Notes under the pieces: generated by a model
The model's input: only the letters and a program-made list of their open reading frames with translations
What the model was told of the DNA's origin: nothing
Database searches by the model: none
DNA from: Thermomicrobiales bacterium
GTDB lineage: Bacteria; Chloroflexota; Chloroflexia; Thermomicrobiales; UBA6265
DNA length: 44,382 nucleotides
Assembly: GCA_033813515.1 (NCBI GenBank)
Contig: JAPXRQ010000003.1
Location: forward strand, 1-44,382
Direction of reading: 5' to 3'
In this document: one piece after another, positions 1 to 44,382 of the stretch
Numbering within the stretch: the first letter of the stretch is position 1
Layout of the letters: each line of letters begins with the position of its first letter
Made by a program: the position numbers and the translations under genes

Positions 1-7520: not shown

Positions 7521-8303
7521 CTAAACCCCGGAACCGGTGTTGGGCAGCTGGTTGACTGGGGCCGTGGTCGAGACAGGCGATGGCGGTATCTCGGGCGAGC
7601 CAGGTTCGGTGGGGACCGGGGTCGTCGTTCCGCCGGCAACACAGACGTTGCCCTGGCAGGTCAGCCCGTCCCCACATCGCGCATCCGGTTCGGTATCGGC
7701 CGAGCAGCAATCATCCTGGCTGCAGCGTCCGTCGCAGCAGATACCGGCCGCGCATTGGCTATCAACCGTGCAAACAAAATTGGCCGGATAGCAATACCCG
7801 TCAACGCAGACCTGGTCAAGCGAGCATTCATAAAAGAACTGGGAACTGCACGCGTAGGCCATACAGATGCCACCCCGACACTCCCCACCACAACATTGCT
7901 CGCCATTGGTGCACGGCATCCCAAACGAACCGCACTGGATGCAGATCATGCCCTTCTCGGTCTCGGCACACGTGCCCGAGCAGCAATCGCCCATTGCGTC
8001 GCACCCCTCGCGTTCGGAGATGCACCTGACGCAAACGCCATACCAGCACGATCCACTGCAACAATCATCCGAGAACCCGCACGTTTCGCCATCCGCCTGG
8101 CAGGTTGCACACGTCCCCTGCGTGCAGATGCCAAGGCAGCAATCGCTATCGGTGGTGCAGGTGTCCGGGTCTTCGCATTGCGCGGTCGCCCTGCGCCGTC
8201 CAGCGATTCCACCGGCGATGGCGGCCAATCCGCTCAGCAGGGTGCGGCGGGAGGCTCCGTGCGCAAATGTTCTCGAGACCTGGTCGAATCGTTGCGGGTC
8301 CAT
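7521..8303 (-). CDS. Secreted cysteine-rich repeat protein with twin-arginine-type leader and C-terminal LPNTG motif (sorting tail cut off by TAG)
   Basis: ATG at 8303 is preceded by GAGGTG. The leader is MDPQRFDQVSRTFAHGASRRTLLSGLAAIAGG. At least 4 tandem C-x5-6-C-x5-CC-x3-C-x4-8-C modules are present. The ORF ends ...APVNQLPNTGSGV then TAG. Confidence 0.75.
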   Translation of the reverse strand: MDPQRFDQVSRTFAHGASRRTLLSGLAAIAGGIAGRRRATAQCEDPDTCTTDSDCCLGICTQGTCATCQADGETCGFSDDCCSGSCWYGVCVRCISEREGCDAMGDCCSGTCAETEKGMICIQCGSFGMPCTNGEQCCGGECRGGICMAYACSSQFFYECSLDQVCVDGYCYPANFVCTVDSQCAAGICCDGRCSQDDCCSADTEPDARCGDGLTCQGNVCVAGGTTTPVPTEPGSPEIPPSPVSTTAPVNQLPNTGSGV

Positions 8304-8417
8304 GGGGCACCTCGTTGTGCAGCGGGAAGGGACCATTTGCGGGCACAGGCGTGAATCACCCGAAAACCCATGTCAGAAGTAGGCGCGCTCACGTATCGGT
8401 CACTATGCGACCAGATA

Positions 8418-8446
8418 TTGACGCGATCCTGTGAACTCGATACTAT
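8418..8446 (+). promoter_or_regulatory. Candidate promoter TTGACG-N17-TACTAT upstream of the HYR gene array
   Basis: Read directly. The same ATTGAC(G/T)-N17-TAnnAT architecture recurs at 10409, 11547 and 31352-31380 (minus strand). Confidence 0.45.
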
Positions 8447-8514
8447 CAGGTAATTCGACTAGCTAAACTGTACGAACGCTTTGTCGCACCCGGTACTGCG
8501 GAAGGGTCAACCTC

Positions 8515-9405
8515 GTGGATGATCAGCGCTTTGATCGATTTGCGCGTCTGTTCGGTCGGCGACACTCTCGCCGTAAAGCCATCGCTATCGCATTGGGGGC
8601 AACCGCCGGCATCGTCGGTGTTCAACGCGAGCGGGCTGAAGCCGGCACACCCTGTGTGCTGACTTGTCCGCCCAACGTCATCACGGATTCGCAGCCTGGC
8701 CTGTGCAGTGCGGTCGTCAACTACACCGCCCCCGCACCGATCGGCACCTGCGGGATCGTCATCTGCGATCCGCCTGCCGGATCGGTATTCAATAGCGGTG
8801 TCCCGGGCGAGACGCTGGTGACCTGCATTGCCGGCAGCGCGACTTGCTCGTTCCTTGTCACGGTCACCGACGCCGAACTGCCAATCATCACCTGCCCGGC
8901 CAATATCGAACTCGAATCGGCCGATCCGATCGCGGTCGATTACACGCCGACCGCCAGCGACAACTGCCCAGGTGTGACGACGTTCTGTAATCCGCCAAGC
9001 GGATCTGAATTTGGCCCAGGCATGACCGAAGTCGTCTGTTCCGCGCTCGAGAATGCACCGGATCAAAGCACAGTCACTTGCTCATTCAACGTCACGATCA
9101 CTGCACCTACACCAACCCCGACCGAGCCGCCCCAGGCCGGACCGACGTCCGTCCCGACCGATGTCCCCTCGACCGAAGTGCCAGCCACCGAGGTTCCCAC
9201 GGCGGTCGATCCAACCGCCATTCCAGGCGATCCAACCGCCACCACTGCCCCTGTCAGCGAGTTGCCCAACACCGGCGCCGGAGCAGGAGACCGTGGCTCG
9301 GGCATGCTGCTGCCACTGGCGATTGCCGGTGCGGGCGCGGCGGCAGTGGCACGGTTGGGCATGCGAGGCAAGGAAGCATCTGCGTCACCGGATATGAACG
9401 AGTAG
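8515..9405 (+). CDS. HYR-domain surface protein with twin-arginine-type leader and LPNTG sorting signal (paralog 1)
   Basis: GTG start. Leader MDDQRFDRFARLFGRRHSRRKAI. HYR-like block ITCPANIELESADPIAVDYTPTASDNCPGVTTFCNPPSGSEFGPGMTEVVCSA...CSFNVTI. Pro/Thr stalk, then ELPNTGAG followed by a hydrophobic stretch and RLGMRGK. Confidence 0.8.
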   Translation: MDDQRFDRFARLFGRRHSRRKAIAIALGATAGIVGVQRERAEAGTPCVLTCPPNVITDSQPGLCSAVVNYTAPAPIGTCGIVICDPPAGSVFNSGVPGETLVTCIAGSATCSFLVTVTDAELPIITCPANIELESADPIAVDYTPTASDNCPGVTTFCNPPSGSEFGPGMTEVVCSALENAPDQSTVTCSFNVTITAPTPTPTEPPQAGPTSVPTDVPSTEVPATEVPTAVDPTAIPGDPTATTAPVSELPNTGAGAGDRGSGMLLPLAIAGAGAAAVARLGMRGKEASASPDMNE

Positions 9406-9454
9406 GCATTGGTGCAATTGGCCGGATGATTTCTGGCCGGGGAGGTTTGGGACG

Positions 9455-10372
9455 GTGGAATCGCAGCGCATGGACAATCTGGCCAGGGCACTTGGCGGCC
9501 GCAGGAATCGGCGGCAGGCCCTGGCAATCATCGGCGGCGCGGCGGTGGCGTCTGTGCCGCTTGCACGCGCAGATGCCAACACGGTGACTTGCGCCATCAC
9601 CTGCCCGGCAACTGGTTTCGGGTATGCCTCTGGTGGCACCTGCACCTCGGCACTCAACTTCGTCAATCCCGCCGATAACGGGTTCTGCGGCCAGGCGCCT
9701 ACCATTACCTGTGTCCCCAGTGCGACCGATCAGCTTGCGATTGGCGATGGCTCGGTCACCTGCACCGTTGACCAGTTCCCGGCATCCCAATGCTCGTTCA
9801 CCTATTTCGTCTATGACATCAGCGATTACACCCTGACCTGTCCGGCCGACATCAGCATCACCGCCAATGTGCCGACAGCCGTTGGCTACGGCGATCCAAT
9901 CCTCGGGCAGGAGTGCGGCACCGTGATTGGACCGTACTTCTCCTGCGATGTGCCAAGCGGCGAAATATTCCAGTTGGGAACAACCCCGGTCAATTGCTCC
10001 GGCATGCTGCCGGGCGGCAAGGGTCAGCAGATTCCAACCTGTTCCTTCAATGTCACCCTGACCCCGGAGCCAGCCACGGCCACCCCGACCGAGCCGCCCC
10101 AGGCCGGACCGACCTCCGTCCCGACCGAGGTTCCCGCAACCGAAGTGCCGGCGACTGAGGTGCCCACGGCTGTCGATCCCACCTCGATCCCGGCTGATCC
10201 AACTGCCACCACCGCGCCCGTTACCCAGCTGCCGAATACCGGAGCCGGTTCGAACGGATCTGGTGCGGCCAGCAAGCTGATCCCGGTGGCCGCCTTTGGT
10301 GCCGGCGCGGCCCTTCTGGCCAGATTGGGGCTGCGTAACCGCACACCATCAGCAGAAACGGGCGACGACTAA
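9455..10372 (+). CDS. HYR-domain LPNTG surface protein (paralog 2)
   Basis: GTG start after GGGGAGG. Leader MESQRMDNLARALGGRRNRRQAL. LTCPADISITANVPTAVGYGDP...CSFNVTL, then QLPNTGAGSNGSGAASKLIPVAAFGAGAALLARLGLRN. Confidence 0.8.
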   Translation: MESQRMDNLARALGGRRNRRQALAIIGGAAVASVPLARADANTVTCAITCPATGFGYASGGTCTSALNFVNPADNGFCGQAPTITCVPSATDQLAIGDGSVTCTVDQFPASQCSFTYFVYDISDYTLTCPADISITANVPTAVGYGDPILGQECGTVIGPYFSCDVPSGEIFQLGTTPVNCSGMLPGGKGQQIPTCSFNVTLTPEPATATPTEPPQAGPTSVPTEVPATEVPATEVPTAVDPTSIPADPTATTAPVTQLPNTGAGSNGSGAASKLIPVAAFGAGAALLARLGLRNRTPSAETGDD

Positions 10373-10408
10373 CCTGCACCGACCCTGGAGCTTCGTCGAA
10401 CCGGGTAA

Positions 10409-10437
10409 TTGACGGTATAGGTCAAACGGCCTAGGAT
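10409..10437 (+). promoter_or_regulatory. Candidate promoter TTGACG-N17-TAGGAT
   Basis: Read directly, upstream of paralog 3. Confidence 0.4.
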
Positions 10438-10526
10438 GGCGTAAGTACCTCGCCCCCCCGATTTTGCATACCGTCGCGCCGGGTTTGTGCTGCCAGTCTT
10501 TTGGTACGGCAGGGAAGGAAGCCAAT

Positions 10527-11462
10527 TTGGATTCGCAACGACTGGACAACCTCGCCCGATCCCTCGGCGCCCGCAAGAATCGGCGGCAAACGCTGGCCAT
10601 GCTCGGGGGAGCGGCGGCGGCGGCCATTCCCATCACCCGGGCCAGCGCAGGGGGCCAACCCGCCTGCTCCATGATCTGCCCGACCTACTCCTACGGTTAT
10701 GCCTATGGAGATACCTGCACTGCCAACCTGGACTTCGTTTACCCGGTCGCGATTGGCGATTGCCTGGCGCCGGAGGTCGTCTGCATCCCGGACATCACCA
10801 CCGATCTCGGGATTGGAAACGGGACTGTGAACTGCTCGGTGACAAGTAATCCGTATGTGAACTGCCAGTTCGGATACTCGGTCTATGACCTCAGCGATCT
10901 CGTCCTCACCTGTCCGGCCGATATCAGCATCATCGCGAACGAGCCAACTTCGGTGCCTTTCGGCGATCCCGTTCTGGCCACCGAATGCGGATACAACTAC
11001 GGAAGTAATGCAAACTGCGATGCCACCAGCGGCGATGTGTTCAATCTTGGGACGACGCTGGTTACCTGCACCGCCATTTTGCCCAGCGGCAAGGGTCAGC
11101 AGATTCCAACCTGTTCGTTCAACATCACCCTGACTCCGGAGCCAGCCACGGCCACCCCGACCGAGCCAGCCACGGCCACCCCGACCGAGCCGCCCCAGGC
11201 CGGACCGACATCCGTCCCGACCGAGGTTCCCGCAACCGAAGTTCCGGCGACTGAGGTGCCGACGGCGGTCGATCCGACCTCGATTCCGGCTGATCCAACT
11301 GCCACCACCGCGCCCGTTACCCAGCTGCCGAATACCGGAGCGGGTTCGAACGGATCTGGTGCGGCCAACAAGCTGATCCCGGTGGCGGCCGTTGGCGCCG
11401 GTGCGGCTCTCCTCGCCCGCCTCGGCCTTCGCAAACAGGCAGACACAGAACCAGTCGAGTAA
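10527..11462 (+). CDS. HYR-domain LPNTG surface protein (paralog 3)
   Basis: TTG start at 10527, 7 nt after GGGAAGGAAG, gives the conserved leader LDSQRLDNLARSLGARKNRRQTL. The track ORF starts earlier, at 10464. Same HYR, stalk and LPNTG layout, with an extra PEPATATPTE duplication. Confidence 0.8.
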   Translation: MDSQRLDNLARSLGARKNRRQTLAMLGGAAAAAIPITRASAGGQPACSMICPTYSYGYAYGDTCTANLDFVYPVAIGDCLAPEVVCIPDITTDLGIGNGTVNCSVTSNPYVNCQFGYSVYDLSDLVLTCPADISIIANEPTSVPFGDPVLATECGYNYGSNANCDATSGDVFNLGTTLVTCTAILPSGKGQQIPTCSFNITLTPEPATATPTEPATATPTEPPQAGPTSVPTEVPATEVPATEVPTAVDPTSIPADPTATTAPVTQLPNTGAGSNGSGAANKLIPVAAVGAGAALLARLGLRKQADTEPVE

Positions 11463-11487
11463 CACGAACCAGACAGACTCGAAGCAC

Positions 11488-11534
11488 CGGTGGGTGATGG
11501 AATGAGCAATCGTTCCCGCACCCACCGTTTTTTT
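11488..11534 (+). terminator. Rho-independent terminator after paralog 3
   Basis: Arms cggtgggtg / cacccaccg with a 22-nt loop, followed by seven T. Confidence 0.7.
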
Positions 11535-11546
11535 CACGCGGAGTTA

Positions 11547-11575
11547 TTGACGCTCTGTAACAACCCCAGTACGAT
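11547..11575 (+). promoter_or_regulatory. Candidate promoter TTGACG-N17-TACGAT
   Basis: Read directly, upstream of paralog 4. Confidence 0.4.
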
Positions 11576-11668
11576 TTCGAACGGTTCTCGATCTCCCGAT
11601 CAATGGTGATGGTCCGCTCCGCGGCGGATCGAGTTGTGTGTGTTTGCCGGATAGGGCAATGGAAGGCG

Positions 11669-12565
11669 ATGGGTTTGGACAATCAGCAATTTGATCGATT
11701 GGCCCGCATGTTGGGCAGACGGCAATCTCGCCGCAATGCGATCACGGTCATCGCCGGCGCAGCTGCTGTTGCCGCTGTTCCTGCCTCGCGCGCTCGTGCC
11801 GGCAATGAGGTCTGCCTTCTTGCCTGCCCAGACACAACCTTCAGCTACGTGTCCGACGGTACGTGCGAGATTGCTGCCGACTACATCCTGCCAACTCCGA
11901 ACGCCTTTTGCGAGACCGATCCCAACATCTTTTGTGACACCGCAGTTGGAGATCCTCTGGGACTCGGTGAGCACCTGATCTCCTGCTACATCCCTGGCCA
12001 GGAATCCTCCGACTGTTCCTTCTACTACTACGTCTATGACAACAATCCCGACTCCCTCATTTGTCCGGAAGACGTCACCATGACGGTCGATGGCCCGACG
12101 GCAGTTACCTGGGATTCCCCATGGTGGGGCACGGCCTGCACAACCTGGCTTGATACCTGGATCTGCGATCACAACAGTGGCGATGTCTTCCCGATTGGCA
12201 CCACGACAGTTACCTGCACCCCGGATTTCCAGCCATCGGGGAAGGGTCCGGACAACTGCGTGTTCAACATCACGCTCAATCAAACCGTTCCGACTGCCAC
12301 AGCGACCGAGCCGCCCCAGGCCGGACCAACTTCCGTCCCGACCGAGGTTCCCGCAACTGAAGTGCCGACAGCGGTCGATCCGACCTCCATCCCGGCTGAT
12401 CCAACTGCCACCACCGCTCCCGTCACCCAGCTGCCCAACACCGGTGCTGGCTCGAACGGATCCGGTGCGGCCAGCAAGCTGATCCCGGTCGCCGCTGTCG
12501 GCGCCGGTGCAGCCCTCCTCGCCCGCCTCGGCCTCCGCAAGAGCACTGCAGACGCCGCCGAGTAG
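11669..12565 (+). CDS. HYR-domain LPNTG surface protein (paralog 4)
   Basis: ATG at 11669 after GGAAGG gives MGLDNQQFDRLARMLGRRQSRRNAI. LICPEDVTMTVDGPTAVTWDSP...CVFNITL, then QLPNTGAGSNGSGAASKLIPVAAVGAGAALLARLGLRK. Confidence 0.8.
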   Translation: MGLDNQQFDRLARMLGRRQSRRNAITVIAGAAAVAAVPASRARAGNEVCLLACPDTTFSYVSDGTCEIAADYILPTPNAFCETDPNIFCDTAVGDPLGLGEHLISCYIPGQESSDCSFYYYVYDNNPDSLICPEDVTMTVDGPTAVTWDSPWWGTACTTWLDTWICDHNSGDVFPIGTTTVTCTPDFQPSGKGPDNCVFNITLNQTVPTATATEPPQAGPTSVPTEVPATEVPTAVDPTSIPADPTATTAPVTQLPNTGAGSNGSGAASKLIPVAAVGAGAALLARLGLRKSTADAAE

Positions 12566-12584
12566 CACCTCCCCCTGATCACAA

Positions 12585-12619
12585 GCGCCCCGTCCGGATC
12601 TCCGAACGGGGCGTTTTTT
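12585..12619 (+). terminator. Rho-independent terminator after the HYR array
   Basis: Arms gcgccccgtccgga / tccgaacggggcg form the hairpin, followed by tttttt. Confidence 0.8.
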
Positions 12620-12620
12620 C

Positions 12621-12637
12621 TGGCCGTTGGCCGTTGG
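12621..12637. repeat. Period-7 tandem array (TGGCCGT x2.4)
   Basis: Read directly, immediately after the terminator T-tract. A second short array, AGGAACT x2, lies at 12709..12722 next to the stop of the gene ending at 12736. Confidence 0.7.
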
Positions 12638-12735
12638 AGGAAAAATCGTAGTTGTGGACCGAGTCAACCCCCGTCCACTTCCCCAAAATCGCTTAGCGAC
12701 CACCAGCCAGGAACTAGGAACTCAATAACTCGAAC

Positions 12736-13764
12736 CTACCCCTCATCCCTGACCTCATCCGAGTCATACGGGGGGAACCGAAACGCCGCATCGCGATCCA
12801 GCAAGCCGCCAAACCCGATCTCGGCCAGATCGTCCAGCGCGACCTGCTCATCCGCCATCACCCAGGGCAACACCAGATCGGCCACGGTCGAGCGGGAGTA
12901 GAGCGAACACGAGGCCAGGTTGAACACCGGCACCTCGCCCGCGCGCGCAAACCAGAACATGCTGCCCGGATGCGCTGGCGCCCCAAACTTGACCATCTCT
13001 GCCCCGATCCTGGGCAACGCCTTCAACGTCGGATCGAGTGGATCGAGCGAGTTACCGCCACCGGTCAGGATCACATCGGCCCCATTGGTAATCGCATCCA
13101 GCATCGCCCCGGCCACCACATCGGGGTCATCCGGCAGATCGACAAAACCGGAGACGACACTGCCGTACCAACCGATCTTCTTCTCCACCGCCGTCCGAAA
13201 ACGATCGCGCACGGCCTCATCGAGTCCTTCGGTGCTGATCACCGCCACCCGTTTTGGGGCAAATGGCTTGATCTGCACGACCGCGCGATCGGCCGCTATC
13301 GCCAGCGCCTCATCCAGCACCGCCTGCGGCACAGCGACTGGAGCAATCTTCGCCCCGGCGACATTCTTGCCCGGCACGACTGCGATGCCATCGACCAATG
13401 TGAAAACCGATATCCCGGGCAGTCGATTGAGCGCGACGACGGCATCGCGATCGACCCGCAACAGTCCCTTGCCCGCCGCCATGAGATTGACCCGGCTCTG
13501 AATCGGTCTGCGCGTTTCGATTCCCGGTCCGGCAATCGCCTGGGCCAGGGCCATTCCGGCATCGTCTTCATGCACATCGCCGGGATCGAGCCGGACCAGA
13601 TGTACGCGATGCTCGAGCCGTTCGATATCGGCCAGATCGGCGGTGGCAATGCGATGCCCCTTGCGGAAGCGGCGTTTGCCATCGACCCGGCCCTCGGTAA
13701 TGAAGACCGCTCCGAGCGCTGATTGTGGATCGTCAGAAGCCGGATCAAACACAAACCCATTCAT
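12736..13764 (-). CDS. Molybdopterin-binding (MoCF_BD/MoeA-CinA-like) domain protein
   Basis: 342 aa. The C-terminal half RVAVISTEGLDE...DDPDVVAGAMLDAITNGADVILTGGGNSLDPLD resembles the MoCF biosynthesis binding domain. Confidence 0.6.
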   Translation of the reverse strand: MNGFVFDPASDDPQSALGAVFITEGRVDGKRRFRKGHRIATADLADIERLEHRVHLVRLDPGDVHEDDAGMALAQAIAGPGIETRRPIQSRVNLMAAGKGLLRVDRDAVVALNRLPGISVFTLVDGIAVVPGKNVAGAKIAPVAVPQAVLDEALAIAADRAVVQIKPFAPKRVAVISTEGLDEAVRDRFRTAVEKKIGWYGSVVSGFVDLPDDPDVVAGAMLDAITNGADVILTGGGNSLDPLDPTLKALPRIGAEMVKFGAPAHPGSMFWFARAGEVPVFNLASCSLYSRSTVADLVLPWVMADEQVALDDLAEIGFGGLLDRDAAFRFPPYDSDEVRDEG

Positions 13765-13835
13765 ACACGGTAGGGTACGCCGTAGGGGAGGGGCTTGTCT
13801 CCTCCCGATGGGCTCAGCAAGGCGGTGGACAGAGC

Positions 13836-14600
13836 ATGTCGATTTCGCGAACAGCGTTAGTAACCGGAGCAGGGAGCGGCATAGGGGCGGCGATTGCGCA
13901 GGGTCTGGCTGCGGATGGGCATCGGGTGATCGTCACCGATCTCGACCTGACAGCGGCCGAACAAACTGTCACGGAGATTGCAGCCGACGGGGGCATGGCA
14001 ACGGCCGAGGTGCTCGATGTCGCTGATCCAGGCATGGTGCGGCTGGAGATCGAACGAGTCGGTCCGCTGGCGGTGCTGGTCAACAATGCGGGCCTGCAAC
14101 ATGTCGCCCCGCTGGACACCTATCCGCTCGAGATGTGGAATCGGCTCATGGCCGTCCTCCTGACCGGGCCATTCCTGACTGCCCAGGCCGCCCTGCCTGG
14201 AATGCGTGCGCAGAAGTGGGGCCGGATCATCAATATCGCGAGTATCAATGGCAAACGCGGCGATCCCGGCAAGGCAGCCTATTGCGCCGCCAAGCACGGT
14301 GTGATCGGTCTGACCCGAACTGCGGCCCTGGAGGCAGCCGCCGACGGCATCACCGTCAATGCGATCTGTCCGGGCTTTGTCGACACCCCGCTCACTCGTG
14401 GTCAGTTGGCCGATCTGGGCGCACTGCACGGGATCCCGCCGGACGAGGTGATCCAGCGCTTCTTCCTGCCCCGCATGCCGACGGGTCGCCCGGTGGAGCG
14501 GGAAGAGGTGGCGGGATTGGTCCGTTATCTCGCCTCGGACGCCGCTGCCAGCATCACCGGCCAGGCGATCAACATAGACGGCGGCACCGTGATGGTCTAG
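13836..14600 (+). CDS. Short-chain dehydrogenase/reductase, 3-hydroxybutyrate dehydrogenase-like
   Basis: ATG at 13836 after GGTGGA. TALVTGAGSGIGAAIA (TGxxxGxG), NNAG, and a catalytic YxxxK in AAYCAAKHGV. The track ORF starts at 13725 with a non-homologous extension. Confidence 0.85.
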   Translation: MSISRTALVTGAGSGIGAAIAQGLAADGHRVIVTDLDLTAAEQTVTEIAADGGMATAEVLDVADPGMVRLEIERVGPLAVLVNNAGLQHVAPLDTYPLEMWNRLMAVLLTGPFLTAQAALPGMRAQKWGRIINIASINGKRGDPGKAAYCAAKHGVIGLTRTAALEAAADGITVNAICPGFVDTPLTRGQLADLGALHGIPPDEVIQRFFLPRMPTGRPVEREEVAGLVRYLASDAAASITGQAINIDGGTVMV

Positions 14601-14614
14601 GAGGCGGTTGGCGG

Positions 14615-14860
14615 TCCGCGCCCGCTTTTTGCGCCGATTCGTAGCGGCGATCGTCAGATCGCCCTTCCTTCCAACTCCGGTCCCGATGGAATGCACACAT
14701 CCCGGCCACCAAACCGACCCGTCCGCATCCCGAACGACGCATCGTAGGGCGGATCCCCCCGTGGTCCGCCGCAGATCTTCGCCAAACCCGCTCGCACGCG
14801 GATACCATCGTCTCCGATCACCCAACCCGGCCGACGGCAACCATTCGGCGGGCACAAGGC
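14615..14860. repeat. Approximately 245-bp noncoding repeat, copy A (directly 3' of double-propeller gene 1)
   Basis: It aligns by eye with 18484..18729 at roughly 80% identity with short indels. Long identical blocks include gcggcgatcgtcagatcgccc and tctccgatcacccaacccggccgacggcaacc. Frames are not conserved between the copies. Confidence 0.8.
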
Positions 14861-14866
14861 CTCACC

Positions 14867-17788
14867 CTACGGTTCTGGCGACGCGATTGGGGTACCCGGT
14901 CCTTCCCTGGCTTCAACCGGACCAAGCACGGTCAACTGACCCGACTCTGTCGTGCACAGAATCACCCCGCTCGGCCCGACCGGGAAGAGGACATCGGAGC
15001 AATTTTGACTGTCCAGGGCAAAGGTCCAGAGCACCTGGTGCGTCACCGCATCCCATCCCTCCAGGACTTCATCACCGATGGTCTCTGTACCCCAGTTCAT
15101 GACCACAATCTGGTCCCATTCCGCGAGATAACCGATGACGATTCGAGGTACGTCATCTTTCTGTTGCCAGATCATGGAACCATCTACGAGCGAGAACCAG
15201 GCGACGGCGCAGCACTGCTCGGTTATGGGAACCGGCGTGCCCACAAGCGACGACTTGCTGGCCGCAAAGTAGAACGAATCCCCTCCGGTCAGAACCGGAT
15301 ACTGACCCAGGAGTGCATCGGTGGACCAGATTTCGCTTCCGTCCCTAGCCGACCAGAGTGCCAATGTCTCGGCCGGCATTTCAGCGCCAACCGGATAACG
15401 GGATATCACGACCAGCGGCCCGCGCTCAGTTGCGACGCTGTAGGCCGCGATGAACTCCTCAGGCGGGACGATCTCCAGCAGGTTACGGCTCCAGATGACC
15501 TCACCAGTGGCAATGTCCAATGCTGTCAAAGTTGCGGTCAGATAGTCGGAAACATAGACGGTCTCCCCATCAGACGTCACTATCGGACCGCGATCTTCCC
15601 GATTGAACATGCAGGCATTGCAGGTCGGCTCTATCGTCAGTCCTGGCGCCAGGACACGATCGTAGTCGTACGCCCATCGTTGCTGGCCGGAGGAGAAATC
15701 GAGCGCAGCGACATGTCCCGTTCGATCGCTGACAAGAATCGTATTCCCGGTGACATTGACACCCAGCTGACCCCAGGCATCCGGAGCGGCGAATGTTGCG
15801 TCGGACAGTTTCACGATTCGACCATCTGCTGAAGCGAGCACTGCTACCCGCAATATCGTGCTGTCGAACCTGTCCTGGACAAGGGTAACGACGCCGCTGC
15901 TGGTAACCATGTAGGGCGCGAATGTGGATATCTGCGTCTGCCAGATGAGGTCGCCGCTGCCAAGGTCGCGGGCCATGAGGTATGTGGTGCCATCAGCTTG
16001 CGCAGAACTCGTGGAGTAGACGTTGTAGCGATAGACCGTAGCGAACGGATCGTCGGTTTGGATTGCGTTGCTGTCAGCAGCCCAGATCGGCTGGTAACTG
16101 GCGTCGCTGATTGGCAACCCACGGATCTGGCTGCCACCGGTTGCATCGCCATTGACCTGATATGGACCCGGATAGTCATCTGCAGCAACAGGCGAGGCAC
16201 TGACCGTCCTGGTATCAGATGGACTGATTCGCGCAACAACAGGTCCGTCCGATCCTCCCCAACAGACAGCCAATCCATCCGAACTCAACGGAAAGGTAAT
16301 TTGGCAGGTGTTCGCACCCTGCGACACTTCCCATTTGATGTCACCGGTGGTCGCATCCAGTCCCCACGTCCGGCGCGGAGCATCGTACTCCTGGACGACC
16401 ACAGTCTTATCTGATGCCAGGTATCCGATAACTGAGCCAGCATTGATCGGCTGGAACCAAAGCAACTCGCCAGTTTTGTTCTCGACCGAAGCGACTGCAT
16501 ACTGATCGCCAACCATCATTTGGCCAAACAGCTGGTGTCCATCCGACGCCGCAACCATGGACATCAACATAGTGGAACTTGAAAGTGTGTCGCCTGATGC
16601 CCCACTAACGACAAACTGGCTTGGAAGCTCTGAAGTGAAGTCGGCAGTTGTTTGCTGGACGGCATAAACCACATTGTCATCGGCCGTGGTCACAACTCCA
16701 AACGGCGCTATGACAGCGGTGGAGCTATGCACATCCTGCGCAGACTGAACCCACCGTTCGTCTCCTGAGGCCGCATCGATCGCCCGGATCGTCATCGTGG
16801 CAGCATCAGCCACAAACACAGTGTTCGCTGTGATGGCAACCGGCATGAAGTAGTCCGTGCGCAACTGGCAGTCTGATTCGTCGAAAGCCCAGCAGATTCG
16901 ATCTTCGAACCCGGCTGCAAGTTCTCGTTTGAACGAGTACAACCACCGCTCGGCTCCGGTAGCCAGATCCAGCGCCACGATCAGTCCAGATCGATCGACT
17001 AGGTATAGATTGGCTCCCTCAACAATCAAGTGATACCCATAGGCATCCGCCTTGCCGTCGAAAACGCGGTCCACTTCCCAAATGGTTTTCCCGGTATCGC
17101 GATCGAGCAACGCGATGTCATATGGAGGATTCTTGGCATTAGTCGGAGTCGACTTCGCATTCTCAGGAACGATCAGCGCAACCACACCTACCGATGTTGC
17201 GGCCAGTTCCGACCACGACGAAACCGACCTTTGCCACATCACAGTGCCATCGGAAGCATCGAACGCAGTTAGCGGACGGTAAAAAGCGTCTGAACCGTCA
17301 TCGTGAATGGCATAGAGATATTCGCCGGACATCAGCATCGGGTAATAGGACGCAGCCGCCCCACCCGGAAGCTGCCAGGCCATTTCCGGCGTGCCCGAAA
17401 CTGGTGCTGGACCCGGGAACTGGTTGTCCTGGGCCGCCGTCCCGCCGTATTGCACCGTCGGCAGGTCCTCCTCCGGCGCAGTAATGGCAGTCGGAGAGGC
17501 CGGAGCGCTCGATCGCTGCGTAGTGCTGGCCAGACCGCCGATCATCGCCAGCAGCAATGCCGCCACCGCCGCTAAATCCAGCAGCTTCCGCCTGTTCGAG
17601 ATCGATCGCATCCGGATCACAGGCCGACCAATCTCGGCCGGTCGCGCGGTCACAACGGCGACAGTCTCGCCGCTCATCGCTGCAGCCAAAAATGCCGCTT
17701 CCAGCCGGTTCGCAAAGACCGGACTCGGATCGGTTGCTGCCTCAAATCGGCTCAGTGGTCCCGTGTTTACCGCGAGTTCATTTGCCAT
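14867..17788 (-). CDS. Membrane-anchored double PQQ-like beta-propeller protein, putative anti-sigma/sensor partner of the upstream ECF sigma
   Basis: 973 aa. A short cytoplasmic N-terminus is followed by one TM helix (LLDLAAVAALLLAMIGGLAS). Two roughly 430-aa ectodomain modules are rich in x-A-(L/I/F)-D-x-x-(T/S)-G-x-x-x-W repeats, for example LTAFDASDGTVMWQ and IVALDLATGAERWL. The start overlaps the sigma gene by 22 nt. Confidence 0.75.
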   Translation of the reverse strand: MANELAVNTGPLSRFEAATDPSPVFANRLEAAFLAAAMSGETVAVVTARPAEIGRPVIRMRSISNRRKLLDLAAVAALLLAMIGGLASTTQRSSAPASPTAITAPEEDLPTVQYGGTAAQDNQFPGPAPVSGTPEMAWQLPGGAAASYYPMLMSGEYLYAIHDDGSDAFYRPLTAFDASDGTVMWQRSVSSWSELAATSVGVVALIVPENAKSTPTNAKNPPYDIALLDRDTGKTIWEVDRVFDGKADAYGYHLIVEGANLYLVDRSGLIVALDLATGAERWLYSFKRELAAGFEDRICWAFDESDCQLRTDYFMPVAITANTVFVADAATMTIRAIDAASGDERWVQSAQDVHSSTAVIAPFGVVTTADDNVVYAVQQTTADFTSELPSQFVVSGASGDTLSSSTMLMSMVAASDGHQLFGQMMVGDQYAVASVENKTGELLWFQPINAGSVIGYLASDKTVVVQEYDAPRRTWGLDATTGDIKWEVSQGANTCQITFPLSSDGLAVCWGGSDGPVVARISPSDTRTVSASPVAADDYPGPYQVNGDATGGSQIRGLPISDASYQPIWAADSNAIQTDDPFATVYRYNVYSTSSAQADGTTYLMARDLGSGDLIWQTQISTFAPYMVTSSGVVTLVQDRFDSTILRVAVLASADGRIVKLSDATFAAPDAWGQLGVNVTGNTILVSDRTGHVAALDFSSGQQRWAYDYDRVLAPGLTIEPTCNACMFNREDRGPIVTSDGETVYVSDYLTATLTALDIATGEVIWSRNLLEIVPPEEFIAAYSVATERGPLVVISRYPVGAEMPAETLALWSARDGSEIWSTDALLGQYPVLTGGDSFYFAASKSSLVGTPVPITEQCCAVAWFSLVDGSMIWQQKDDVPRIVIGYLAEWDQIVVMNWGTETIGDEVLEGWDAVTHQVLWTFALDSQNCSDVLFPVGPSGVILCTTESGQLTVLGPVEAREGPGTPIASPEP

Positions 17789-18369
17789 GATGGGCTCTCC
17801 TCTGATTCCCTGATTGCGTTCCGCATCGCGGTCCTCTCCCGGGACAACATCGACTCGGTTGCGTGTTCGGACTTGCCGATCATCGCGGCGATATCCCGCA
17901 CGGCATAGCCATCCAGATAGCGCAGCAGCAGCACGGCCTGGTACTGAACCGGCAGCACCGACAGCAGCTGGAAAAGTTCGTCCCGATCGGCAATTTGATC
18001 AAACTCGTTGCTGAAATCGGGAATCTGTTCGGCAGTGAGCGTCCATTCGGATCGGAGGTCAGCTCGAGCCGCCTCCGCCCGGTAGTACATGAGCACCTTG
18101 TTGCGGGCGATACCAATCAGCCAGGCTGTTGGATCGGAAACGCGATAGTGATCGCGCGGCCACTGAATCGCAAACGCAAGAAAGGTCTCGCTGGTCAGGT
18201 CCTCGGCAACGGCGGCATTGCCAGCAACCCGGAGCAGGATGAATCCGTACACCTGCGGGAGTGCCGTCCGGAAAATCGCCGCCAGGGCATTTGCGTCGTC
18301 GCGGGGCACAGCATCACCTGCGTCCGCCTGCGCATTGGCCGTGATTTGCGTTCCACCCTTCGCCCTCAT
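17767..18369 (-). CDS. ECF-type RNA polymerase sigma-70 family factor (sigma 1)
   Basis: Region 2 (VYGFILLRVAGNAAVAEDLTSETFL) and region 4 (LLLRYLDGYAVRDIAAMIGKSEHATESMLSR). The ATG at 18369 is chosen by length comparison with the paralogs. The track ORF starts at TTG 18417. Confidence 0.85.
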   Translation of the reverse strand: MRAKGGTQITANAQADAGDAVPRDDANALAAIFRTALPQVYGFILLRVAGNAAVAEDLTSETFLAFAIQWPRDHYRVSDPTAWLIGIARNKVLMYYRAEAARADLRSEWTLTAEQIPDFSNEFDQIADRDELFQLLSVLPVQYQAVLLLRYLDGYAVRDIAAMIGKSEHATESMLSRERTAMRNAIRESEESPSWQMNSR

Positions 18370-18483
18370 ACAACAAGATTGCGCGACACCAGCCAAATCC
18401 GTCGCCCAACGCAGCAATTCGTTGTGGAGATTTCGTACCGGCCATTCGTCACGGCGGTCCGTACGGGCGATTCATGACACCGA

Positions 18484-18729
18484 ACCGCGCCGGCGATTTT
18501 TGGACCGATGCCTGCCGCCGATTCTTGCGGCGATCGTCAGATCGCCCATCCATCGAAGGCATACGCACAAACCGGCCACCCAACCCATCCACCGGCAACC
18601 CCAACGACGCATCGTAAGGCGGATCCCCCGTGGTCCGCCGCCGGTCTTCGCCGCACCCATTCGCATGCGGTAACCACGGTCTCCGATCACCCAACCCGGC
18701 CGACGGCAACCAGTCGACGGGCACAAGGC
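18484..18729. repeat. Approximately 245-bp noncoding repeat, copy B (directly 3' of double-propeller gene 2, upstream of sigma 1)
   Basis: See copy A. It ends 12 nt from the stop codon at 18741. Confidence 0.8.
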
Positions 18730-18740
18730 ACCGCTTTACA

Positions 18741-21629
18741 TCACGGATCGACAGGCGCGAAAACGGCCAACCTCCCATCGGCATTGGTGCAAACGACTTT
18801 TCCAGATGCGTCGATCGGAAACTCAACCTCCAGGCACTGCTTGCCATCGGTCACAAACATGAACACCTGCTCATGTGTCGTCGCGTCGATCCCGAGAATC
18901 GTTGTTCCGCTGGCTCCGTCAACACCATCAACCCCGTCGATTGATGACGCCGCCATCGGGCCGGCCGAGTTCGTAATCAACACATTGCTGCTGGTCAATA
19001 TCCCGATCACCGTTCGCGGCAACTCGTCCCCTGGCGTCCAGATCAATGATCCGTCGGCAAGTGAATACTCAGCGAGAAAGCAGCAAATCTCGGAATCTGG
19101 TGACGTGGCAGGAGTGCCGGAGATACGGGATTCTGACAGTGATGCGTAAAACGTTCCGTGATCCGTCACGGCCAGACCACTGACAATCGAAAAGTCGACT
19201 TTTTGCCAGACCGTCGAACCATCGTCCGAAGACCACAGGCCCAGAATCATTCCTCCATCGCCCTTCGCTCCGGATACGGTCATGATGCCGACCAGTGGAC
19301 CTTCCGGTGTTGCTGAAATCCACGCGTTGAAAAAGTCATCTGGCGGTACGAGGTCCAAAGATGATCTCTGCCAACGCATGTCTCCTGTCGAAAAGTCCAG
19401 TGCCGTTGCCATGCCACTGAGCACATCGACCATGAATACCGTCCGGCCATCAGTCGAGAGATATGGGGCAAACCCGGCTCGCGGGACACAGATCTCACAG
19501 GTGGCGTAGTCGTTCATGCCCGGACCCAGCACCCGATCAACGGTGTTTTTCCAAAGCAGCGTGCCCGTGCCCATATCGATCGCCGCTATCTGCCCCGAAA
19601 CGTCGCTGAACAAGATGGTCGTTCCGCTCACAATCAGAAAGGTGCCCGAGGAAGTTTGGGGAGGTAGCACTGAAACATCGCTCGCCAATGACCTACGCGA
19701 GCCATCCAGGTTGAACAAAGCCACCCGGAGTACAGAAGAGTCGGCGGGATCTCTGACCAGGGTCACGATGCCCTGACTCGTCACAACATACGGGACATTC
19801 TTCGGAATCGGCTGTTGCCAAAGGGCCTCACCGGACGACAAATCCTGCGCAGTCAATTGGACATCGCCATGCGCATCGGCGGCCGTGGTCGAATACAGCA
19901 CCGTGCCGAAAGAAGTTGCGAATTGATCACTGGATTGCCGTGACCAATCCTGCACCCACGTCGCCGAATACTGGCCACTCGTGAGTGTCGGACCAGTTAT
20001 CTGGCCGGAACCGGTCGGATCGATGCTGGAGTCAATCGCATCTGCCGAAGGGTTCTCGTCCGGGGTCGACACGTCGGCACGCGCAGCAGAGCCATACATA
20101 CGAGCCGTGTTTTCAACTCCAAGGCAAACAAACGAACCGTCATCGGCGATAGGCAATGACAGGATGCAATTGAGCGATTCAGGAATCTCCCAGAGCGTCT
20201 CACCTGTTTCCGGTCGAAACCCAATCGTTCGCAGTCCGTCACGCCCCGACGCAAGAATCAGCGCATTGTCTCGCGACGAGTAACCACGCAGGTATGCCGG
20301 GAAATCGCTTTCCCATTTTTGCTCGCCATTGTTCAGATCATAGGAGCGAACCTTCGAATCATCACCAATGATGAAATTTACATAAAGATTCGATCCATCA
20401 GTCGAAATCGTGCTGTCGAACTCTCCAGAAAGCTGCCAACGTTCGGCCCCATCTGCAGAGTCGAAAACCTGCAGGACCATCACAGGAGCATCCTGCGAAC
20501 CTCCTGAGGAACCCAATTCCGAAATCGAAACAATCTCAGGTGTCGTGGGCGGTTCTTCCGCCGTGGTAACGAGCACAACTCCGTGCGGAATGGCCACCGG
20601 AAGTGTGAATACATCAGCTGGGATCAGACTTCCCTGCGCCAATTGCCTCCATTGCTCAATCCCATCATCGATTCGCACTGCAACGATCAGGCGAGATCGA
20701 GGATTGAAGACATAAAGCAATCCTGATCCCAGCGCAGTATTCAAACGCACATTTGTATTCGAAGGATCAGTTGAAGCAAAGACCCAATTTTCGGAGCCGG
20801 TTTGCAGGTCGAACTTGATCACGTTACCCATGCGATCAGGCATATAGACAGCATTGTCATCAACAAGCATCCGGTGTGCAGAATCCAGTGACCAGTTCTG
20901 AAAGACACGTGTGCTTATCCAGATTGGCTCGCCAGTTTCTTTGTCCAGGAGTGTCACTGAAAACGGCGGTTGCAGAATGCCATCTCCGCCACCAGACGAA
21001 TAGACCCGCGTTGTCACGACTCCAGCGTCGGTCAGGATGAAGTCGACGGTGCTTGCCACCTCTGCCCGCCATCGTTCCGCGCCTGTGATGCGATCGTACG
21101 CAACCACCTGACTTGTGGTCAGTTTGTCTACCGGATGTTCCTGAACATAGACGAGATCGTCACCGAAGAACACAGGGCTTCTCCACACATGCGTGGCGCT
21201 CGGAAACTGCCAGTCTTCCTGTGGGTTCGCGCCGTTCGGGACACCACCGGTGTAATTCAGATCCCGGGCCGGTGATCCTCCAATCATTTGGATCGAATTG
21301 GCAGTCGACGGTGCATTAATGGTTGGAAACACGGACGAATCGGAAGTGTCCCGCCTCAGGCTGGATAGACCCGCCAGCGTCGCAATGAGCAGTACTGCCG
21401 CCGCCGCAATCGAAAGCATCCGATATCTCGTGGTGATGCTGGGTTGTTTCGATGTCCGCATAACCTGCCAGCCCGTCGGGACACCCCGAGCCGCACCAGC
21501 TCCGGATGCATCCGCCGCTCCCATTGCGCCGAGCATTTCTCCGCGCAACCGGCCGGCAAACCCCGCCTCGGGCTGCGCCGGACGATCCAGATCGGCCAGG
21601 GCCTGATCAATCAACTGCTCCGTCGTCAT
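18741..21629 (-). CDS. Membrane-anchored double PQQ-like beta-propeller protein, putative anti-sigma/sensor partner (paralog 2)
   Basis: 962 aa with the same layout. TM helix YRMLSIAAAAVLLIATLAGL. Repeats such as VVAYDRITGAERWR, VIKFDLQTGSENWV and IAAIDMGTGTLLWK. ATGA overlap with the sigma 2 stop. Confidence 0.75.
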   Translation of the reverse strand: MTTEQLIDQALADLDRPAQPEAGFAGRLRGEMLGAMGAADASGAGAARGVPTGWQVMRTSKQPSITTRYRMLSIAAAAVLLIATLAGLSSLRRDTSDSSVFPTINAPSTANSIQMIGGSPARDLNYTGGVPNGANPQEDWQFPSATHVWRSPVFFGDDLVYVQEHPVDKLTTSQVVAYDRITGAERWRAEVASTVDFILTDAGVVTTRVYSSGGGDGILQPPFSVTLLDKETGEPIWISTRVFQNWSLDSAHRMLVDDNAVYMPDRMGNVIKFDLQTGSENWVFASTDPSNTNVRLNTALGSGLLYVFNPRSRLIVAVRIDDGIEQWRQLAQGSLIPADVFTLPVAIPHGVVLVTTAEEPPTTPEIVSISELGSSGGSQDAPVMVLQVFDSADGAERWQLSGEFDSTISTDGSNLYVNFIIGDDSKVRSYDLNNGEQKWESDFPAYLRGYSSRDNALILASGRDGLRTIGFRPETGETLWEIPESLNCILSLPIADDGSFVCLGVENTARMYGSAARADVSTPDENPSADAIDSSIDPTGSGQITGPTLTSGQYSATWVQDWSRQSSDQFATSFGTVLYSTTAADAHGDVQLTAQDLSSGEALWQQPIPKNVPYVVTSQGIVTLVRDPADSSVLRVALFNLDGSRRSLASDVSVLPPQTSSGTFLIVSGTTILFSDVSGQIAAIDMGTGTLLWKNTVDRVLGPGMNDYATCEICVPRAGFAPYLSTDGRTVFMVDVLSGMATALDFSTGDMRWQRSSLDLVPPDDFFNAWISATPEGPLVGIMTVSGAKGDGGMILGLWSSDDGSTVWQKVDFSIVSGLAVTDHGTFYASLSESRISGTPATSPDSEICCFLAEYSLADGSLIWTPGDELPRTVIGILTSSNVLITNSAGPMAASSIDGVDGVDGASGTTILGIDATTHEQVFMFVTDGKQCLEVEFPIDASGKVVCTNADGRLAVFAPVDP

Positions 21630-22165
21630 CGCGTGCTCTCCTCCGGATCGAGATGCTGGCGCAGGCTGCGTCGGGCCCGGACCAAATGCGCCTCAATCGC
21701 GTGCTCGGTTTTGCCAGTCAGGGAGGCAATCGCACGGACGCTCAAACCGTCCGTCCATCGCAGCAGGATCAACAGCCGGTGCAAATCGGGCAGCGTATCG
21801 AGCGCGGCCAGCAAATCAGCCCGGTCGATTGCGGCGGCAATGCCATCCCGCGGTTCGACTGGCTCCGGAATGGCATCCAGATCCAGGCTCGCTCCTGTCC
21901 AGAGGGTTCGGTGATGATCGACGATCTTGTGCCTGGCCGTGCCGTACAGCCAGGCCATCGGCTGCTCGATCGATTTGCCGTCCGCAACCGCGCGGGACCA
22001 GGCCAGAAAGGTCTCCTGCGTCAGATCCTCCGCCACCGGGGCGTTGTGCCGGACCCGAAGCAGGATGTACCCATAGATCCGCGGCAGATACTCGGCCAGC
22101 ACCGCATCAACCGCAGCAGCCGAACTATCCGCGTGGATTGATTCCGATTGCCGCCGAGCAACCAT
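21626..22165 (-). CDS. ECF-type sigma factor (sigma 2)
   Basis: 179 aa. IYGYILLRVRHNAPVAEDLTQETFL and LILLRWTDGLSVRAIASLTGKTEHAIEAHLVRARR. GGAGGAGG lies upstream. Confidence 0.9.
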   Translation of the reverse strand: MVARRQSESIHADSSAAAVDAVLAEYLPRIYGYILLRVRHNAPVAEDLTQETFLAWSRAVADGKSIEQPMAWLYGTARHKIVDHHRTLWTGASLDLDAIPEPVEPRDGIAAAIDRADLLAALDTLPDLHRLLILLRWTDGLSVRAIASLTGKTEHAIEAHLVRARRSLRQHLDPEESTR

Positions 22166-22238
22166 CCCGAAACCTCCTCCCTGTTAAGGAAGTCGGAGAA
22201 ATCTGCGGTTTCCGTTAAGCGTCACAGGTTCCGCACGA

Positions 22239-23774
22239 TCAGGTCTCGGGCGTGGACGATATTGGGGTCGGAACGTAGTAGCCCAGCGAATTGCTCGCCG
22301 TCTTGTAACAGAGCAGGGACCCATCGGGATTAATCGGATACAGAATCCCGCAGGAGTCCACGTCCACCGTCGCAGTCACGGTCAAGGTGTCAGGATTGAT
22401 GACGCTTGCCAGCCCGTTCCAACTCTGGACAATGATCAGGTCCGCTTCTGCGAGATACAACTTCTGCCCGTCGATGGTGTCTGCGTTTACCTGTTGTTCT
22501 ACGAGGACAATGCCCGTAACCGCATCCACCACCAACGCCACATCTCCGCTGACCATCAGCACCCGCGTGCCGAGGGAAAGCGCCGACCAGGAATTCCCGC
22601 CATCGAAATCTCTAATCCAAACGATCGAGCCGTCTTTGGCGGAGAGCTGAACGACTGTGTCGGAAAGTGACGCACCATCGGTCGATTGGTTGGGATCTGT
22701 CCAAAGATTGGCATACAGCAAGGGACCAGCCGATGTTGCACCGAGCAAACTCGCCACGCGCAGAGACTGCATCGCCGAGTCTTCGTTCTGAATGACCGCC
22801 AGTGCATCTACCGACCAGATCTTGTGGCCGTCGGCAATGTCCAGGCTGGTGATGGTCATCTGATCGGCGTTGAACAGGAAGAGCGTCGTCTCGGACATTT
22901 CCATCCGGGAGGTGCAGTTCATGCACGCGCCTCCACCTGTCGTGGTGGGGGTGTATTGCCAGCGCTGCATGCCATTCGCGAGATCGATTCCGGCCGCGTA
23001 ACCCGTGGAATCGGCATAGAGAATGGTCGAACTGGAAACGGCAATTTGGTAGCGAAGCGTGTGCCGATAGGTCTCCGGCGATGACCAAATCGGCACTCCC
23101 GTCGTGTGATCCAGCAGGGCGATCCGCAGCCCTGTTCCACCTTGCCAATCGGGCACCAAAACCACCACACCATACCGCGTTGCGATCACCTGTTGGGAGT
23201 CGCTGATTGTCGCTCGCCAGCGCTCGGCACCCGTATCCGTTGAAAGTGCGATCAGATGCGCCGCCGTTCCAGAGGTTCCGAGCGGTTCGATTCGATAGAT
23301 ATTGGGACCGAAAAGAAGCGATTGATTGGCTGTGTCCGCCGAAGCATCGACCGACCACTGCAGCACATATGCGCCGTTTTGCGGAGCCGGACCCAGGACA
23401 TTGCTGGCAAGAATGTCGCTTGCCGTCATGCTCCGGGTTGCCAAATCAAACCCGGTCGGAACAGTCAGCGGACCGGCGATCAACTCCTCCGGCGCGGCTA
23501 TCGAATCCAGATCGTCTATCGGATCCTGGCTGGTGTTGATCCGCAATACGGATAGCAATGACAGCAACACAATCGCAGCAATCGCAGCCCATCGACCGAG
23601 TGTGGACCAGCCGCGTAAACCCGGACCGCTCGACTGCAATCTCCGGATCGGACGCTCTGTCATATCGATCTTTGCATAGACCGCCCGGAGTTGTTCATGC
23701 AGTTCGATCGATGGGGTTGCCACGTGGTCGAACTGGGCAAACGACCGTTCCATGTTTGGGAAATGCTCAGTCAT
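22239..23774 (-). CDS. Membrane-anchored single PQQ-like beta-propeller protein, putative anti-sigma/sensor partner (paralog 3)
   Basis: 511 aa. TM helix WAAIAAIVLLSLLSVL and one ectodomain module (LIALSTDTGAERWR, AAGIDLANGMQRWQ, ITSLDIADGHKIWS). ATGA overlap with sigma 3. Confidence 0.75.
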   Translation of the reverse strand: MTEHFPNMERSFAQFDHVATPSIELHEQLRAVYAKIDMTERPIRRLQSSGPGLRGWSTLGRWAAIAAIVLLSLLSVLRINTSQDPIDDLDSIAAPEELIAGPLTVPTGFDLATRSMTASDILASNVLGPAPQNGAYVLQWSVDASADTANQSLLFGPNIYRIEPLGTSGTAAHLIALSTDTGAERWRATISDSQQVIATRYGVVVLVPDWQGGTGLRIALLDHTTGVPIWSSPETYRHTLRYQIAVSSSTILYADSTGYAAGIDLANGMQRWQYTPTTTGGGACMNCTSRMEMSETTLFLFNADQMTITSLDIADGHKIWSVDALAVIQNEDSAMQSLRVASLLGATSAGPLLYANLWTDPNQSTDGASLSDTVVQLSAKDGSIVWIRDFDGGNSWSALSLGTRVLMVSGDVALVVDAVTGIVLVEQQVNADTIDGQKLYLAEADLIIVQSWNGLASVINPDTLTVTATVDVDSCGILYPINPDGSLLCYKTASNSLGYYVPTPISSTPET

Positions 23775-24331
23775 GATCGTGCTCCTGTCATTGGTCCCTG
23801 CTCACGAAGAGCCGCTCGCCCCCTCGCCAGAAGCGATTCGATGGCGTGTTCCGATCGGCCGAACTGTGCGGCCAGGTCCGCAACCCTTAATCCGTCGCAG
23901 TAGTGCAGGATGAGCACTGCTTGTTGCATCGGCGGCAACGGCGATAACAGGCGGCGCAATTCGTCGGCATCAAGAACACGGGCAAAATCGTGCTCTTCGC
24001 TCCTGCCAATGTCATGGTCGGGCCATGGATCGATCGGAACGGTCCGTTGCTGGTGACGGAAGTGATCGATCACCTTGTTGCGGGCGGTGCCAAAAAGCCA
24101 TGCCATGTGATCTTCGACTGCAGCACGTTTCGACTGAAGTACCTGCGCCAGGGCGATCATGGTTTCCTGGGTCAGATCCTCCGCCAATGCCCGATCGTTT
24201 CCCACCCGAACCAGGATGTAACCGAAAACTCTGGGAAGCGCGTGCTCGAGGAGATCAACAGCGTCGACCGCTTTGGTAGCCGTACCAGGCGCGTTCCGGA
24301 TATTGGGTATGACCGTCATGGACTGTGTCAT
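23771..24331 (-). CDS. ECF-type sigma factor (sigma 3)
   Basis: 186 aa. VFGYILVRVGNDRALAEDLTQETMI and LILHYCDGLRVADLAAQFGRSEHAIESLLARGR. Confidence 0.9.
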   Translation of the reverse strand: MTQSMTVIPNIRNAPGTATKAVDAVDLLEHALPRVFGYILVRVGNDRALAEDLTQETMIALAQVLQSKRAAVEDHMAWLFGTARNKVIDHFRHQQRTVPIDPWPDHDIGRSEEHDFARVLDADELRRLLSPLPPMQQAVLILHYCDGLRVADLAAQFGRSEHAIESLLARGRAALREQGPMTGARS

Positions 24332-24361
24332 CGAATCGCCTCCTCAAACCCCTGGAATGTG

Positions 24362-24391
24362 AGTCGATCAGCGTGTCGAAAATCCGTCGTT
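24362..24391 (-). promoter_or_regulatory. Candidate ECF-type promoter AACGAC-N19-CGACT upstream of sigma 3
   Basis: The minus strand reads AACGACGGATTTTCGACACGCTGATCGACT. It shares hexamer, TTTTCG block, spacing and CGACT with the sigma 4 upstream region. Confidence 0.4.
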
Positions 24392-24619
24392 GGAAAGGGC
24401 CATGTGGCAGAGATGCCACCTGTCGTCGAACTGACTTGGTGCTGTTCTCGAGAACGGAAGGCGGAAGGGGAACGAAAGAAGAGCATATTATCGTGACATA
24501 AAGTCTCTCATTTTCTAAATGTGTGAGGGTTCTCCAATGGTGCCGTTTTCCGCCTCAATTGCAAACACGTCTGGATATGCCGCGCTGTTCGCTTCTGGCG
24601 CCCCTTTTCCGCTTCCCTT

Positions 24620-24682
24620 TTACCTCCTACCTCTTTCCTCTTACCTCTTTCCTCTTGCCCCTTACCTCCTACCTCTTACCTC
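24620..24682. repeat. Nine tandem heptamers (TTACCTC CTACCTC TTTCCTC TTACCTC TTTCCTC TTGCCCC TTACCTC CTACCTC TTACCTC)
   Basis: Read directly. It abuts and overlaps the stop codon (24681-24683) of the minus-strand regulator gene. Confidence 0.9.
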
Positions 24683-25982
24683 AGACAGGAATCAGCGCCC
24701 GCTCGCTTCTCGCAAATGCCCGGATCGTTTTCAGCATCCCGTAGATCGCCCTGCCATCCGAATCCACTGCCACCGTCAGCAGGCTGCGATCAACCAGCCC
24801 GTGCAAAACTGGCAGTAATTCGCTCATTTCCTGGCCTGTGTGGGCGGCCAGTTCTGCTACCGTCAATCCGTCTGCTGCCGTTGCCATCGCGCAGAAAAGC
24901 CACTGCTCATCTTCCGAACACTGATTTATGCTCCACGTGAATGCATCGATCAGGCTCTGATGCCGCTCCGGTAAATCCCTCGCCCCGTCACTGAGCAGCG
25001 CGAACCGATCCCGATCCAGTTCCGCCCGAATTGCCGCCACCGGCAACATTCGCACACGCGCCGCGGCCAACTCAATCGCCAGCGGAATCCCGTCCAGCTC
25101 CCCACAGATCGCAATCACATCAGCCAGATTTTCAGCATCGATCTCGAAGTGCGGCGAAACAGCCCTGGCCCTCGCCCGGAACAGCGCCAATGCCGGGTAA
25201 TCATTGACCAGCATCGGATCCGTCAGATCAGCATCATCCGGCGGAACTGACAACGGGCGAACCGGATAGACCTGCTCCCCCTGCAGACACAGCGGGGATT
25301 GACTGGTCGCAATCACGGTCATGCTCGGGCAGAAATGGAGCAGATCGGTCATATCAACCGCCGCATCCATCAGGTGCTCGAAGGTATCCAGCACCAGCAC
25401 CAGGAACTCCCGCTCCTGCACCTCGTGGATTACCGCCAGCGGATCACGATCACCACACGGGCTTCCCTGAATCGCGGTCGCCACCAACGGCAGCACCTCG
25501 GTCGGGTTGGTCACATCAGCCAACGCCAACGAGACGATGCGGGATCCATGTCTGCGCGCAATCTCCTCCGCTACCTGCATACCCAGGCGTGTCTTTCCGA
25601 TTCCAGCCGGACCGACCAGGGTAACCATGCAAAGATTGGCGCGCTTGGCCAGCACGGCCAGTTCCCGGACCTCGAAATCCCGCCCGATCACTTCATTCCC
25701 CGGAATCTGAACCGGTTCAACCTGCGCGGCCGGGTGCCTGGGCAGGCTGGCGTACCGGAGCGATTGCTGCAGATCCGCGCGCATTGCCTCGTCCAGATCC
25801 AGGCCCCGACAAAGAGCTTGTACGGTGTGGAGCTGAGGTCGGGTTCGGGTGCCACGCTCGAGCGTGCTGATCGCCTGGACGGAGAGTCCGCAACGCTCAG
25901 CCAATGCCTGCTGCGTCAGACCAGCGTCCTCGCGCAATTGCCGAAGCAAGCGCCCAAATGTGGTTTGTTGGGATTGCTGCAC
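24681..25982 (-). CDS. XRE-family HTH plus P-loop NTPase (NB-ARC/STAND-like) transcriptional regulator; start uncertain
   Basis: HTH FGRLLRQLREDAGLTQQALAERCGLSVQAISTLERG. Walker A VTLVGPAGIGKTRLG. Walker B-like FLVLVLDTFEHL. The GTG at 25982 follows AAGAGGTGG; the track ORF extends to 26186. Confidence 0.7.
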   Translation of the reverse strand: MQQSQQTTFGRLLRQLREDAGLTQQALAERCGLSVQAISTLERGTRTRPQLHTVQALCRGLDLDEAMRADLQQSLRYASLPRHPAAQVEPVQIPGNEVIGRDFEVRELAVLAKRANLCMVTLVGPAGIGKTRLGMQVAEEIARRHGSRIVSLALADVTNPTEVLPLVATAIQGSPCGDRDPLAVIHEVQEREFLVLVLDTFEHLMDAAVDMTDLLHFCPSMTVIATSQSPLCLQGEQVYPVRPLSVPPDDADLTDPMLVNDYPALALFRARARAVSPHFEIDAENLADVIAICGELDGIPLAIELAAARVRMLPVAAIRAELDRDRFALLSDGARDLPERHQSLIDAFTWSINQCSEDEQWLFCAMATAADGLTVAELAAHTGQEMSELLPVLHGLVDRSLLTVAVDSDGRAIYGMLKTIRAFARSERALIPV

Positions 25983-26292
25983 GAAGGCCACCTCTTGCCG
26001 TGTGTGCCTGTAGTCGCTCAATTGTATGGGTGCTTGTACAGGTGTTGTCGCTGTCCGCCCAATCCCGGCACTGGCAGGATAGGGAGCGGTTCGAATCCGG
26101 ATGATGCGGAGTTGGGCGCCGAATGGGTCGGATCGGGGTGAATCGGCCACAGACGGAATCTGACTCCGGATCGACCGGATACCCAATTGCCAGCCCCCTC
26201 AGAAGCAGGATCACGATCAACAGCGCCGCCCGGGCGTGCTGTTCGGATCCCGCGCGGGCTGGTCTGGTTGCTCACATGACAGAGAGGACACC

Positions 26293-27963
26293 ATGCGTTT
26301 TGTTCAGATGTGTGTCGTGCTGGCGTTACTTGGCGTTTCCGCCTTGACCAGCCTGGCCACCGTTTCTGCCGCCAATTCCTGCACGATCGGCGGCATCAAA
26401 TACACCGTCACGATTAGCGGCTCCGGCACAATCAACGGCACTAACAATGCCGATGTCATCGCCGGCTCCAGTCTCGACGACAAGATCTTTGGCGGCGAAG
26501 GCAACGATGTCATTTGCGGCAACGGGGGCGCCGATACCATCGAAGGCGGCTCAGGCAATGACCTGATCAGTGGCGGCACCAACCGGGACTCCATCAAGGG
26601 CGATCTCGATTCCGACCGCATCTATGGAGGCGATTCCGATGACAGCCTTGATGGTGGCGACGACATCGATTACATCTTCGGCGAGGCCGGCAACGACACT
26701 CTGGTCGGCAACTTCGGCGATGATCGCCTCTATGGCGGAATCGGCAACGACCGTGTGTACGGCCGCACCGGCTTCGATTATCTGTACGGGGAGGATGGCG
26801 ACGACTACCTCTCCGGGGCCAGCGACAGCGATCTTCTCTCGGGTGGGCCAGGCAATGACACTCTGACCGATACCACCGGCGGCGTCTATGCCCAGGGTGG
26901 ACCGGGGAACGACATTATCACCGGCAGCACCGAAGAGAAGAATGCCCTCTATGGCAACGAGGGGAACGATGTCCTCGTTGCCCAGTCTCAATCGGTCGTC
27001 TTCGGCGGACCGGGGAATGATGATCTGACCGGCAGCGCTGAGGATGATTACCTGATCGGCGACGACGATGCCCCGGTGGAAGCAAGTGCAACCTTCTCAT
27101 CCGCCGCCGAAGGGAGCGATGGTAATGATGTTCTTCGCGGTGGTGCCGGCAACGACAAACTTCTCGGCAACGGCGGCGATGATCGCCTGGCCGGAGAGGA
27201 TGGCGACGATCGTCTCGATGGCCAGGATGGCAACGATACGTTGACGGGTGGTATCGGAAGTGACCTCCTCAATGGTGATGCCGGACTCGATCGCATCTAT
27301 GGTCAGGATGGCGATGACACCATCGATGGCGGATCCGATGCTGATCAGATCTCGGGCTCAACCGGTGATGACGATATCTACGGCAACAATGGAAGCGATG
27401 TCATCGATGGCGGCGCGGGTGCTGATTCAATCTCGGGCGACAGCGGCGATGATCAGATTCATGGTGGAACCGGAGACGATGAAATCTTCGGCGGAACTGG
27501 CGCCAATGTGATCTTTGGCGGTCCGAACGATGATGTCATTCAGGGCGGCAAGTCCATTGACCAGATTGATGGCGGCGCCGGTAACGACACTATCGACGGG
27601 TATGACGGTAACGACCTTCTTCTCGGCGGAGAATCCGGCATCGATACGATTGTCGGCGGCGATGGGGACGATCTGATCGCCGGCGGAACCGAAAACGACA
27701 TCATCAATGGTGGCTACGGCAATGACACCATCAATGGTGAACTCGGCGATGACAAGATCAACGGTGATACCGGCACCGACAAGATCCACGGGAACGATGG
27801 CAACGATGTTCTCCAGGGATCGGATGGTGAGAACGATCTGGTCTACGGTGATGCCGGCAACGACAAACTCGATGGCGGAGAAGGTCTCGGCGACTACTGC
27901 TCCGGCGGAACCGGCTCCGATGCCGCCGATCCCAATTGCGAAACAACCAACAGCATTCCATAG
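26293..27963 (+). CDS. Secreted calcium-binding repeat protein (RTX-like), paralog of 1581..3266
   Basis: ATG at 26293 after AGAGAGGA. Signal peptide MRFVQMCVVLALLGVSALTSLATVSA. The same VTISGSGTINGT entry motif and GGxGxD repeats, and the same C-terminal DYCSGG...C-E-T ending. Confidence 0.85.
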   Translation: MRFVQMCVVLALLGVSALTSLATVSAANSCTIGGIKYTVTISGSGTINGTNNADVIAGSSLDDKIFGGEGNDVICGNGGADTIEGGSGNDLISGGTNRDSIKGDLDSDRIYGGDSDDSLDGGDDIDYIFGEAGNDTLVGNFGDDRLYGGIGNDRVYGRTGFDYLYGEDGDDYLSGASDSDLLSGGPGNDTLTDTTGGVYAQGGPGNDIITGSTEEKNALYGNEGNDVLVAQSQSVVFGGPGNDDLTGSAEDDYLIGDDDAPVEASATFSSAAEGSDGNDVLRGGAGNDKLLGNGGDDRLAGEDGDDRLDGQDGNDTLTGGIGSDLLNGDAGLDRIYGQDGDDTIDGGSDADQISGSTGDDDIYGNNGSDVIDGGAGADSISGDSGDDQIHGGTGDDEIFGGTGANVIFGGPNDDVIQGGKSIDQIDGGAGNDTIDGYDGNDLLLGGESGIDTIVGGDGDDLIAGGTENDIINGGYGNDTINGELGDDKINGDTGTDKIHGNDGNDVLQGSDGENDLVYGDAGNDKLDGGEGLGDYCSGGTGSDAADPNCETTNSIP

Positions 27964-28027
27964 GAGGGCCGAGCTGCAAGGACGAAACTGATCGCAGCTA
28001 CCCCTAAACACTGCGACGCGTCCGCCG

Positions 28028-28062
28028 TCACCCTTCACCCCTCACCCTTCACCCCTCACCCT
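28028..28062. repeat. Five tandem heptamers (TCACCCT/TCACCCC alternating)
   Basis: Read directly, in the intergenic region between RTX-like gene 2 and sigma 4. Confidence 0.9.
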
Positions 28063-28066
28063 ATCA

Positions 28067-28096
28067 AACGACAGTTTTCGCCCACACCGTCCGACT
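28067..28096 (+). promoter_or_regulatory. Candidate ECF-type promoter AACGAC-N19-CGACT upstream of sigma 4
   Basis: AACGACAGTTTTCGCCCACACCGTCCGACT. The 9-mer TCCGACTTC (28090..28098) is also found upstream of sigma 2 (22189..22197, minus strand). Confidence 0.4.
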
Positions 28097-28118
28097 TCTC
28101 CTTTAATTGGAGGATCGG

Positions 28119-28679
28119 ATGGTGGCGGTTACGGGCAACATGGTGGCACCAGGCAAATTACGCCGGTTCGGGAAAGCAACGGATCAGGACCGCGAGCGCG
28201 CCGCCTTCCTGTCCGAAATGCTTCCCCGCATCTACGGCTACATTCTGCTCCGGGTCAATCGCGATCCAGGTATCGCGGAGGATCTGACCCAGGAAACCCT
28301 GCTTGCCTATACCCGGCAGCAGCAATCCGGTGTTGCCATCGCCAATCCCACGGCCATGCTCTTCGGGATCGCCCGGCATAAGGTGATCGATTGGTATCGG
28401 ACCCGCGTCATGCTCACCGTCGATGCGGACGAGACGCTCGGGGTCATTGATCCGGTCGATGATCTCGACCGGGTTCTGCAGCGGGATGAACTGCTCCGCT
28501 ATCTCGATCAACTCCCACCCGGGCAGCGCATGGTCCTCATCCTACATTACGCCGATGGCCTCAGTGCCGCCGAAATCGCCGCGCATCTCGGGAAGACCCG
28601 GGATGCCGTCGAATCGCTCCTCGCACGTGGCCGGCGTGCCATGCGTCAACTCGCCAGCAATCAGGGTGAAGCACGATGA
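28119..28679 (+). CDS. ECF-type sigma factor (sigma 4)
   Basis: ATG at 28119 after GGAGGA. IYGYILLRVNRDPGIAEDLTQETLL and LILHYADGLSAAEIAAHLGKTRDAVESLLARGRR. The track ORF starts at TTG 28107. Confidence 0.9.
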   Translation: MVAVTGNMVAPGKLRRFGKATDQDRERAAFLSEMLPRIYGYILLRVNRDPGIAEDLTQETLLAYTRQQQSGVAIANPTAMLFGIARHKVIDWYRTRVMLTVDADETLGVIDPVDDLDRVLQRDELLRYLDQLPPGQRMVLILHYADGLSAAEIAAHLGKTRDAVESLLARGRRAMRQLASNQGEAR

Positions 28680-30283
28680 CCAACAACGATCAGAACCTGC
28701 GCGATTCCTTCCGCTCTTTCGACCAGCCCGCGCATCCCCCGTCCGCATTGGCCAGCTCACTCGGCCTGGAAACTCCAGTCCATCGCCGATCAACCTGGGC
28801 AATCTGGACTGCCGCGGCTGCTGCCCTACTGATCCTGCTCGGCGCAGCTGCCATGCTCCTGAATACCCAATCTCCCGACTCCCGGTCGCAAGATGTAATT
28901 GCCGGGCAAGTGATTGCCGCTCCAGGTGGAACGCCAGTCGCCAGTCCATCTCCCACGCATGACTCTTCTGCCGTCATGTTTGGTGGCACTGCTGCTCAAA
29001 CCATCAGCTACCCCGGACTAGCTCCGGATCCCGCCAATCTTCAGAAGCTGTGGGAAACCGCAGACAACGTGATTGGCGATCCCATGTTTTACGGGGATGC
29101 GCTCTACGTGCTCGGGTATCCGGAAGGCGATCAGGATTTCGACACGTCTCTCACGGCCTACGATGCCGCCACTGGCACATTGCGCTGGCAGACGAATGTG
29201 GCCAGCGGACAATTCATGGCCATCGATCAAAACGGAATCTACGTCGCCATCACAGCCGAAACCAACATGCACTCATTCGCCCGATTGGATGCCGCTTCCG
29301 GGCAAGTCATCTGGCAAACACAGGAATCTGTCCCCAATAGCAATCTGCTTTCCGATGTCCTGTTGGTCAGCGACAACACGCTTGTCGTTGTCCATGGCAA
29401 TCAGACGCTACTCGCCTTCGACAGTGCAACGGGCGTCAAAACCTGGGAGTGGCATGCCGCTGGTGCTGGCGCGATCGACTGCACCTATCTCCCGTGCGGA
29501 GCGACTCCAGCGATTCGCGACGGCCAGGTTTATCTGCTCGATTGGTCCAGTAATCAACTGGTCGCGCTCGATCTTGCCACCGGCACCGATCGCTGGAAAG
29601 CACCATTCCTTTCCGATGCCGATTACGCAGATGCAATTACCGCCAGTGCAACCCTGACCGCGGCAGGACGGGATTCAGGTGGGATCTCGTCAGATCAGGT
29701 GCCGTTCTTCCGCTTCTACCAACTTTCCGCAACTGCATACGGACCCGTCCTGATTGAGTTCAACTGGCAGGATCCGCAGAACTACCCAACAGTCATCCAT
29801 CTCTACACTGCGAAAGACGGCGCTTTGGCCTGGAACCGAACCATGGCAATCTCGACCTGGACTCAGTTCGCCATCAGTGAGACCACTCTCTACGCCGCAA
29901 CCCAAAGTACGGCAGAAGGAGCAAAACCGACTCTCGCATTGATTGATCTCGCAAGTGGCACGGATCTCTCAAGTCACGAAATCGATCTTGATCGCGTTCA
30001 CTGGTCGCAGATGATCTACCTTCCACAGGCAAACATGCTTATCACCGGTACCAACGCCGCAACTGGCTCATCTTCGACTCTCTCACGAATTCCGATCATT
30101 GGCTCGTGGTTCGGGAGCAATGACTCCGAAGCGACCATCTGGCTGATCGACCCGACGACACTGGAGGCACGGGGCAAGGCAACATTCAAGAACTGCTATG
30201 TTGCCAGCACCTTTTCTCAATCCAGTCAGATCGTCTGCCAAAGCACGAGCGGCAAGGGCTTCGCCGTCTACGGCACTCCGTAA
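28676..30283 (+). CDS. Membrane-anchored single PQQ-like beta-propeller protein, putative anti-sigma/sensor partner (paralog 4)
   Basis: 535 aa. TM helix TWAIWTAAAAALLILLGAAAMLL and one ectodomain module (LTAYDAATGTLRWQ, FARLDAASGQVIWQ, LLAFDSATGVKTWE, LVALDLATGTDRWK). ATGA overlap with sigma 4. Confidence 0.75.
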   Translation: MTNNDQNLRDSFRSFDQPAHPPSALASSLGLETPVHRRSTWAIWTAAAAALLILLGAAAMLLNTQSPDSRSQDVIAGQVIAAPGGTPVASPSPTHDSSAVMFGGTAAQTISYPGLAPDPANLQKLWETADNVIGDPMFYGDALYVLGYPEGDQDFDTSLTAYDAATGTLRWQTNVASGQFMAIDQNGIYVAITAETNMHSFARLDAASGQVIWQTQESVPNSNLLSDVLLVSDNTLVVVHGNQTLLAFDSATGVKTWEWHAAGAGAIDCTYLPCGATPAIRDGQVYLLDWSSNQLVALDLATGTDRWKAPFLSDADYADAITASATLTAAGRDSGGISSDQVPFFRFYQLSATAYGPVLIEFNWQDPQNYPTVIHLYTAKDGALAWNRTMAISTWTQFAISETTLYAATQSTAEGAKPTLALIDLASGTDLSSHEIDLDRVHWSQMIYLPQANMLITGTNAATGSSSTLSRIPIIGSWFGSNDSEATIWLIDPTTLEARGKATFKNCYVASTFSQSSQIVCQSTSGKGFAVYGTP

Positions 30284-30298
30284 CTCAGTCCCCATCGC

Positions 30299-30339
30299 AA
30301 AGAGAGCCCCGTCTCCCAGTCAGGAGAGGGGCTCTCTTT
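30299..30339. terminator. Bidirectional hairpin terminator between convergent genes
   Basis: Arms aaagagagccccgtctcc / ggagaggggctctcttt form about 17 bp with one bulge and loop cagtca. It is followed by the ACTGGCT ACTGGTT ACTGACT heptamers (30345..30365), which run into the stop at 30364. Confidence 0.75.
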
Positions 30340-30363
30340 GCTCAACTGGCTACTGGTTACTGA

Positions 30364-31251
30364 CTACTCCTCACCAGATACCGGCTTGCGCAGTCCCAGT
30401 CTGGCCAACGCGGCCGCGCCAGCACCAACCATGGCAACCGGCAGCAGCCTGCTCATACCTGATCCACTCGATCCAGCCCCCGTGTTCGGCAACTCGGTTA
30501 CCGGGGATGTTGCAGTTGGGTCCACCGGGACTGTGGTCGGCGCCACTGTCTCGGGAATCTCGGTAGCTGGAATCTCGGTCGGATCCGGCTCGACAGGAGT
30601 CTCCGTCGGTGTGGCGGTCGGCGGCGCCGGGGCCAGGGTGACATTGAATGTGCAGGAGGCCGAAAAGGGATTCTCCTTCCCGGTCGGCACGATCGTCGAG
30701 CAGGTCACGGTTGTCGTACCCAGTTCGAAGACATCACCGCTTGCGTGGTCACACGAGTAGCCAACCTCGGTCGTTACTGGTGGACATTCCTGACCAACAA
30801 CCGGATCATCGAATGTCACTGCAGTCGCCGCGTCCGCTGGAATTGAGATATCGGCCGGGCAGGTCAGGGTCGCCTGGGTGTAATTCCCAACGTAGACATC
30901 GACCGTGCATGAGGTATCGGTGCCATCGATGGTGCAGGTGACAGTCGTTGTTTGACCCACCGGAAATGTCGACAGGTCAGACGGGTCGCAGGTGTAGGAC
31001 TGCTCACCACAATCACCGATCAGGTTCGGCGGATACGGTACACCGACTGCCAGACAAGTCTCAGAATCGATTGGGTACACCAGCGAAGCCGGGCATTCGA
31101 TGGTGCATGTCTCACCTCCTGCCGCTGCGCTTTGGGTCTTTGCGAGGCCTGTGGCAATGGCAGCTGCACCAGCCAGCGAGGAAATCGATTTGCGTCGATT
31201 CAGTCGCGTCCCCAGCGCCCGACTGATCCGATCGAATTGCTGACTATCCAT
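30364..31251 (-). CDS. HYR-domain LPNTG surface protein (paralog 5, unlinked to the array)
   Basis: ATG at 31251 gives MDSQQFDRISRALGTRLNRRKSI. LTCPADISIPADAATAVTFDDP...CTFNVTL, then ELPNTGAGSSGSGMSRLLPVAMVGAGAAALARLGLRK. Confidence 0.8.
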   Translation of the reverse strand: MDSQQFDRISRALGTRLNRRKSISSLAGAAAIATGLAKTQSAAAGGETCTIECPASLVYPIDSETCLAVGVPYPPNLIGDCGEQSYTCDPSDLSTFPVGQTTTVTCTIDGTDTSCTVDVYVGNYTQATLTCPADISIPADAATAVTFDDPVVGQECPPVTTEVGYSCDHASGDVFELGTTTVTCSTIVPTGKENPFSASCTFNVTLAPAPPTATPTETPVEPDPTEIPATEIPETVAPTTVPVDPTATSPVTELPNTGAGSSGSGMSRLLPVAMVGAGAAALARLGLRKPVSGEE

Positions 31252-31351
31252 ACTCCCGCAAACCCCTCCCGCAGATACAGCGTCATCAGCCAGCGCTGAC
31301 AAACCAAATCGCGGCCACAAATCAACATTTCATCAAGCAAACCTGTCTCGA

Positions 31352-31380
31352 ATCCTAGCGAATTCGTGACTACCAGTCAA
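31352..31380 (-). promoter_or_regulatory. Candidate promoter TTGACT-N17-TAGGAT (minus strand)
   Basis: Reverse complement read directly. Same architecture as the array promoters. Confidence 0.4.
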
Positions 31381-31456
31381 TTAGCGCGTTGAGAGTCAGA
31401 GGTTGAAAGTCAAACGGATTCGCCGATAACCACCGAGCGAACCGTCAACATTCAAC

Positions 31457-34400
31457 TTACGTCTCGATCCGGAGGGTGACGATCTCGAACGGCTTGAGGT
31501 CGATGGTGGCTGTCTGGCCGTTCTCGGAGAGTGAGACAGTCGCGCCTTCCAGCGGATCCTCAAGCAGATCAACCCGACTGACAGCACTCGCTGGTTTGGC
31601 AAAACTCAGCTTCGTTAGCCCGCGTCGACCATGCGGCTCGTACACCCGCAGGATCATCCCGTTACCATTGAATGCCGGCTTCAACGCCCCCAGGCCAACC
31701 TCAAGCCCGCCAACCGTCACAAATCCCTCGCTATCAGTTGTCTCCGGATTAGCCTGCGCCACGATTAGCGGACTGTTCAAGGCAGCAGCCTCAGCCACAA
31801 CATCGGAATCGGTCCAGTCGCCAGCATGCGGATACAGGCTGTAGGTGAACTTCTGAGACCCCTCATCGGCCAGCCAATCCGGATACATCGGCCCGCGAAC
31901 CAATGACATCGAGAGCACATTGTCTTTGGCGGCATGACCGTACTTGCCATTGTTGAGCAGCGACACCCCATAGCCTGGCTCCGAGATATCGACCCAGCGA
32001 TGCGCTCCGACCTCGAATCTGGCCTGCTCAAATGAGGTGTTCCGGTGCGTCGCCCGCCGGGACGCGCCATACATCGTCTCGAACGTTGCCTCGTGACTGC
32101 GGATCGCCATCGGGAAGTTGGTCCGCAGCAGAACCTGCCGCTCATGCCAATCGATCTCGGTCTCGATATCCAGCCGCATCGAACCAGCCGTCAGTCGATA
32201 GGTCTGGACGATCGTCGAGTCCCGATACCTCCGCTCTACCCGGACCGAGGCACGCAAAGGTCCGGATTCAGTAACGGTGATCGCATCAACTGTGGTCAGG
32301 GGATCCGGACAGCGATCGTAGGTTTCATCAACATCCCAGGCATCCCACGATCGCGGCTTGTCCAGATAGGCAATGAGTTGATTGCCAGGACCGGACAAGA
32401 CATCGCGGTTCACTCGTTTGTCATGCACCTGGCCAATCGTGCCATCGGCAGCAATGGTTACCCGCAGGTGGTCATTGCTTAGGACTGCTCCCCCATCGTT
32501 ACTGCTTTGCGCATGGACCGGCGAAGTCAACATCGGCTTGCCGTGTGCACTTGCCCCGAGAGTGACAGTCCGCCACCCAAGACCCGGTACCCGTGTTTCA
32601 TCAGCACCGATCAACATCCCGCCATCAACCATCTGGGTCGAAACCGGTGTGCCATCGCTGAGAGCGACCGCGGGGTCTGTTACATCCGGCAGGAAGGCAA
32701 TCAGTGGCCGCTCAGAAATACCCGGGTTGGCAATGATCCGGCCATTACCTGTCCCGGCAATAGTTGCTACCGCCTCGTCGCGTATTCCTTCGACTGTCGC
32801 AATCGCGGCGGTCATTTCACGATGCGTATCCTCATAGACCTCATGAATGGAGGATCCCGGCAGGATGTCGTGGAACTGGTTCAGCAGCAGTGTCTGCCAA
32901 CTTGTCTGAATCGTTTCAGCCGGATAGGTAAAGCCGTTGGCCAGCGCCAGGGTGCCAAATGCCTCTGCCTCGACCAGCCGCTGCTCCAGCGCCCGATTCT
33001 GGAACTTGACTTGACTCTGTGTGGTCAATGTGCCGCGGTGCAGTTCCAGGTAAAGCTCACCGATGTATTTCGGCAGGGTTGACCGATCAGGCAGATTGGC
33101 AAAAAACTCGCTGACCGATCCCATTCGCAGCCTGGGAAGCACCGGGAAATCCTTGATCCGCGCGTAGTTCTCCAGCATTTTCTCGCTTGGGCCGCCGGCG
33201 CCATCACCCCACCCAAACGCCAGCAGTGTCTCCCCGTGCTTTTCCTTGCCCCGGAAATGGCGCCAGGTGCCGAGCGTATCCAGCGGTACGATGTTGCCGT
33301 TGTATCCCTCGCCCGGATTCAGGAATGTGTGCGCAGTCACCTGACTGCCATCGATCCCTTCCCAGACGAAAAGATCGGCCGGGAATTGGTTGACTTCGTT
33401 CCAGTTGACCTTGATCGTGAAGAACCCGGTGATCCCACCCAGCTTCAGCAGCTGCGGCATCCCGGCCGAGAAACCAAAGACATCCGGCAACCAGGCTACA
33501 GTGTGCCGCTTGCCAAAGGTGCGCTCGAAATACTGTTGCCCTTCAATAATCTGCCTGGCCAGTGCTTCACCACCAGTGACCATGCAGTCCGGTTCGAGCC
33601 ACATGCCGCCGATCGGTTCCCAGCGACCCTCGGCCACGCGCTCCTTGATCCGCTCGAGCAACGCAGGATCGTCTTCTTCCATCCACTTGTAGGCCTGGGC
33701 GGAGGACTGGTTGAAAACGAAATCGGGATACTGATCCATCAGGTTGATGACGGTCGAAAAAGTCCGCCGGGTCTTGCGCCGTGTTTCCGCAACCGGCCAC
33801 AACCAGGCCAGATCAATGTGCGCATGCCCGGTCAGGACCAGCGATCCGATCGGCGGGTACTTCTCGCGGACAGCAGCCAGCCTCTCCTCGAATGTGGCTA
33901 ATGCTCGATTGACTGCTTCCACCGCGGCATCTGGCAACGGCCGCAGGGTGGAAGGCGCGGGCGGCAGACTCCAGGTGGGGTTGGTTGGCCGCGCGGCATC
34001 AATCGCCTGCGGAACCCAGTTGCTCGGAACAGCCTGCGTTCCGCTTCCCATGCCGTTGTGATAGCCAAGCACATAGCGGGTCAGCATCGTCTCGGTATCG
34101 GACGGCCAGCCATCGGCAAGTTCATCCAACGCCGCCTCGGCCACACCCAGCAACTGCGGAACGACTTCGTTCCCATCCAGTTCGATGCAGGCATCGCGCA
34201 GATTGGTCAGATCCCGCTCCAGCGCCCGGACCTCGCGCTGGGGAATGACAAAGTGCGCCCGCTCGATTCGCGGCTCGGTGATATTGCTGCCGAAGATCCC
34301 CTTGGGCACCGCTTCGGCTGTGATGGTGATCGTTTCACCTCCTGCCGCTGATTCAGTGATCGGAAAGCGGTGATGCATCGGATTGAGTCCGGCCTGGAAC

Positions 34401-34687
34401 CCGGTGCTGAGCTGAATAAACGCCTCACCACCCAGCCACAGCTCCAGTTCAACCGGAGAGCCAGCCCACGCGGCCGGAATTGTCCCGGTCGCGGTCAGGG
34501 TCACCGGCAGGGTATGGACCGGCCAGAAATCGCCCAGATGCAACTCGGTGCTGGCGCCATCCGGAGCAGTGAAGGTCCAGGTATCGATGGTCGCTTCGCG
34601 AGCATTGCGCCAGGCCCGGAGTTCCTCCAGCCGGCGCAGAATCCGCTCAATACGGCGAGTGTCGAGGGAATGTTGAATATCGCGCAA
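31457..34687 (-). CDS. Glycoside hydrolase family 38 alpha-mannosidase
   Basis: 1076 aa. LTGHAHIDLAWLWP and QFHDILPGSSI are GH38 hallmarks. TTG start 6 nt after GAAGGAG. Confidence 0.9.
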   Translation of the reverse strand: MRDIQHSLDTRRIERILRRLEELRAWRNAREATIDTWTFTAPDGASTELHLGDFWPVHTLPVTLTATGTIPAAWAGSPVELELWLGGEAFIQLSTGFQAGLNPMHHRFPITESAAGGETITITAEAVPKGIFGSNITEPRIERAHFVIPQREVRALERDLTNLRDACIELDGNEVVPQLLGVAEAALDELADGWPSDTETMLTRYVLGYHNGMGSGTQAVPSNWVPQAIDAARPTNPTWSLPPAPSTLRPLPDAAVEAVNRALATFEERLAAVREKYPPIGSLVLTGHAHIDLAWLWPVAETRRKTRRTFSTVINLMDQYPDFVFNQSSAQAYKWMEEDDPALLERIKERVAEGRWEPIGGMWLEPDCMVTGGEALARQIIEGQQYFERTFGKRHTVAWLPDVFGFSAGMPQLLKLGGITGFFTIKVNWNEVNQFPADLFVWEGIDGSQVTAHTFLNPGEGYNGNIVPLDTLGTWRHFRGKEKHGETLLAFGWGDGAGGPSEKMLENYARIKDFPVLPRLRMGSVSEFFANLPDRSTLPKYIGELYLELHRGTLTTQSQVKFQNRALEQRLVEAEAFGTLALANGFTYPAETIQTSWQTLLLNQFHDILPGSSIHEVYEDTHREMTAAIATVEGIRDEAVATIAGTGNGRIIANPGISERPLIAFLPDVTDPAVALSDGTPVSTQMVDGGMLIGADETRVPGLGWRTVTLGASAHGKPMLTSPVHAQSSNDGGAVLSNDHLRVTIAADGTIGQVHDKRVNRDVLSGPGNQLIAYLDKPRSWDAWDVDETYDRCPDPLTTVDAITVTESGPLRASVRVERRYRDSTIVQTYRLTAGSMRLDIETEIDWHERQVLLRTNFPMAIRSHEATFETMYGASRRATHRNTSFEQARFEVGAHRWVDISEPGYGVSLLNNGKYGHAAKDNVLSMSLVRGPMYPDWLADEGSQKFTYSLYPHAGDWTDSDVVAEAAALNSPLIVAQANPETTDSEGFVTVGGLEVGLGALKPAFNGNGMILRVYEPHGRRGLTKLSFAKPASAVSRVDLLEDPLEGATVSLSENGQTATIDLKPFEIVTLRIET

Positions 34688-34786
34688 GGCAATCTCCTTC
34701 GGCGGAGTATCCGCAGTCAGTCATTGCGAGAATCCTACCGCTTGCCATGACGGCACACCCGCACTCTTCAACATCTACGTCGATAT

Positions 34787-35245
34787 TTAGGAGAGAGGAT
34801 GCTCATCCGCAGTCGGCGGTTCGAACCAGGTCGCCCATTCTGCCAACTGCTCCGGCTCGATGTGAAACGTATCCGGTGGCAACTCCACATTCCGGGCAGC
34901 CACCCGCCGTTGGAGTTCCTCGAGGGGAACATTAAGGTAGATCAGTACAAACTCAGCGCTCGTTTCGGCCACAACCGCGCGGTAGTGATCGCGCTCACTC
35001 CTTGCCCACACACCCCAGTCGAAAACTACATCGATCCCGCGGCGCAGCAAATCCAAAGCGATCTCGAGCTGCACAGCCTTCACCCGATCCCGGGCGGCAT
35101 CGTCGTGAATCGCCGGCGGATCATACAGATCGCGAATCCAGACATCTTCCGAGAAGACAACCGCATCATGCTCCCGGACCAACTCCCGCGCCCGGGTCGT
35201 TTTGCCAGATCCCGGCAGCCCGCAAAGAAAATACGCGCTCGTCAT
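34787..35245 (-). CDS. P-loop ATP-binding protein (AAA_33/zeta-toxin-like small kinase fold)
   Basis: 152 aa. Walker A CGLPGSGKTTRAREL at the N-terminus. ATGA overlap with the upstream pepE-like gene. Confidence 0.6.
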   Translation of the reverse strand: MTSAYFLCGLPGSGKTTRARELVREHDAVVFSEDVWIRDLYDPPAIHDDAARDRVKAVQLEIALDLLRRGIDVVFDWGVWARSERDHYRAVVAETSAEFVLIYLNVPLEELQRRVAARNVELPPDTFHIEPEQLAEWATWFEPPTADEHPLS

Positions 35246-35985
35246 TGTCGGCAGGGGTTATCGAATGTTGGAGTCAACTGCAACAGAAACGACAGATCGG
35301 CGCCGGCCTGGTACTCAACCGGATCCTGCCCGCGCTGAAACAGTCTGGCTCCGGTCAAACCACCCAACGTCAGCACATCACCCGATCGCCGCAGCCACGC
35401 TCCTTCCCGCACACCCAGCACCGCCACATCGTTCTCGTCCAGGAATTCGCGAATGCGCTCCTCCCGGGTCTCTCCCTGGTGCGTCGATGCCGGATCGGGA
35501 TCCTGATAGTGCGGATTGATCTGGAACGGAATCAGCCCGGTGGCGGCAAACGATGCCGGCTGCACGATCGGCATGTCGTTGGTCGTGCGCAAACTGGGGC
35601 AGGCCATATTCGTCCCGGCACTGGCGCCCATGTACCGCAATCTGCCAGCAGTCACCCCATCCCGAATGGCATCGATCAAACCGTGGTGCTGCATCGCCTT
35701 CAGCAGCCGGAACGAGTTCCCACCACCAACAAACACCGCACCGACATCGGCCAGTGTTCCGGCAGGATTCGCGACGGTGTGCAAACCCAGCACGGAGACT
35801 CCCAAAGGAACCAGCGCCCCCTCCAGCCGCGCGGTGTACTGATCATGATCGGCCCGAGCAAATGGCACGAACGCAACGCGATCGACCCCGCGCAGAAACG
35901 ACCGAATCTCCGGCAGCGCAAACTCCAGATAACTGCCGCCGTGCACACTCGAATTGCTGAGAAGAAGGAGTTCCGACGCTGCCAT
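35242..35985 (-). CDS. pepE: Dipeptidase E (peptidase S51)
   Basis: The ATG at 35985 gives MAASELLLLSNSSVHGG, similar to the PepE N-terminus. FVGGGNSFRLL and YMGASAGTNMACPSLRTTNDMPIV are present. The track ORF starts at 36087. Confidence 0.8.
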   Translation of the reverse strand: MAASELLLLSNSSVHGGSYLEFALPEIRSFLRGVDRVAFVPFARADHDQYTARLEGALVPLGVSVLGLHTVANPAGTLADVGAVFVGGGNSFRLLKAMQHHGLIDAIRDGVTAGRLRYMGASAGTNMACPSLRTTNDMPIVQPASFAATGLIPFQINPHYQDPDPASTHQGETREERIREFLDENDVAVLGVREGAWLRRSGDVLTLGGLTGARLFQRGQDPVEYQAGADLSFLLQLTPTFDNPCRQ

Positions 35986-36182
35986 CAACCACGCCCCACC
36001 ATGCGATTCCATCAACCTGGCAGCAACTATAGGAGGATTGAATTGCGGACCACTAAAACACCGCCCCTTTAGCCTTGAATCGGACATATTGGTAGGAAAA
36101 AGGTCCCTGATCAGGCTAGACCCACCCGGTTAGCCCCGCTGCCTACTTACGCACCAAAGGTCATAGTCCATATCATGGAGAT

Positions 36183-37166
36183 ATGGATGTGATGACCCTT
36201 TCCCAACTCGCCGAACAGACGGCTATCAGCCCTGAAACTCTGGTTGCGTACCGCGACACCTGGTTGCTGTATCTGCCAGTCATCCGCGTTGGACAGGCGG
36301 TTGGCTTCCTTCCCGAAGCCCTCGAAGTCGTCCGCCATATCCACGCCCAAACGACCGCGGGTTTGACACGTCAGGCGATCGAGACCGATCTCGCCGAGCG
36401 CTATCCCGTCTCGGTCATTGCCTCGCAACCAATCGCGTCGGCGCAGCCTGCATCCGGTTCCGGTTCTTCAGCCATTGCCCCGGTCAGCGGTCTGCTGCAG
36501 GATGTTGATCACAAGTACCAGGCGCTTGCCTACGAGATCTCCCAGATCCGCGAGGACCTCGGCAAGACCGCTTCGGAAGAGCGCGCCCTCCAGATCCAGC
36601 AGATGATCACCGGGGTCGCCCGCAAGACCAACAAGCACCTCGAGCCGATCGCCTCCGAGCTGGCCCAGATTCGTCAGGCCGTTGGTGTCCTCGCCAATCG
36701 CGTCGAACGCCAGCACACCGCCACCCTCCAGGATCGGACCGATCTCTCCACCACCATCGATTCCCTGGCCGCGCGCCTGCCCGATCATCAGCCCGGTATT
36801 ACCGATGAACTGAATGCCGTCCGCCGCGAAATCGCCGGATTGCGCTCCTCCCTGCCGGAAGGCGAGGTGAGTGACACTGGCCAACTGCAACAACTGGCCG
36901 GCGATGTTCACACCCTGCAGCAGCAAATCGGAGATCTGCGGCGCGATCGGGGACAACTGGTCTCGCTCATGTCAGCGCTGCAGGACAACCTGGCGCAGCT
37001 CTACATCGAACTGGCCGATGCCCGCCAAACCCGCAACGTACCCGCTCCGATCGAAACCATTCCAATGATCAATGCCGATCTTCAGCCATTCGATCCGGAC
37101 ACCGCCGCCAGCACAGGCACCGACGGACTCCGCACGCCACGCCGTTTAGGCCATCAAGGTCGCTAA
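36183..37166 (+). CDS. MerR-like N-terminal HTH protein with long coiled-coil/Gln-rich C-terminal region
   Basis: 327 aa. MTLSQLAEQTAISPETLVAYRD looks like an HTH. The rest is heptad-like (QIRQAVGVLANRVERQH, LQQLAGDVHTLQQQIGDLRRDRGQL). The function call is weak. Confidence 0.5.
   Translation: MDVMTLSQLAEQTAISPETLVAYRDTWLLYLPVIRVGQAVGFLPEALEVVRHIHAQTTAGLTRQAIETDLAERYPVSVIASQPIASAQPASGSGSSAIAPVSGLLQDVDHKYQALAYEISQIREDLGKTASEERALQIQQMITGVARKTNKHLEPIASELAQIRQAVGVLANRVERQHTATLQDRTDLSTTIDSLAARLPDHQPGITDELNAVRREIAGLRSSLPEGEVSDTGQLQQLAGDVHTLQQQIGDLRRDRGQLVSLMSALQDNLAQLYIELADARQTRNVPAPIETIPMINADLQPFDPDTAASTGTDGLRTPRRLGHQGR
37073..37126 (+). repeat. Direct repeat, left copy (inside the 3' end of the 36183..37166 CDS)
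   Basis: 49 of 54 positions are identical to 40360..40413 by position-by-position comparison. Confidence 0.9.
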
Positions 37167-40100
37167 CGGTCTTTGAAGCCGAATGCTTCATCTAGCTGCT
37201 AAGTCAGCTTAAGCTAACTTACCGCCCTGCCCACTCGACTACACTTTACGGTCACTTGCTTCGGACTCCCTCAGGTCCGCGAACCACCGTGACACACGTA
37301 TTGACATCTCGTCGGGGCGAAGTTAGGAACCGAAGTGACAAAGCATCGAGAACTCATTGCTTATGTCCGATTTCAACTAGATCAACTCTCCGCCCACAAC
37401 GCGCAACACGAATTCGAGCACATGTGTCGACATCTCGCTCGCCTGCGAGTGTGCAGCAATATCCTTCCAGCTACTGGGCCGGTTGCCGCGCGCGGTGACC
37501 AAGGGAGAGATGCAGAATCTTTCCGATCCTACCTAGCGAACAGCCCGGCGCTCGCGTCCTCGACATTTGTCGGACTCCTATCCGATCGTCCGATTGCTTT
37601 CGCTGTGACTCTTCAAAAGAAAGAGAACAACCTTAAAGGAAAACTCAAGGCCGATATTGCCAAAATCCAAAAAAGCGGAGTGCCCGTAAGCGAAATTCAT
37701 TATTTTTGCGCAGACGACCTCGATGTGGGTACTCGGCACACCATTCAAGCTTGGGCAAACGATACACATGGCGTGACGGTGCAGATTTACGATGGTCAAG
37801 CGATCGCGGAATTCCTCTGTGCTAGAGACACATTCTGGATCGCAACCGAATACTTGCAGGTTCCAAGCGAGATGTACCCTGACAGTCTGAGCGACGGACG
37901 GGACGACTGGTACCACACGCTGTTCCAATCCTGGCAAAACTTTCCGCAACAGCCGCTAACTTTCGCGACTTTTGCGGAGGTCAAAAGTGCGCTGCGGCAC
38001 TGTACTTTCACTCCTGACCACCAGAATGACCTTCTATTCTGGATGAGGCAACTCGAACCATTTCTATCGGAGGACGTACCTACCATACTGCGATACAGAA
38101 CAATGTACGAATTGGCCGTTGCCTCGCTCCGGGGATTAGGCACAATGGAAGGCAACGATCAACGACTGTACGAATACTTCGAGTCAACCTTGAGTTCTGA
38201 AACATACGCATCACTAGAAGATGCAGGAGTTCTTATCTCCTATTGTCTTGGCGCAATCCAACATCACGCAACACTTCTTCATAACGACACAGTTGTTAAG
38301 TGGCGAGATAATCTTGTAAAAATACTTGACAATCACCTCTCGACCGAACTTGCCGTTGGACCTAGATGCGACCTACTTTCTCTCCTTGGCTTTGTCGTAT
38401 GCTTCAGCCAAGGATATGGAATTCCTATTGAGGACCGCTCATCTACCACTATTTGGCTTGATCTCGTAACACATTTGGACAAAGCACCGCTTTTCCCTGT
38501 AGACAGGCTAGCTAATCTGTTGACCATTGCGGTTCCCCTTCTCTCTGACGAACCCAGGTTCGATGAACTGACAAAGCGCGTTGACCAATTAGTCGGTGAG
38601 CGGGCCGGACAGGCTGCTGCGGCTGAGAAGTGTCGAGATCGAGCAATGGCTTTCTTTGAGCAAGGACAATTGCTCCGCGCCATCACAGAACTCCAAGAGG
38701 CGAAGGTAAAATGGTTTACGGACGAAACTCTTTTAGGGTCAGTTCTCGCCATGCTATTCATCGCCCAGTGCTATCACGAGCTAAATCTTCATTATGCCGC
38801 CAAGTATTACGCGATGGCTGCTGCTTGGATTGCGATCCAATCAGAGCGTCAAACTCTCAGGGACAAGATATGGGTGGCGCTCACATTCGCTGCTGAATGC
38901 GACTATCTGCTCGGGAACTGGCGCGGCTATCTGCTGCTTTCGGACCTTGGCATGAAGAGCCATTGGTGGCTCGCTCGCAGGGCAGGCGATTACGAGGAAC
39001 ATCCCAACCTCGACAGAGTCTTTTACCACGCATCGGTTTGCCATGCGGTCGCTGAGCGGATCGACAGTGCATTATCTGCAGCCGTGTGGGACATGATCTC
39101 TGAATGGGGCTTGACAGAGGAGATTGAGGCAATCATGCCTTACGCACGCGAAATGCTCGGCAGCGGAAGCATTGACGAGATGTTAACCCTCACAGGGAAC
39201 CAACTGAGCGGACGACCATTCGCGGATGTGGCCAACGAGCGCCAGGTAGCGTGGGAGGCGCTGGGCATCACATGGCGAGTGCATTGGCAAAATGACTTGG
39301 CCACGAACAATGCTGCCGAAGAGTTTGTAGCGACACTACAAATAGCACTAACTGACTTTGCCAAACACGATTTATTACTCATAAAGACAGAAGTAGAGAT
39401 CGAGATTTTGATCGGCGACGTGACGTCACCAGTCGTGGATGATGCCTCATCGAACAGTGGCCGGCTTTGGCGGGTGCAATTGCCAACTTCCGATACGCAG
39501 AATGACAATAAAGAGCATCCCAAATCAGTCGATCTCCTTGGTGTCACGATCTATATCCTGCGCGAAGCCTCCTTATTGCCGAATGATGAATTCATGATGG
39601 CATTCGAGGAAGTAACGAAGGCAGGGATTACATCGAATGTGTTCGTTGGACGAGCGTATAGTGGTTTGCTCGATCAGTTCTCCAGCGCTGCGTCTCCGCT
39701 TCACACCCTCGGAATGCCAGAGAGGCTTTTGGTTGCCGATAGACCAACTTCGGTACCTCCGCATCCGGAGCTGGCTTGGCGAGACAATCTTGCTCCCGGA
39801 TATAGCCAAATTGAGTCTCATGAAGCTATTACGCGACGTTACCAACGCACATCCCAGAAAATCCCTGTGACTCTTGCACGACTTGCCGGTGATGCGCGAT
39901 TTCATCTAACTCGTCAGACTCTTGTGAACGATGGATGGAAAGACTGGCATTTGCTCTTAGCTGTATTGAATCTAACTCTGAACGTACGTCTACATGCTCG
40001 TCACGGTCAAATCTTACTTGCCAACGATAGTTTGGATTATGCCCACCATGCAATAAAGGAAGTGGTTGACGACTTAGAGTTAGAAAGCTCGGCCCCAATT

Positions 40101-40359
40101 GACCTAGATCGATTCACCGTCGACGAGCTCCGGCATATGATGGATATCGGGATGATTAATGTACTTAACACTTGGGGGCTGGAAATCCACCAAATCACGC
40201 CTGACCTCCCTGCAATTCGCACCTTCCTTGCTCAGCGTTACAATTTCTGGATTGACGATGTTGAGCATGAAGATCCCTTTCGGACAGATCAACCGCCAAG
40301 TATCTTGGTCGTTACGAGATAAAGCGAAGGTCATTTCGTGGTCATAGCGATTCACTCGT
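37167..40359. mobile_element. Lower-GC inserted islet bounded by direct repeats; no integrase or transposase seen
   Basis: Spot GC counts are 24/60 (37621-37680) and 31/60 (38341-38400). The flanks give 39/60 (36601-36660) and 37/60 (41401-41460). It is bounded by the 54-bp direct repeats. Confidence 0.55.
37335..40322 (+). CDS. Large hypothetical protein: N-terminal Mrr/PD-(D/E)xK-like nuclease motif plus helical/TPR-like body; candidate defense-type effector
   Basis: 995-aa uninterrupted ORF with a GTG start 6 nt after AGGA. The N-terminus has FEHMCRHLARL...GDQGRDAESF...IAFAVTLQKK, compared with Mrr-type FExL...GDGGID...QxK. A TPR-like stretch is AMAFFEQGQLLRAITELQEAKVKW...IAQCYHELNLHYAAKYYAMAA. 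No Walker A motif was seen. Confidence 0.6.
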   Translation: MTKHRELIAYVRFQLDQLSAHNAQHEFEHMCRHLARLRVCSNILPATGPVAARGDQGRDAESFRSYLANSPALASSTFVGLLSDRPIAFAVTLQKKENNLKGKLKADIAKIQKSGVPVSEIHYFCADDLDVGTRHTIQAWANDTHGVTVQIYDGQAIAEFLCARDTFWIATEYLQVPSEMYPDSLSDGRDDWYHTLFQSWQNFPQQPLTFATFAEVKSALRHCTFTPDHQNDLLFWMRQLEPFLSEDVPTILRYRTMYELAVASLRGLGTMEGNDQRLYEYFESTLSSETYASLEDAGVLISYCLGAIQHHATLLHNDTVVKWRDNLVKILDNHLSTELAVGPRCDLLSLLGFVVCFSQGYGIPIEDRSSTTIWLDLVTHLDKAPLFPVDRLANLLTIAVPLLSDEPRFDELTKRVDQLVGERAGQAAAAEKCRDRAMAFFEQGQLLRAITELQEAKVKWFTDETLLGSVLAMLFIAQCYHELNLHYAAKYYAMAAAWIAIQSERQTLRDKIWVALTFAAECDYLLGNWRGYLLLSDLGMKSHWWLARRAGDYEEHPNLDRVFYHASVCHAVAERIDSALSAAVWDMISEWGLTEEIEAIMPYAREMLGSGSIDEMLTLTGNQLSGRPFADVANERQVAWEALGITWRVHWQNDLATNNAAEEFVATLQIALTDFAKHDLLLIKTEVEIEILIGDVTSPVVDDASSNSGRLWRVQLPTSDTQNDNKEHPKSVDLLGVTIYILREASLLPNDEFMMAFEEVTKAGITSNVFVGRAYSGLLDQFSSAASPLHTLGMPERLLVADRPTSVPPHPELAWRDNLAPGYSQIESHEAITRRYQRTSQKIPVTLARLAGDARFHLTRQTLVNDGWKDWHLLLAVLNLTLNVRLHARHGQILLANDSLDYAHHAIKEVVDDLELESSAPIDLDRFTVDELRHMMDIGMINVLNTWGLEIHQITPDLPAIRTFLAQRYNFWIDDVEHEDPFRTDQPPSILVVTR

Positions 40360-40413
40360 TGCCGATCTCCAGCCATTCGATCCGGACACCGCCGCTGGCA
40401 CCGGAACCGACGG
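40360..40413 (+). repeat. Direct repeat, right copy (relic 3' end of the host gene, with its own stop TAG at 40436-40438)
   Basis: In the host-gene frame it encodes ADLQPFDPDTAAGTGTDG HRRCLGR then stop. The left copy encodes ADLQPFDPDTAASTGTDG LRTPRRLGHQGR then stop. Confidence 0.9.
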
Positions 40414-40451
40414 CCACCGCCGCTGCCTGGGCCGGTAGGATGTCGAGGGTT

Positions 40452-40472
40452 GGATGTTGAACGTTGAACGTT
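40452..40472. repeat. Period-7 tandem array (GGATGTT GAACGTT GAACGTT)
   Basis: Read directly, between the relic stop (40438) and the hairpin at 40501. Confidence 0.8.
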
Positions 40473-40500
40473 CGGGACTGCGCTTCAATTCACTGAAATC

Positions 40501-40534
40501 AGAATGGCCGAGGGGTACTTCCCTCGGCCATTCT
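40501..40534. terminator. Hairpin (13-bp stem), likely terminator for convergent transcription
   Basis: Arms agaatggccgagg / cctcggccattct with an 8-nt loop. Flanking T-tracts are weak. Confidence 0.5.
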
Positions 40535-40555
40535 CATTGCCAGGAACCGGGCGCT

Positions 40556-40590
40556 CGGAACTCGGAACTCGGAACTTCAAGCTCGAAGCT
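40556..40590. repeat. Period-7 tandem array (CGGAACT x3, TCAAGCT, CGAAGCT)
   Basis: Read directly. It abuts the stop codon (40590-40592) of the small minus-strand ORF. Confidence 0.85.
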
Positions 40591-40769
40591 CAGCCCCTCG
40601 TGCCGAGGATCGATCGCCGCTGCCACTCCTCGGTCCGGAACTCCCGTTCCGCCTTGGCCAGCAACGCCACATCTCGATCGGTCCGCTCGCCGTCCATCAC
40701 CAGGTTCGGACAGATCGCTGAGGAGCGCCCCGGGAGACGCAGCAGTTGCCGCATGCGCCCAAATGCCAT
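40590..40769 (-). CDS. Hypothetical 59-aa protein (second gene of a small two-ORF unit)
   Basis: An internal ATG at 40769 lies 12 nt after the stop of the upstream small ORF. No recognisable motif. Coding status is uncertain. Confidence 0.3.
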   Translation of the reverse strand: MAFGRMRQLLRLPGRSSAICPNLVMDGERTDRDVALLAKAEREFRTEEWQRRSILGTRG

Positions 40770-40780
40770 CCCGTACCCCC

Positions 40781-40960
40781 TTACCCGCGGAACCCGAACT
40801 GCGAGGCAACCAGGTCCCAATGCATGTCCTGCGCCTGCCGATTGCGCTTCACAATCTGCTCGATTTCCTTATCAGTCGCCCCGTCGATCGCGGCGACAGC
40901 AGCGGGAAGGCTCTTCTCAATCTCCGCTTGCGTTCGAGTGCGTGTCGGTCTGAACTTCAT
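40781..40960 (-). CDS. Hypothetical 59-aa protein
   Basis: The ATG at 40960 is preceded by AAGGGA. The sequence MKFRPTRTRTQAEIEKSLPAAVAAIDGATDKEIEQIVKRNRQ has no family I can name. Confidence 0.35.
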   Translation of the reverse strand: MKFRPTRTRTQAEIEKSLPAAVAAIDGATDKEIEQIVKRNRQAQDMHWDLVASQFGFRG

Positions 40961-41024
40961 TGTCTGTTCCCTTTCAGTAACCACTATCCTTTACCAACTG
41001 GTTACATGGCTAGTCTATCGCCTC

Positions 41025-41052
41025 TTGTGTAACTTGTCAAGCCAGGTATAAT
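41025..41052 (+). promoter_or_regulatory. Candidate promoter TTGTGT-N16-TATAAT for the CGNR gene, overlapped by inverted repeats
   Basis: Perfect -10 TATAAT at 41047..41052. TGTAAC (41028) and GTTACA (41054) bracket it. Confidence 0.45.
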
Positions 41053-41099
41053 GGTTACAGAATTGTCAACACGCCCCGACCCAAAGGAGGTCGATCCGG

Positions 41100-41732
41100 G
41101 TGACAACCCAACCAGATTCCTGGCACCTCGAAGAGGGCCACCTCGCAATCGATTTCATCAATACCGCCTATCTCCAGGTCGATCAGTCCGATCACTGGGG
41201 CTACCGAACGGTGGAGGAGAGCCTGCACGCACTCTCCGATCTGGCTGCCTGGGCCGACCAGCGCGGCATCCTCTCGCCCACCCTCGCGGAATCGCTACGA
41301 ACCAACTCCAACCAAACCGATCCGCACCTCTCCGAACTGATTACCCTCCGCGAATCCATGCGCCGCATCTTCCGCGCCCACATTGGCAGCGGCCCAGACG
41401 CCAGCACCATGCTCACCGAGATCAATCAGCGGCTCCTGCCATCCCTGGAAGGCACAGTCCTCAGACCATCGGAAACCGGATTCGTTCCTGATCGGGTAAC
41501 TGCCAAAACCTCCTCCGCGCAGGAAGCAATCAACCAGATCACCTGGGCCATCGCGCTCTCCACCGAAGCCCTCCTGACCGATCCCAAAGAGCTCGCCCTG
41601 ATCAAGGAATGCCCCGCTGAGGACTGCGGCTACCTCTTCCGCGATTCCTCCCGCGGACGCCGGCGTTGGTGCAGCATGGCCACCTGCGGTAACCGGGCCA
41701 AGGTCCACCGCTTCCGCGAAAAGACGGCCTGA
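41100..41732 (+). CDS. CGNR zinc-finger (ABATE domain) protein
   Basis: 210 aa. GTG start 9 nt after AAAGGAGG. The C-terminal CPAEDCGYLFRDSSRGRRRWCSMATCGNRAKVHRFR is the CGNR zinc-finger signature. Confidence 0.85.
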   Translation: MTTQPDSWHLEEGHLAIDFINTAYLQVDQSDHWGYRTVEESLHALSDLAAWADQRGILSPTLAESLRTNSNQTDPHLSELITLRESMRRIFRAHIGSGPDASTMLTEINQRLLPSLEGTVLRPSETGFVPDRVTAKTSSAQEAINQITWAIALSTEALLTDPKELALIKECPAEDCGYLFRDSSRGRRRWCSMATCGNRAKVHRFREKTA

Positions 41733-41840
41733 GGCGTAACCACCACCTGCCCACCGACGACTGACCGACAACCATCAGCCAACAGAAGAGCCGGAGGATT
41801 GCTCCCCCGGCTCTTCTCATTCGTGTTCTGTGATCGATCC

Positions 41841-44382
41841 CTACGGCTCCGCGACGTTCACCATCACGATGTCCGAGTGACCGCACTCGCACTGGATTCC
41901 GTTATAGGTCACCGGTCCGCTCGGCGGGCTGTACCCGTCGTTCGTGCCCGGATACTCCGTCACCGTGATCGAGCTGGTCGCCAGGCCGATCCGAACCTGA
42001 ACCGTACCGTTGGCCGTGGTCTGAACACCGGTGATCGGCGTCATGCCCGGACCATTGATATCGAAGGTCACCCCGGCCGGCGCCATGGTGCAGCCCGGCG
42101 GCAGGATTCCGGCCACGATATCGCCCGTATTGATGGTCTCTGGCGCGGTCTCGCAGTTGATCTTGTAGATCTTGACATCCGTGCCTGGCGGCGGGGTGTC
42201 ATCCAGCGTATTGACGATCGTCACCTCACCGTAGCCACCAGCCGGAACTTCCACGTCATAGGTCGTGTCGTCGCCGATGTAGCCAGCCGGAGCCTGCGCC
42301 TCGGTCACGTGGTACGTGCCCGGGATCAGGTGGACCAGGTAGGTCTCGCCCAGGGTTGGGTTGTTATCTTCCCAGCCCGGTCCGGCACCCGTGTCCTGAT
42401 CGCAGATCCAGTTGTCGTAATCCAGCGGGCCGGTGATGGAGAAGCAGGCATCCGCCAGCAGCACTCCGAAGTCATCGACCTTGTGAATCCGCAACTGTCC
42501 GTAGAGCGAGTTCTGGATCACGATCTCGGCCGCATTTCCGCCAGCCGTCACGTTCACCTGGTAGACCGACAGGCTGATCGCGTACCCGGACGGAGCCGTG
42601 TTCTCGACGATCGTGTAGATGCCTGGCTCCAACCCGTCCATGCGCAGCTCGCCATCGGACGGATTGTCATCGTTCGCTCCGTTGTCACAGAGGTTCCCGC
42701 TGAAGCCAGGTCCAGTCACGGTGAAGCAGGCGCCCGCAAGCGGAGCATTGTCGTCGTCGACCTTGTGGATCAGGAGCGAGCCGGAGGTCGTCTGATTGAC
42801 GATTGTCACCTCGGCCAGCACCGCATCCAGCGGGAAGACGTAGAGCGTGTAGATCTGCGGGTCCATGTTGTAGCCAGCCGGAGCCGAAGACTCCTGGACG
42901 GTGTACTCACCCGGGCGCAGATTGTTCAGCCGCAGCTCGCCATACGAGTTGTTGGCATCACCACTCTGGTTATCGCAGAGCGTTCCGCTGTAGCCAGGTC
43001 CATCGACCGCGAAGCATGCGCCACCCAGCGGATCCTGCTCGCCGTCCACCTTGTGGATGCGCAGGCTTCCCTTCTTGATGACATTGTCGATCGTGATCGC
43101 CACCGCGCCCTGATCGCCAGGAGTCACGACAACGCTGTAGATCGTCGAGTCGAGGTTGTAATCGCTCGGTGCCGCTGTCTCCTGGACCGAGTAGGTCGCC
43201 GGGACAAGATTGTTGATCGCGATCACACCAGGCTGTGATTCAGAGTCGCCAGCCGCACCATCACAGACCGTGGTCGTGAAGCCGCTGCGGAAGACCTTGA
43301 AGCAGGAACCATCCAGGTAATCGTGCGTCTCCGAATCCTTCTTGTGGATGCGCAGGCGGCCCGGCACCGGCGTCGGCGTGTTGGTCGCCGTCGGGGTGAA
43401 GGTCTTGGTTGGCGTGTTCGTCGGCGTGAAGGTCTTGGTCGGTGTGCTCGTCGGCGTGAAGGTCGACGTGGCAGCAACCGTGTTGGTCGGGGTGGCGGTC
43501 GGCGCCGGGATGCAGAGTGCATCGGCCGAAGCTGTACCACCATCCGAGTAGATCGCACGGACACCCAGGCGGCTGTATCCACCGGTGAACTGCTGCAGGT
43601 ACCGATCATTGGTCGACGCAGGCTGGCTACCGGCCGGAAGTGGTGTCTCCGTATCCAGGCCATACAGCGTGTAGATCATCGTCGGGAAGCCCATTTCACG
43701 GTCGACCGCGAACACACCCACGGTGCGGATATCCGGGTTACCGGTGTTGATCGAGCAGCTGATGATCAAGGTGAACTCAGGCAGGCTCGGCGTCGCGGTG
43801 TAGGTCGCCGTCGGCGGAACCGGCGTGTTGCTCGGCGTGAAGGTCTTCGTCGGCGTGTTCGTCGGCGTGAAGGTCTTCGTCGGTGTGTTGCTCGGCGTGA
43901 AGGTCTTCGTTGGAGTGAACGTCGCCGTCGGCGGGACCGGGGTGTTGGTCTTGGTCGGCGTGTTACTCGGCGTGAAGGTATTCGTCGGCAACGGGGTATT
44001 CGTCTTCGTCGGCGTGTTGCTCGGCGTGAAGGTCTTCGTTGGCGTGCTTGTCGGTGGCCGCGGAGTTGCCGTCTTGGTTGGCGTCCTGGTCGCGGTCTTC
44101 GTCGGTGTAGCTGTCGGCGGCCGCGGAGTCGCCGTGTTGGTCTTCGTCGGCGTGTTGCTCGGCGTGAAGGTCTTCGTCGGCGTGTTGGTTGGCGGCGCCG
44201 GGGTGAAGGTCTTCGTCGCGGTGAACGTGGCCGTCGGCAACGGGGTATTCGTCTTTGTCGGCGTGTTGCTCGGCGTGAAGGTCTTCGTTGGAGTGAACGT
44301 CGCCGTCGGCGGGACCGGAGTATTGGTCTTGGTCGGCGTGTTGCTCGGCGTAAACGTGCTCGTCGGCAACGGGGTGTTGGTC
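41841..44382 (-). CDS. Surface protein with Thr/Pro-rich tandem repeats and about 5 SpaA/prealbumin-like (Cna-B-type) domains; N-terminus outside window
   Basis: The frame is open to the window end. The N-terminal part is [17 protein letters not shown] repeats. The C-terminal part has repeated G(S/R)L(R/L)IHKVD...G(A)CF...LxPGxYTVxExxAPxGY modules. No LPxTG at the C-terminus. Confidence 0.8.

Follow-up and report, generated by a model that had tools for sequence, protein, structure and literature searches.

The element of about 245 bp that follows two anti-sigma genes in the window (the whole 44,382-nucleotide stretch of DNA analysed here) is best read, with a probability of roughly 0.55, as a REP-tipped spacer between gene modules that has been homogenised by gene conversion. 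It is a non-coding repeat that is present in two copies, carries a REP hairpin at its distal end and bears signals of recombination, and we propose that it would end each double-propeller sigma/anti-sigma module of a tandem array, with a core of ~195 nt followed by a GTAG-type REP hairpin and then by 13-nt half-REP units. Homologous recombination (gene conversion) between the two direct copies, and between strains, would keep the element homogeneous, and strain-to-strain replacements of the sensor genes would end in the tract of homology that it provides. The copies would thus resemble each other far more than the genes in front of them do, since recombination homogenises them and no longer acts on the sensors and sigma factors, which have become too different; the sensor genes are probably selected to differ. 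Conversion alone would then presumably maintain the similarity of the two copies, and neither an RNA fold nor a coding constraint would be needed for it.

Sigma/anti-sigma modules and the two copies of the element

Three tandem ECF sigma/anti-sigma modules lie on the minus strand of the window, and a fourth lies on the plus strand at 28107-30283. The first consists of ECF sigma 1 (17767..18369) and anti-sigma 1 (14867..17788), a 973-aa protein with an N-terminal anti-sigma region and a double PQQ-like propeller sensor that is hypervariable between strains. The second consists of ECF sigma 2 (21626..22165) and anti-sigma 2 (18741..21629, 962 aa), also a double propeller, whose sensor has been replaced in a close relative as well (below), and the third of sigma 3 (23771-24331) and a 511-aa single-propeller protein. 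The sigma 1 ORF as listed begins at TTG 18417, but the relative's gene call and the pattern of conservation make ATG 18369 (MRAKGG...) the likely real start. The tail at 18370..18523 would contain the sigma 1 promoter; no common ECF promoter motif was found upstream of the four sigma genes. Two heptamer repeats are present near the sigma genes: CTTACCT is repeated ten times in tandem at 24612-24682 (purine-rich in gene orientation), directly behind the gene of an HTH-AAA regulator and ahead of sigma 3, and a CACCCTT/CACCCCT run lies at about 28030-28070, upstream of sigma 4.

Copy A of the element (14615..14860, minus strand) is the spacer behind the anti-sigma 1 gene and copy B (18484..18729, minus strand) is the spacer behind the anti-sigma 2 gene; no copy lies behind the single-propeller modules 3 and 4, so that within the window the element is found only behind the two double-propeller genes. 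The original prediction put the identity of the copies at about 80% by eye and described them as G-rich in gene orientation, and both statements hold: when aligned with MAFFT on the G-rich minus strand the copies are 84% identical (175 matches and 34 mismatches in 209 ungapped columns), with 14 gap columns in the core alignment that are due to one 1-nt and one 13-nt indel. The identity falls to 33–44% in the flanks on either side. The further claim that the element is far better conserved than the genes upstream of it is likewise correct, as the two anti-sigma proteins are only 30% identical and the two ECF sigma factors 42%. Among the long identical runs, which the prediction had also noticed, are the 21-mer hairpin run and a 33-nt run at 14810..14842 (minus strand; 18679-18711 in copy B), at which Logan contigs break and where the common unitig has the summed depth of the two copies. 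An 18-mer from the element has two matches in the window (0.04 expected), the 24-nt hairpin has exactly two in the 44 kb (0.01 expected), and a profile of the copies (nhmmer) finds only A and B in the window, with E-values of the order of 1e-68 to 1e-78 (8e-78 for A and 5e-68 for B).

The homology begins directly 3' of both stop codons, as predicted, with offsets of 6 nt (A) and 11 nt (B). At its distal end copy A is cut off where a convergent SDR gene ends (stop codon at 14600), and copy B extends into the region that precedes sigma 1, so the different surroundings that had been described for the two copies are borne out.

Absence of coding potential

The mismatches between A and B are distributed 9/13/12 over the three codon phases and so have no codon periodicity, the 1-nt and 13-nt indels disrupt every reading frame between the copies, and the in-frame continuation of the upstream gene is different in the two. 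The element is therefore neither a coding sequence nor a readthrough extension of the anti-sigma gene. It had been called non-coding before on the ground that small ORFs in the two copies are alike and then diverge, and we find that they agree for ~36 aa, up to the 1-nt indel. A search of 5.8 billion proteins with the six-frame translation of the element gave no match, although this search may be swamped by low-complexity words.

The REP hairpin, its tail and a RAYT-like gene

The hairpin at the distal end of the element, CGGCGATC-GTCA-GATCGCC, has a 7-bp stem and a 4-nt loop and is invariant in all four copies known (two here and two in the relative). GTAG-type REPs are defined by an unpaired GTAG tag that is followed by a short G+C-rich palindrome (PMC3733652, PMC2817692), and since it has both of these the hairpin fits that definition. 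The tag is GTAG in copy A (REP at 14641..14664, plus strand), in both copies of the relative and in all units of the metagenome contig L060 (below), and it is mutated to CTTG in copy B, where the same palindrome lies at 18524..18547 (plus strand). The part of the element between the copy B REP and the sigma 1 start (18370..18523, minus strand) is a tail of degenerate tandem half-REP units (GAATCGCCGGTACG) with a 13-nt periodicity; three are clear, at 18434-18472, and each is identical to the REP half-site plus tag at 11 of 13 positions. The same pattern of a REP followed by half-REPs is present on L060.

The arrangement that defines this family is a rayt gene with inverted REPs on both sides (PMC2817692). 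On L060 (1-1308), which contains a 24-mer identical to the element's REP, three plus three REPs are inverted around an ORF of 179 aa. The product of this ORF has an HVH motif and matches the NCBIfam model NF047646 (REP_Tyr_transpos, REP-associated tyrosine transposase) at E 2e-17, with 63 bits against a cut-off of 80, and Pfam Y1_Tnp with 22.1 bits against a cut-off of 23. The RAYT-like gene (151-690, minus strand) with REPs on both sides would make up a complete REPtron; the REP array to its right is made of G-rich units of ~78 nt and terminates in a long G run, and the putative start of a thyX-like gene may lie downstream of it.

The RAYT-like gene and the element co-occur in at least seven runs (X1, X2, X4, X6, X9, X13 and X17), and the spacers of the L060 REP array share their runs with the window genome. 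Another metagenome contig, L089, represents the organism of the window itself (with 98.9% identity to copy A), and L060 is from the same assembly. This co-occurrence in runs, which is the only link, suggests that the RAYT-like gene belongs to the lineage of the window genome, either in the same genome or in a sibling strain. To judge by its tag and palindrome and by these identical units, the terminal hairpin is a GTAG-tagged REP, of the family that the RAYT-like transposase of this lineage would serve; what counts against the link to this transposase is that both HMM scores are below the curated cut-offs and that the contig depths differ (4.8 for the RAYT contig and 14 for the window genome in X1, the ratio varying between runs). 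One further REP unit with different flanks is present on a contig of 4.5 kb whose depth matches that of the window genome, next to the two in the 44-kb window and at least six on L060. A scan of the metagenome contigs with the REP 19-mer GGGCGATCTGACGATCGCC gave more than 120 matches, of which only those on L089 and L060 are relevant; nearly all the others fall in a ribB coding motif or in terminators. The same 19-mer coincides with a common coding sequence for the ribB (DHBP synthase) motif ENEGDLTIA (loci L012-L131) and also occurs in unrelated terminator hairpins, so exact-match scans with it are misleading.

The REPs of the element resemble known GTAG REP/RAYT systems (PMC2817692, PMC3733652, PMC8266576) in having a unit of 24 nt in which a G+C-rich palindrome of 7 bp is combined with an unpaired tag, in the occurrence of the identical unit in inverted arrays around a Y1/HUH RAYT-like gene, and in their extragenic position 3' of ORFs, between convergent genes (copy A) and between unidirectional genes (copy B). 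They differ in that the copy B REP has lost its tag, and only the last ~25 nt of the element and its tail are REP; the core of ~195 nt lies outside the REP family. On this assignment the GTAG REP/RAYT family is now documented in an uncultured wastewater bacterium. By analogy with REPs elsewhere, the hairpin probably forms the 3' end of the mRNA, or stabilises it, between the modules.

A second GTAG-tagged palindrome, GTAG-GGCGGA-N11-TCCGCC, lies in REP orientation in the best-conserved, central block of copy A (14744..14770, plus strand), and its counterpart in copy B (18614..18639, plus strand) has the tag GTAA. In copy A it forms a direct repeat of 71% identity with the REP and has three mismatches to the half-REP 13-mer, which weakly suggests that it may be a diverged REP. 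Like BIMEs and REPINs (PMC2817692, PMC3116915), the element is thus a composite extragenic repeat around a REP and larger than a single REP, but those need alternating or inverted REPs in many copies, whereas the element has two copies, and its two tagged palindromes point the same way at a distance of 103 nt, with no single long hairpin and no excess stability.

Copy number and mobility

Exactly two copies of the core are present per genome in four runs in which the organism has a depth of 5–15x. The contigs in these runs that are at least 80% identical to the core are copies A and B only, and the depth of the 34-mer unitig shared by the copies is 25.6 in X1 (compared with 14.3 + 15 for the two) and 10 in X3 (compared with 6.8 + 6.0). 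There is no significant similarity between the core and the REP-array spacers around the RAYT-like gene, a search of the element for conserved terminal inverted repeats and target duplications found none, viral contigs and plasmids gave no match, and when 185,579 species genomes, a collection that excludes the source genome, were scanned by 20-mer there was a single chance match, in Nocardia, without the rest of the element. The core can therefore not be a generic dispersed repeat; such a repeat had been expected to have many copies in unrelated contexts, and both copies found here are behind double-propeller anti-sigma genes.

These counts also bear on the idea that all 245 bp form one non-autonomous mobile element (a PATE of the RAYT or IS200/IS605 type, or a MITE) that was inserted independently behind both anti-sigma genes. 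The genuine REP at its end and the possible second GTAG palindrome, in the same orientation, are reminiscent of the two ends of an IS200/IS605-type element, the lineage has its RAYT-like gene, and REPs and MITEs typically lie just past stop codons (PMC3733652). We nevertheless consider an independent insertion of the whole unit quite unlikely, given the lack of the terminal repeats and target duplications of a MITE or PATE, the lack of any likeness of the core to the REP spacers, the lack of matches beyond the two copies, the restriction of these copies to one context and one gene family (modules 3 and 4 are without the element) and the failure to see any pair of empty and filled sites. The small mobile repeat that the original prediction had among its candidates thus applies to the terminal hairpin and tail and does not extend to the core.

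Several other kinds of repeat were considered and set aside. Like an integron attC site, the element is a conserved imperfect palindrome after each co-oriented gene unit; unlike one it has no paired RYYYAAC/GTTRRRY cores (there is a lone GTTGGGT with no partner on the same strand), its units are two-gene modules of 3.9 kb, and no integrase domain was found in the scanned ORFs. The copies are not a template/variable repeat pair of a DGR, as the 34 mismatches fall on every base (A 9/5, C 7/8, G 8/9, T 10/12) and no RT was seen in the window. The GATC motif, common genome-wide, is not enriched in the element. An internal duplication of ~105 nt was not adopted, being significant only in copy B.

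RNA structure

The original prediction listed three conserved hairpins and named a structured 3'-UTR or sRNA as its first candidate. Two of the hairpins are present, the GGCGATC/GATCGCC hairpin as described and GGCGGA...TCCGCC with spacers of 11 and 10 nt and not 9 and 10; the third, whose arms were said to carry compensating changes, is unsupported by RNAalifold. Folding of the element is no more favourable than that of dinucleotide shuffles on either strand (MFE z-scores of 0.24 and 0.54). RNAalifold on the three full copies gave an unfavourable covariation term (+0.92), with three compensated pairs as opposed to about 17 broken ones, and the terminal hairpin as the only clean structure, and an Rfam scan gave no match either at the gathering score or at E<=1; the structure tests have low power, as they use only three to four sequences. 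There is thus none of the excess stability, covariation or family match by which a riboswitch, sRNA or attenuator might be recognised, and the structured-RNA reading is not supported.

A cis-acting RNA under selection, be it a structured 3'-UTR, an sRNA made from the 3'-UTR of the anti-sigma message, or else a leader or attenuator that governs read-through into the next sigma gene, would account for the position of the element directly after the stop codon in gene orientation, where it is predicted to be almost certainly co-transcribed with the anti-sigma gene, for the fact that homology sets in at the stop codon whichever of the four sensor alleles precedes it, and for a central block of ~40 nt that is nearly invariant in all four copies. 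Besides the folding, covariation and Rfam results, however, no terminator-like site was found in or beside either copy, copy A has no downstream gene to regulate, and the orthologous divergence of the 3' half of the element, about 6%, is that of the synonymous or background rate (about 5%), so that there is no sign in this small sample of extra constraint on that half. We regard such an RNA as decidedly unlikely. Short non-coding DNA can give the impression of being better conserved than its neighbouring genes without being a functional RNA, and gene conversion plus a REP are the likely causes of this impression.

Sensor replacement in a close relative

The protein collection contains only two homologues of each of the large anti-sigma proteins, and the corresponding Logan contigs (L003-L009 and L132-L137) are from one relative, which has the same array layout and is 95.0% identical in nucleotide sequence over the 5.3 kb of conserved parts. 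Its sigma 1 protein is 98% identical (dS 0.05). Its anti-sigma 1, on the other hand, is a 35%-identical allele and is split by a frameshift into 799 and 174 aa (L003 3169-3172, and also L004-L009); this split is real and not an assembly slip, since it is present in 12 contigs from many samples. Its anti-sigma 2 is a single-propeller protein of 534 aa, 32% identical to that of the window. Both propeller sensors have thus been replaced (32–35% amino acid identity) between two genomes that are otherwise about 95–98% identical (window 14867-17500 and 18741-21457 compared with L003/L004 and L132). The element follows both anti-sigma genes in the relative, so that four sensor alleles carry it. Between the 534-aa allele and the element there is a remnant of ~145 nt (L132 6725-6868), which encodes the end of a double-propeller ORF (...ISIVYMPPPSQ*) and is homologous to the end of the relative's own anti-sigma 1; it resembles the trace that a past replacement or deletion would leave behind.

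A profile of the identity between the window genome and the relative, in 60-nt bins over both modules, gives 91–100% for the tail, the sigma gene and the first ~60–100 anti-sigma codons, 37–68% for the sensor, 70–83% for the 5' half of the element and 85–100% for its 3' half. The breakpoints are sharp, one being after about 60–100 anti-sigma codons and the other within the downstream element, where the step between its two halves places the 3' end of the divergent tract. This by-product of the analysis, the full replacement of anti-sigma sensors between ~95%-identical genomes with the replacement ending in the element, is perhaps of more interest than the element itself. Low-coverage runs searched for more strains yielded only sequence near-identical to the window.

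Recombination within the element

Comparison of the four copies gives direct support, in a mosaic and in concerted evolution, to the last of the originally listed candidates, a region under gene conversion. In the 5' half of the element all four informative sites group the copies by genome, and in columns 147-168 all eight group the positional orthologues; this contrast of 4:0 with 8:0 (Fisher p about 0.002) requires that recombination broke within the element. In the relative, the upstream copy is moreover a mosaic around the REP (B-like, A-like and again B-like), and indels cluster there. Two observations could be turned against gene conversion as the preferred reading. The sharp onset of homology at the stop codon behind four sensor alleles could reflect selection on the sequence, and a single donor of both of the relative's cassettes could also give the pattern in the 5' half, where there are only four sites.

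The same comparison raises the idea that the element is kept as a dedicated 3' recombination anchor, a homology arm that, together with the conserved anti-sigma N-terminus, frames a swappable extracytoplasmic sensor cassette and lets divergent cassettes move between strains or modules, the ECF modules being retargeted by homologous replacement and REP/RAYT possibly promoting the breaks. The highly divergent tract ends within the element in both modules, the element is behind four of four sensor alleles, and the remnant of an older sensor 3' end still precedes the relative's upstream copy. Any conserved flank, without being selected, would give the same pattern, however, the comparison covers just two genomes, modules 1 and 2 have unlike 5' arms, which does not favour exchange between modules, and the reads contain no recombinant junctions, and so we think a dedicated anchor unlikely. 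Should the element be necessary for sensor exchange, it would provide a mechanism for the rapid re-targeting of envelope signalling.

A parallel to the element is the Neisseria Sma/Cla repeat, a conserved non-coding repeat downstream of pilE and pilS, which are variable copies of a surface gene. There too, a conserved non-coding tract right after the stop codons of very divergent paralogous or allelic genes coincides with the end points of recombination. The differences are that both anti-sigma genes here are complete, have their own sigma factors and are predicted to be expressed, with no silent cassettes, and that the element is, from sequence comparison, a candidate recombination tract only.

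Returning to gene conversion, there are hints of it elsewhere in the region. Four tandem paralogous units of ~1.07 kb lie at 9100-12540, one of them with a weak match to the HYR domain; one pair is 92% identical over 272 nt and the others are 67–69% identical, which suggests that gene conversion is active there too. The window also encodes two large RTX calcium-binding repeat proteins (1581-3266 and 26236-27963), and at its end (43361-44382) there is a highly repetitive coding region with a period of 30 nt.

Follow-up and report, generated by a model that had tools for sequence, protein, structure and literature searches.

Paralogous ECF sigma factor genes paired with membrane-anchored propeller proteins, putative anti-sigma factors, in a Thermomicrobiales bacterium

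The four gene pairs and their surroundings

The window analyzed here, meaning the whole 44,382-nucleotide stretch of contig JAPXRQ010000003.1 from a Thermomicrobiales bacterium, encodes four ECF sigma factors (S1 to S4), each followed by an overlapping gene for a large membrane protein (P1 to P4). The eight ORFs that the first-pass annotation had grouped into four pairs are all present and undamaged, at the following positions:

14867..17788, minus strand: P1, putative anti-sigma factor, 973 aa, with an N-terminal motif, one TM helix and two PQQ_2 propellers
17767..18369, minus strand: S1, ECF sigma factor, 200 aa (Pfam r2 and r4_2, TIGR02937 above cutoff)
18741..21629, minus strand: P2, putative anti-sigma factor, 962 aa, with an N-terminal motif, a TM helix and two propellers
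21626..22165, minus strand: S2, ECF sigma factor, 179 aa (Pfam and TIGR02937)
22239..23774, minus strand: P3, putative anti-sigma factor, 511 aa, with one propeller
23771..24331, minus strand: S3, ECF sigma factor, 186 aa (Pfam and TIGR02937)
28119..28679, plus strand: S4, ECF sigma factor, 186 aa (Pfam and TIGR02937)
28676..30283, plus strand: P4, putative anti-sigma factor, 535 aa (AF2 model, Foldseek)

The overlapping junctions described earlier were borne out from the sequence: the start of P1 overlaps the stop of S1 by 22 nt, and an ATGA overlap joins each of the pairs S2/P2, S3/P3 and S4/P4. Such start/stop overlaps imply roughly 1:1 synthesis of the two products. A GGAG-like Shine-Dalgarno sequence lies 6–10 nt upstream of the starts of P1 to P3, the sole candidate at P4 is a weak GGGTGA, and none was found upstream of S1.

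The assignment of the four regulators to the ECF type was upheld, since all of them match Sigma70_r2 (PF04542) and Sigma70_r4_2 (PF08281) above the Pfam gathering score and pass the TIGR02937 ECF superfamily cutoff (63–73 bits against 42.9). They are 39–46% identical among themselves, and their partners 21–30%. The TIGR02952 "BldN family" model is their top or near-top NCBIfam match, but at 67–79 bits against an equivalog cutoff of 206.45 they are not BldN orthologues (ECF121); the best PDB match is 6dxo_A (E = 5.9e-18), limited to the sigma-2 part. Among the matches listed, the closest relatives, at ≤44% identity, come mostly from Actinomycetota MAGs, and the contig L093 holds counterparts of S2, S4 and S1 that are closer to them (44–56% identity) than the window paralogues are. 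As regards the criteria for ECF group 4, a co-transcribed regulator is represented by the overlapping +1 partner in 4/4 pairs, and an autoregulated promoter by a putative motif upstream of S2, S3 and S4, with none at S1. PQQ, propeller and WD40 partners are not mentioned in the main text of Casas-Pastor et al. 2021 on ECF groups, and none of the papers searched connects PQQ or propeller ectodomains to the anti-sigma factors of ECF sigmas.

Around the pairs, the XRE regulator and both RTX genes named in the first-pass annotation were recovered, and at least four ORFs carry LPNTG sorting signals; of the HYR domains listed with them, there is just a weak Pfam match in a single ORF. A GH38 mannosidase is also encoded nearby, and a PADLOC scan of a low-GC insert at 37–40 kb found nothing.

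1581-3266, minus strand: RTX protein
24681-26186, minus strand: XRE/AAA regulator
26236-27963, plus strand: RTX protein

Architecture of the partner proteins

Each partner has a single strongly hydrophobic helix (at about aa 68–90 in P1, 69–92 in P2, 57–80 in P3 and 39–65 in P4), and all four match PF13360 PQQ_2 at 63–119 bits against a cutoff of 27.6, with two propeller modules each in P1 and P2. Both lines of evidence agree with the earlier description of single-pass membrane proteins with a large PQQ-like extracytoplasmic part. The A-x-D-x-x-[TS]-G-x-x-x-W repeats attributed to all of them occur in strict form in P1 (five), P2 (four) and P4 (three), and P3 has degenerate copies only; a looser form is found 10, 8, 5 and 4 times in P1 to P4, with one of the P3 copies in the cytoplasmic N-terminus.

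An AF2 model of P4 (pLDDT 78.8, pTM 0.75) predicts helices at residues 6–15 and 23–28 (the segment before the membrane at a pLDDT of about 60), a transmembrane helix at 41–61, a disordered tether at 61–96 and a propeller of about 32 strands in eight blades. Its best Foldseek matches are tetrathionate hydrolase, BamB and YxaL, with probability 1.00, and the target-normalized TM-score is 0.63–0.67 for BamB versus about 0.4 for PQQ dehydrogenases, at 10–15% identity. The model thus supports a BamB/YxaL-like eight-bladed propeller, rather than a PQQ enzyme, as the likely ectodomain fold. The partners are not BamB proper (TIGR03300/NF008351 at 35–79 bits against cutoffs of 285 and 423) nor BamB lipoproteins, as the N-terminus consists of a cytoplasmic motif and a TM helix and has no lipobox. 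They also match NF053615 AfsK at 1e-6 to 1e-9, and the relative P0129 does so at 1e-18.

Ahead of the membrane helix, P1 to P4 have in common an N-terminal motif of about 35 aa, h-x-x-h-D-x-P-x-x-P-x-x-x-F-x-x-x-L, which is degenerate in P3 and P4, the cytoplasmic segment of P4 being just ~38 aa long. The segments proposed as sigma-binding elements are:

17588..17788, minus strand: P1 cytoplasmic N-terminal segment, aa 1-67, with the conserved motif
21426..21629, minus strand: P2 cytoplasmic N-terminal segment, aa 1-68, containing LADLDRPAQPEAGFAGRLRGEML
23607..23774, minus strand: P3 cytoplasmic N-terminal segment, aa 1-56
28676..28789, plus strand: P4 cytoplasmic N-terminal segment, aa 1-38

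No model covering this motif was found in Pfam and NCBIfam scans that included diverse partners, and a PDB profile search retrieved no solved anti-sigma factor, the best match (E = 0.09) being a chance-level one to an unrelated protein. Class I anti-sigma domains (RseA/RsrA/ChrR, zf-HC2) comprise four helices and at least 50 aa, are detectable by Pfam or NCBIfam and often contain H-x3-C-x2-C; the partner N-termini have no Cys or His motif, and no such family appears among the partner matches at E ≤ 0.01, which rejects this assignment. P4 matches NF052375 "antisigma" weakly (23.5 bits, far below the cutoff of 100), and the motif profile showed no sequence similarity to solved class II members (CnrY/NepR).

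The distribution of the motif was surveyed in 160 loci retrieved with the sigma alignment alone (80 genomic and 80 metagenomic), a sample that covers relatives at no more than 45% identity. Among the matches listed, the motif opens the +1 ORF of 64/81 sigma-like ORFs scored in the genome scan and of 39/75 in the metagenome scan, and such partners of related sigmas occur in other phyla. It is followed there by glyoxalase-type (VOC) domains without a TM helix, or by a TM helix with PD40 or unknown ectodomains. Because the same motif precedes varied domains at the +1 position, it appears to travel with the sigma factor, and the C-terminal domain does not.

Approached from the propeller side, word-indexed protein searches (with P4, alignment A3 and the 20-member A5) returned nearly all generic PQQ proteins, P0001 and the motif-less P0167 being the only exceptions. 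In an exhaustive HMMER search, 28–29 of the best 150 matches (one per 50%-identity cluster) combine the motif, a TM helix and one to four propellers. All six of these relatives that have readable contigs (P0001, P0068, P0032, P0051, P0033 and P0129) lie directly behind an ECF sigma gene with an overlap of 4–22 nt, and L099 holds one more propeller partner behind a sigma; P0167, the sole propeller protein without the motif, has no sigma gene upstream. The survey of other genomes also found multiplied pairs, as noted for the window: three occur in tandem in one genome (L092/L093), and the gene order in L090 is sigma-propeller-sigma. The recurrence of the pairing and of the tandem order in unrelated contigs places both far beyond chance and supports tandem multiplication as a lineage trait. 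The motif shared with other +1 partners, together with the 6/6 adjacency, makes it very probable, as the first-pass annotation had proposed, that the partners are the cognate single-pass anti-sigma factors of their sigmas; by the same sequence comparisons, the distribution of the motif argues that sigma binding, and with it the anti-sigma function, would reside in the motif, with the propeller as an exchangeable sensor.

Ectodomain replacement and putative promoters

In a relative that is 92–95% identical and syntenic for the pair arrangement, the sigmas and the N-terminus and TM region of the partners are 90–100% conserved, while the P1 and P2 ectodomains show about 10–30% amino acid identity. 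P2 is reduced there from two propellers to one (962 to 534 aa, about 10–28% amino acid identity), and the P1 allele is divided into ORFs of 799 and 174 aa. Homology at the DNA level resumes 3' of both genes at a repeat of about 215 nt, for which our tests gave no evidence of a structured RNA (no Rfam match; folding z-scores of 0.72 and 0.15). The ectodomains of P1 and P2 have been exchanged between near-identical strains, and this ectodomain replacement is what is new here. Exact-sequence look-ups of S1 and S2 for further partner alleles behind identical sigmas returned nothing useful.

14640..14866, minus strand: ~215-nt repeat, copy 1, immediately behind the P1 stop codon; homology to the relative sets in again here
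14870..17402, minus strand: P1 ectodomain-coding region, without nucleotide homology to the orthologous position of the relative (20–30% amino acid identity)
18510..18740, minus strand: ~215-nt repeat, copy 2, right after the P2 stop codon, 80–88% identical to copy 1
18744..21456, minus strand: P2 ectodomain-coding region, replaced in the relative

A first form of a promoter motif, AACG-N15-22-CGACT, gave 5 hits against 2.85 expected, not above chance overall. The form was revised after comparison with L090, L092 and L093, and the resulting consensus, RACRG-N16-17-CGACY, stands upstream of three of the four window sigma genes; S1 has no such motif in its upstream region.

22191..22216, minus strand: S2-P2, putative autoregulated ECF promoter with AACGG-N16-CGACT, 25 nt upstream of the start codon
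24362..24388, minus strand: S3-P3, putative ECF promoter with GACGG-N17-CGACT, 30 nt upstream of the start codon
28070..28096, plus strand: S4-P4, putative ECF promoter with GACAG-N17-CGACT, 23 nt upstream of the start codon

With a background of 0.85 hits per 10 kb, the window-derived motif recurs at sigma-upstream regions in L090 (2/2), L093 (2/3) and L099 (1/1), and the upstream block that S4 shares with the relative L081 starts a few bases before the -35 element. Its sole other occurrence in the 44 kb is in a palindrome at 6893-6922. The suggestion that the sigmas control the surrounding surface-protein genes found no support: the motif is absent from the RTX, LPNTG and other neighbouring genes, it is not enriched in 31 upstream regions scanned with one mismatch allowed, and the window promoter scans found no regulon members beyond the operons themselves. 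The array currently gives no explanation of the neighbouring surface-protein genes.

A proposed sensor-bearing anti-sigma module

The closest analogy in gene arrangement may be sought in several known systems. In sigma-BldN/RsbN of Streptomyces venezuelae (ECF121, class III, PDB 6DXO), an ECF sigma factor is likewise followed by a single-pass membrane anti-sigma factor; RsbN has a cytoplasmic domain unlike canonical ASDs and an ectodomain without known function, and its homologues are reported to be confined to Streptomyces (PMC6101532). Its cytoplasmic region spans 117 aa in three helices with a minimal binding region of 1–91 (PMC6101532), whereas the window partners have segments of 38–68 aa with a ~35-aa motif; an RsbN-type partner would need at least 90 aa, and as the motif profile also does not retrieve the partner chain of 6dxo (E ≤ 10), that type can be rejected. 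The P4 model tentatively places a very short two-helix cytoplasmic element (pLDDT about 60) before the TM helix, an arrangement known from the class II proteins CnrY (of CnrH/CnrY) and NepR. Class II domains clamp sigma-2 and sigma-4 with two short helices, and CnrY has a tiny periplasmic part and depends on the separate sensor CnrX. The window partners, in contrast, fuse a propeller ectodomain of 420–900 aa to the putative anti-sigma element and show no sequence similarity to CnrY. Several paralogous sigma/membrane anti-sigma pairs per genome, with a conserved cytoplasmic sigma-binding part, diversified extracellular sensors and autoregulated operons, are described for sigma-I/RsgI of Clostridium thermocellum and relatives (PMC6582324). 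Sigma-I is not an ECF factor, the RsgI ectodomains are carbohydrate-binding or related modules and not propellers, and a link to a defined regulon (cellulosome genes) is known in that system. In AfsK-type Ser/Thr kinases, BamB and YxaL, the same PQQ_2-type eight-bladed propeller acts outside the membrane in binding or sensing, without a catalytic function, although the transmitter in the window is a putative anti-sigma motif and not a kinase domain, and the partners are neither lipoproteins nor BamB orthologues. In Planctomycetes, Jogler et al. 2012 reportedly described ECF groups with WD40-type repeats in the +1 partner; there too, a putative membrane anti-sigma factor beside an ECF sigma has an ectodomain of the beta-propeller type. 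That repeat is not of the PQQ_2 family, the phylum differs and so, probably, does the ASD type.

On the basis of these data, we consider the locus to represent four paralogous, separately insulated ECF sigma/anti-sigma modules with propeller sensors, a reading to which we assign a probability of about 0.72. Each partner would consist of the motif, one TM helix, a disordered Pro/Ser/Thr/Ala-rich tether and one or two propellers. The ~35-aa and probably two-helix cytoplasmic motif would bind and sequester the co-translated sigma, and the non-enzymatic propeller would sense an extracytoplasmic ligand or damage. A signal at the propeller may then release the sigma, either because the tether and TM helix are cut by regulated proteolysis or through a conformational change, and the freed sigma would transcribe at least its own operon (pairs 2, 3 and 4) from RACRG-N16-17-CGACY, plus a regulon elsewhere. 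The sensor ectodomain would be the evolvable part, with the motif joined to output domains of unrelated kinds throughout the wider clade of sigmas.

Alternatively, the propeller proteins could be the main sigma-dependent output (receptors, adhesins or scaffolds), with the motif serving membrane targeting or another cytoplasmic contact and the sigma controlled otherwise. The ectodomains vary between strains as surface proteins under diversifying selection do, many secreted and anchored proteins are encoded nearby, the sole promoters found drive the operons themselves, and the motif is unlike any solved anti-sigma factor. We nevertheless regard this as rather unlikely: the motif also heads soluble VOC partners as well as TM partners with unrelated ectodomains, always at the +1 position of related sigmas, which is hard to square with membrane targeting and typical of anti-sigma domains, and the roughly 1:1 synthesis and the joint lack of motif and sigma in P0167 speak against it as well. 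Quite improbable, in our estimate, is that an island, laterally acquired or prone to recombination, carries the pairs as passengers, recently duplicated without functional diversification and with some copies redundant or decaying. A GC content of 0.57–0.59 over 16–32 kb, compared with 0.60–0.62 on the left flank, the repeat behind both P1 and P2 and the split P1 allele of the relative fit such a history, but the paralogues are old, with the sigmas 39–46% and the partners 21–30% identical within the window and S2, S4 and S1 closer (44–56%) to their counterparts in L093, the eight ORFs are intact, three pairs have their own conserved promoter and the arrangement is syntenic in the relative. Hardly any weight can be given to membrane-anchored PQQ-dependent or tetrathionate-hydrolase-like periplasmic enzymes co-transcribed by happenstance, a reading to which the Pfam PQQ/PQQ_2 matches, the presence of tetrathionate hydrolase and PQQ alcohol dehydrogenases among the top Foldseek matches and a vicinal Cys-Cys pair in the C-terminal modules of P1 and P2 might point, given that TIGR03075/TIGR03074 score 16–43 bits against cutoffs of 480 and 833, that the propeller of ~420 aa is BamB-sized (catalytic PQQ-dehydrogenase propellers measure about 570–600 aa) and closer to BamB by TM-score, that 20–30% ectodomain identity between near-identical strains is unusual for a metabolic enzyme, and that genes for PQQ biosynthesis and cytochrome partners are absent from the window.

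[quoted passage not shown] The conserved DNA coding for the N-terminus and TM helix could act as the 5' arm of such an exchange and the ~215-nt repeat, conserved in the relative, as the 3' arm. If this were true, one and the same ECF pathway would be equipped with different sensor alleles within populations, a sensor shuffling that is not known from ECF signalling, and the motif class would be widespread (Actinomycetota, Chloroflexota-like, Patescibacteria).

Bacteria use ECF sigma/anti-sigma pairs as their third major mode of signal transduction, and for most ECF groups we know of neither the sensor nor the binding mode of the anti-sigma factor. [quoted passage not shown] Where natural alleles differ by replacement of the sensor alone, they could reveal what is sensed and how sensor modules swap.

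The sigma/propeller pairs and the predicted fold of the partners

The eight ORFs proposed in the first-pass annotation, four ECF sigma genes (S1–S4) and four overlapping membrane partners (P1–P4, putative anti-sigma factors), are all present where they had been placed. Their assignment to the ECF type holds as well: Sigma70_r2 and Sigma70_r4_2 score above the Pfam gathering thresholds in 4/4 sigmas, and all four products (200, 179, 186 and 186 aa for S1 to S4, with mutual identities of 39–46%) exceed the cutoff of TIGR02937, the curated model for the ECF superfamily; none of the narrower NCBIfam models reaches its cutoff with them. A profile search of the PDB ranks sigma-BldN (6dxo_A) first and M. 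tuberculosis SigL second; membership of the BldN family was rejected, as the four sigmas fail its cutoff. The partner start overlaps the sigma stop by 22 nt in S1/P1 and as ATGA in the other three pairs, as proposed. P1–P3 each have a GGAG-type ribosome-binding site inside the 3' end of the preceding sigma gene, and P4 has only a weak GGGTGA.

The partners measure 973, 962, 511 and 535 aa (P1 to P4), and each has one strongly hydrophobic helix behind an N-terminal segment of 38–68 aa, in agreement with the proposed single-pass topology. They match PF13360 (PQQ_2) at 63–119 bits, with two propeller modules in P1 and in P2, and a conserved pair of cysteines closes each module. The repeat A-x-D-x-x-T/S-G-x-x-x-W, ascribed to all four, is present in its strict form in P1 (five times), P2 (four) and P4 (three); P3 contains degenerate copies only.

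P4 was modelled by AF2 with a 20-sequence family alignment (mean pLDDT 78.8, pTM 0.75). The model consists of two short N-terminal helices of low confidence (6–15 and 23–28), a transmembrane helix (41–61), a disordered tether (61–96) and an ectodomain of about 32 strands, corresponding to eight four-stranded blades. When the model was compared with the PDB using Foldseek, tetrathionate hydrolase, BamB (target-normalised TM-score 0.63–0.67) and Bacillus YxaL came first and PQQ dehydrogenases followed at about 0.4, all matches being at 10–15% identity. Identification of the partners as PQQ enzymes or as BamB was rejected, because their scores fall far under the cutoffs of the respective equivalog models. 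Taken together, the fold matches and these scores indicate that the modelled ectodomain is a non-enzymatic, BamB-sized propeller. The same kind of propeller is borne by AfsK-type kinases (NF053615 matches).

A short N-terminal motif and its association with the sigmas

Two scans, of GTDB species genomes and of JGI metagenomes (80 loci each), used the sigma alignment as the only query; the best sigma identity among the matches listed was 44–45%. In most cases the ORF overlapping or behind the related sigma opens with a common motif of about 35 residues, with the approximate consensus D-P-[FL]-x-x-L-R-x-P-x-x-P-x-x-P-x-P-x-F-A-x-x-L-R-x-R-L. Among the matches listed, a motif HMM detected it in the +1 ORF for 64 of the 81 sigma-like ORFs scored in the genome loci and for 39 of 75 in the metagenome loci. 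What follows the motif varies: at many Actinomycetota loci there is no transmembrane helix and one to three VOC (glyoxalase-type) domains, and at others a transmembrane helix precedes a PD40 (TolB-like) propeller or ectodomains without a Pfam match. All four partners in the window have the motif, which is clearest in P2 (LADLDRPAQPEAGFAGRLRGEML) and most degenerate in P3 and P4. An element that stays constant beside the sigma while the remainder of the protein is exchanged is, judged by sequence pattern, what an anti-sigma domain looks like. It is covered by no Pfam or NCBIfam model in scans of the window and of diverse partners, and in the PDB, where anti-sigma subunits from structurally characterised ECF complexes are also found, the best E-value obtained with a profile of 58 motif sequences was 0.09. 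P1–P4 contain no class I anti-sigma domain; the size and predicted two-helix content of the element are similar to those of class II domains (CnrY/NepR), a resemblance that makes it a candidate for that class.

Word-indexed protein searches found hardly any relatives of the partners. An exhaustive HMMER search with the partner profile against 1.84 billion cluster representatives (E ≤ 0.001) yielded 25,805 matches. Most are generic proteins with PQQ repeats; the top 150 include 28–29 that combine the motif, a transmembrane helix and one to four propellers (494–1771 aa). The survey of co-occurrence proposed in the first-pass annotation bore out the pairing, with an ECF sigma upstream in 6/6 motif-bearing relatives whose context could be read.

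Genes upstream of motif-bearing propeller proteins
P0001: ECF sigma, overlapping
P0068: ECF sigma, overlapping
P0032: ECF sigma, overlapping
P0051: sigma truncated at the contig edge, with region 4 still present
P0033: ECF sigma, overlapping
P0129: ECF sigma, overlapping

A further case, locus L099, came from the metagenome scan, and the sole motif-less propeller protein, P0167, has an ABC transporter and no sigma upstream. Three head-to-tail sigma/propeller pairs occur in L092 and in L093 (1.26-Mb ENA contig), and L090 has the order sigma-propeller-sigma. S2, S4 and, weakly, S1 are closer to their L093 counterparts (44–56% identity) than to their paralogues in the window, which points to old duplications and to the array as a lineage trait.

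Promoters and surrounding genes

A promoter motif, RACRG-N16-17-CGACY, lies 23–30 nt ahead of the start codons of S2, S3 and S4. Compared with contig L081 of a close relative, the region upstream of S4 is diverged at first; near-identity sets in a few bases ahead of the -35 element and continues from there. The motif, which was defined on the window, recurs in independent loci: both matches in L090 and both in L093 are directly upstream of sigma genes, and one match precedes the L099 sigma, against a background of 0.85 per 10 kb in 1.4 Mb of other loci. Autoregulation of the S2, S3 and S4 operons is thus well supported at the level of sequence. S1 has neither the promoter motif nor a Shine-Dalgarno sequence upstream. 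In a distant sigma/propeller pair (L089), the place of RACRG...CGACY directly ahead of the sigma start is taken by GCAAGCATCCAGATG, repeated four to five times in tandem (700–840), which may mean that this lineage uses another regulatory input.

The sole further strict match in the window coincides with a perfect palindrome, GACGGGTCGTGTCCGAACGCACGACCCGTC, at 6893–6922, just past a solute-binding-protein gene (5932–6867); the palindrome is probably a terminator, and its sequence produces the match artefactually. When 31 upstream regions in the window were scanned with one mismatch allowed, five matches were obtained, compared with about 3.4 expected, and none lay at RTX or LPNTG genes. Neither scan thus provides evidence for the suggestion that the sigmas govern the surrounding surface-protein genes, although the test is weak because the specificity of each paralogue may have shifted.

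Those surroundings are largely as first described, with an XRE/AAA regulator, two RTX proteins and several LPNTG proteins, to which a GH38 enzyme can be added; of the five HYR proteins proposed, one weak match was found, in a single gene of the LPNTG family. This family forms a tandem array at 8515–12703 (repeat families D2, D8, D10, D12 and D13; period about 1.07–1.15 kb) encoding proteins of about 300 aa with a C-terminal LPNTG signal and hydrophobic tail (sortase substrates), and has a further copy at 30364–31320 (minus strand). Farther along, 61-nt direct repeats (37073–37133 and 40360–40420, 89% identical) flank a 3.3-kb segment, the GC content of which falls to 0.50 (38001–40000) versus 0.58–0.62 elsewhere and the 995-aa product of which (37335–40322) is matched by neither Pfam nor PADLOC; the segment resembles inserted foreign DNA with duplicated ends. 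The ORF at 41841–44369 (minus) encodes a low-complexity repeat protein reaching the window end, with highly repetitive coding sequence of 30-nt period (GTGAAGGTCTTCGTCGGCGTGTT...) at 43361–44382.

Ectodomain replacement between strains and known systems

Contigs of a close relative (Logan runs ERR147906xx; L081, L175 and L178) share 92–95% nucleotide identity and the gene order with the window.

Amino acid identity between the window and the close relative
S1: 98%
S2: 98%
S3: 100%
S4: 94%
P3: 96%
P4: 91%
P1, first 100 aa: 90–94%
P1, ectodomain: 20–30%
P2, first 50 aa: 94%
P2, remainder: about 10–28%; 962 aa (two propellers) in the window, 534 aa (one) in the relative

Nucleotide homology ends at 17403 in P1 and at 21457 in P2, and picks up again on the 3' side of both genes within a non-coding repeat of about 215 nt.

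Copies of the repeat in the window
14640–14866, minus strand, immediately 3' of the P1 stop codon
18510–18740, minus strand, immediately 3' of the P2 stop codon

The copies are 80–88% identical, the preceding genes being just about 30% identical in protein, and end in a GGCGATC-TGAC-GATCGCC hairpin; the repeat occupies the same positions in the relative, has no Rfam match and gives folding z-scores of about 0. Assembly chimeras are ruled out, as the variant alleles occur on 12 and on at least 24 independent contigs. The relative's P2 allele has the P2 N-terminus fused to a P1-like transmembrane segment. The simplest reading is that the ectodomain was replaced by recombination between conserved flanks, and the repeat may have served as a recombination arm. 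On 12 contigs the relative's P1 allele (L175:773–3693) is split into two ORFs, of 799 and 174 aa, with an ATGA overlap; together they come to exactly the 973 aa of P1 in the window. The split reflects either a frameshift that made this allele a pseudogene or a sequencing artefact that recurs consistently.

By analogy, the locus would work like a classical switch of ECF sigma and membrane anti-sigma factor. The closest analogues are sigma-BldN/RsbN, in which RsbN has a non-canonical anti-sigma domain and an uncharacterised ectodomain, and CnrH/CnrY, with the minimal anti-sigma domain of CnrY; the cytoplasmic domain of RsbN comprises 117 aa and three helices (PMC6101532), in contrast to the 38–68 aa segments of P1–P4. 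The multiplied, sensor-diversified arrangement has its analogue in the sigma-I/RsgI sets of cellulolytic clostridia (PMC6582324). The main text of the ECF re-classification (Casas-Pastor et al. 2021) mentions no PQQ, propeller or WD40 partner. The wider clade to which the sigmas belong could well be listed among its groups, the partner being entered as a "putative anti-sigma factor". The locus is thus ordinary in principle; what is unusual is the short, unmodelled motif, the use of a propeller as putative sensor in a tandem array, and the swapping of these sensors between strains, the last of which goes beyond the first-pass finding.

What the first reader, a model, noticed from the sequence alone, without database searches (positions are those of the whole stretch)
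37073..40413. Lower-GC 3.2-kb islet inserted into the 3' end of a host gene, which it reconstitutes via a 54-bp direct repeat
Positions 37073-37126 and 40360-40413 match at 49/54 positions. Both encode ADLQPFDPDTAA(S/G)TGTDG in the frame of the 36183 gene. The distal copy has its own stop (TAG 40436) followed by the usual heptamer-hairpin terminator region. It therefore looks like the original gene end. The proximal copy supplies a replacement C-terminus. Between them GC drops (24/60 and 31/60 in two sampled lines, versus 37-39/60 in the flanks) and there is a single 995-aa ORF. Established knowledge: site-specific integrating elements commonly carry a copy of the target gene's 3' end and leave att-like direct repeats. 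No integrase, transposase or terminal inverted repeats are visible, so this is either a decayed island or a cargo delivered in trans.
Basis: partly seen in the sequence, partly recalled or inferred. Interest (0 to 1): 0.65.

Follow-up and report, generated by a model that had tools for sequence, protein, structure and literature searches.

The report
Single-gene islet duplicating a gene's end
A 3.3-kb piece of foreign DNA carrying one large, probably defensive, gene sits in the last 30 codons of a conserved regulator-like gene of an activated-sludge bacterium. It brought its own copy of the gene's end, and sister strains lack it: a clean but fairly ordinary genomic islet.

Summary
Positions 37073-37126 and 40360-40413 match at 49/54, far above chance. 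The DNA between them has GC 0.50 against 0.60 in the flanks. Its single 995-aa ORF has the most atypical codon usage in the window.

An empty-site test succeeded. Sister strains about 4-5% diverged, often in the same sludge samples, run from the gene end straight into the downstream terminator. A more distant relative (83% aa) does the same.

The distal copy is the old gene end, because it shares two in-frame deletions with every empty allele. The proximal, islet-borne copy carries the family-wide conserved tail LRTPRRLGHQGR.

The islet has no recombinase, no terminal inverted repeats and only 205 non-coding bases. Homologues of the cargo gene lie directly beside tyrosine integrases in 3 of 8 other loci examined.

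The best reading is a CIME-like remnant or trans-mobilised cassette, integrated by att-type recombination. The cargo belongs to an unannotated family of about 980 aa found in bacteria and archaea. A paralogue replaces its N-terminal domain with a Cap4 nuclease, which suggests an effector-plus-sensor defence protein.

It is a new member of a known kind, of moderate interest.

The parts
36183..37166 (+). Host gene of 327 aa: N-terminal MerR-type HTH, long coiled coil, and a conserved C-terminal motif LRTPRRLGHQGR. The last ~30 codons lie in the repeat, and the last 13 codons plus the stop are islet-borne.
   Evidence: Pfam MerR_1 at residues 4-68 plus coiled-coil-type hits. 18 homologues at 38-97% identity, mostly Chloroflexota metagenome proteins. 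The tail motif is conserved in 15 of the 17 sequences in A2, window included.
37073..37133 (+). Proximal (attL-like) copy of the direct repeat, inside the coding end of the host gene.
   Evidence: 49/54 matches, 54/61 matches, and an exact 26-nt core at 37083-37108.
37127..37166 (+). Islet-borne replacement tail, LRTPRRLGHQGR plus TAA. It has the same architecture as the tail of outgroup L012 and of distant family members.
   Evidence: GC is 0.60, which is host-like and unlike the rest of the islet.
37167..37334 (+). 168-bp spacer. It holds an AT-rich palindrome (37200-37221), a TTGACA box (37301-37306) and an AGGA ribosome-binding site upstream of the GTG start. It has no ORF remnant and no strong RNA structure.
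   Evidence: Sequence; palindrome I3; fold z = +0.65; no Rfam match; GC 0.536.
37335..40322 (+). Cargo gene of 995 aa and intact. It has an N-terminal alpha/beta domain (residues ~1-177, invariant GDQGRDxE cluster), a long helical-repeat body, a small beta domain (~635-717) and a C-terminal helical domain. It is a candidate defence protein of an unannotated family.
   Evidence: No Pfam, NCBIfam, PADLOC or PDB-sequence hit. 365 homologues of 960-1020 aa in bacteria and archaea, the best at 47% identity. AF2 pLDDT 83. Only TPR-like structural matches. A Cap4-nuclease-fused paralogue exists.
40323..40359 (+). 37-bp right end of the islet, between the cargo stop codon and the distal repeat.
   Evidence: Sequence; GC 0.486; absent from the empty-site contigs.
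40360..40420 (+). Distal (attR-like) copy of the direct repeat. It is no longer translated as part of any gene.
40414..40438 (+). Relic of the original gene tail, HRRCLGR plus TAG. Relative to the canonical tail it has the same 6-bp and 9-bp in-frame deletions as the functional tail of the empty-site strains.
   Evidence: Alignment A5; loose ends of empty-allele contigs; P0001 protein.
40497..40538 (.). Conserved GC-rich hairpin, the original terminator of the host gene. It now lies downstream of the cargo gene and faces the convergent small genes at 40590-40984 (-).
   Evidence: Inverted repeat I1; MFE -59 kcal/mol, z = -4.6; conserved in L001.

Best explanation
The segment is a 3,287-bp horizontally acquired islet. 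It entered the last ~30 codons of a conserved MerR-HTH/coiled-coil gene by a reciprocal (Campbell-type) recombination between an att-like site on the incoming DNA and the gene end.

The incoming DNA carried its own copy of the gene end, a 54-61-bp block plus 13 codons and a stop. After integration the gene is finished by the islet-borne tail. The original tail and terminator are displaced 3.3 kb downstream as a silent relic.

The recombinase is not encoded in the islet. Most likely it was a site-specific (tyrosine) integrase, either lost by deletion from a small integrase-plus-cargo element or supplied in trans by a related element. The present structure is therefore a CIME-like, non-autonomous islet.

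Its only gene encodes a ~1000-aa protein. I infer this to be a stand-alone defence protein with an N-terminal effector domain on a large helical sensor body.

Shown: the insertion, the duplication, which copy is the old one, the foreign composition, strain-level presence/absence, and an intact cargo gene. Inferred: the recombinase type, the loss or trans supply of the integrase, and the defence function.
For: Empty sites exist in sister strains and in an outgroup, with conserved downstream synteny. Islet-bearing and empty strains occur in the same sludge metagenomes.

The homology between the two copies starts abruptly at 37073/40360 and ends at the stop codons. This is the usual layout of elements that rebuild the 3' end of their target gene. 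The distal tail equals the tail of the empty alleles, and the proximal tail equals the family-canonical tail.

GC and codon usage are foreign. There are no terminal inverted repeats.

Homologues of the cargo gene lie next to tyrosine integrases in L018, L019 and L022. Others lie in a serine-recombinase element (L011) and on plasmids, one in a defence-island-like setting with ABC-3C and reverse-transcriptase genes.

The C-terminal body (residues 178-982) is shared with a Hymenobacter plasmid protein whose N-terminus is a Cap4 dsDNA nuclease. CIMEs are a described outcome of ICE/IME decay (PMC5704250).
Against: No integrase is present in the islet or among the ORFs tested across roughly 26 kb upstream and 4 kb downstream.

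Only 168 + 37 non-coding bases remain, with no pseudogene debris. This is unusually clean for a decayed element.

No circular or excised form was seen, and no empty allele at >=99% identity to the window. These data are contigs, which hide rare forms.

No second insertion at this gene end was found in about 10 other loci of the gene family, so there is no evidence for a recurrent att site.

The two 54-bp blocks share derived bases against the empty alleles, which a simple host-plus-foreign model does not predict.

The defence function is untested. The N-terminal domain has no significant structural match (best E = 0.02) and no sequence similarity to Cap4. The family was not found in IMG/VR.
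Confidence: 0.55

Rival explanations
1. The topology is the same (Campbell-type single crossover) but no dedicated integrase was involved. A circular DNA carrying a relative's gene end plus the cargo gene integrated by RecA-dependent homologous recombination through the ~60-90-bp homology. That DNA could be a circularised fragment or a non-replicating plasmid piece taken up from a close relative.
For: No recombinase gene is present. The two blocks are very similar, 49/54 with a 26-nt exact core, and share lineage-specific bases. This fits a donor from the same lineage and a homology-driven crossover. The islet-borne tail has host-like GC, as expected for DNA copied from a related genome. Host-gene alleles look mosaic among co-occurring strains, so recombination is active at this locus.
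Against: Sixty to ninety bases of imperfect homology is a poor substrate for RecA. This model still has to explain how the cargo first came to lie next to such a gene end in the donor. Homologues of the cargo are repeatedly adjacent to integrases, which points to site-specific mobility for this gene family.
Confidence: 0.2
2. The islet is older than the split between the window strain and the empty-site strains. After insertion the displaced native tail decayed silently. The sister lineage later lost the islet by recombination between the two repeats and so inherited the decayed short tail. On this view the empty sites in L001-type strains are secondary losses, not the pre-insertion state.
For: A C-terminal motif conserved in every other homologue, down to 39% identity, is missing exactly in the empty-site strains and in the silent distal copy. 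The distal tail and the L001 tail differ at 14 of 79 bases, several times the ~4-5% genome-wide divergence.
Against: Both deletions in the short tail are in frame and the stop is retained. This looks like evolution under selection in a working gene rather than decay, although the chance of this under neutrality is about 1 in 9. The two window blocks share bases not found in the empty alleles, so gene conversion or accelerated change in the sister lineage must be added. The outgroup L012 shows only that the deeper ancestor was empty.
Confidence: 0.15
3. Homology-facilitated illegitimate recombination. A linear fragment from a relative was anchored by homologous recombination inside the host gene, and its far end joined illegitimately 30 codons upstream of the recipient's stop. 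The duplication arose by accident.
For: Divergence between the window and the empty allele rises along the gene: about 1.4% in 35906-36697, about 6% in 36698-37000, and about 13% in 37001-37126. This could mark a donor tract starting near 36698. In run X3 the two strains assemble as a single path up to 36697 and split only after it.
Against: Genome-wide divergence between these lineages is already 2-7% and patchy, and the 3' linker of the gene is poorly conserved in the whole family, so the gradient is not diagnostic. The right junction falls exactly at the start of a block that is 91% identical. The duplicated homology runs precisely to the stop codon, which an accidental joint does not predict.
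Confidence: 0.07
4. Assembly or binning artefact: the islet belongs to another organism and was joined in through the repeated 54-mer.
For: The repeat could in principle mislead a de Bruijn assembler.
Against: Independent contigs from several studies span both junctions with 0 mismatches. Examples are X3 37007-40054 and 40046-40975, X2 38472-40638, X4 37016-38090 and X33 39759-40882. Islet depth equals flank depth of the window-type strain.
Confidence: 0.01

Closest known systems
CIMEs (cis-mobilizable elements), e.g. the CIMEs left at the 3' end of fda by ICESt1/ICESt3-type elements in Streptococcus thermophilus; definition in PMC5704250
   Same: [quoted passage not shown] It has no integrase or transfer genes. 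It carries cargo only. Presence and absence vary between close strains.
   Different: No cognate ICE/IME or integrase is known for this site. The organism is a Chloroflexota-like sludge bacterium. The element is a single gene with almost no non-coding DNA. Mobilisation in cis has not been shown.
Integrase-bearing genomic islands and prophages that insert in the 3' end of protein-coding or tRNA genes and rebuild it (general class; dusA-specific islands are described in PMC4482086, though those use the 5' end)
   Same: It shows Campbell topology, a direct repeat equal to a duplicated gene end, an element-borne replacement end, atypical GC and a precise empty site.
   Different: The defining integrase gene is absent. 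The repeat is long (54-61 nt plus tail) and imperfect.
Small integrase-plus-cargo modules carrying homologues of the same ~980-aa gene
   Same: They carry the same cargo family (38-45% identity), in the same orientation, with a tyrosine integrase within 50-730 bp.
   Different: Those loci keep the integrase, and no flanking repeat could be identified there. The window islet has the repeats but no integrase.
Single-protein effector-sensor defence proteins, such as Avs/STAND proteins and Cap4- or LmuA-type nuclease fusions
   Same: There is a large helical-repeat body with an exchangeable N-terminal domain, which is a Cap4 nuclease in the Hymenobacter paralogue. Distribution is patchy across bacteria and archaea. 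The family is associated with mobile elements and defence-type neighbours.
   Different: The model shows no P-loop/STAND NTPase domain, since residues 190-620 are all-helical. There is no PADLOC or Pfam hit. The N-terminal domain of the window protein is unassigned. No experimental evidence of defence exists.

Membership tests
Site-specific integrative element / genomic island at a gene 3' end | Flanking direct repeats (attL/attR) derived from the target site | tested here: met
   49/54 and 54/61 repeat, exact 26-nt core, score far above shuffles.
Site-specific integrative element / genomic island at a gene 3' end | Precise empty site in related genomes | tested here: met
   L001-L004, the X34 single contig and outgroup L012.
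Site-specific integrative element / genomic island at a gene 3' end | Encodes its own integrase or recombinase | tested here: not met
   The islet holds one ORF with no recombinase signature. No integrase domain was found in the window ORFs tested.
Site-specific integrative element / genomic island at a gene 3' end | Excision to a circular form, leaving attB | tested here: inconclusive
   No attP joint and no window-type empty allele appear in Logan contigs of 20+ runs. Contigs drop rare variants and raw reads were not available.
CIME (cis-mobilizable element) | Retains attL and attR but lacks integration and transfer genes | tested here: met
   Repeats are present, and no recombinase, relaxase or transfer genes are found. 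That the repeats are functional att sites is inferred.
CIME (cis-mobilizable element) | Derived from, and mobilisable by, a cognate ICE/IME with the same site specificity | not testable with these tools
   No element with the same core was found. Only 44 kb of the genome is available, and the collection scans returned too few relatives.
Insertion sequence / transposon | Terminal inverted repeats, a transposase and a short target-site duplication | tested here: not met
   No inverted repeat at the ends and no transposase domain. The duplication is 54+ nt and not identical.
Integron gene cassette | An attC recombination site at the cassette 3' end and a nearby intI/attI | tested here: not met
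   The 37-bp right end and flanks show no imperfect-palindrome structure (fold z = +0.8). No integrase is present.
Avs / STAND NTPase defence proteins (for the cargo) | Central P-loop STAND NTPase domain | tested here: not met
   No AAA/NACHT/NB-ARC Pfam hit in 30 family members. The AF2 model is all-helical between residues 190 and 620.
Known anti-phage systems in PADLOC-DB v2 (for the cargo) | Match to a system protein model | tested here: not met
   No hit for the window protein, P0019, P0049 or the Blastomonas homologue. Only the Cap4-type N-terminus of the Hymenobacter paralogue hits LmuA models.

The most novel reading that the evidence does not exclude
The islet is a self-sufficient minimal cassette with no recombinase of its own. 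It spreads between related strains by using its ~60-90-bp copy of the target gene's end as a homology arm. Because it carries the canonical, fully conserved C-terminal motif while the host's own tail is a shortened derivative, losing the islet would leave the host gene with an inferior end. The cassette would then be held in place by selection on a core gene (entrenchment). Its cargo would found a new NTPase-free effector-sensor defence family with swappable N-terminal domains.
Probability: 0.12. Interest if true: 0.7.

Novelty: new member of a known kind. Interest (0 to 1): 0.4.

Why it matters
This is a very clean natural example of how a single candidate defence gene becomes fixed at a core-gene end, and it comes from a poorly studied phylum. 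The filled and empty alleles co-occur in the same wastewater communities. The old and new gene ends are both still readable.

It also flags a widespread, unannotated ~980-aa protein family as a testable defence candidate. The family has more than 360 members in bacteria and archaea. It often lies next to integrases or on plasmids, and in one branch its N-terminal domain is replaced by a Cap4 nuclease.

The mismatch between what the repeat block and the tail say about ancestry makes the locus a small test case for concerted evolution of att-like repeats, or for entrenchment of islands through decay of the displaced gene end.

Tried and rejected
Searches and comparisons that gave nothing:
- Genome-collection and metagenome scans for the host gene gave only 1 and 6 loci, none with another insertion. 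A hotspot test was therefore not possible.
- The exact window protein is not on record in the contig index.
- The cargo family is not found in IMG/VR viral contigs.
- Pfam, NCBIfam, PADLOC and PDB sequence and profile searches of the cargo were empty.
- The full-length fold search gave only generic TPR matches.
- The fold search of the N-terminal domain gave no significant hit. The best was restriction endonuclease EcoT38I at E = 0.02, and the rest were Rossmann-like folds. I dropped my first guess of a Mrr-like PD-(D/E)xK nuclease as unproven.
- hhalign of that domain against the Cap4 domain of the paralogue found nothing. It is a different domain, not a diverged Cap4.
- No flanking repeats were found around the integrase-plus-homologue modules L018, L019 and L022, or around L010.
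- No tRNA gene and no Rfam family lies at the locus.

Lines of evidence I did not rely on:
- The rising divergence along the host gene looked like a recombination tract but is within the genome-wide scatter.
- RNA contigs cover only the 3' quarter of the cargo gene and the distal repeat. They are unstranded, so expression of the cargo is suggested but not shown.

Full report
**1. The observation**

The mismatches are at 37082, 37109, 37110, 37115 and 37118. The match continues without gaps to 61 nt at 89% identity. Allowing a 6-bp and a 9-bp gap, it runs on to the two stop codons.

The best ungapped self-match of the 6-kb region scores 40. Forty dinucleotide-preserving shuffles gave a mean of 12.3 and a maximum of 14. 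The exact 26-nt core occurs only twice in the 44-kb window, with zero expected.

In the frame of the gene that starts at 36183, the proximal copy reads ADLQPFDPDTAASTGTDG-LRTPRRLGHQGR*. The distal copy reads ADLQPFDPDTAAGTGTDG-HRRCLGR*.

GC falls to 0.46-0.53 between 37501 and 40500, against 0.57-0.63 on both sides. The single long ORF, 37335-40322 (995 aa), has GC 0.505 and GC3 0.51. These values and its synonymous-codon likelihood are the lowest of 21 ORFs tested in the window.

A 15-bp GC-rich hairpin at 40497-40538 follows the distal copy (z = -4.6). Nothing comparable follows the proximal stop codon.

**2. Empty-site test**

The closest homologue of the host protein, P0001 (97% identity), is 322 aa long rather than 327. 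Four short contigs encode it, L001-L004. They align at 96.3% to window 35906-37126 and then continue directly with the sequence that follows the distal copy: short tail, hairpin and the convergent downstream gene. They lack 3,287 bp.

Public contigs laid on the window show the same thing at population level:
- In runs X1-X4 and X33, contigs identical to the window span both junctions. Examples are X3 37007-40054 and 40046-40975, X2 38472-40638, and X33 39759-40882.
- Run X10 has the flanks at depth ~18 and the islet at depth 0.
- Run X34 has one 6,425-nt contig that jumps from 37123 to 40503.

At least two empty alleles exist, PELGAS... and PELGAN.... The empty-site lineage is 2-7% diverged from the window across 19 kb, so it is a sister lineage near the species boundary. 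The two types co-occur in the same samples.

A more distant relative, L012 (83% aa identity), is also empty and keeps the same downstream small gene. The ancestral state is therefore empty and the islet is an insertion. An assembly artefact is excluded by the many independent junction-spanning contigs.

**3. Which copy is old**

An alignment of 17 family members shows that the C-terminal LRTPRRLGHQGR motif is conserved in nearly all of them, down to 39% identity.

The proximal, translated copy in the window has this canonical tail, with the same architecture as outgroup L012. The distal copy and every empty allele share a derived short tail. It has two in-frame deletions, 6 bp removing TP and 9 bp removing HQG, and ends GGCCGGTAG.

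The distal tail is physically continuous with the host's downstream DNA and is the same form as in the empty alleles. It is therefore the host's original end. The islet-borne tail has host-like GC (0.60), and the drop in GC begins only after its stop codon. This suggests the gene-end copy was picked up from a related high-GC genome, while the cargo has a different origin.

**4. An unresolved detail**

Inside the 54-bp block, both window copies share GAC ACC GCC (PDTAA). The empty alleles have GAG CTC GGC and L012 has GAG CCG ATC. The two window copies match each other at 49/54, while each matches L001 at only 45/54.

So the block says the two copies are sisters, while the tail says the distal copy is the sister of the empty allele. 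Three explanations remain:
- Gene conversion between the blocks after insertion.
- A donor from the same lineage that still had the canonical tail.
- An insertion older than the strain split, silent decay of the displaced tail, and later repeat-mediated loss in the sister lineage.

Both deletions in the short tail are in frame. This mildly favours evolution in a working gene, meaning the short tail existed before the insertion. I could not resolve this with the contigs available (note).

**5. What is and is not in the islet**

Apart from the duplicated gene end, the islet consists of three parts:
- A 168-bp spacer. It holds an AT-rich palindrome at 37200-37221, a TTGACA box at 37301 and an AGGA ribosome-binding site before the GTG start.
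- The 2,988-bp ORF.
- A 37-bp right end.

There are no terminal inverted repeats, no tRNA gene, no Rfam family, and no recombinase or transposase domain in the ORF or in the other window ORFs tested. There is no room for pseudogene debris.

**6. The cargo**

The 995-aa protein has no hit in Pfam, NCBIfam, PADLOC or the PDB by sequence or profile. It nevertheless belongs to a large family: 365 hits, nearly all 960-1020 aa, the best at only 47% identity. Members come from Chloroflexota, Acidobacteriota, Bacteroidota, Methanobacterium and Bathyarchaeota. Others lie on plasmids of Agrobacterium, Blastomonas, Bradyrhizobium, Streptomyces and Mycobacterium. No member was found in IMG/VR.

An AlphaFold model (pLDDT 83) shows four regions:
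- An N-terminal alpha/beta domain of ~177 residues.
- About 430 residues of helical repeats.
- A small beta domain at ~635-717.
- A helical C-terminal domain.

Only TPR-type structures match the whole model. The N-terminal domain is the most conserved part, at 50-64% identity. It has an invariant GDQGRDxE cluster plus H25, E28, K103 and D107. That cluster lies in a loop the model cannot place, and the best structural match is weak (EcoT38I, E = 0.02).

A Hymenobacter plasmid paralogue of 1,249 aa shares the body, residues 178-982 (E = 2e-57). Its N-terminus is instead a Cap4 dsDNA nuclease domain, matching PF14130 above threshold and PADLOC LmuA models. The two N-terminal domains are unrelated in sequence. 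This is the domain-swapping pattern typical of effector-sensor immune proteins. Here there is no NTPase module.

Genomic contexts of the homologues fit a mobile defence cargo:
- Tyrosine integrases lie directly adjacent in L018, L019 and L022.
- L011 is a serine-recombinase element with a methyltransferase and a DUF3854 primase-like gene.
- L021 is a MOBQ plasmid with ABC-3C and reverse-transcriptase genes.
- L020 lies next to a HipA toxin-antitoxin pair.

Metatranscriptome contigs identical to the window cover 39276-40079 and 40254-40658 in four runs of one study. They are unstranded and could come from antisense read-through of the highly represented small genes at 40590-40984. Expression is therefore suggested, not shown.

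**7. Mechanism**

The topology is that of a reciprocal, Campbell-type recombination between a site on incoming circular DNA and the gene end. A gene end is duplicated as a direct repeat, the homology starts abruptly and ends at the stop codon, and the element-borne copy completes the gene.

The cargo family is repeatedly found beside integrases. I therefore think the most likely history is site-specific integration by a tyrosine recombinase that is no longer in the islet, or never was. That makes it a CIME-like remnant or a cassette mobilised in trans, as defined in PMC5704250. I put this at about 0.55.

The main rival is the same topology achieved by RecA through the 60-90-bp homology. The high similarity of the two blocks supports it (0.2).

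A third reading concerns timing rather than nature: ancient gain, decay of the displaced tail, and secondary loss in the sister lineage (0.15).

One-sided, homology-facilitated illegitimate recombination is possible but does not predict the exact boundaries (0.07). Divergence does rise along the host gene, but this lies within the genome-wide scatter.

**8. Comparison with known kinds, and novelty**

The structure meets the repeat, empty-site, composition and gene-rebuilding criteria of integrative islands. It fails the integrase criterion. It fits the descriptive definition of a CIME, but neither its derivation from a cognate element nor its mobilisation by one could be tested. It is not an IS or transposon, nor an integron cassette.

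The cargo is not a member of any described defence family that I could test. It only resembles effector-sensor proteins in architecture.

Overall this is a new member of a known kind of element. It has two points of modest interest: the canonical-versus-shortened tail relationship, and an unannotated, widespread candidate defence family.

**9. Verdict**

Interest is 0.4. The decisive experiments are junction and circle PCR or deep long reads, a search of complete genomes for a cognate integrase, a genus-wide survey of tail type against islet presence, and a phage-challenge assay of the cargo gene.

Noticed in passing
window 40554-40588: A tandem array of heptamers (CTCGGAA x3, then CTTCAAG and CTCGAAG) lies just after the terminator hairpin. 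The sister strains lack 21 nt (three units) here, so the copy number varies between strains.
   Followed up: partly
window 40590-40984 (- strand): Two small overlapping ORFs (76 and 67 aa) with no family hit lie convergent to the islet. The 67-aa one is conserved in L012 and L001. This stretch has the highest depth of the region in metatranscriptome contigs (20-36).
   Followed up: partly
window 18741-21629 (- strand), especially 20001-21000: There is a second dip in GC (0.51-0.54) inside one of several large PQQ/beta-propeller repeat genes. Codon usage there is also among the less typical in the window.
   Followed up: no
window 36388-36408 joined to 37474-37494 in runs X1, X2, X4, X33: A contig at depth ~11-13 carries two adjacent 21-nt matches to the window, reported as a joint that skips 1,065 nt, with unrelated sequence on both sides. 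It is probably a chance or conserved-motif match from another organism.
   Followed up: no
L006 9236-10299 (- strand): Downstream of a 61%-identical homologue of the host gene, recA is called as two separate ORFs (122 aa and 152 aa). This may be a split, interrupted or mis-assembled recA.
   Followed up: no
window 37293-37311 and 37419-37437: A 19-nt direct repeat (CACAYGTRTYGACATCTCG, 84% identity) has one copy over the putative -35 box of the cargo gene and one inside its first 35 codons. It could be an operator or chance.
   Followed up: no
window 36668-37045 in runs X3, X10, X16, X27: Host-gene alleles look mosaic among co-occurring strains. Some contigs are identical to the window up to ~37034 and then join the empty-type 3' end. 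X27 shows a further allele alongside islet contigs at 100% identity. This suggests frequent recombination at the locus.
   Followed up: partly

Follow-up and report, generated by a model that had tools for sequence, protein, structure and literature searches.

An unnamed family of large single-gene proteins with a putative N-terminal nuclease domain: a candidate stand-alone defence protein of Bacteria and Archaea

Results

A single-gene insert encoding a 995-aa protein

The window analysed here is a stretch of 44,382 nucleotides from a Thermomicrobiales bacterium (GenBank assembly GCA_033813515.1, contig JAPXRQ010000003.1). Translation confirmed the predicted 995-aa open reading frame at 37335..40322 on the forward strand, which begins with GTG. 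An AGGAA ribosome-binding site is located at 37325-37329, 5 nt upstream of the start codon, and the start position agrees with the N termini of homologues in the alignment. Metatranscriptome contigs map to 39276-40079 of the gene at low depth.

The gene is the only one on a 3287-bp insert flanked by 61-nt direct repeats (89% identity, spacing 3287; Table 1). The insertion point is the 3' end of a MerR-like gene (36183..37166): the left repeat encodes ...ADLQPFDPDTAASTGTDG, the insert leader supplies this gene with a new C-terminal tail and stop (to 37166), and the right repeat is a remnant of its native 3' end (ADLQPFDPDTAAGTGTDGHRRCLGR, followed by the stop at 40436-40438). GC and GC3 values of the islet are 0.505 and 0.51, compared with 0.595-0.617 and 0.67-0.71 in the flanks, and GC is back to 0.62 at 40400-40699, right of the insert. 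The small foreign islet that had been proposed from the sequence is thus borne out by composition and by the repeats, and both junctions are spanned by independent assemblies. Four metagenome runs showed no joint of the uninserted site, and one scan of metagenome contigs for that site recovered nothing but a further copy of the right junction with the insert in place. The insert carries no integrase gene; a consensus sigma-70 promoter was not found in the leader, the promoter and terminator scan remaining at background level, and Rfam gave no match over the islet and flanks. Horizontal acquisition of the 995-aa gene as a single-gene 3.3-kb insert is the best explanation for these observations. 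Direct repeats are not a family-wide trait, being clear only in the window among 64 loci of homologues and weak in two others (L016, 34 nt; L004, 17 nt).

Table 1. Features of the insert and of the 995-aa protein that it encodes, in window coordinates
Feature	Position	Strand	Description and evidence
Left 61-nt direct repeat	37073..37133	+	Left insert edge, in the 3' end of the MerR-like gene
Insert leader, lower GC	37134..37334	+	GC 0.547 at 37100-37399 vs 0.60-0.64 just upstream
N-terminal domain, aa 1-185	37335..37889	+	Alpha/beta; domain model pLDDT 91.9, pTM 0.87
F27-E28	37413..37418	+	Helix 1; 118/119 conserved; invariant in two other alignments
N42-ILPATGPVxxGGDQGRDFETF-63	37458..37523	+	Most conserved stretch of the family; column counts
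Strand 3, IAFAV-T, then Q94-K95-K96	37593..37622	+	Family consensus IAFAC[ST]
K103-x3-D107	37641..37655	+	Helix after strand 3 (residues 100-113); 119/119 each
TPR-like alpha-solenoid, aa ~191-621	37905..39197	+	About 22 helices; DSSP on model
Beta-rich domain, aa ~626-720	39210..39494	+	Strands 635-642, 645-652, 685-694, 700-704, 710-717; DSSP on model
C-terminal helical domain, aa ~725-995	39507..40319	+	Conservation and DSSP on model
Right 61-nt direct repeat	40360..40420	+	Right insert edge; repeat search and alignment

A patchy, cross-domain family

The window protein belongs, over its full length, to an unnamed family of ~980 aa, for which 365 homologue clusters were found at 35-47% identity across 97-100% of the length. 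The distribution is patchy and crosses domains, with members in Bathyarchaeia, Methanosarcina and Methanobacterium among the Archaea and in CPR phyla, Acidobacteriota, Chloroflexota, Actinomycetota, Proteobacteria and Bacteroidota among the Bacteria. Members also occur on 12 plasmids, and tandem paralogues are present at two loci (L005 and L012). Phage and viral collections contained no family members, which speaks neither for nor against a role in defence. Short proteins consisting of the N-terminal domain only were considered as a free-standing form of the domain and rejected, the one example examined, from Salmonella, being a disrupted, inactivated full-length gene in an integrase/AlpA island. 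Many other short proteins of this kind look like contig-end or frameshift fragments.

Searches with established profiles were largely silent. The 995-aa protein gave no Pfam match at E <= 1, AAA, NACHT and STAND included, nothing usable in a whole-protein NCBIfam scan and no match in a PDB sequence search; the family profile retrieved only a noise match, U2AF35, from PDB sequences. When 62 members were scanned against Pfam at E <= 1, neither a recurrent family nor a nuclease profile emerged. PADLOC-DB 2.0 returned a single noise match for the window protein (CARF_HEPN, E 0.018) and no system component. As had been predicted, the protein lacks a P-loop: a motif scan of its entire length found neither Walker A nor GK[ST]. 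Searching the literature for accessions and architecture names turned up no account of the family.

The N-terminal domain and its candidate active site

The original prediction proposed an Mrr-like PD-(D/E)xK motif at the N terminus on the strength of three short peptides, all of which are present (FEHMCRHL, aa 27-34; GDQGRD, aa 54-59; IAFAVTLQKK, aa 87-96). Structure was examined using AlphaFold2 models (full-length pLDDT 88.3, pTM 0.84). By DSSP, the N-terminal domain comprises helix 24-38, strands 43-45, 60-62 and 87-92, helix 100-113, strand 120-125, helix 131-145 and strand 148-152, an order that fits the alpha-beta-beta-beta-alpha-beta core, with weak fold matches to it (TM scores 0.25-0.48). 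In Foldseek searches the best match in the BFVD viral library was annotated 'Restriction endonuclease' (E 9.6e-4, prob 1.0, TMq 0.44), and an Mrr-domain protein (prob 0.99) and further restriction endonucleases were retrieved from the same library. The PDB list was enriched in Mus81, Hef, NucS, FokI, Can2, PspGI and RPB5, with every E >= 0.04 and TM <= 0.43; no PDB match thus reached E <= 1e-3, and the top one was the non-catalytic jaw (N-terminal) domain of RPB5. Neither Mrr_cat nor any other nuclease sequence profile matched the window protein, and hhalign of the domain profile against a single Mrr_cat protein and against a single Cap4 head gave uninformative alignments. The domain therefore weakly resembles the Mrr/restriction-endonuclease (PD-(D/E)xK) fold in its predicted structure.

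Conservation was assessed from column counts over 119 family members. Within the most conserved stretch, N42, G48, P49, V50, G54, D55 and D59 are each found in 119/119 and E61 in 118/119. D59 directly precedes strand 2 in the model, the 'PD' position, and the acidic residue of helix 1 is likewise conserved, making E28 a candidate metal-ligand glutamate. Conservation of the FE and GDxGxD elements is thus above chance, and these two parts of the assignment stand. The third does not: Q94, K95 and K96 are present in only 56/119, 63/119 and 52/119 members, and a conserved (D/E/Q)xK on strand 3 is absent from the 119. Position 91, a valine in the window protein, is cysteine in 117/119, and the invariant residues near strand 3 are instead S/T92, K103 and D107. 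With the strand-3 motif missing, catalysis would need a relocated lysine, for which K103 is a candidate. We infer a possible catalytic set of E28, D55/D59/E61 and K103/D107.

Compared with Mrr_cat (PF04471), the family shares FE in helix 1, G-D-x-G-x-D before strand 2, a hydrophobic, Cys-containing strand 3, and fold matches (prob 0.99-1.0) to proteins carrying the name Mrr or restriction endonuclease. It differs in an insertion of ~24 residues between strands 2 and 3 and in having A-C-[ST] in place of QxK, with the invariant K103/D107 on the next helix; moreover, PF04471 matches 0/62 members even at E <= 1. The Mrr-type assignment accordingly holds for fold resemblance and for two sequence elements, and fails for the third element and for profile matches. 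An inverted zincin motif, HxxEH at aa 25-29, was considered as an alternative and dropped because H29 is not conserved.

A conserved body that accepts different N-terminal domains

The remaining ~850 aa (~810 aa by the domain boundary found here) had been predicted to be helical with at least one TPR-like unit. A solenoid is supported by fold: the model shows a right-handed helix-turn-helix solenoid, and Foldseek matched it in the PDB to LGN/Pins, consensus TPR, Rap proteins, Ski3 and the OGT TPR at prob 1.0 but with weak E values, TM on target reaching 0.50 at most. Pfam TPR profiles do not match the window protein, and 1/62 members matches TPR_2 (E 0.19). The solenoid presumably acts as a sensor or scaffold. 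An all-helical body, on the other hand, is contradicted by the beta-rich domain that follows, in which D631, R636, W647, E662 and Q669 are invariant and PSNxxRxW is conserved. In the C-terminal helical domain Y823, Y836, W868-x-D870-W871, D975 and H978 are invariant, the last two in the tail WxDDVEHxDPF. No relatives of the beta-rich and C-terminal domains were recognised in full-length Foldseek searches, which were dominated by TPR matches; the C-terminal domain had no PDB sequence match and, in the same searches, only TPR-type fold matches.

A sister clade on Hymenobacter and Fibrella plasmids carries a homologous ~800-aa body (hhalign probability 100%, E 1e-109, 799 columns), including the beta-rich domain. 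Homology starts at residue 187, exactly behind the N-terminal domain, and what precedes it in the sister clade is the Pfam Cap4 dsDNA endonuclease domain (33.8 bits vs a cutoff of 26.2), as in WP_139926185.1, named 'dsDNA nuclease domain-containing protein' by NCBI. This is a small clade, with 11 clusters found, and its proteins are extended at the C terminus. In PADLOC its Cap4 heads match LmuA models only and its body matches nothing. Family and sister clade (Cap4/DUF4297-headed) are alike in the body, in being single genes, in residing on mobile DNA and in having toxin-antitoxin neighbours, and differ in the effector: the Cap4_nuclease of the sister clade, which is similar to LmuA heads, is unrelated in sequence to the N-terminal domain of the family. 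The latter domain, for its part, leads NACHT+HEAT, nSTAND3 and P-loop proteins in Bryobacterales and Streptomyces. Its profile gathered 1357 clusters at 50% identity, and throughout the top 150 of these 1357 representative clusters it occupies the N terminus. At the level of sequence, these comparisons show that predicted effector modules are interchangeable on a conserved body.

Genomic neighbourhoods

The flanks of 64 loci (1147 flank ORFs) were clustered all-vs-all. No conserved partner gene was found, with no neighbour cluster common beyond single lineages; together with the lone gene of the insert, this agrees with the stand-alone gene that had been proposed. Among 250 neighbours scanned were the defence or toxin families HEPN (three times), PIN, type I R-M, McrBC, GmrSD and LmuB, in addition to DpdF/BrxH-like helicases, SngC, IetS-like subtilases and Schlafen/AlbA_2. 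Transposases, relaxases and integrases represent mobile elements, and many neighbours are ordinary metabolic genes. Plasmid copies adjoin ABC-three-component, reverse-transcriptase, AbiE and HipA genes. The homologues reside in variable contexts rich in defence and mobile-element genes and not in conserved housekeeping synteny, this richness being judged from family counts.

Discussion

Taken together, the data favour a reading of the 995-aa protein as a stand-alone, NTPase-less sensor-nuclease defence protein, to which we assign a probability of roughly 0.55. The N-terminal domain, a highly diverged Mrr/restriction-endonuclease fold in the model, would serve as the effector, most probably through metal-dependent cleavage of DNA, and the 800-aa body of solenoid, beta domain and helical C-terminal domain would be sensor and regulator. 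Reasoning from Avs and Upx, we propose that the body may keep the nuclease inactive until an invader-derived protein or structure binds it and the N-terminal domains are released or oligomerised; DNA cleavage by these domains would then bring phage or plasmid propagation to a halt, possibly through abortive infection. The defence effector of the original prediction gains support from the lone gene, the variable context and the Cap4 domain found in place of the N-terminal domain on the same body; catalysis, trigger and defence phenotype of the family are what we infer from here.

Two known systems offer points of comparison. Avs proteins pair Cap4 or Mrr nuclease effectors with TPR sensors (PMC13581612). 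The family resembles Avs2, Avs3, Avs4 and Avs7 in having an N-terminal effector of PD-(D/E)xK type, here putative, and a large TPR-type sensor in one polypeptide, and in effectors that are exchangeable, its own N-terminal domain being found on NACHT/STAND proteins (PMC13581612, PMC13601566). Unlike Avs, which are defined by a nucleotide-driven oligomerisation switch, it has no STAND/NACHT NTPase or Walker A and so no such switch; its body has extra beta and helical domains and shows no similarity to PADLOC Avs models. Upx (Gao_Upx) combines an NTPase-less terminase sensor with a C-terminal PD-(D/E)xK nuclease, in which E1176 belongs to the ExK motif (PMC13601566). Like Upx, the family consists of single large NTPase-less proteins joining a large sensor to a divergent, in its case putative, nuclease, has a broad, patchy distribution across Bacteria and Archaea, and includes tandem second copies. 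The order is reversed, however, with the nuclease-like domain N-terminal and without ExK, and no PADLOC match suggests homology.

A more far-reaching proposal, which we put forward tentatively and hold to be possible rather than probable, is that the family and its sister clade form a new class of pattern-recognition immune proteins that work independently of an NTPase and occur across domains, in Bacteria (including CPR), in Archaea and on plasmids. Such a class would be defined by the 800-aa body and interchangeable N-terminal nucleases, one of them Mrr-derived with helix-borne K103/D107 replacing QxK. Its members would recognise a conserved phage component directly, in the manner of Upx and Avs, using an unrelated sensor and no nucleotide-driven oligomerisation.

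The absence of a strand-3 (D/E/Q)xK, the lack of any nuclease profile match and the non-catalytic RPB5 domain as best PDB fold match could also point to a catalytically dead restriction-endonuclease-fold module that binds DNA or protein, the whole being a scaffold, regulator or sensor that signals elsewhere. We consider this unlikely. E28, D55, D59, E61, K103 and D107 show little or no variation across 119 very divergent members, a pattern typical of an active site, and a Cap4 nuclease of the active type holds the same position on the homologous body. The domain also sits at the N-terminal effector position of NACHT/STAND proteins, and no conserved partner gene could serve as the effector in its stead.

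Lower still we place a selfish or addiction element, i.e. a homing-like nuclease gene or a toxin for plasmid or island maintenance in place of host defence. A single-gene insert bounded by repeats and devoid of an integrase would suit such an element, as would the tandem paralogues and the copies on plasmids and islands. Against it, flanking repeats are confined to the window and, weakly, two of the other loci, no conserved target site, terminal structure or antitoxin-like neighbour was found in the family, and the conserved sensor-like body with its Cap4/NACHT module exchange is better suited to immune proteins. A housekeeping DNA-repair or recombination factor, such as an XPF/Mus81- or NucS-like structure-specific nuclease on a repeat scaffold, is very improbable: Mus81, Hef and NucS are among the fold matches and K103-x3-D107 is reminiscent of the KxxxD part of the ERCC4 signature, but ERCC4 and NucS profiles do not match the family, which is patchy, lacks conserved synteny, occurs on plasmids and includes an inactivated Salmonella copy and a window gene on a foreign-GC single-gene insert.

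If the preferred sensor-nuclease reading is correct, the family adds a widespread defence architecture with an unrecognised sensor body, and would be the second case after Upx of a large single-protein sensor-nuclease without a STAND NTPase. Its range takes in Archaea and CPR bacteria, groups about whose immune repertoires little is known. A diverged active site without strand-3 ExK would widen the known variation of PD-(D/E)xK enzymes. Should the role lie outside defence, this is still a large conserved family of unassigned function that merits a Pfam entry. The exchange of Mrr-like and Cap4 heads on one body, with the same Mrr-like head on NACHT proteins, amounts to a natural experiment on effector-sensor coupling.

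Architecture and family of the 995-aa protein

Searches of Pfam, NCBIfam and PDB sequences gave no match to the 995-aa protein, and PADLOC, put forward with the original prediction as a check for a defence function, returned one noise match only and no catalogued system. In a large protein collection, 365 clusters of full-length relatives were found (~975–1000 aa, 35–47% identity, 97–100% query coverage), all labelled 'hypothetical' and none with a precomputed Pfam domain; the columns of an alignment of 119 sequences averaged 46% identity. When one genome per species was scanned, members were seen in archaea (Bathyarchaeia, Methanosarcinaceae), the candidate phyla radiation (Parcubacteria, Roizmanbacteria, Saccharibacteria) and other bacteria (Acidobacteriota, Chloroflexota, Actinomycetota, Alpha- and Betaproteobacteria, Bacteroidota, Ignavibacteria, Verrucomicrobiota, Gemmatimonas), a spread that is wide but sporadic. 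GenBank phages and IMG/VR contigs yielded no member, and no description of the family turned up in an incomplete coverage of the literature. The family is real but unnamed.

The full-length protein was modelled with AlphaFold2 from the 119-sequence alignment (pLDDT 88.3, pTM 0.84), and its predicted domains are listed in the table together with the features of the window. Foldseek matched the whole model to TPR-type solenoids only in the PDB (LGN/Pins, consensus TPR, Rap proteins, Ski3, OGT), with probabilities of 1.0 and weak E values, so the helical, TPR-like body originally proposed is right at the fold level only; the beta-rich domain had not been foreseen. The proposed absence of a P-loop holds, with neither a Walker A nor a GK[ST] motif in the protein. 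Searched as parts of the whole protein and model, the beta and C-terminal domains gave no relative; invariant within them are D631, R636, W647, E662, Q669, Y823, Y836, W868, D870, W871, D975 and H978.

Features of the window and predicted domains of the 995-aa protein
Feature	Position	Strand	Remarks
RTX-repeat protein	26236-27963		17 HemolysinCabind stretches; surrounding chromosome
PQQ-like beta-propeller protein	28676-30283		surrounding chromosome
GH38 alpha-mannosidase	31457-34687		surrounding chromosome
MerR-like coiled-coil gene	36183..37166		3' end is the left 61-nt repeat
61-nt direct repeats	37073-37133 and 40360-40420		89% identical; spacing 3287 bp
995-aa protein ORF	37335..40322	+	GTG start
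SpaA-domain surface protein	41841-44369		surrounding chromosome
Alpha/beta N-domain	aa 1-185		AlphaFold2 model
~22 helices	aa ~191-621		AlphaFold2 model
Beta-rich domain	aa ~626-720		AlphaFold2 model
Helical C-terminal domain	aa ~725-995		AlphaFold2 model

Exchange of N-terminal domains

The strongest functional clue is modularity. Using tblastn against plasmids, 12 records were matched, and in three of these (two Hymenobacter, one Fibrella) the match was limited to residues ~180–982. These three plasmid proteins and eight further relatives carry an N-terminal Pfam Cap4 dsDNA endonuclease domain (33.8 bits, cutoff 26.2), and one of the Cap4-headed proteins is named 'dsDNA nuclease domain-containing protein' by NCBI. 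When the family and the Cap4-headed clade were compared profile to profile, 799 columns aligned with a probability of 100% (E = 1e-109), starting at residue 187 of the window protein, the exact end of the N-domain. The N-domain also heads other proteins: one of 1117 aa with NACHT+HEAT in a Bryobacterales genome, P-loop/nSTAND3 proteins of 747–760 aa in Streptomyces, and a protein of 355 aa that has an HTH domain. Its profile matched 1357 clusters (50% identity) among 1.84 billion representatives, and it was N-terminal in all of the best 150 of these. Being exchangeable with a known immune nuclease and occupying the effector position of NLR-like proteins, the N-domain behaves like an immune effector, and the 800-aa body like a sensor or regulator.

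Known systems offer two points of comparison. Avs proteins combine Cap4 or Mrr heads with TPR sensors, and assembly of their nuclease domains activates them (PMC13581612); Upx pairs a large sensor with a divergent PD-(D/E)xK nuclease and has no NTPase (PMC13601566). Unlike Avs, the 995-aa protein has no NTPase and is therefore not a member of that group; nor is it Upx, in which the domains run in the opposite order and whose model gave no match. As far as architecture can tell, it works like both. The best-supported reading, to which we assign a probability of about 0.55, is that the protein is an NTPase-independent single-protein immune sensor-effector, a reading built on the architecture, fold resemblance, conserved polar set, modular exchange and context seen here. 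By analogy with Avs and Upx, from which trigger, catalysis, oligomerisation and phenotype are borrowed, the body would be the part that detects a ligand from the invader; it would then set free the N-terminal nuclease-like domains or bring them together, and DNA would be degraded by these domains.

In a Streptomyces rishiriensis locus (L073; 8249–9211 and 9926–12208), a genuine Mrr_cat protein (Pfam E = 7e-8) is encoded immediately upstream of a 760-aa protein that combines the N-domain with a P-loop NTPase. In both Hymenobacter plasmids, HTH and HipA genes follow the Cap4-headed gene, and a 416-aa hypothetical gene precedes it (L078, 5960–7210; L082, 3870–5120). This 416-aa gene may be a partner of the Cap4-headed gene, in that clade alone; PADLOC gave its L078 copy a weak match (E = 1.5e-5) to a type II restriction enzyme model.

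Fold and motif of the N-terminal domain

Modelled in isolation (62-sequence alignment; pLDDT 91.9, pTM 0.87), the N-domain has the element order H24–38, b43–45, b60–62, b87–92, H100–113, b120–125, H131–145, b148–152. Foldseek against the PDB returned nothing at E 1e-3, and domains of the restriction-endonuclease fold were over-represented in the list of matches (RPB5 jaw, E 0.04, probability 0.93; Mus81, NucS, Hef, FokI, Can2, PspGI, R.BspD6I, FAAP24). Among predicted viral structures, the top match was a 'Restriction endonuclease' (E 9.6e-4, probability 1.0, TMq 0.44), with an 'Mrr domain-containing protein' and two further 'Restriction endonuclease' entries each at probability 0.99. The restriction-endonuclease fold suggested at first is thus supported only moderately by the models, and at the sequence level the protein fell outside Mrr_cat.

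The three stretches from which an Mrr-type core had been read by eye are all present (FEHMCRHL, aa 27–34; GDQGRD, aa 54–59; IAFAVTLQKK, aa 87–96). Across the 119 members, FE and GDxGxD stand: F27, E28 and E61 were each found in 118, and N42, G48, P49, V50, G54, D55 and D59 in every one. The third element, QxK, is not conserved (Q94 in 56, K95 in 63 and K96 in 52 of 119); strand 3 reads IAFAC[ST], without (D/E/Q)xK, and an invariant basic/acidic pair, K103-x3-D107, lies nearby on the helix that follows. Every invariant residue is retained in the window protein, which has V91 where 117 of 119 members have Cys. The N-domain, as we infer, resembles an Mrr-type domain that has diverged strongly: the helix-1 Glu and strand-2 Asp are kept, and the lysine may have relocated to the helix after strand 3. 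That it is instead a non-catalytic module of the same fold we regard as unlikely.

The most conserved loop (aa 47–59 and 64–80; window 37473–37511 and 37524–37574) had a pLDDT below 50 in the full-length model versus 73–84 in the isolated domain, a gap that could reflect alternative conformations that this putative active-site loop takes up when the body is present.

Genomic context of homologues

Clustering of 1147 flanking ORFs from 64 loci revealed no neighbour common beyond single lineages, which argues that the family gene works alone. The 110 immediate neighbours included toxin-type domains (three HEPN, PIN), restriction–modification genes (methylase and specificity subunits of type I), defence-system components (LmuB, NERD+UvrD, DpdF/BrxH-like helicases, SngC, IetS-like subtilases, Schlafen/AlbA_2) and mobile-element genes (TrwC relaxase, rve integrases). 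Among the next 140 were two type I restriction–modification sets, McrBC, GmrSD and a C5 methylase, along with four transposases, two relaxases and a T4SS coupling protein; genes of ordinary metabolism likewise occurred among the neighbours. Plasmid copies adjoin other conflict genes, namely ABC-three-component and reverse-transcriptase genes (Blastomonas), AbiE (Fibrella) or HipA (Hymenobacter). A selfish or addiction element is a somewhat weaker candidate still than a non-catalytic module. Judged by family counts among the neighbours, the homologue contexts are variable islands and not housekeeping synteny; this favours the original prediction, which had named conserved housekeeping settings as evidence against itself. 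A housekeeping repair nuclease is very improbable.

The Salmonella enterica Enteritidis copy (L083, 8001–10953; GCA_009060145.1) is split by a stop at an A-run into ORFs of 219 and 718 aa, and the island around it carries Phage_integrase, AlpA, RadC and DUF2787 genes. Tandem paralogues were seen in two loci, an Acidobacteria MAG (L005, 10001–13731 and the next gene; 1063 and 1121 aa) and Planosporangium (L012; 1037 and 1017 aa).

The insert in the window

The window gene is compositionally foreign (GC 0.505 against 0.595–0.617 in the flanks; GC3 0.51 against 0.67–0.71 in neighbouring genes). Its GTG start, with AGGAA 5 nt upstream, is sound, since homologue N-termini align with it residue for residue. 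The foreign islet that had been predicted proved to be a 3.3-kb low-GC insert, with exactly one gene enclosed by the 61-nt repeats; GC drops at the left repeat and recovers at the right. As the 3' end of the MerR-like gene, the left repeat encodes ...ADLQPFDPDTAASTGTDG, and the right repeat encodes ADLQPFDPDTAAGTGTDGHRRCLGR and a stop, a leftover of that gene's native end: the insertion swapped the last ~8 codons for a new 12-codon tail, and the native end remains downstream. This geometry fits single-crossover integration of circular DNA in the 3' end of the MerR-like gene; no integrase was found inside the insert. Both junctions also occur in independent metagenome assemblies (activated sludge, anaerobic digesters), arguing against an assembly chimera, and no unoccupied site was found in metagenome runs or a scan of metagenome contigs. 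The chromosome around the islet is an ordinary context and not a defence island.

In one metagenome run (X1), a second strain, ~5–6% divergent and at about half depth, gave variant contigs on both flanks (window 36668–36941 and 40946–41277). None lay inside the islet, so this strain may lack the insert; no empty-site joint was recovered. In a JGI metagenome contig with the same right junction (L084), ~73 nt of window ~40624–40696 are missing between short TCGCCG repeats, a strain-level indel downstream of the islet.

Expression of the 995-aa gene has weak support from two metatranscriptomes, in which low-depth contigs fall in its final third. Pfam gave no match to the + strand ORFs 40454..41032 and 41051..41491. 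Metatranscriptome contigs at window 40708–40958 and 41576–41792 had a word depth of 26–36, far above that of the 995-aa gene; the real transcript there may be a short minus-strand gene.
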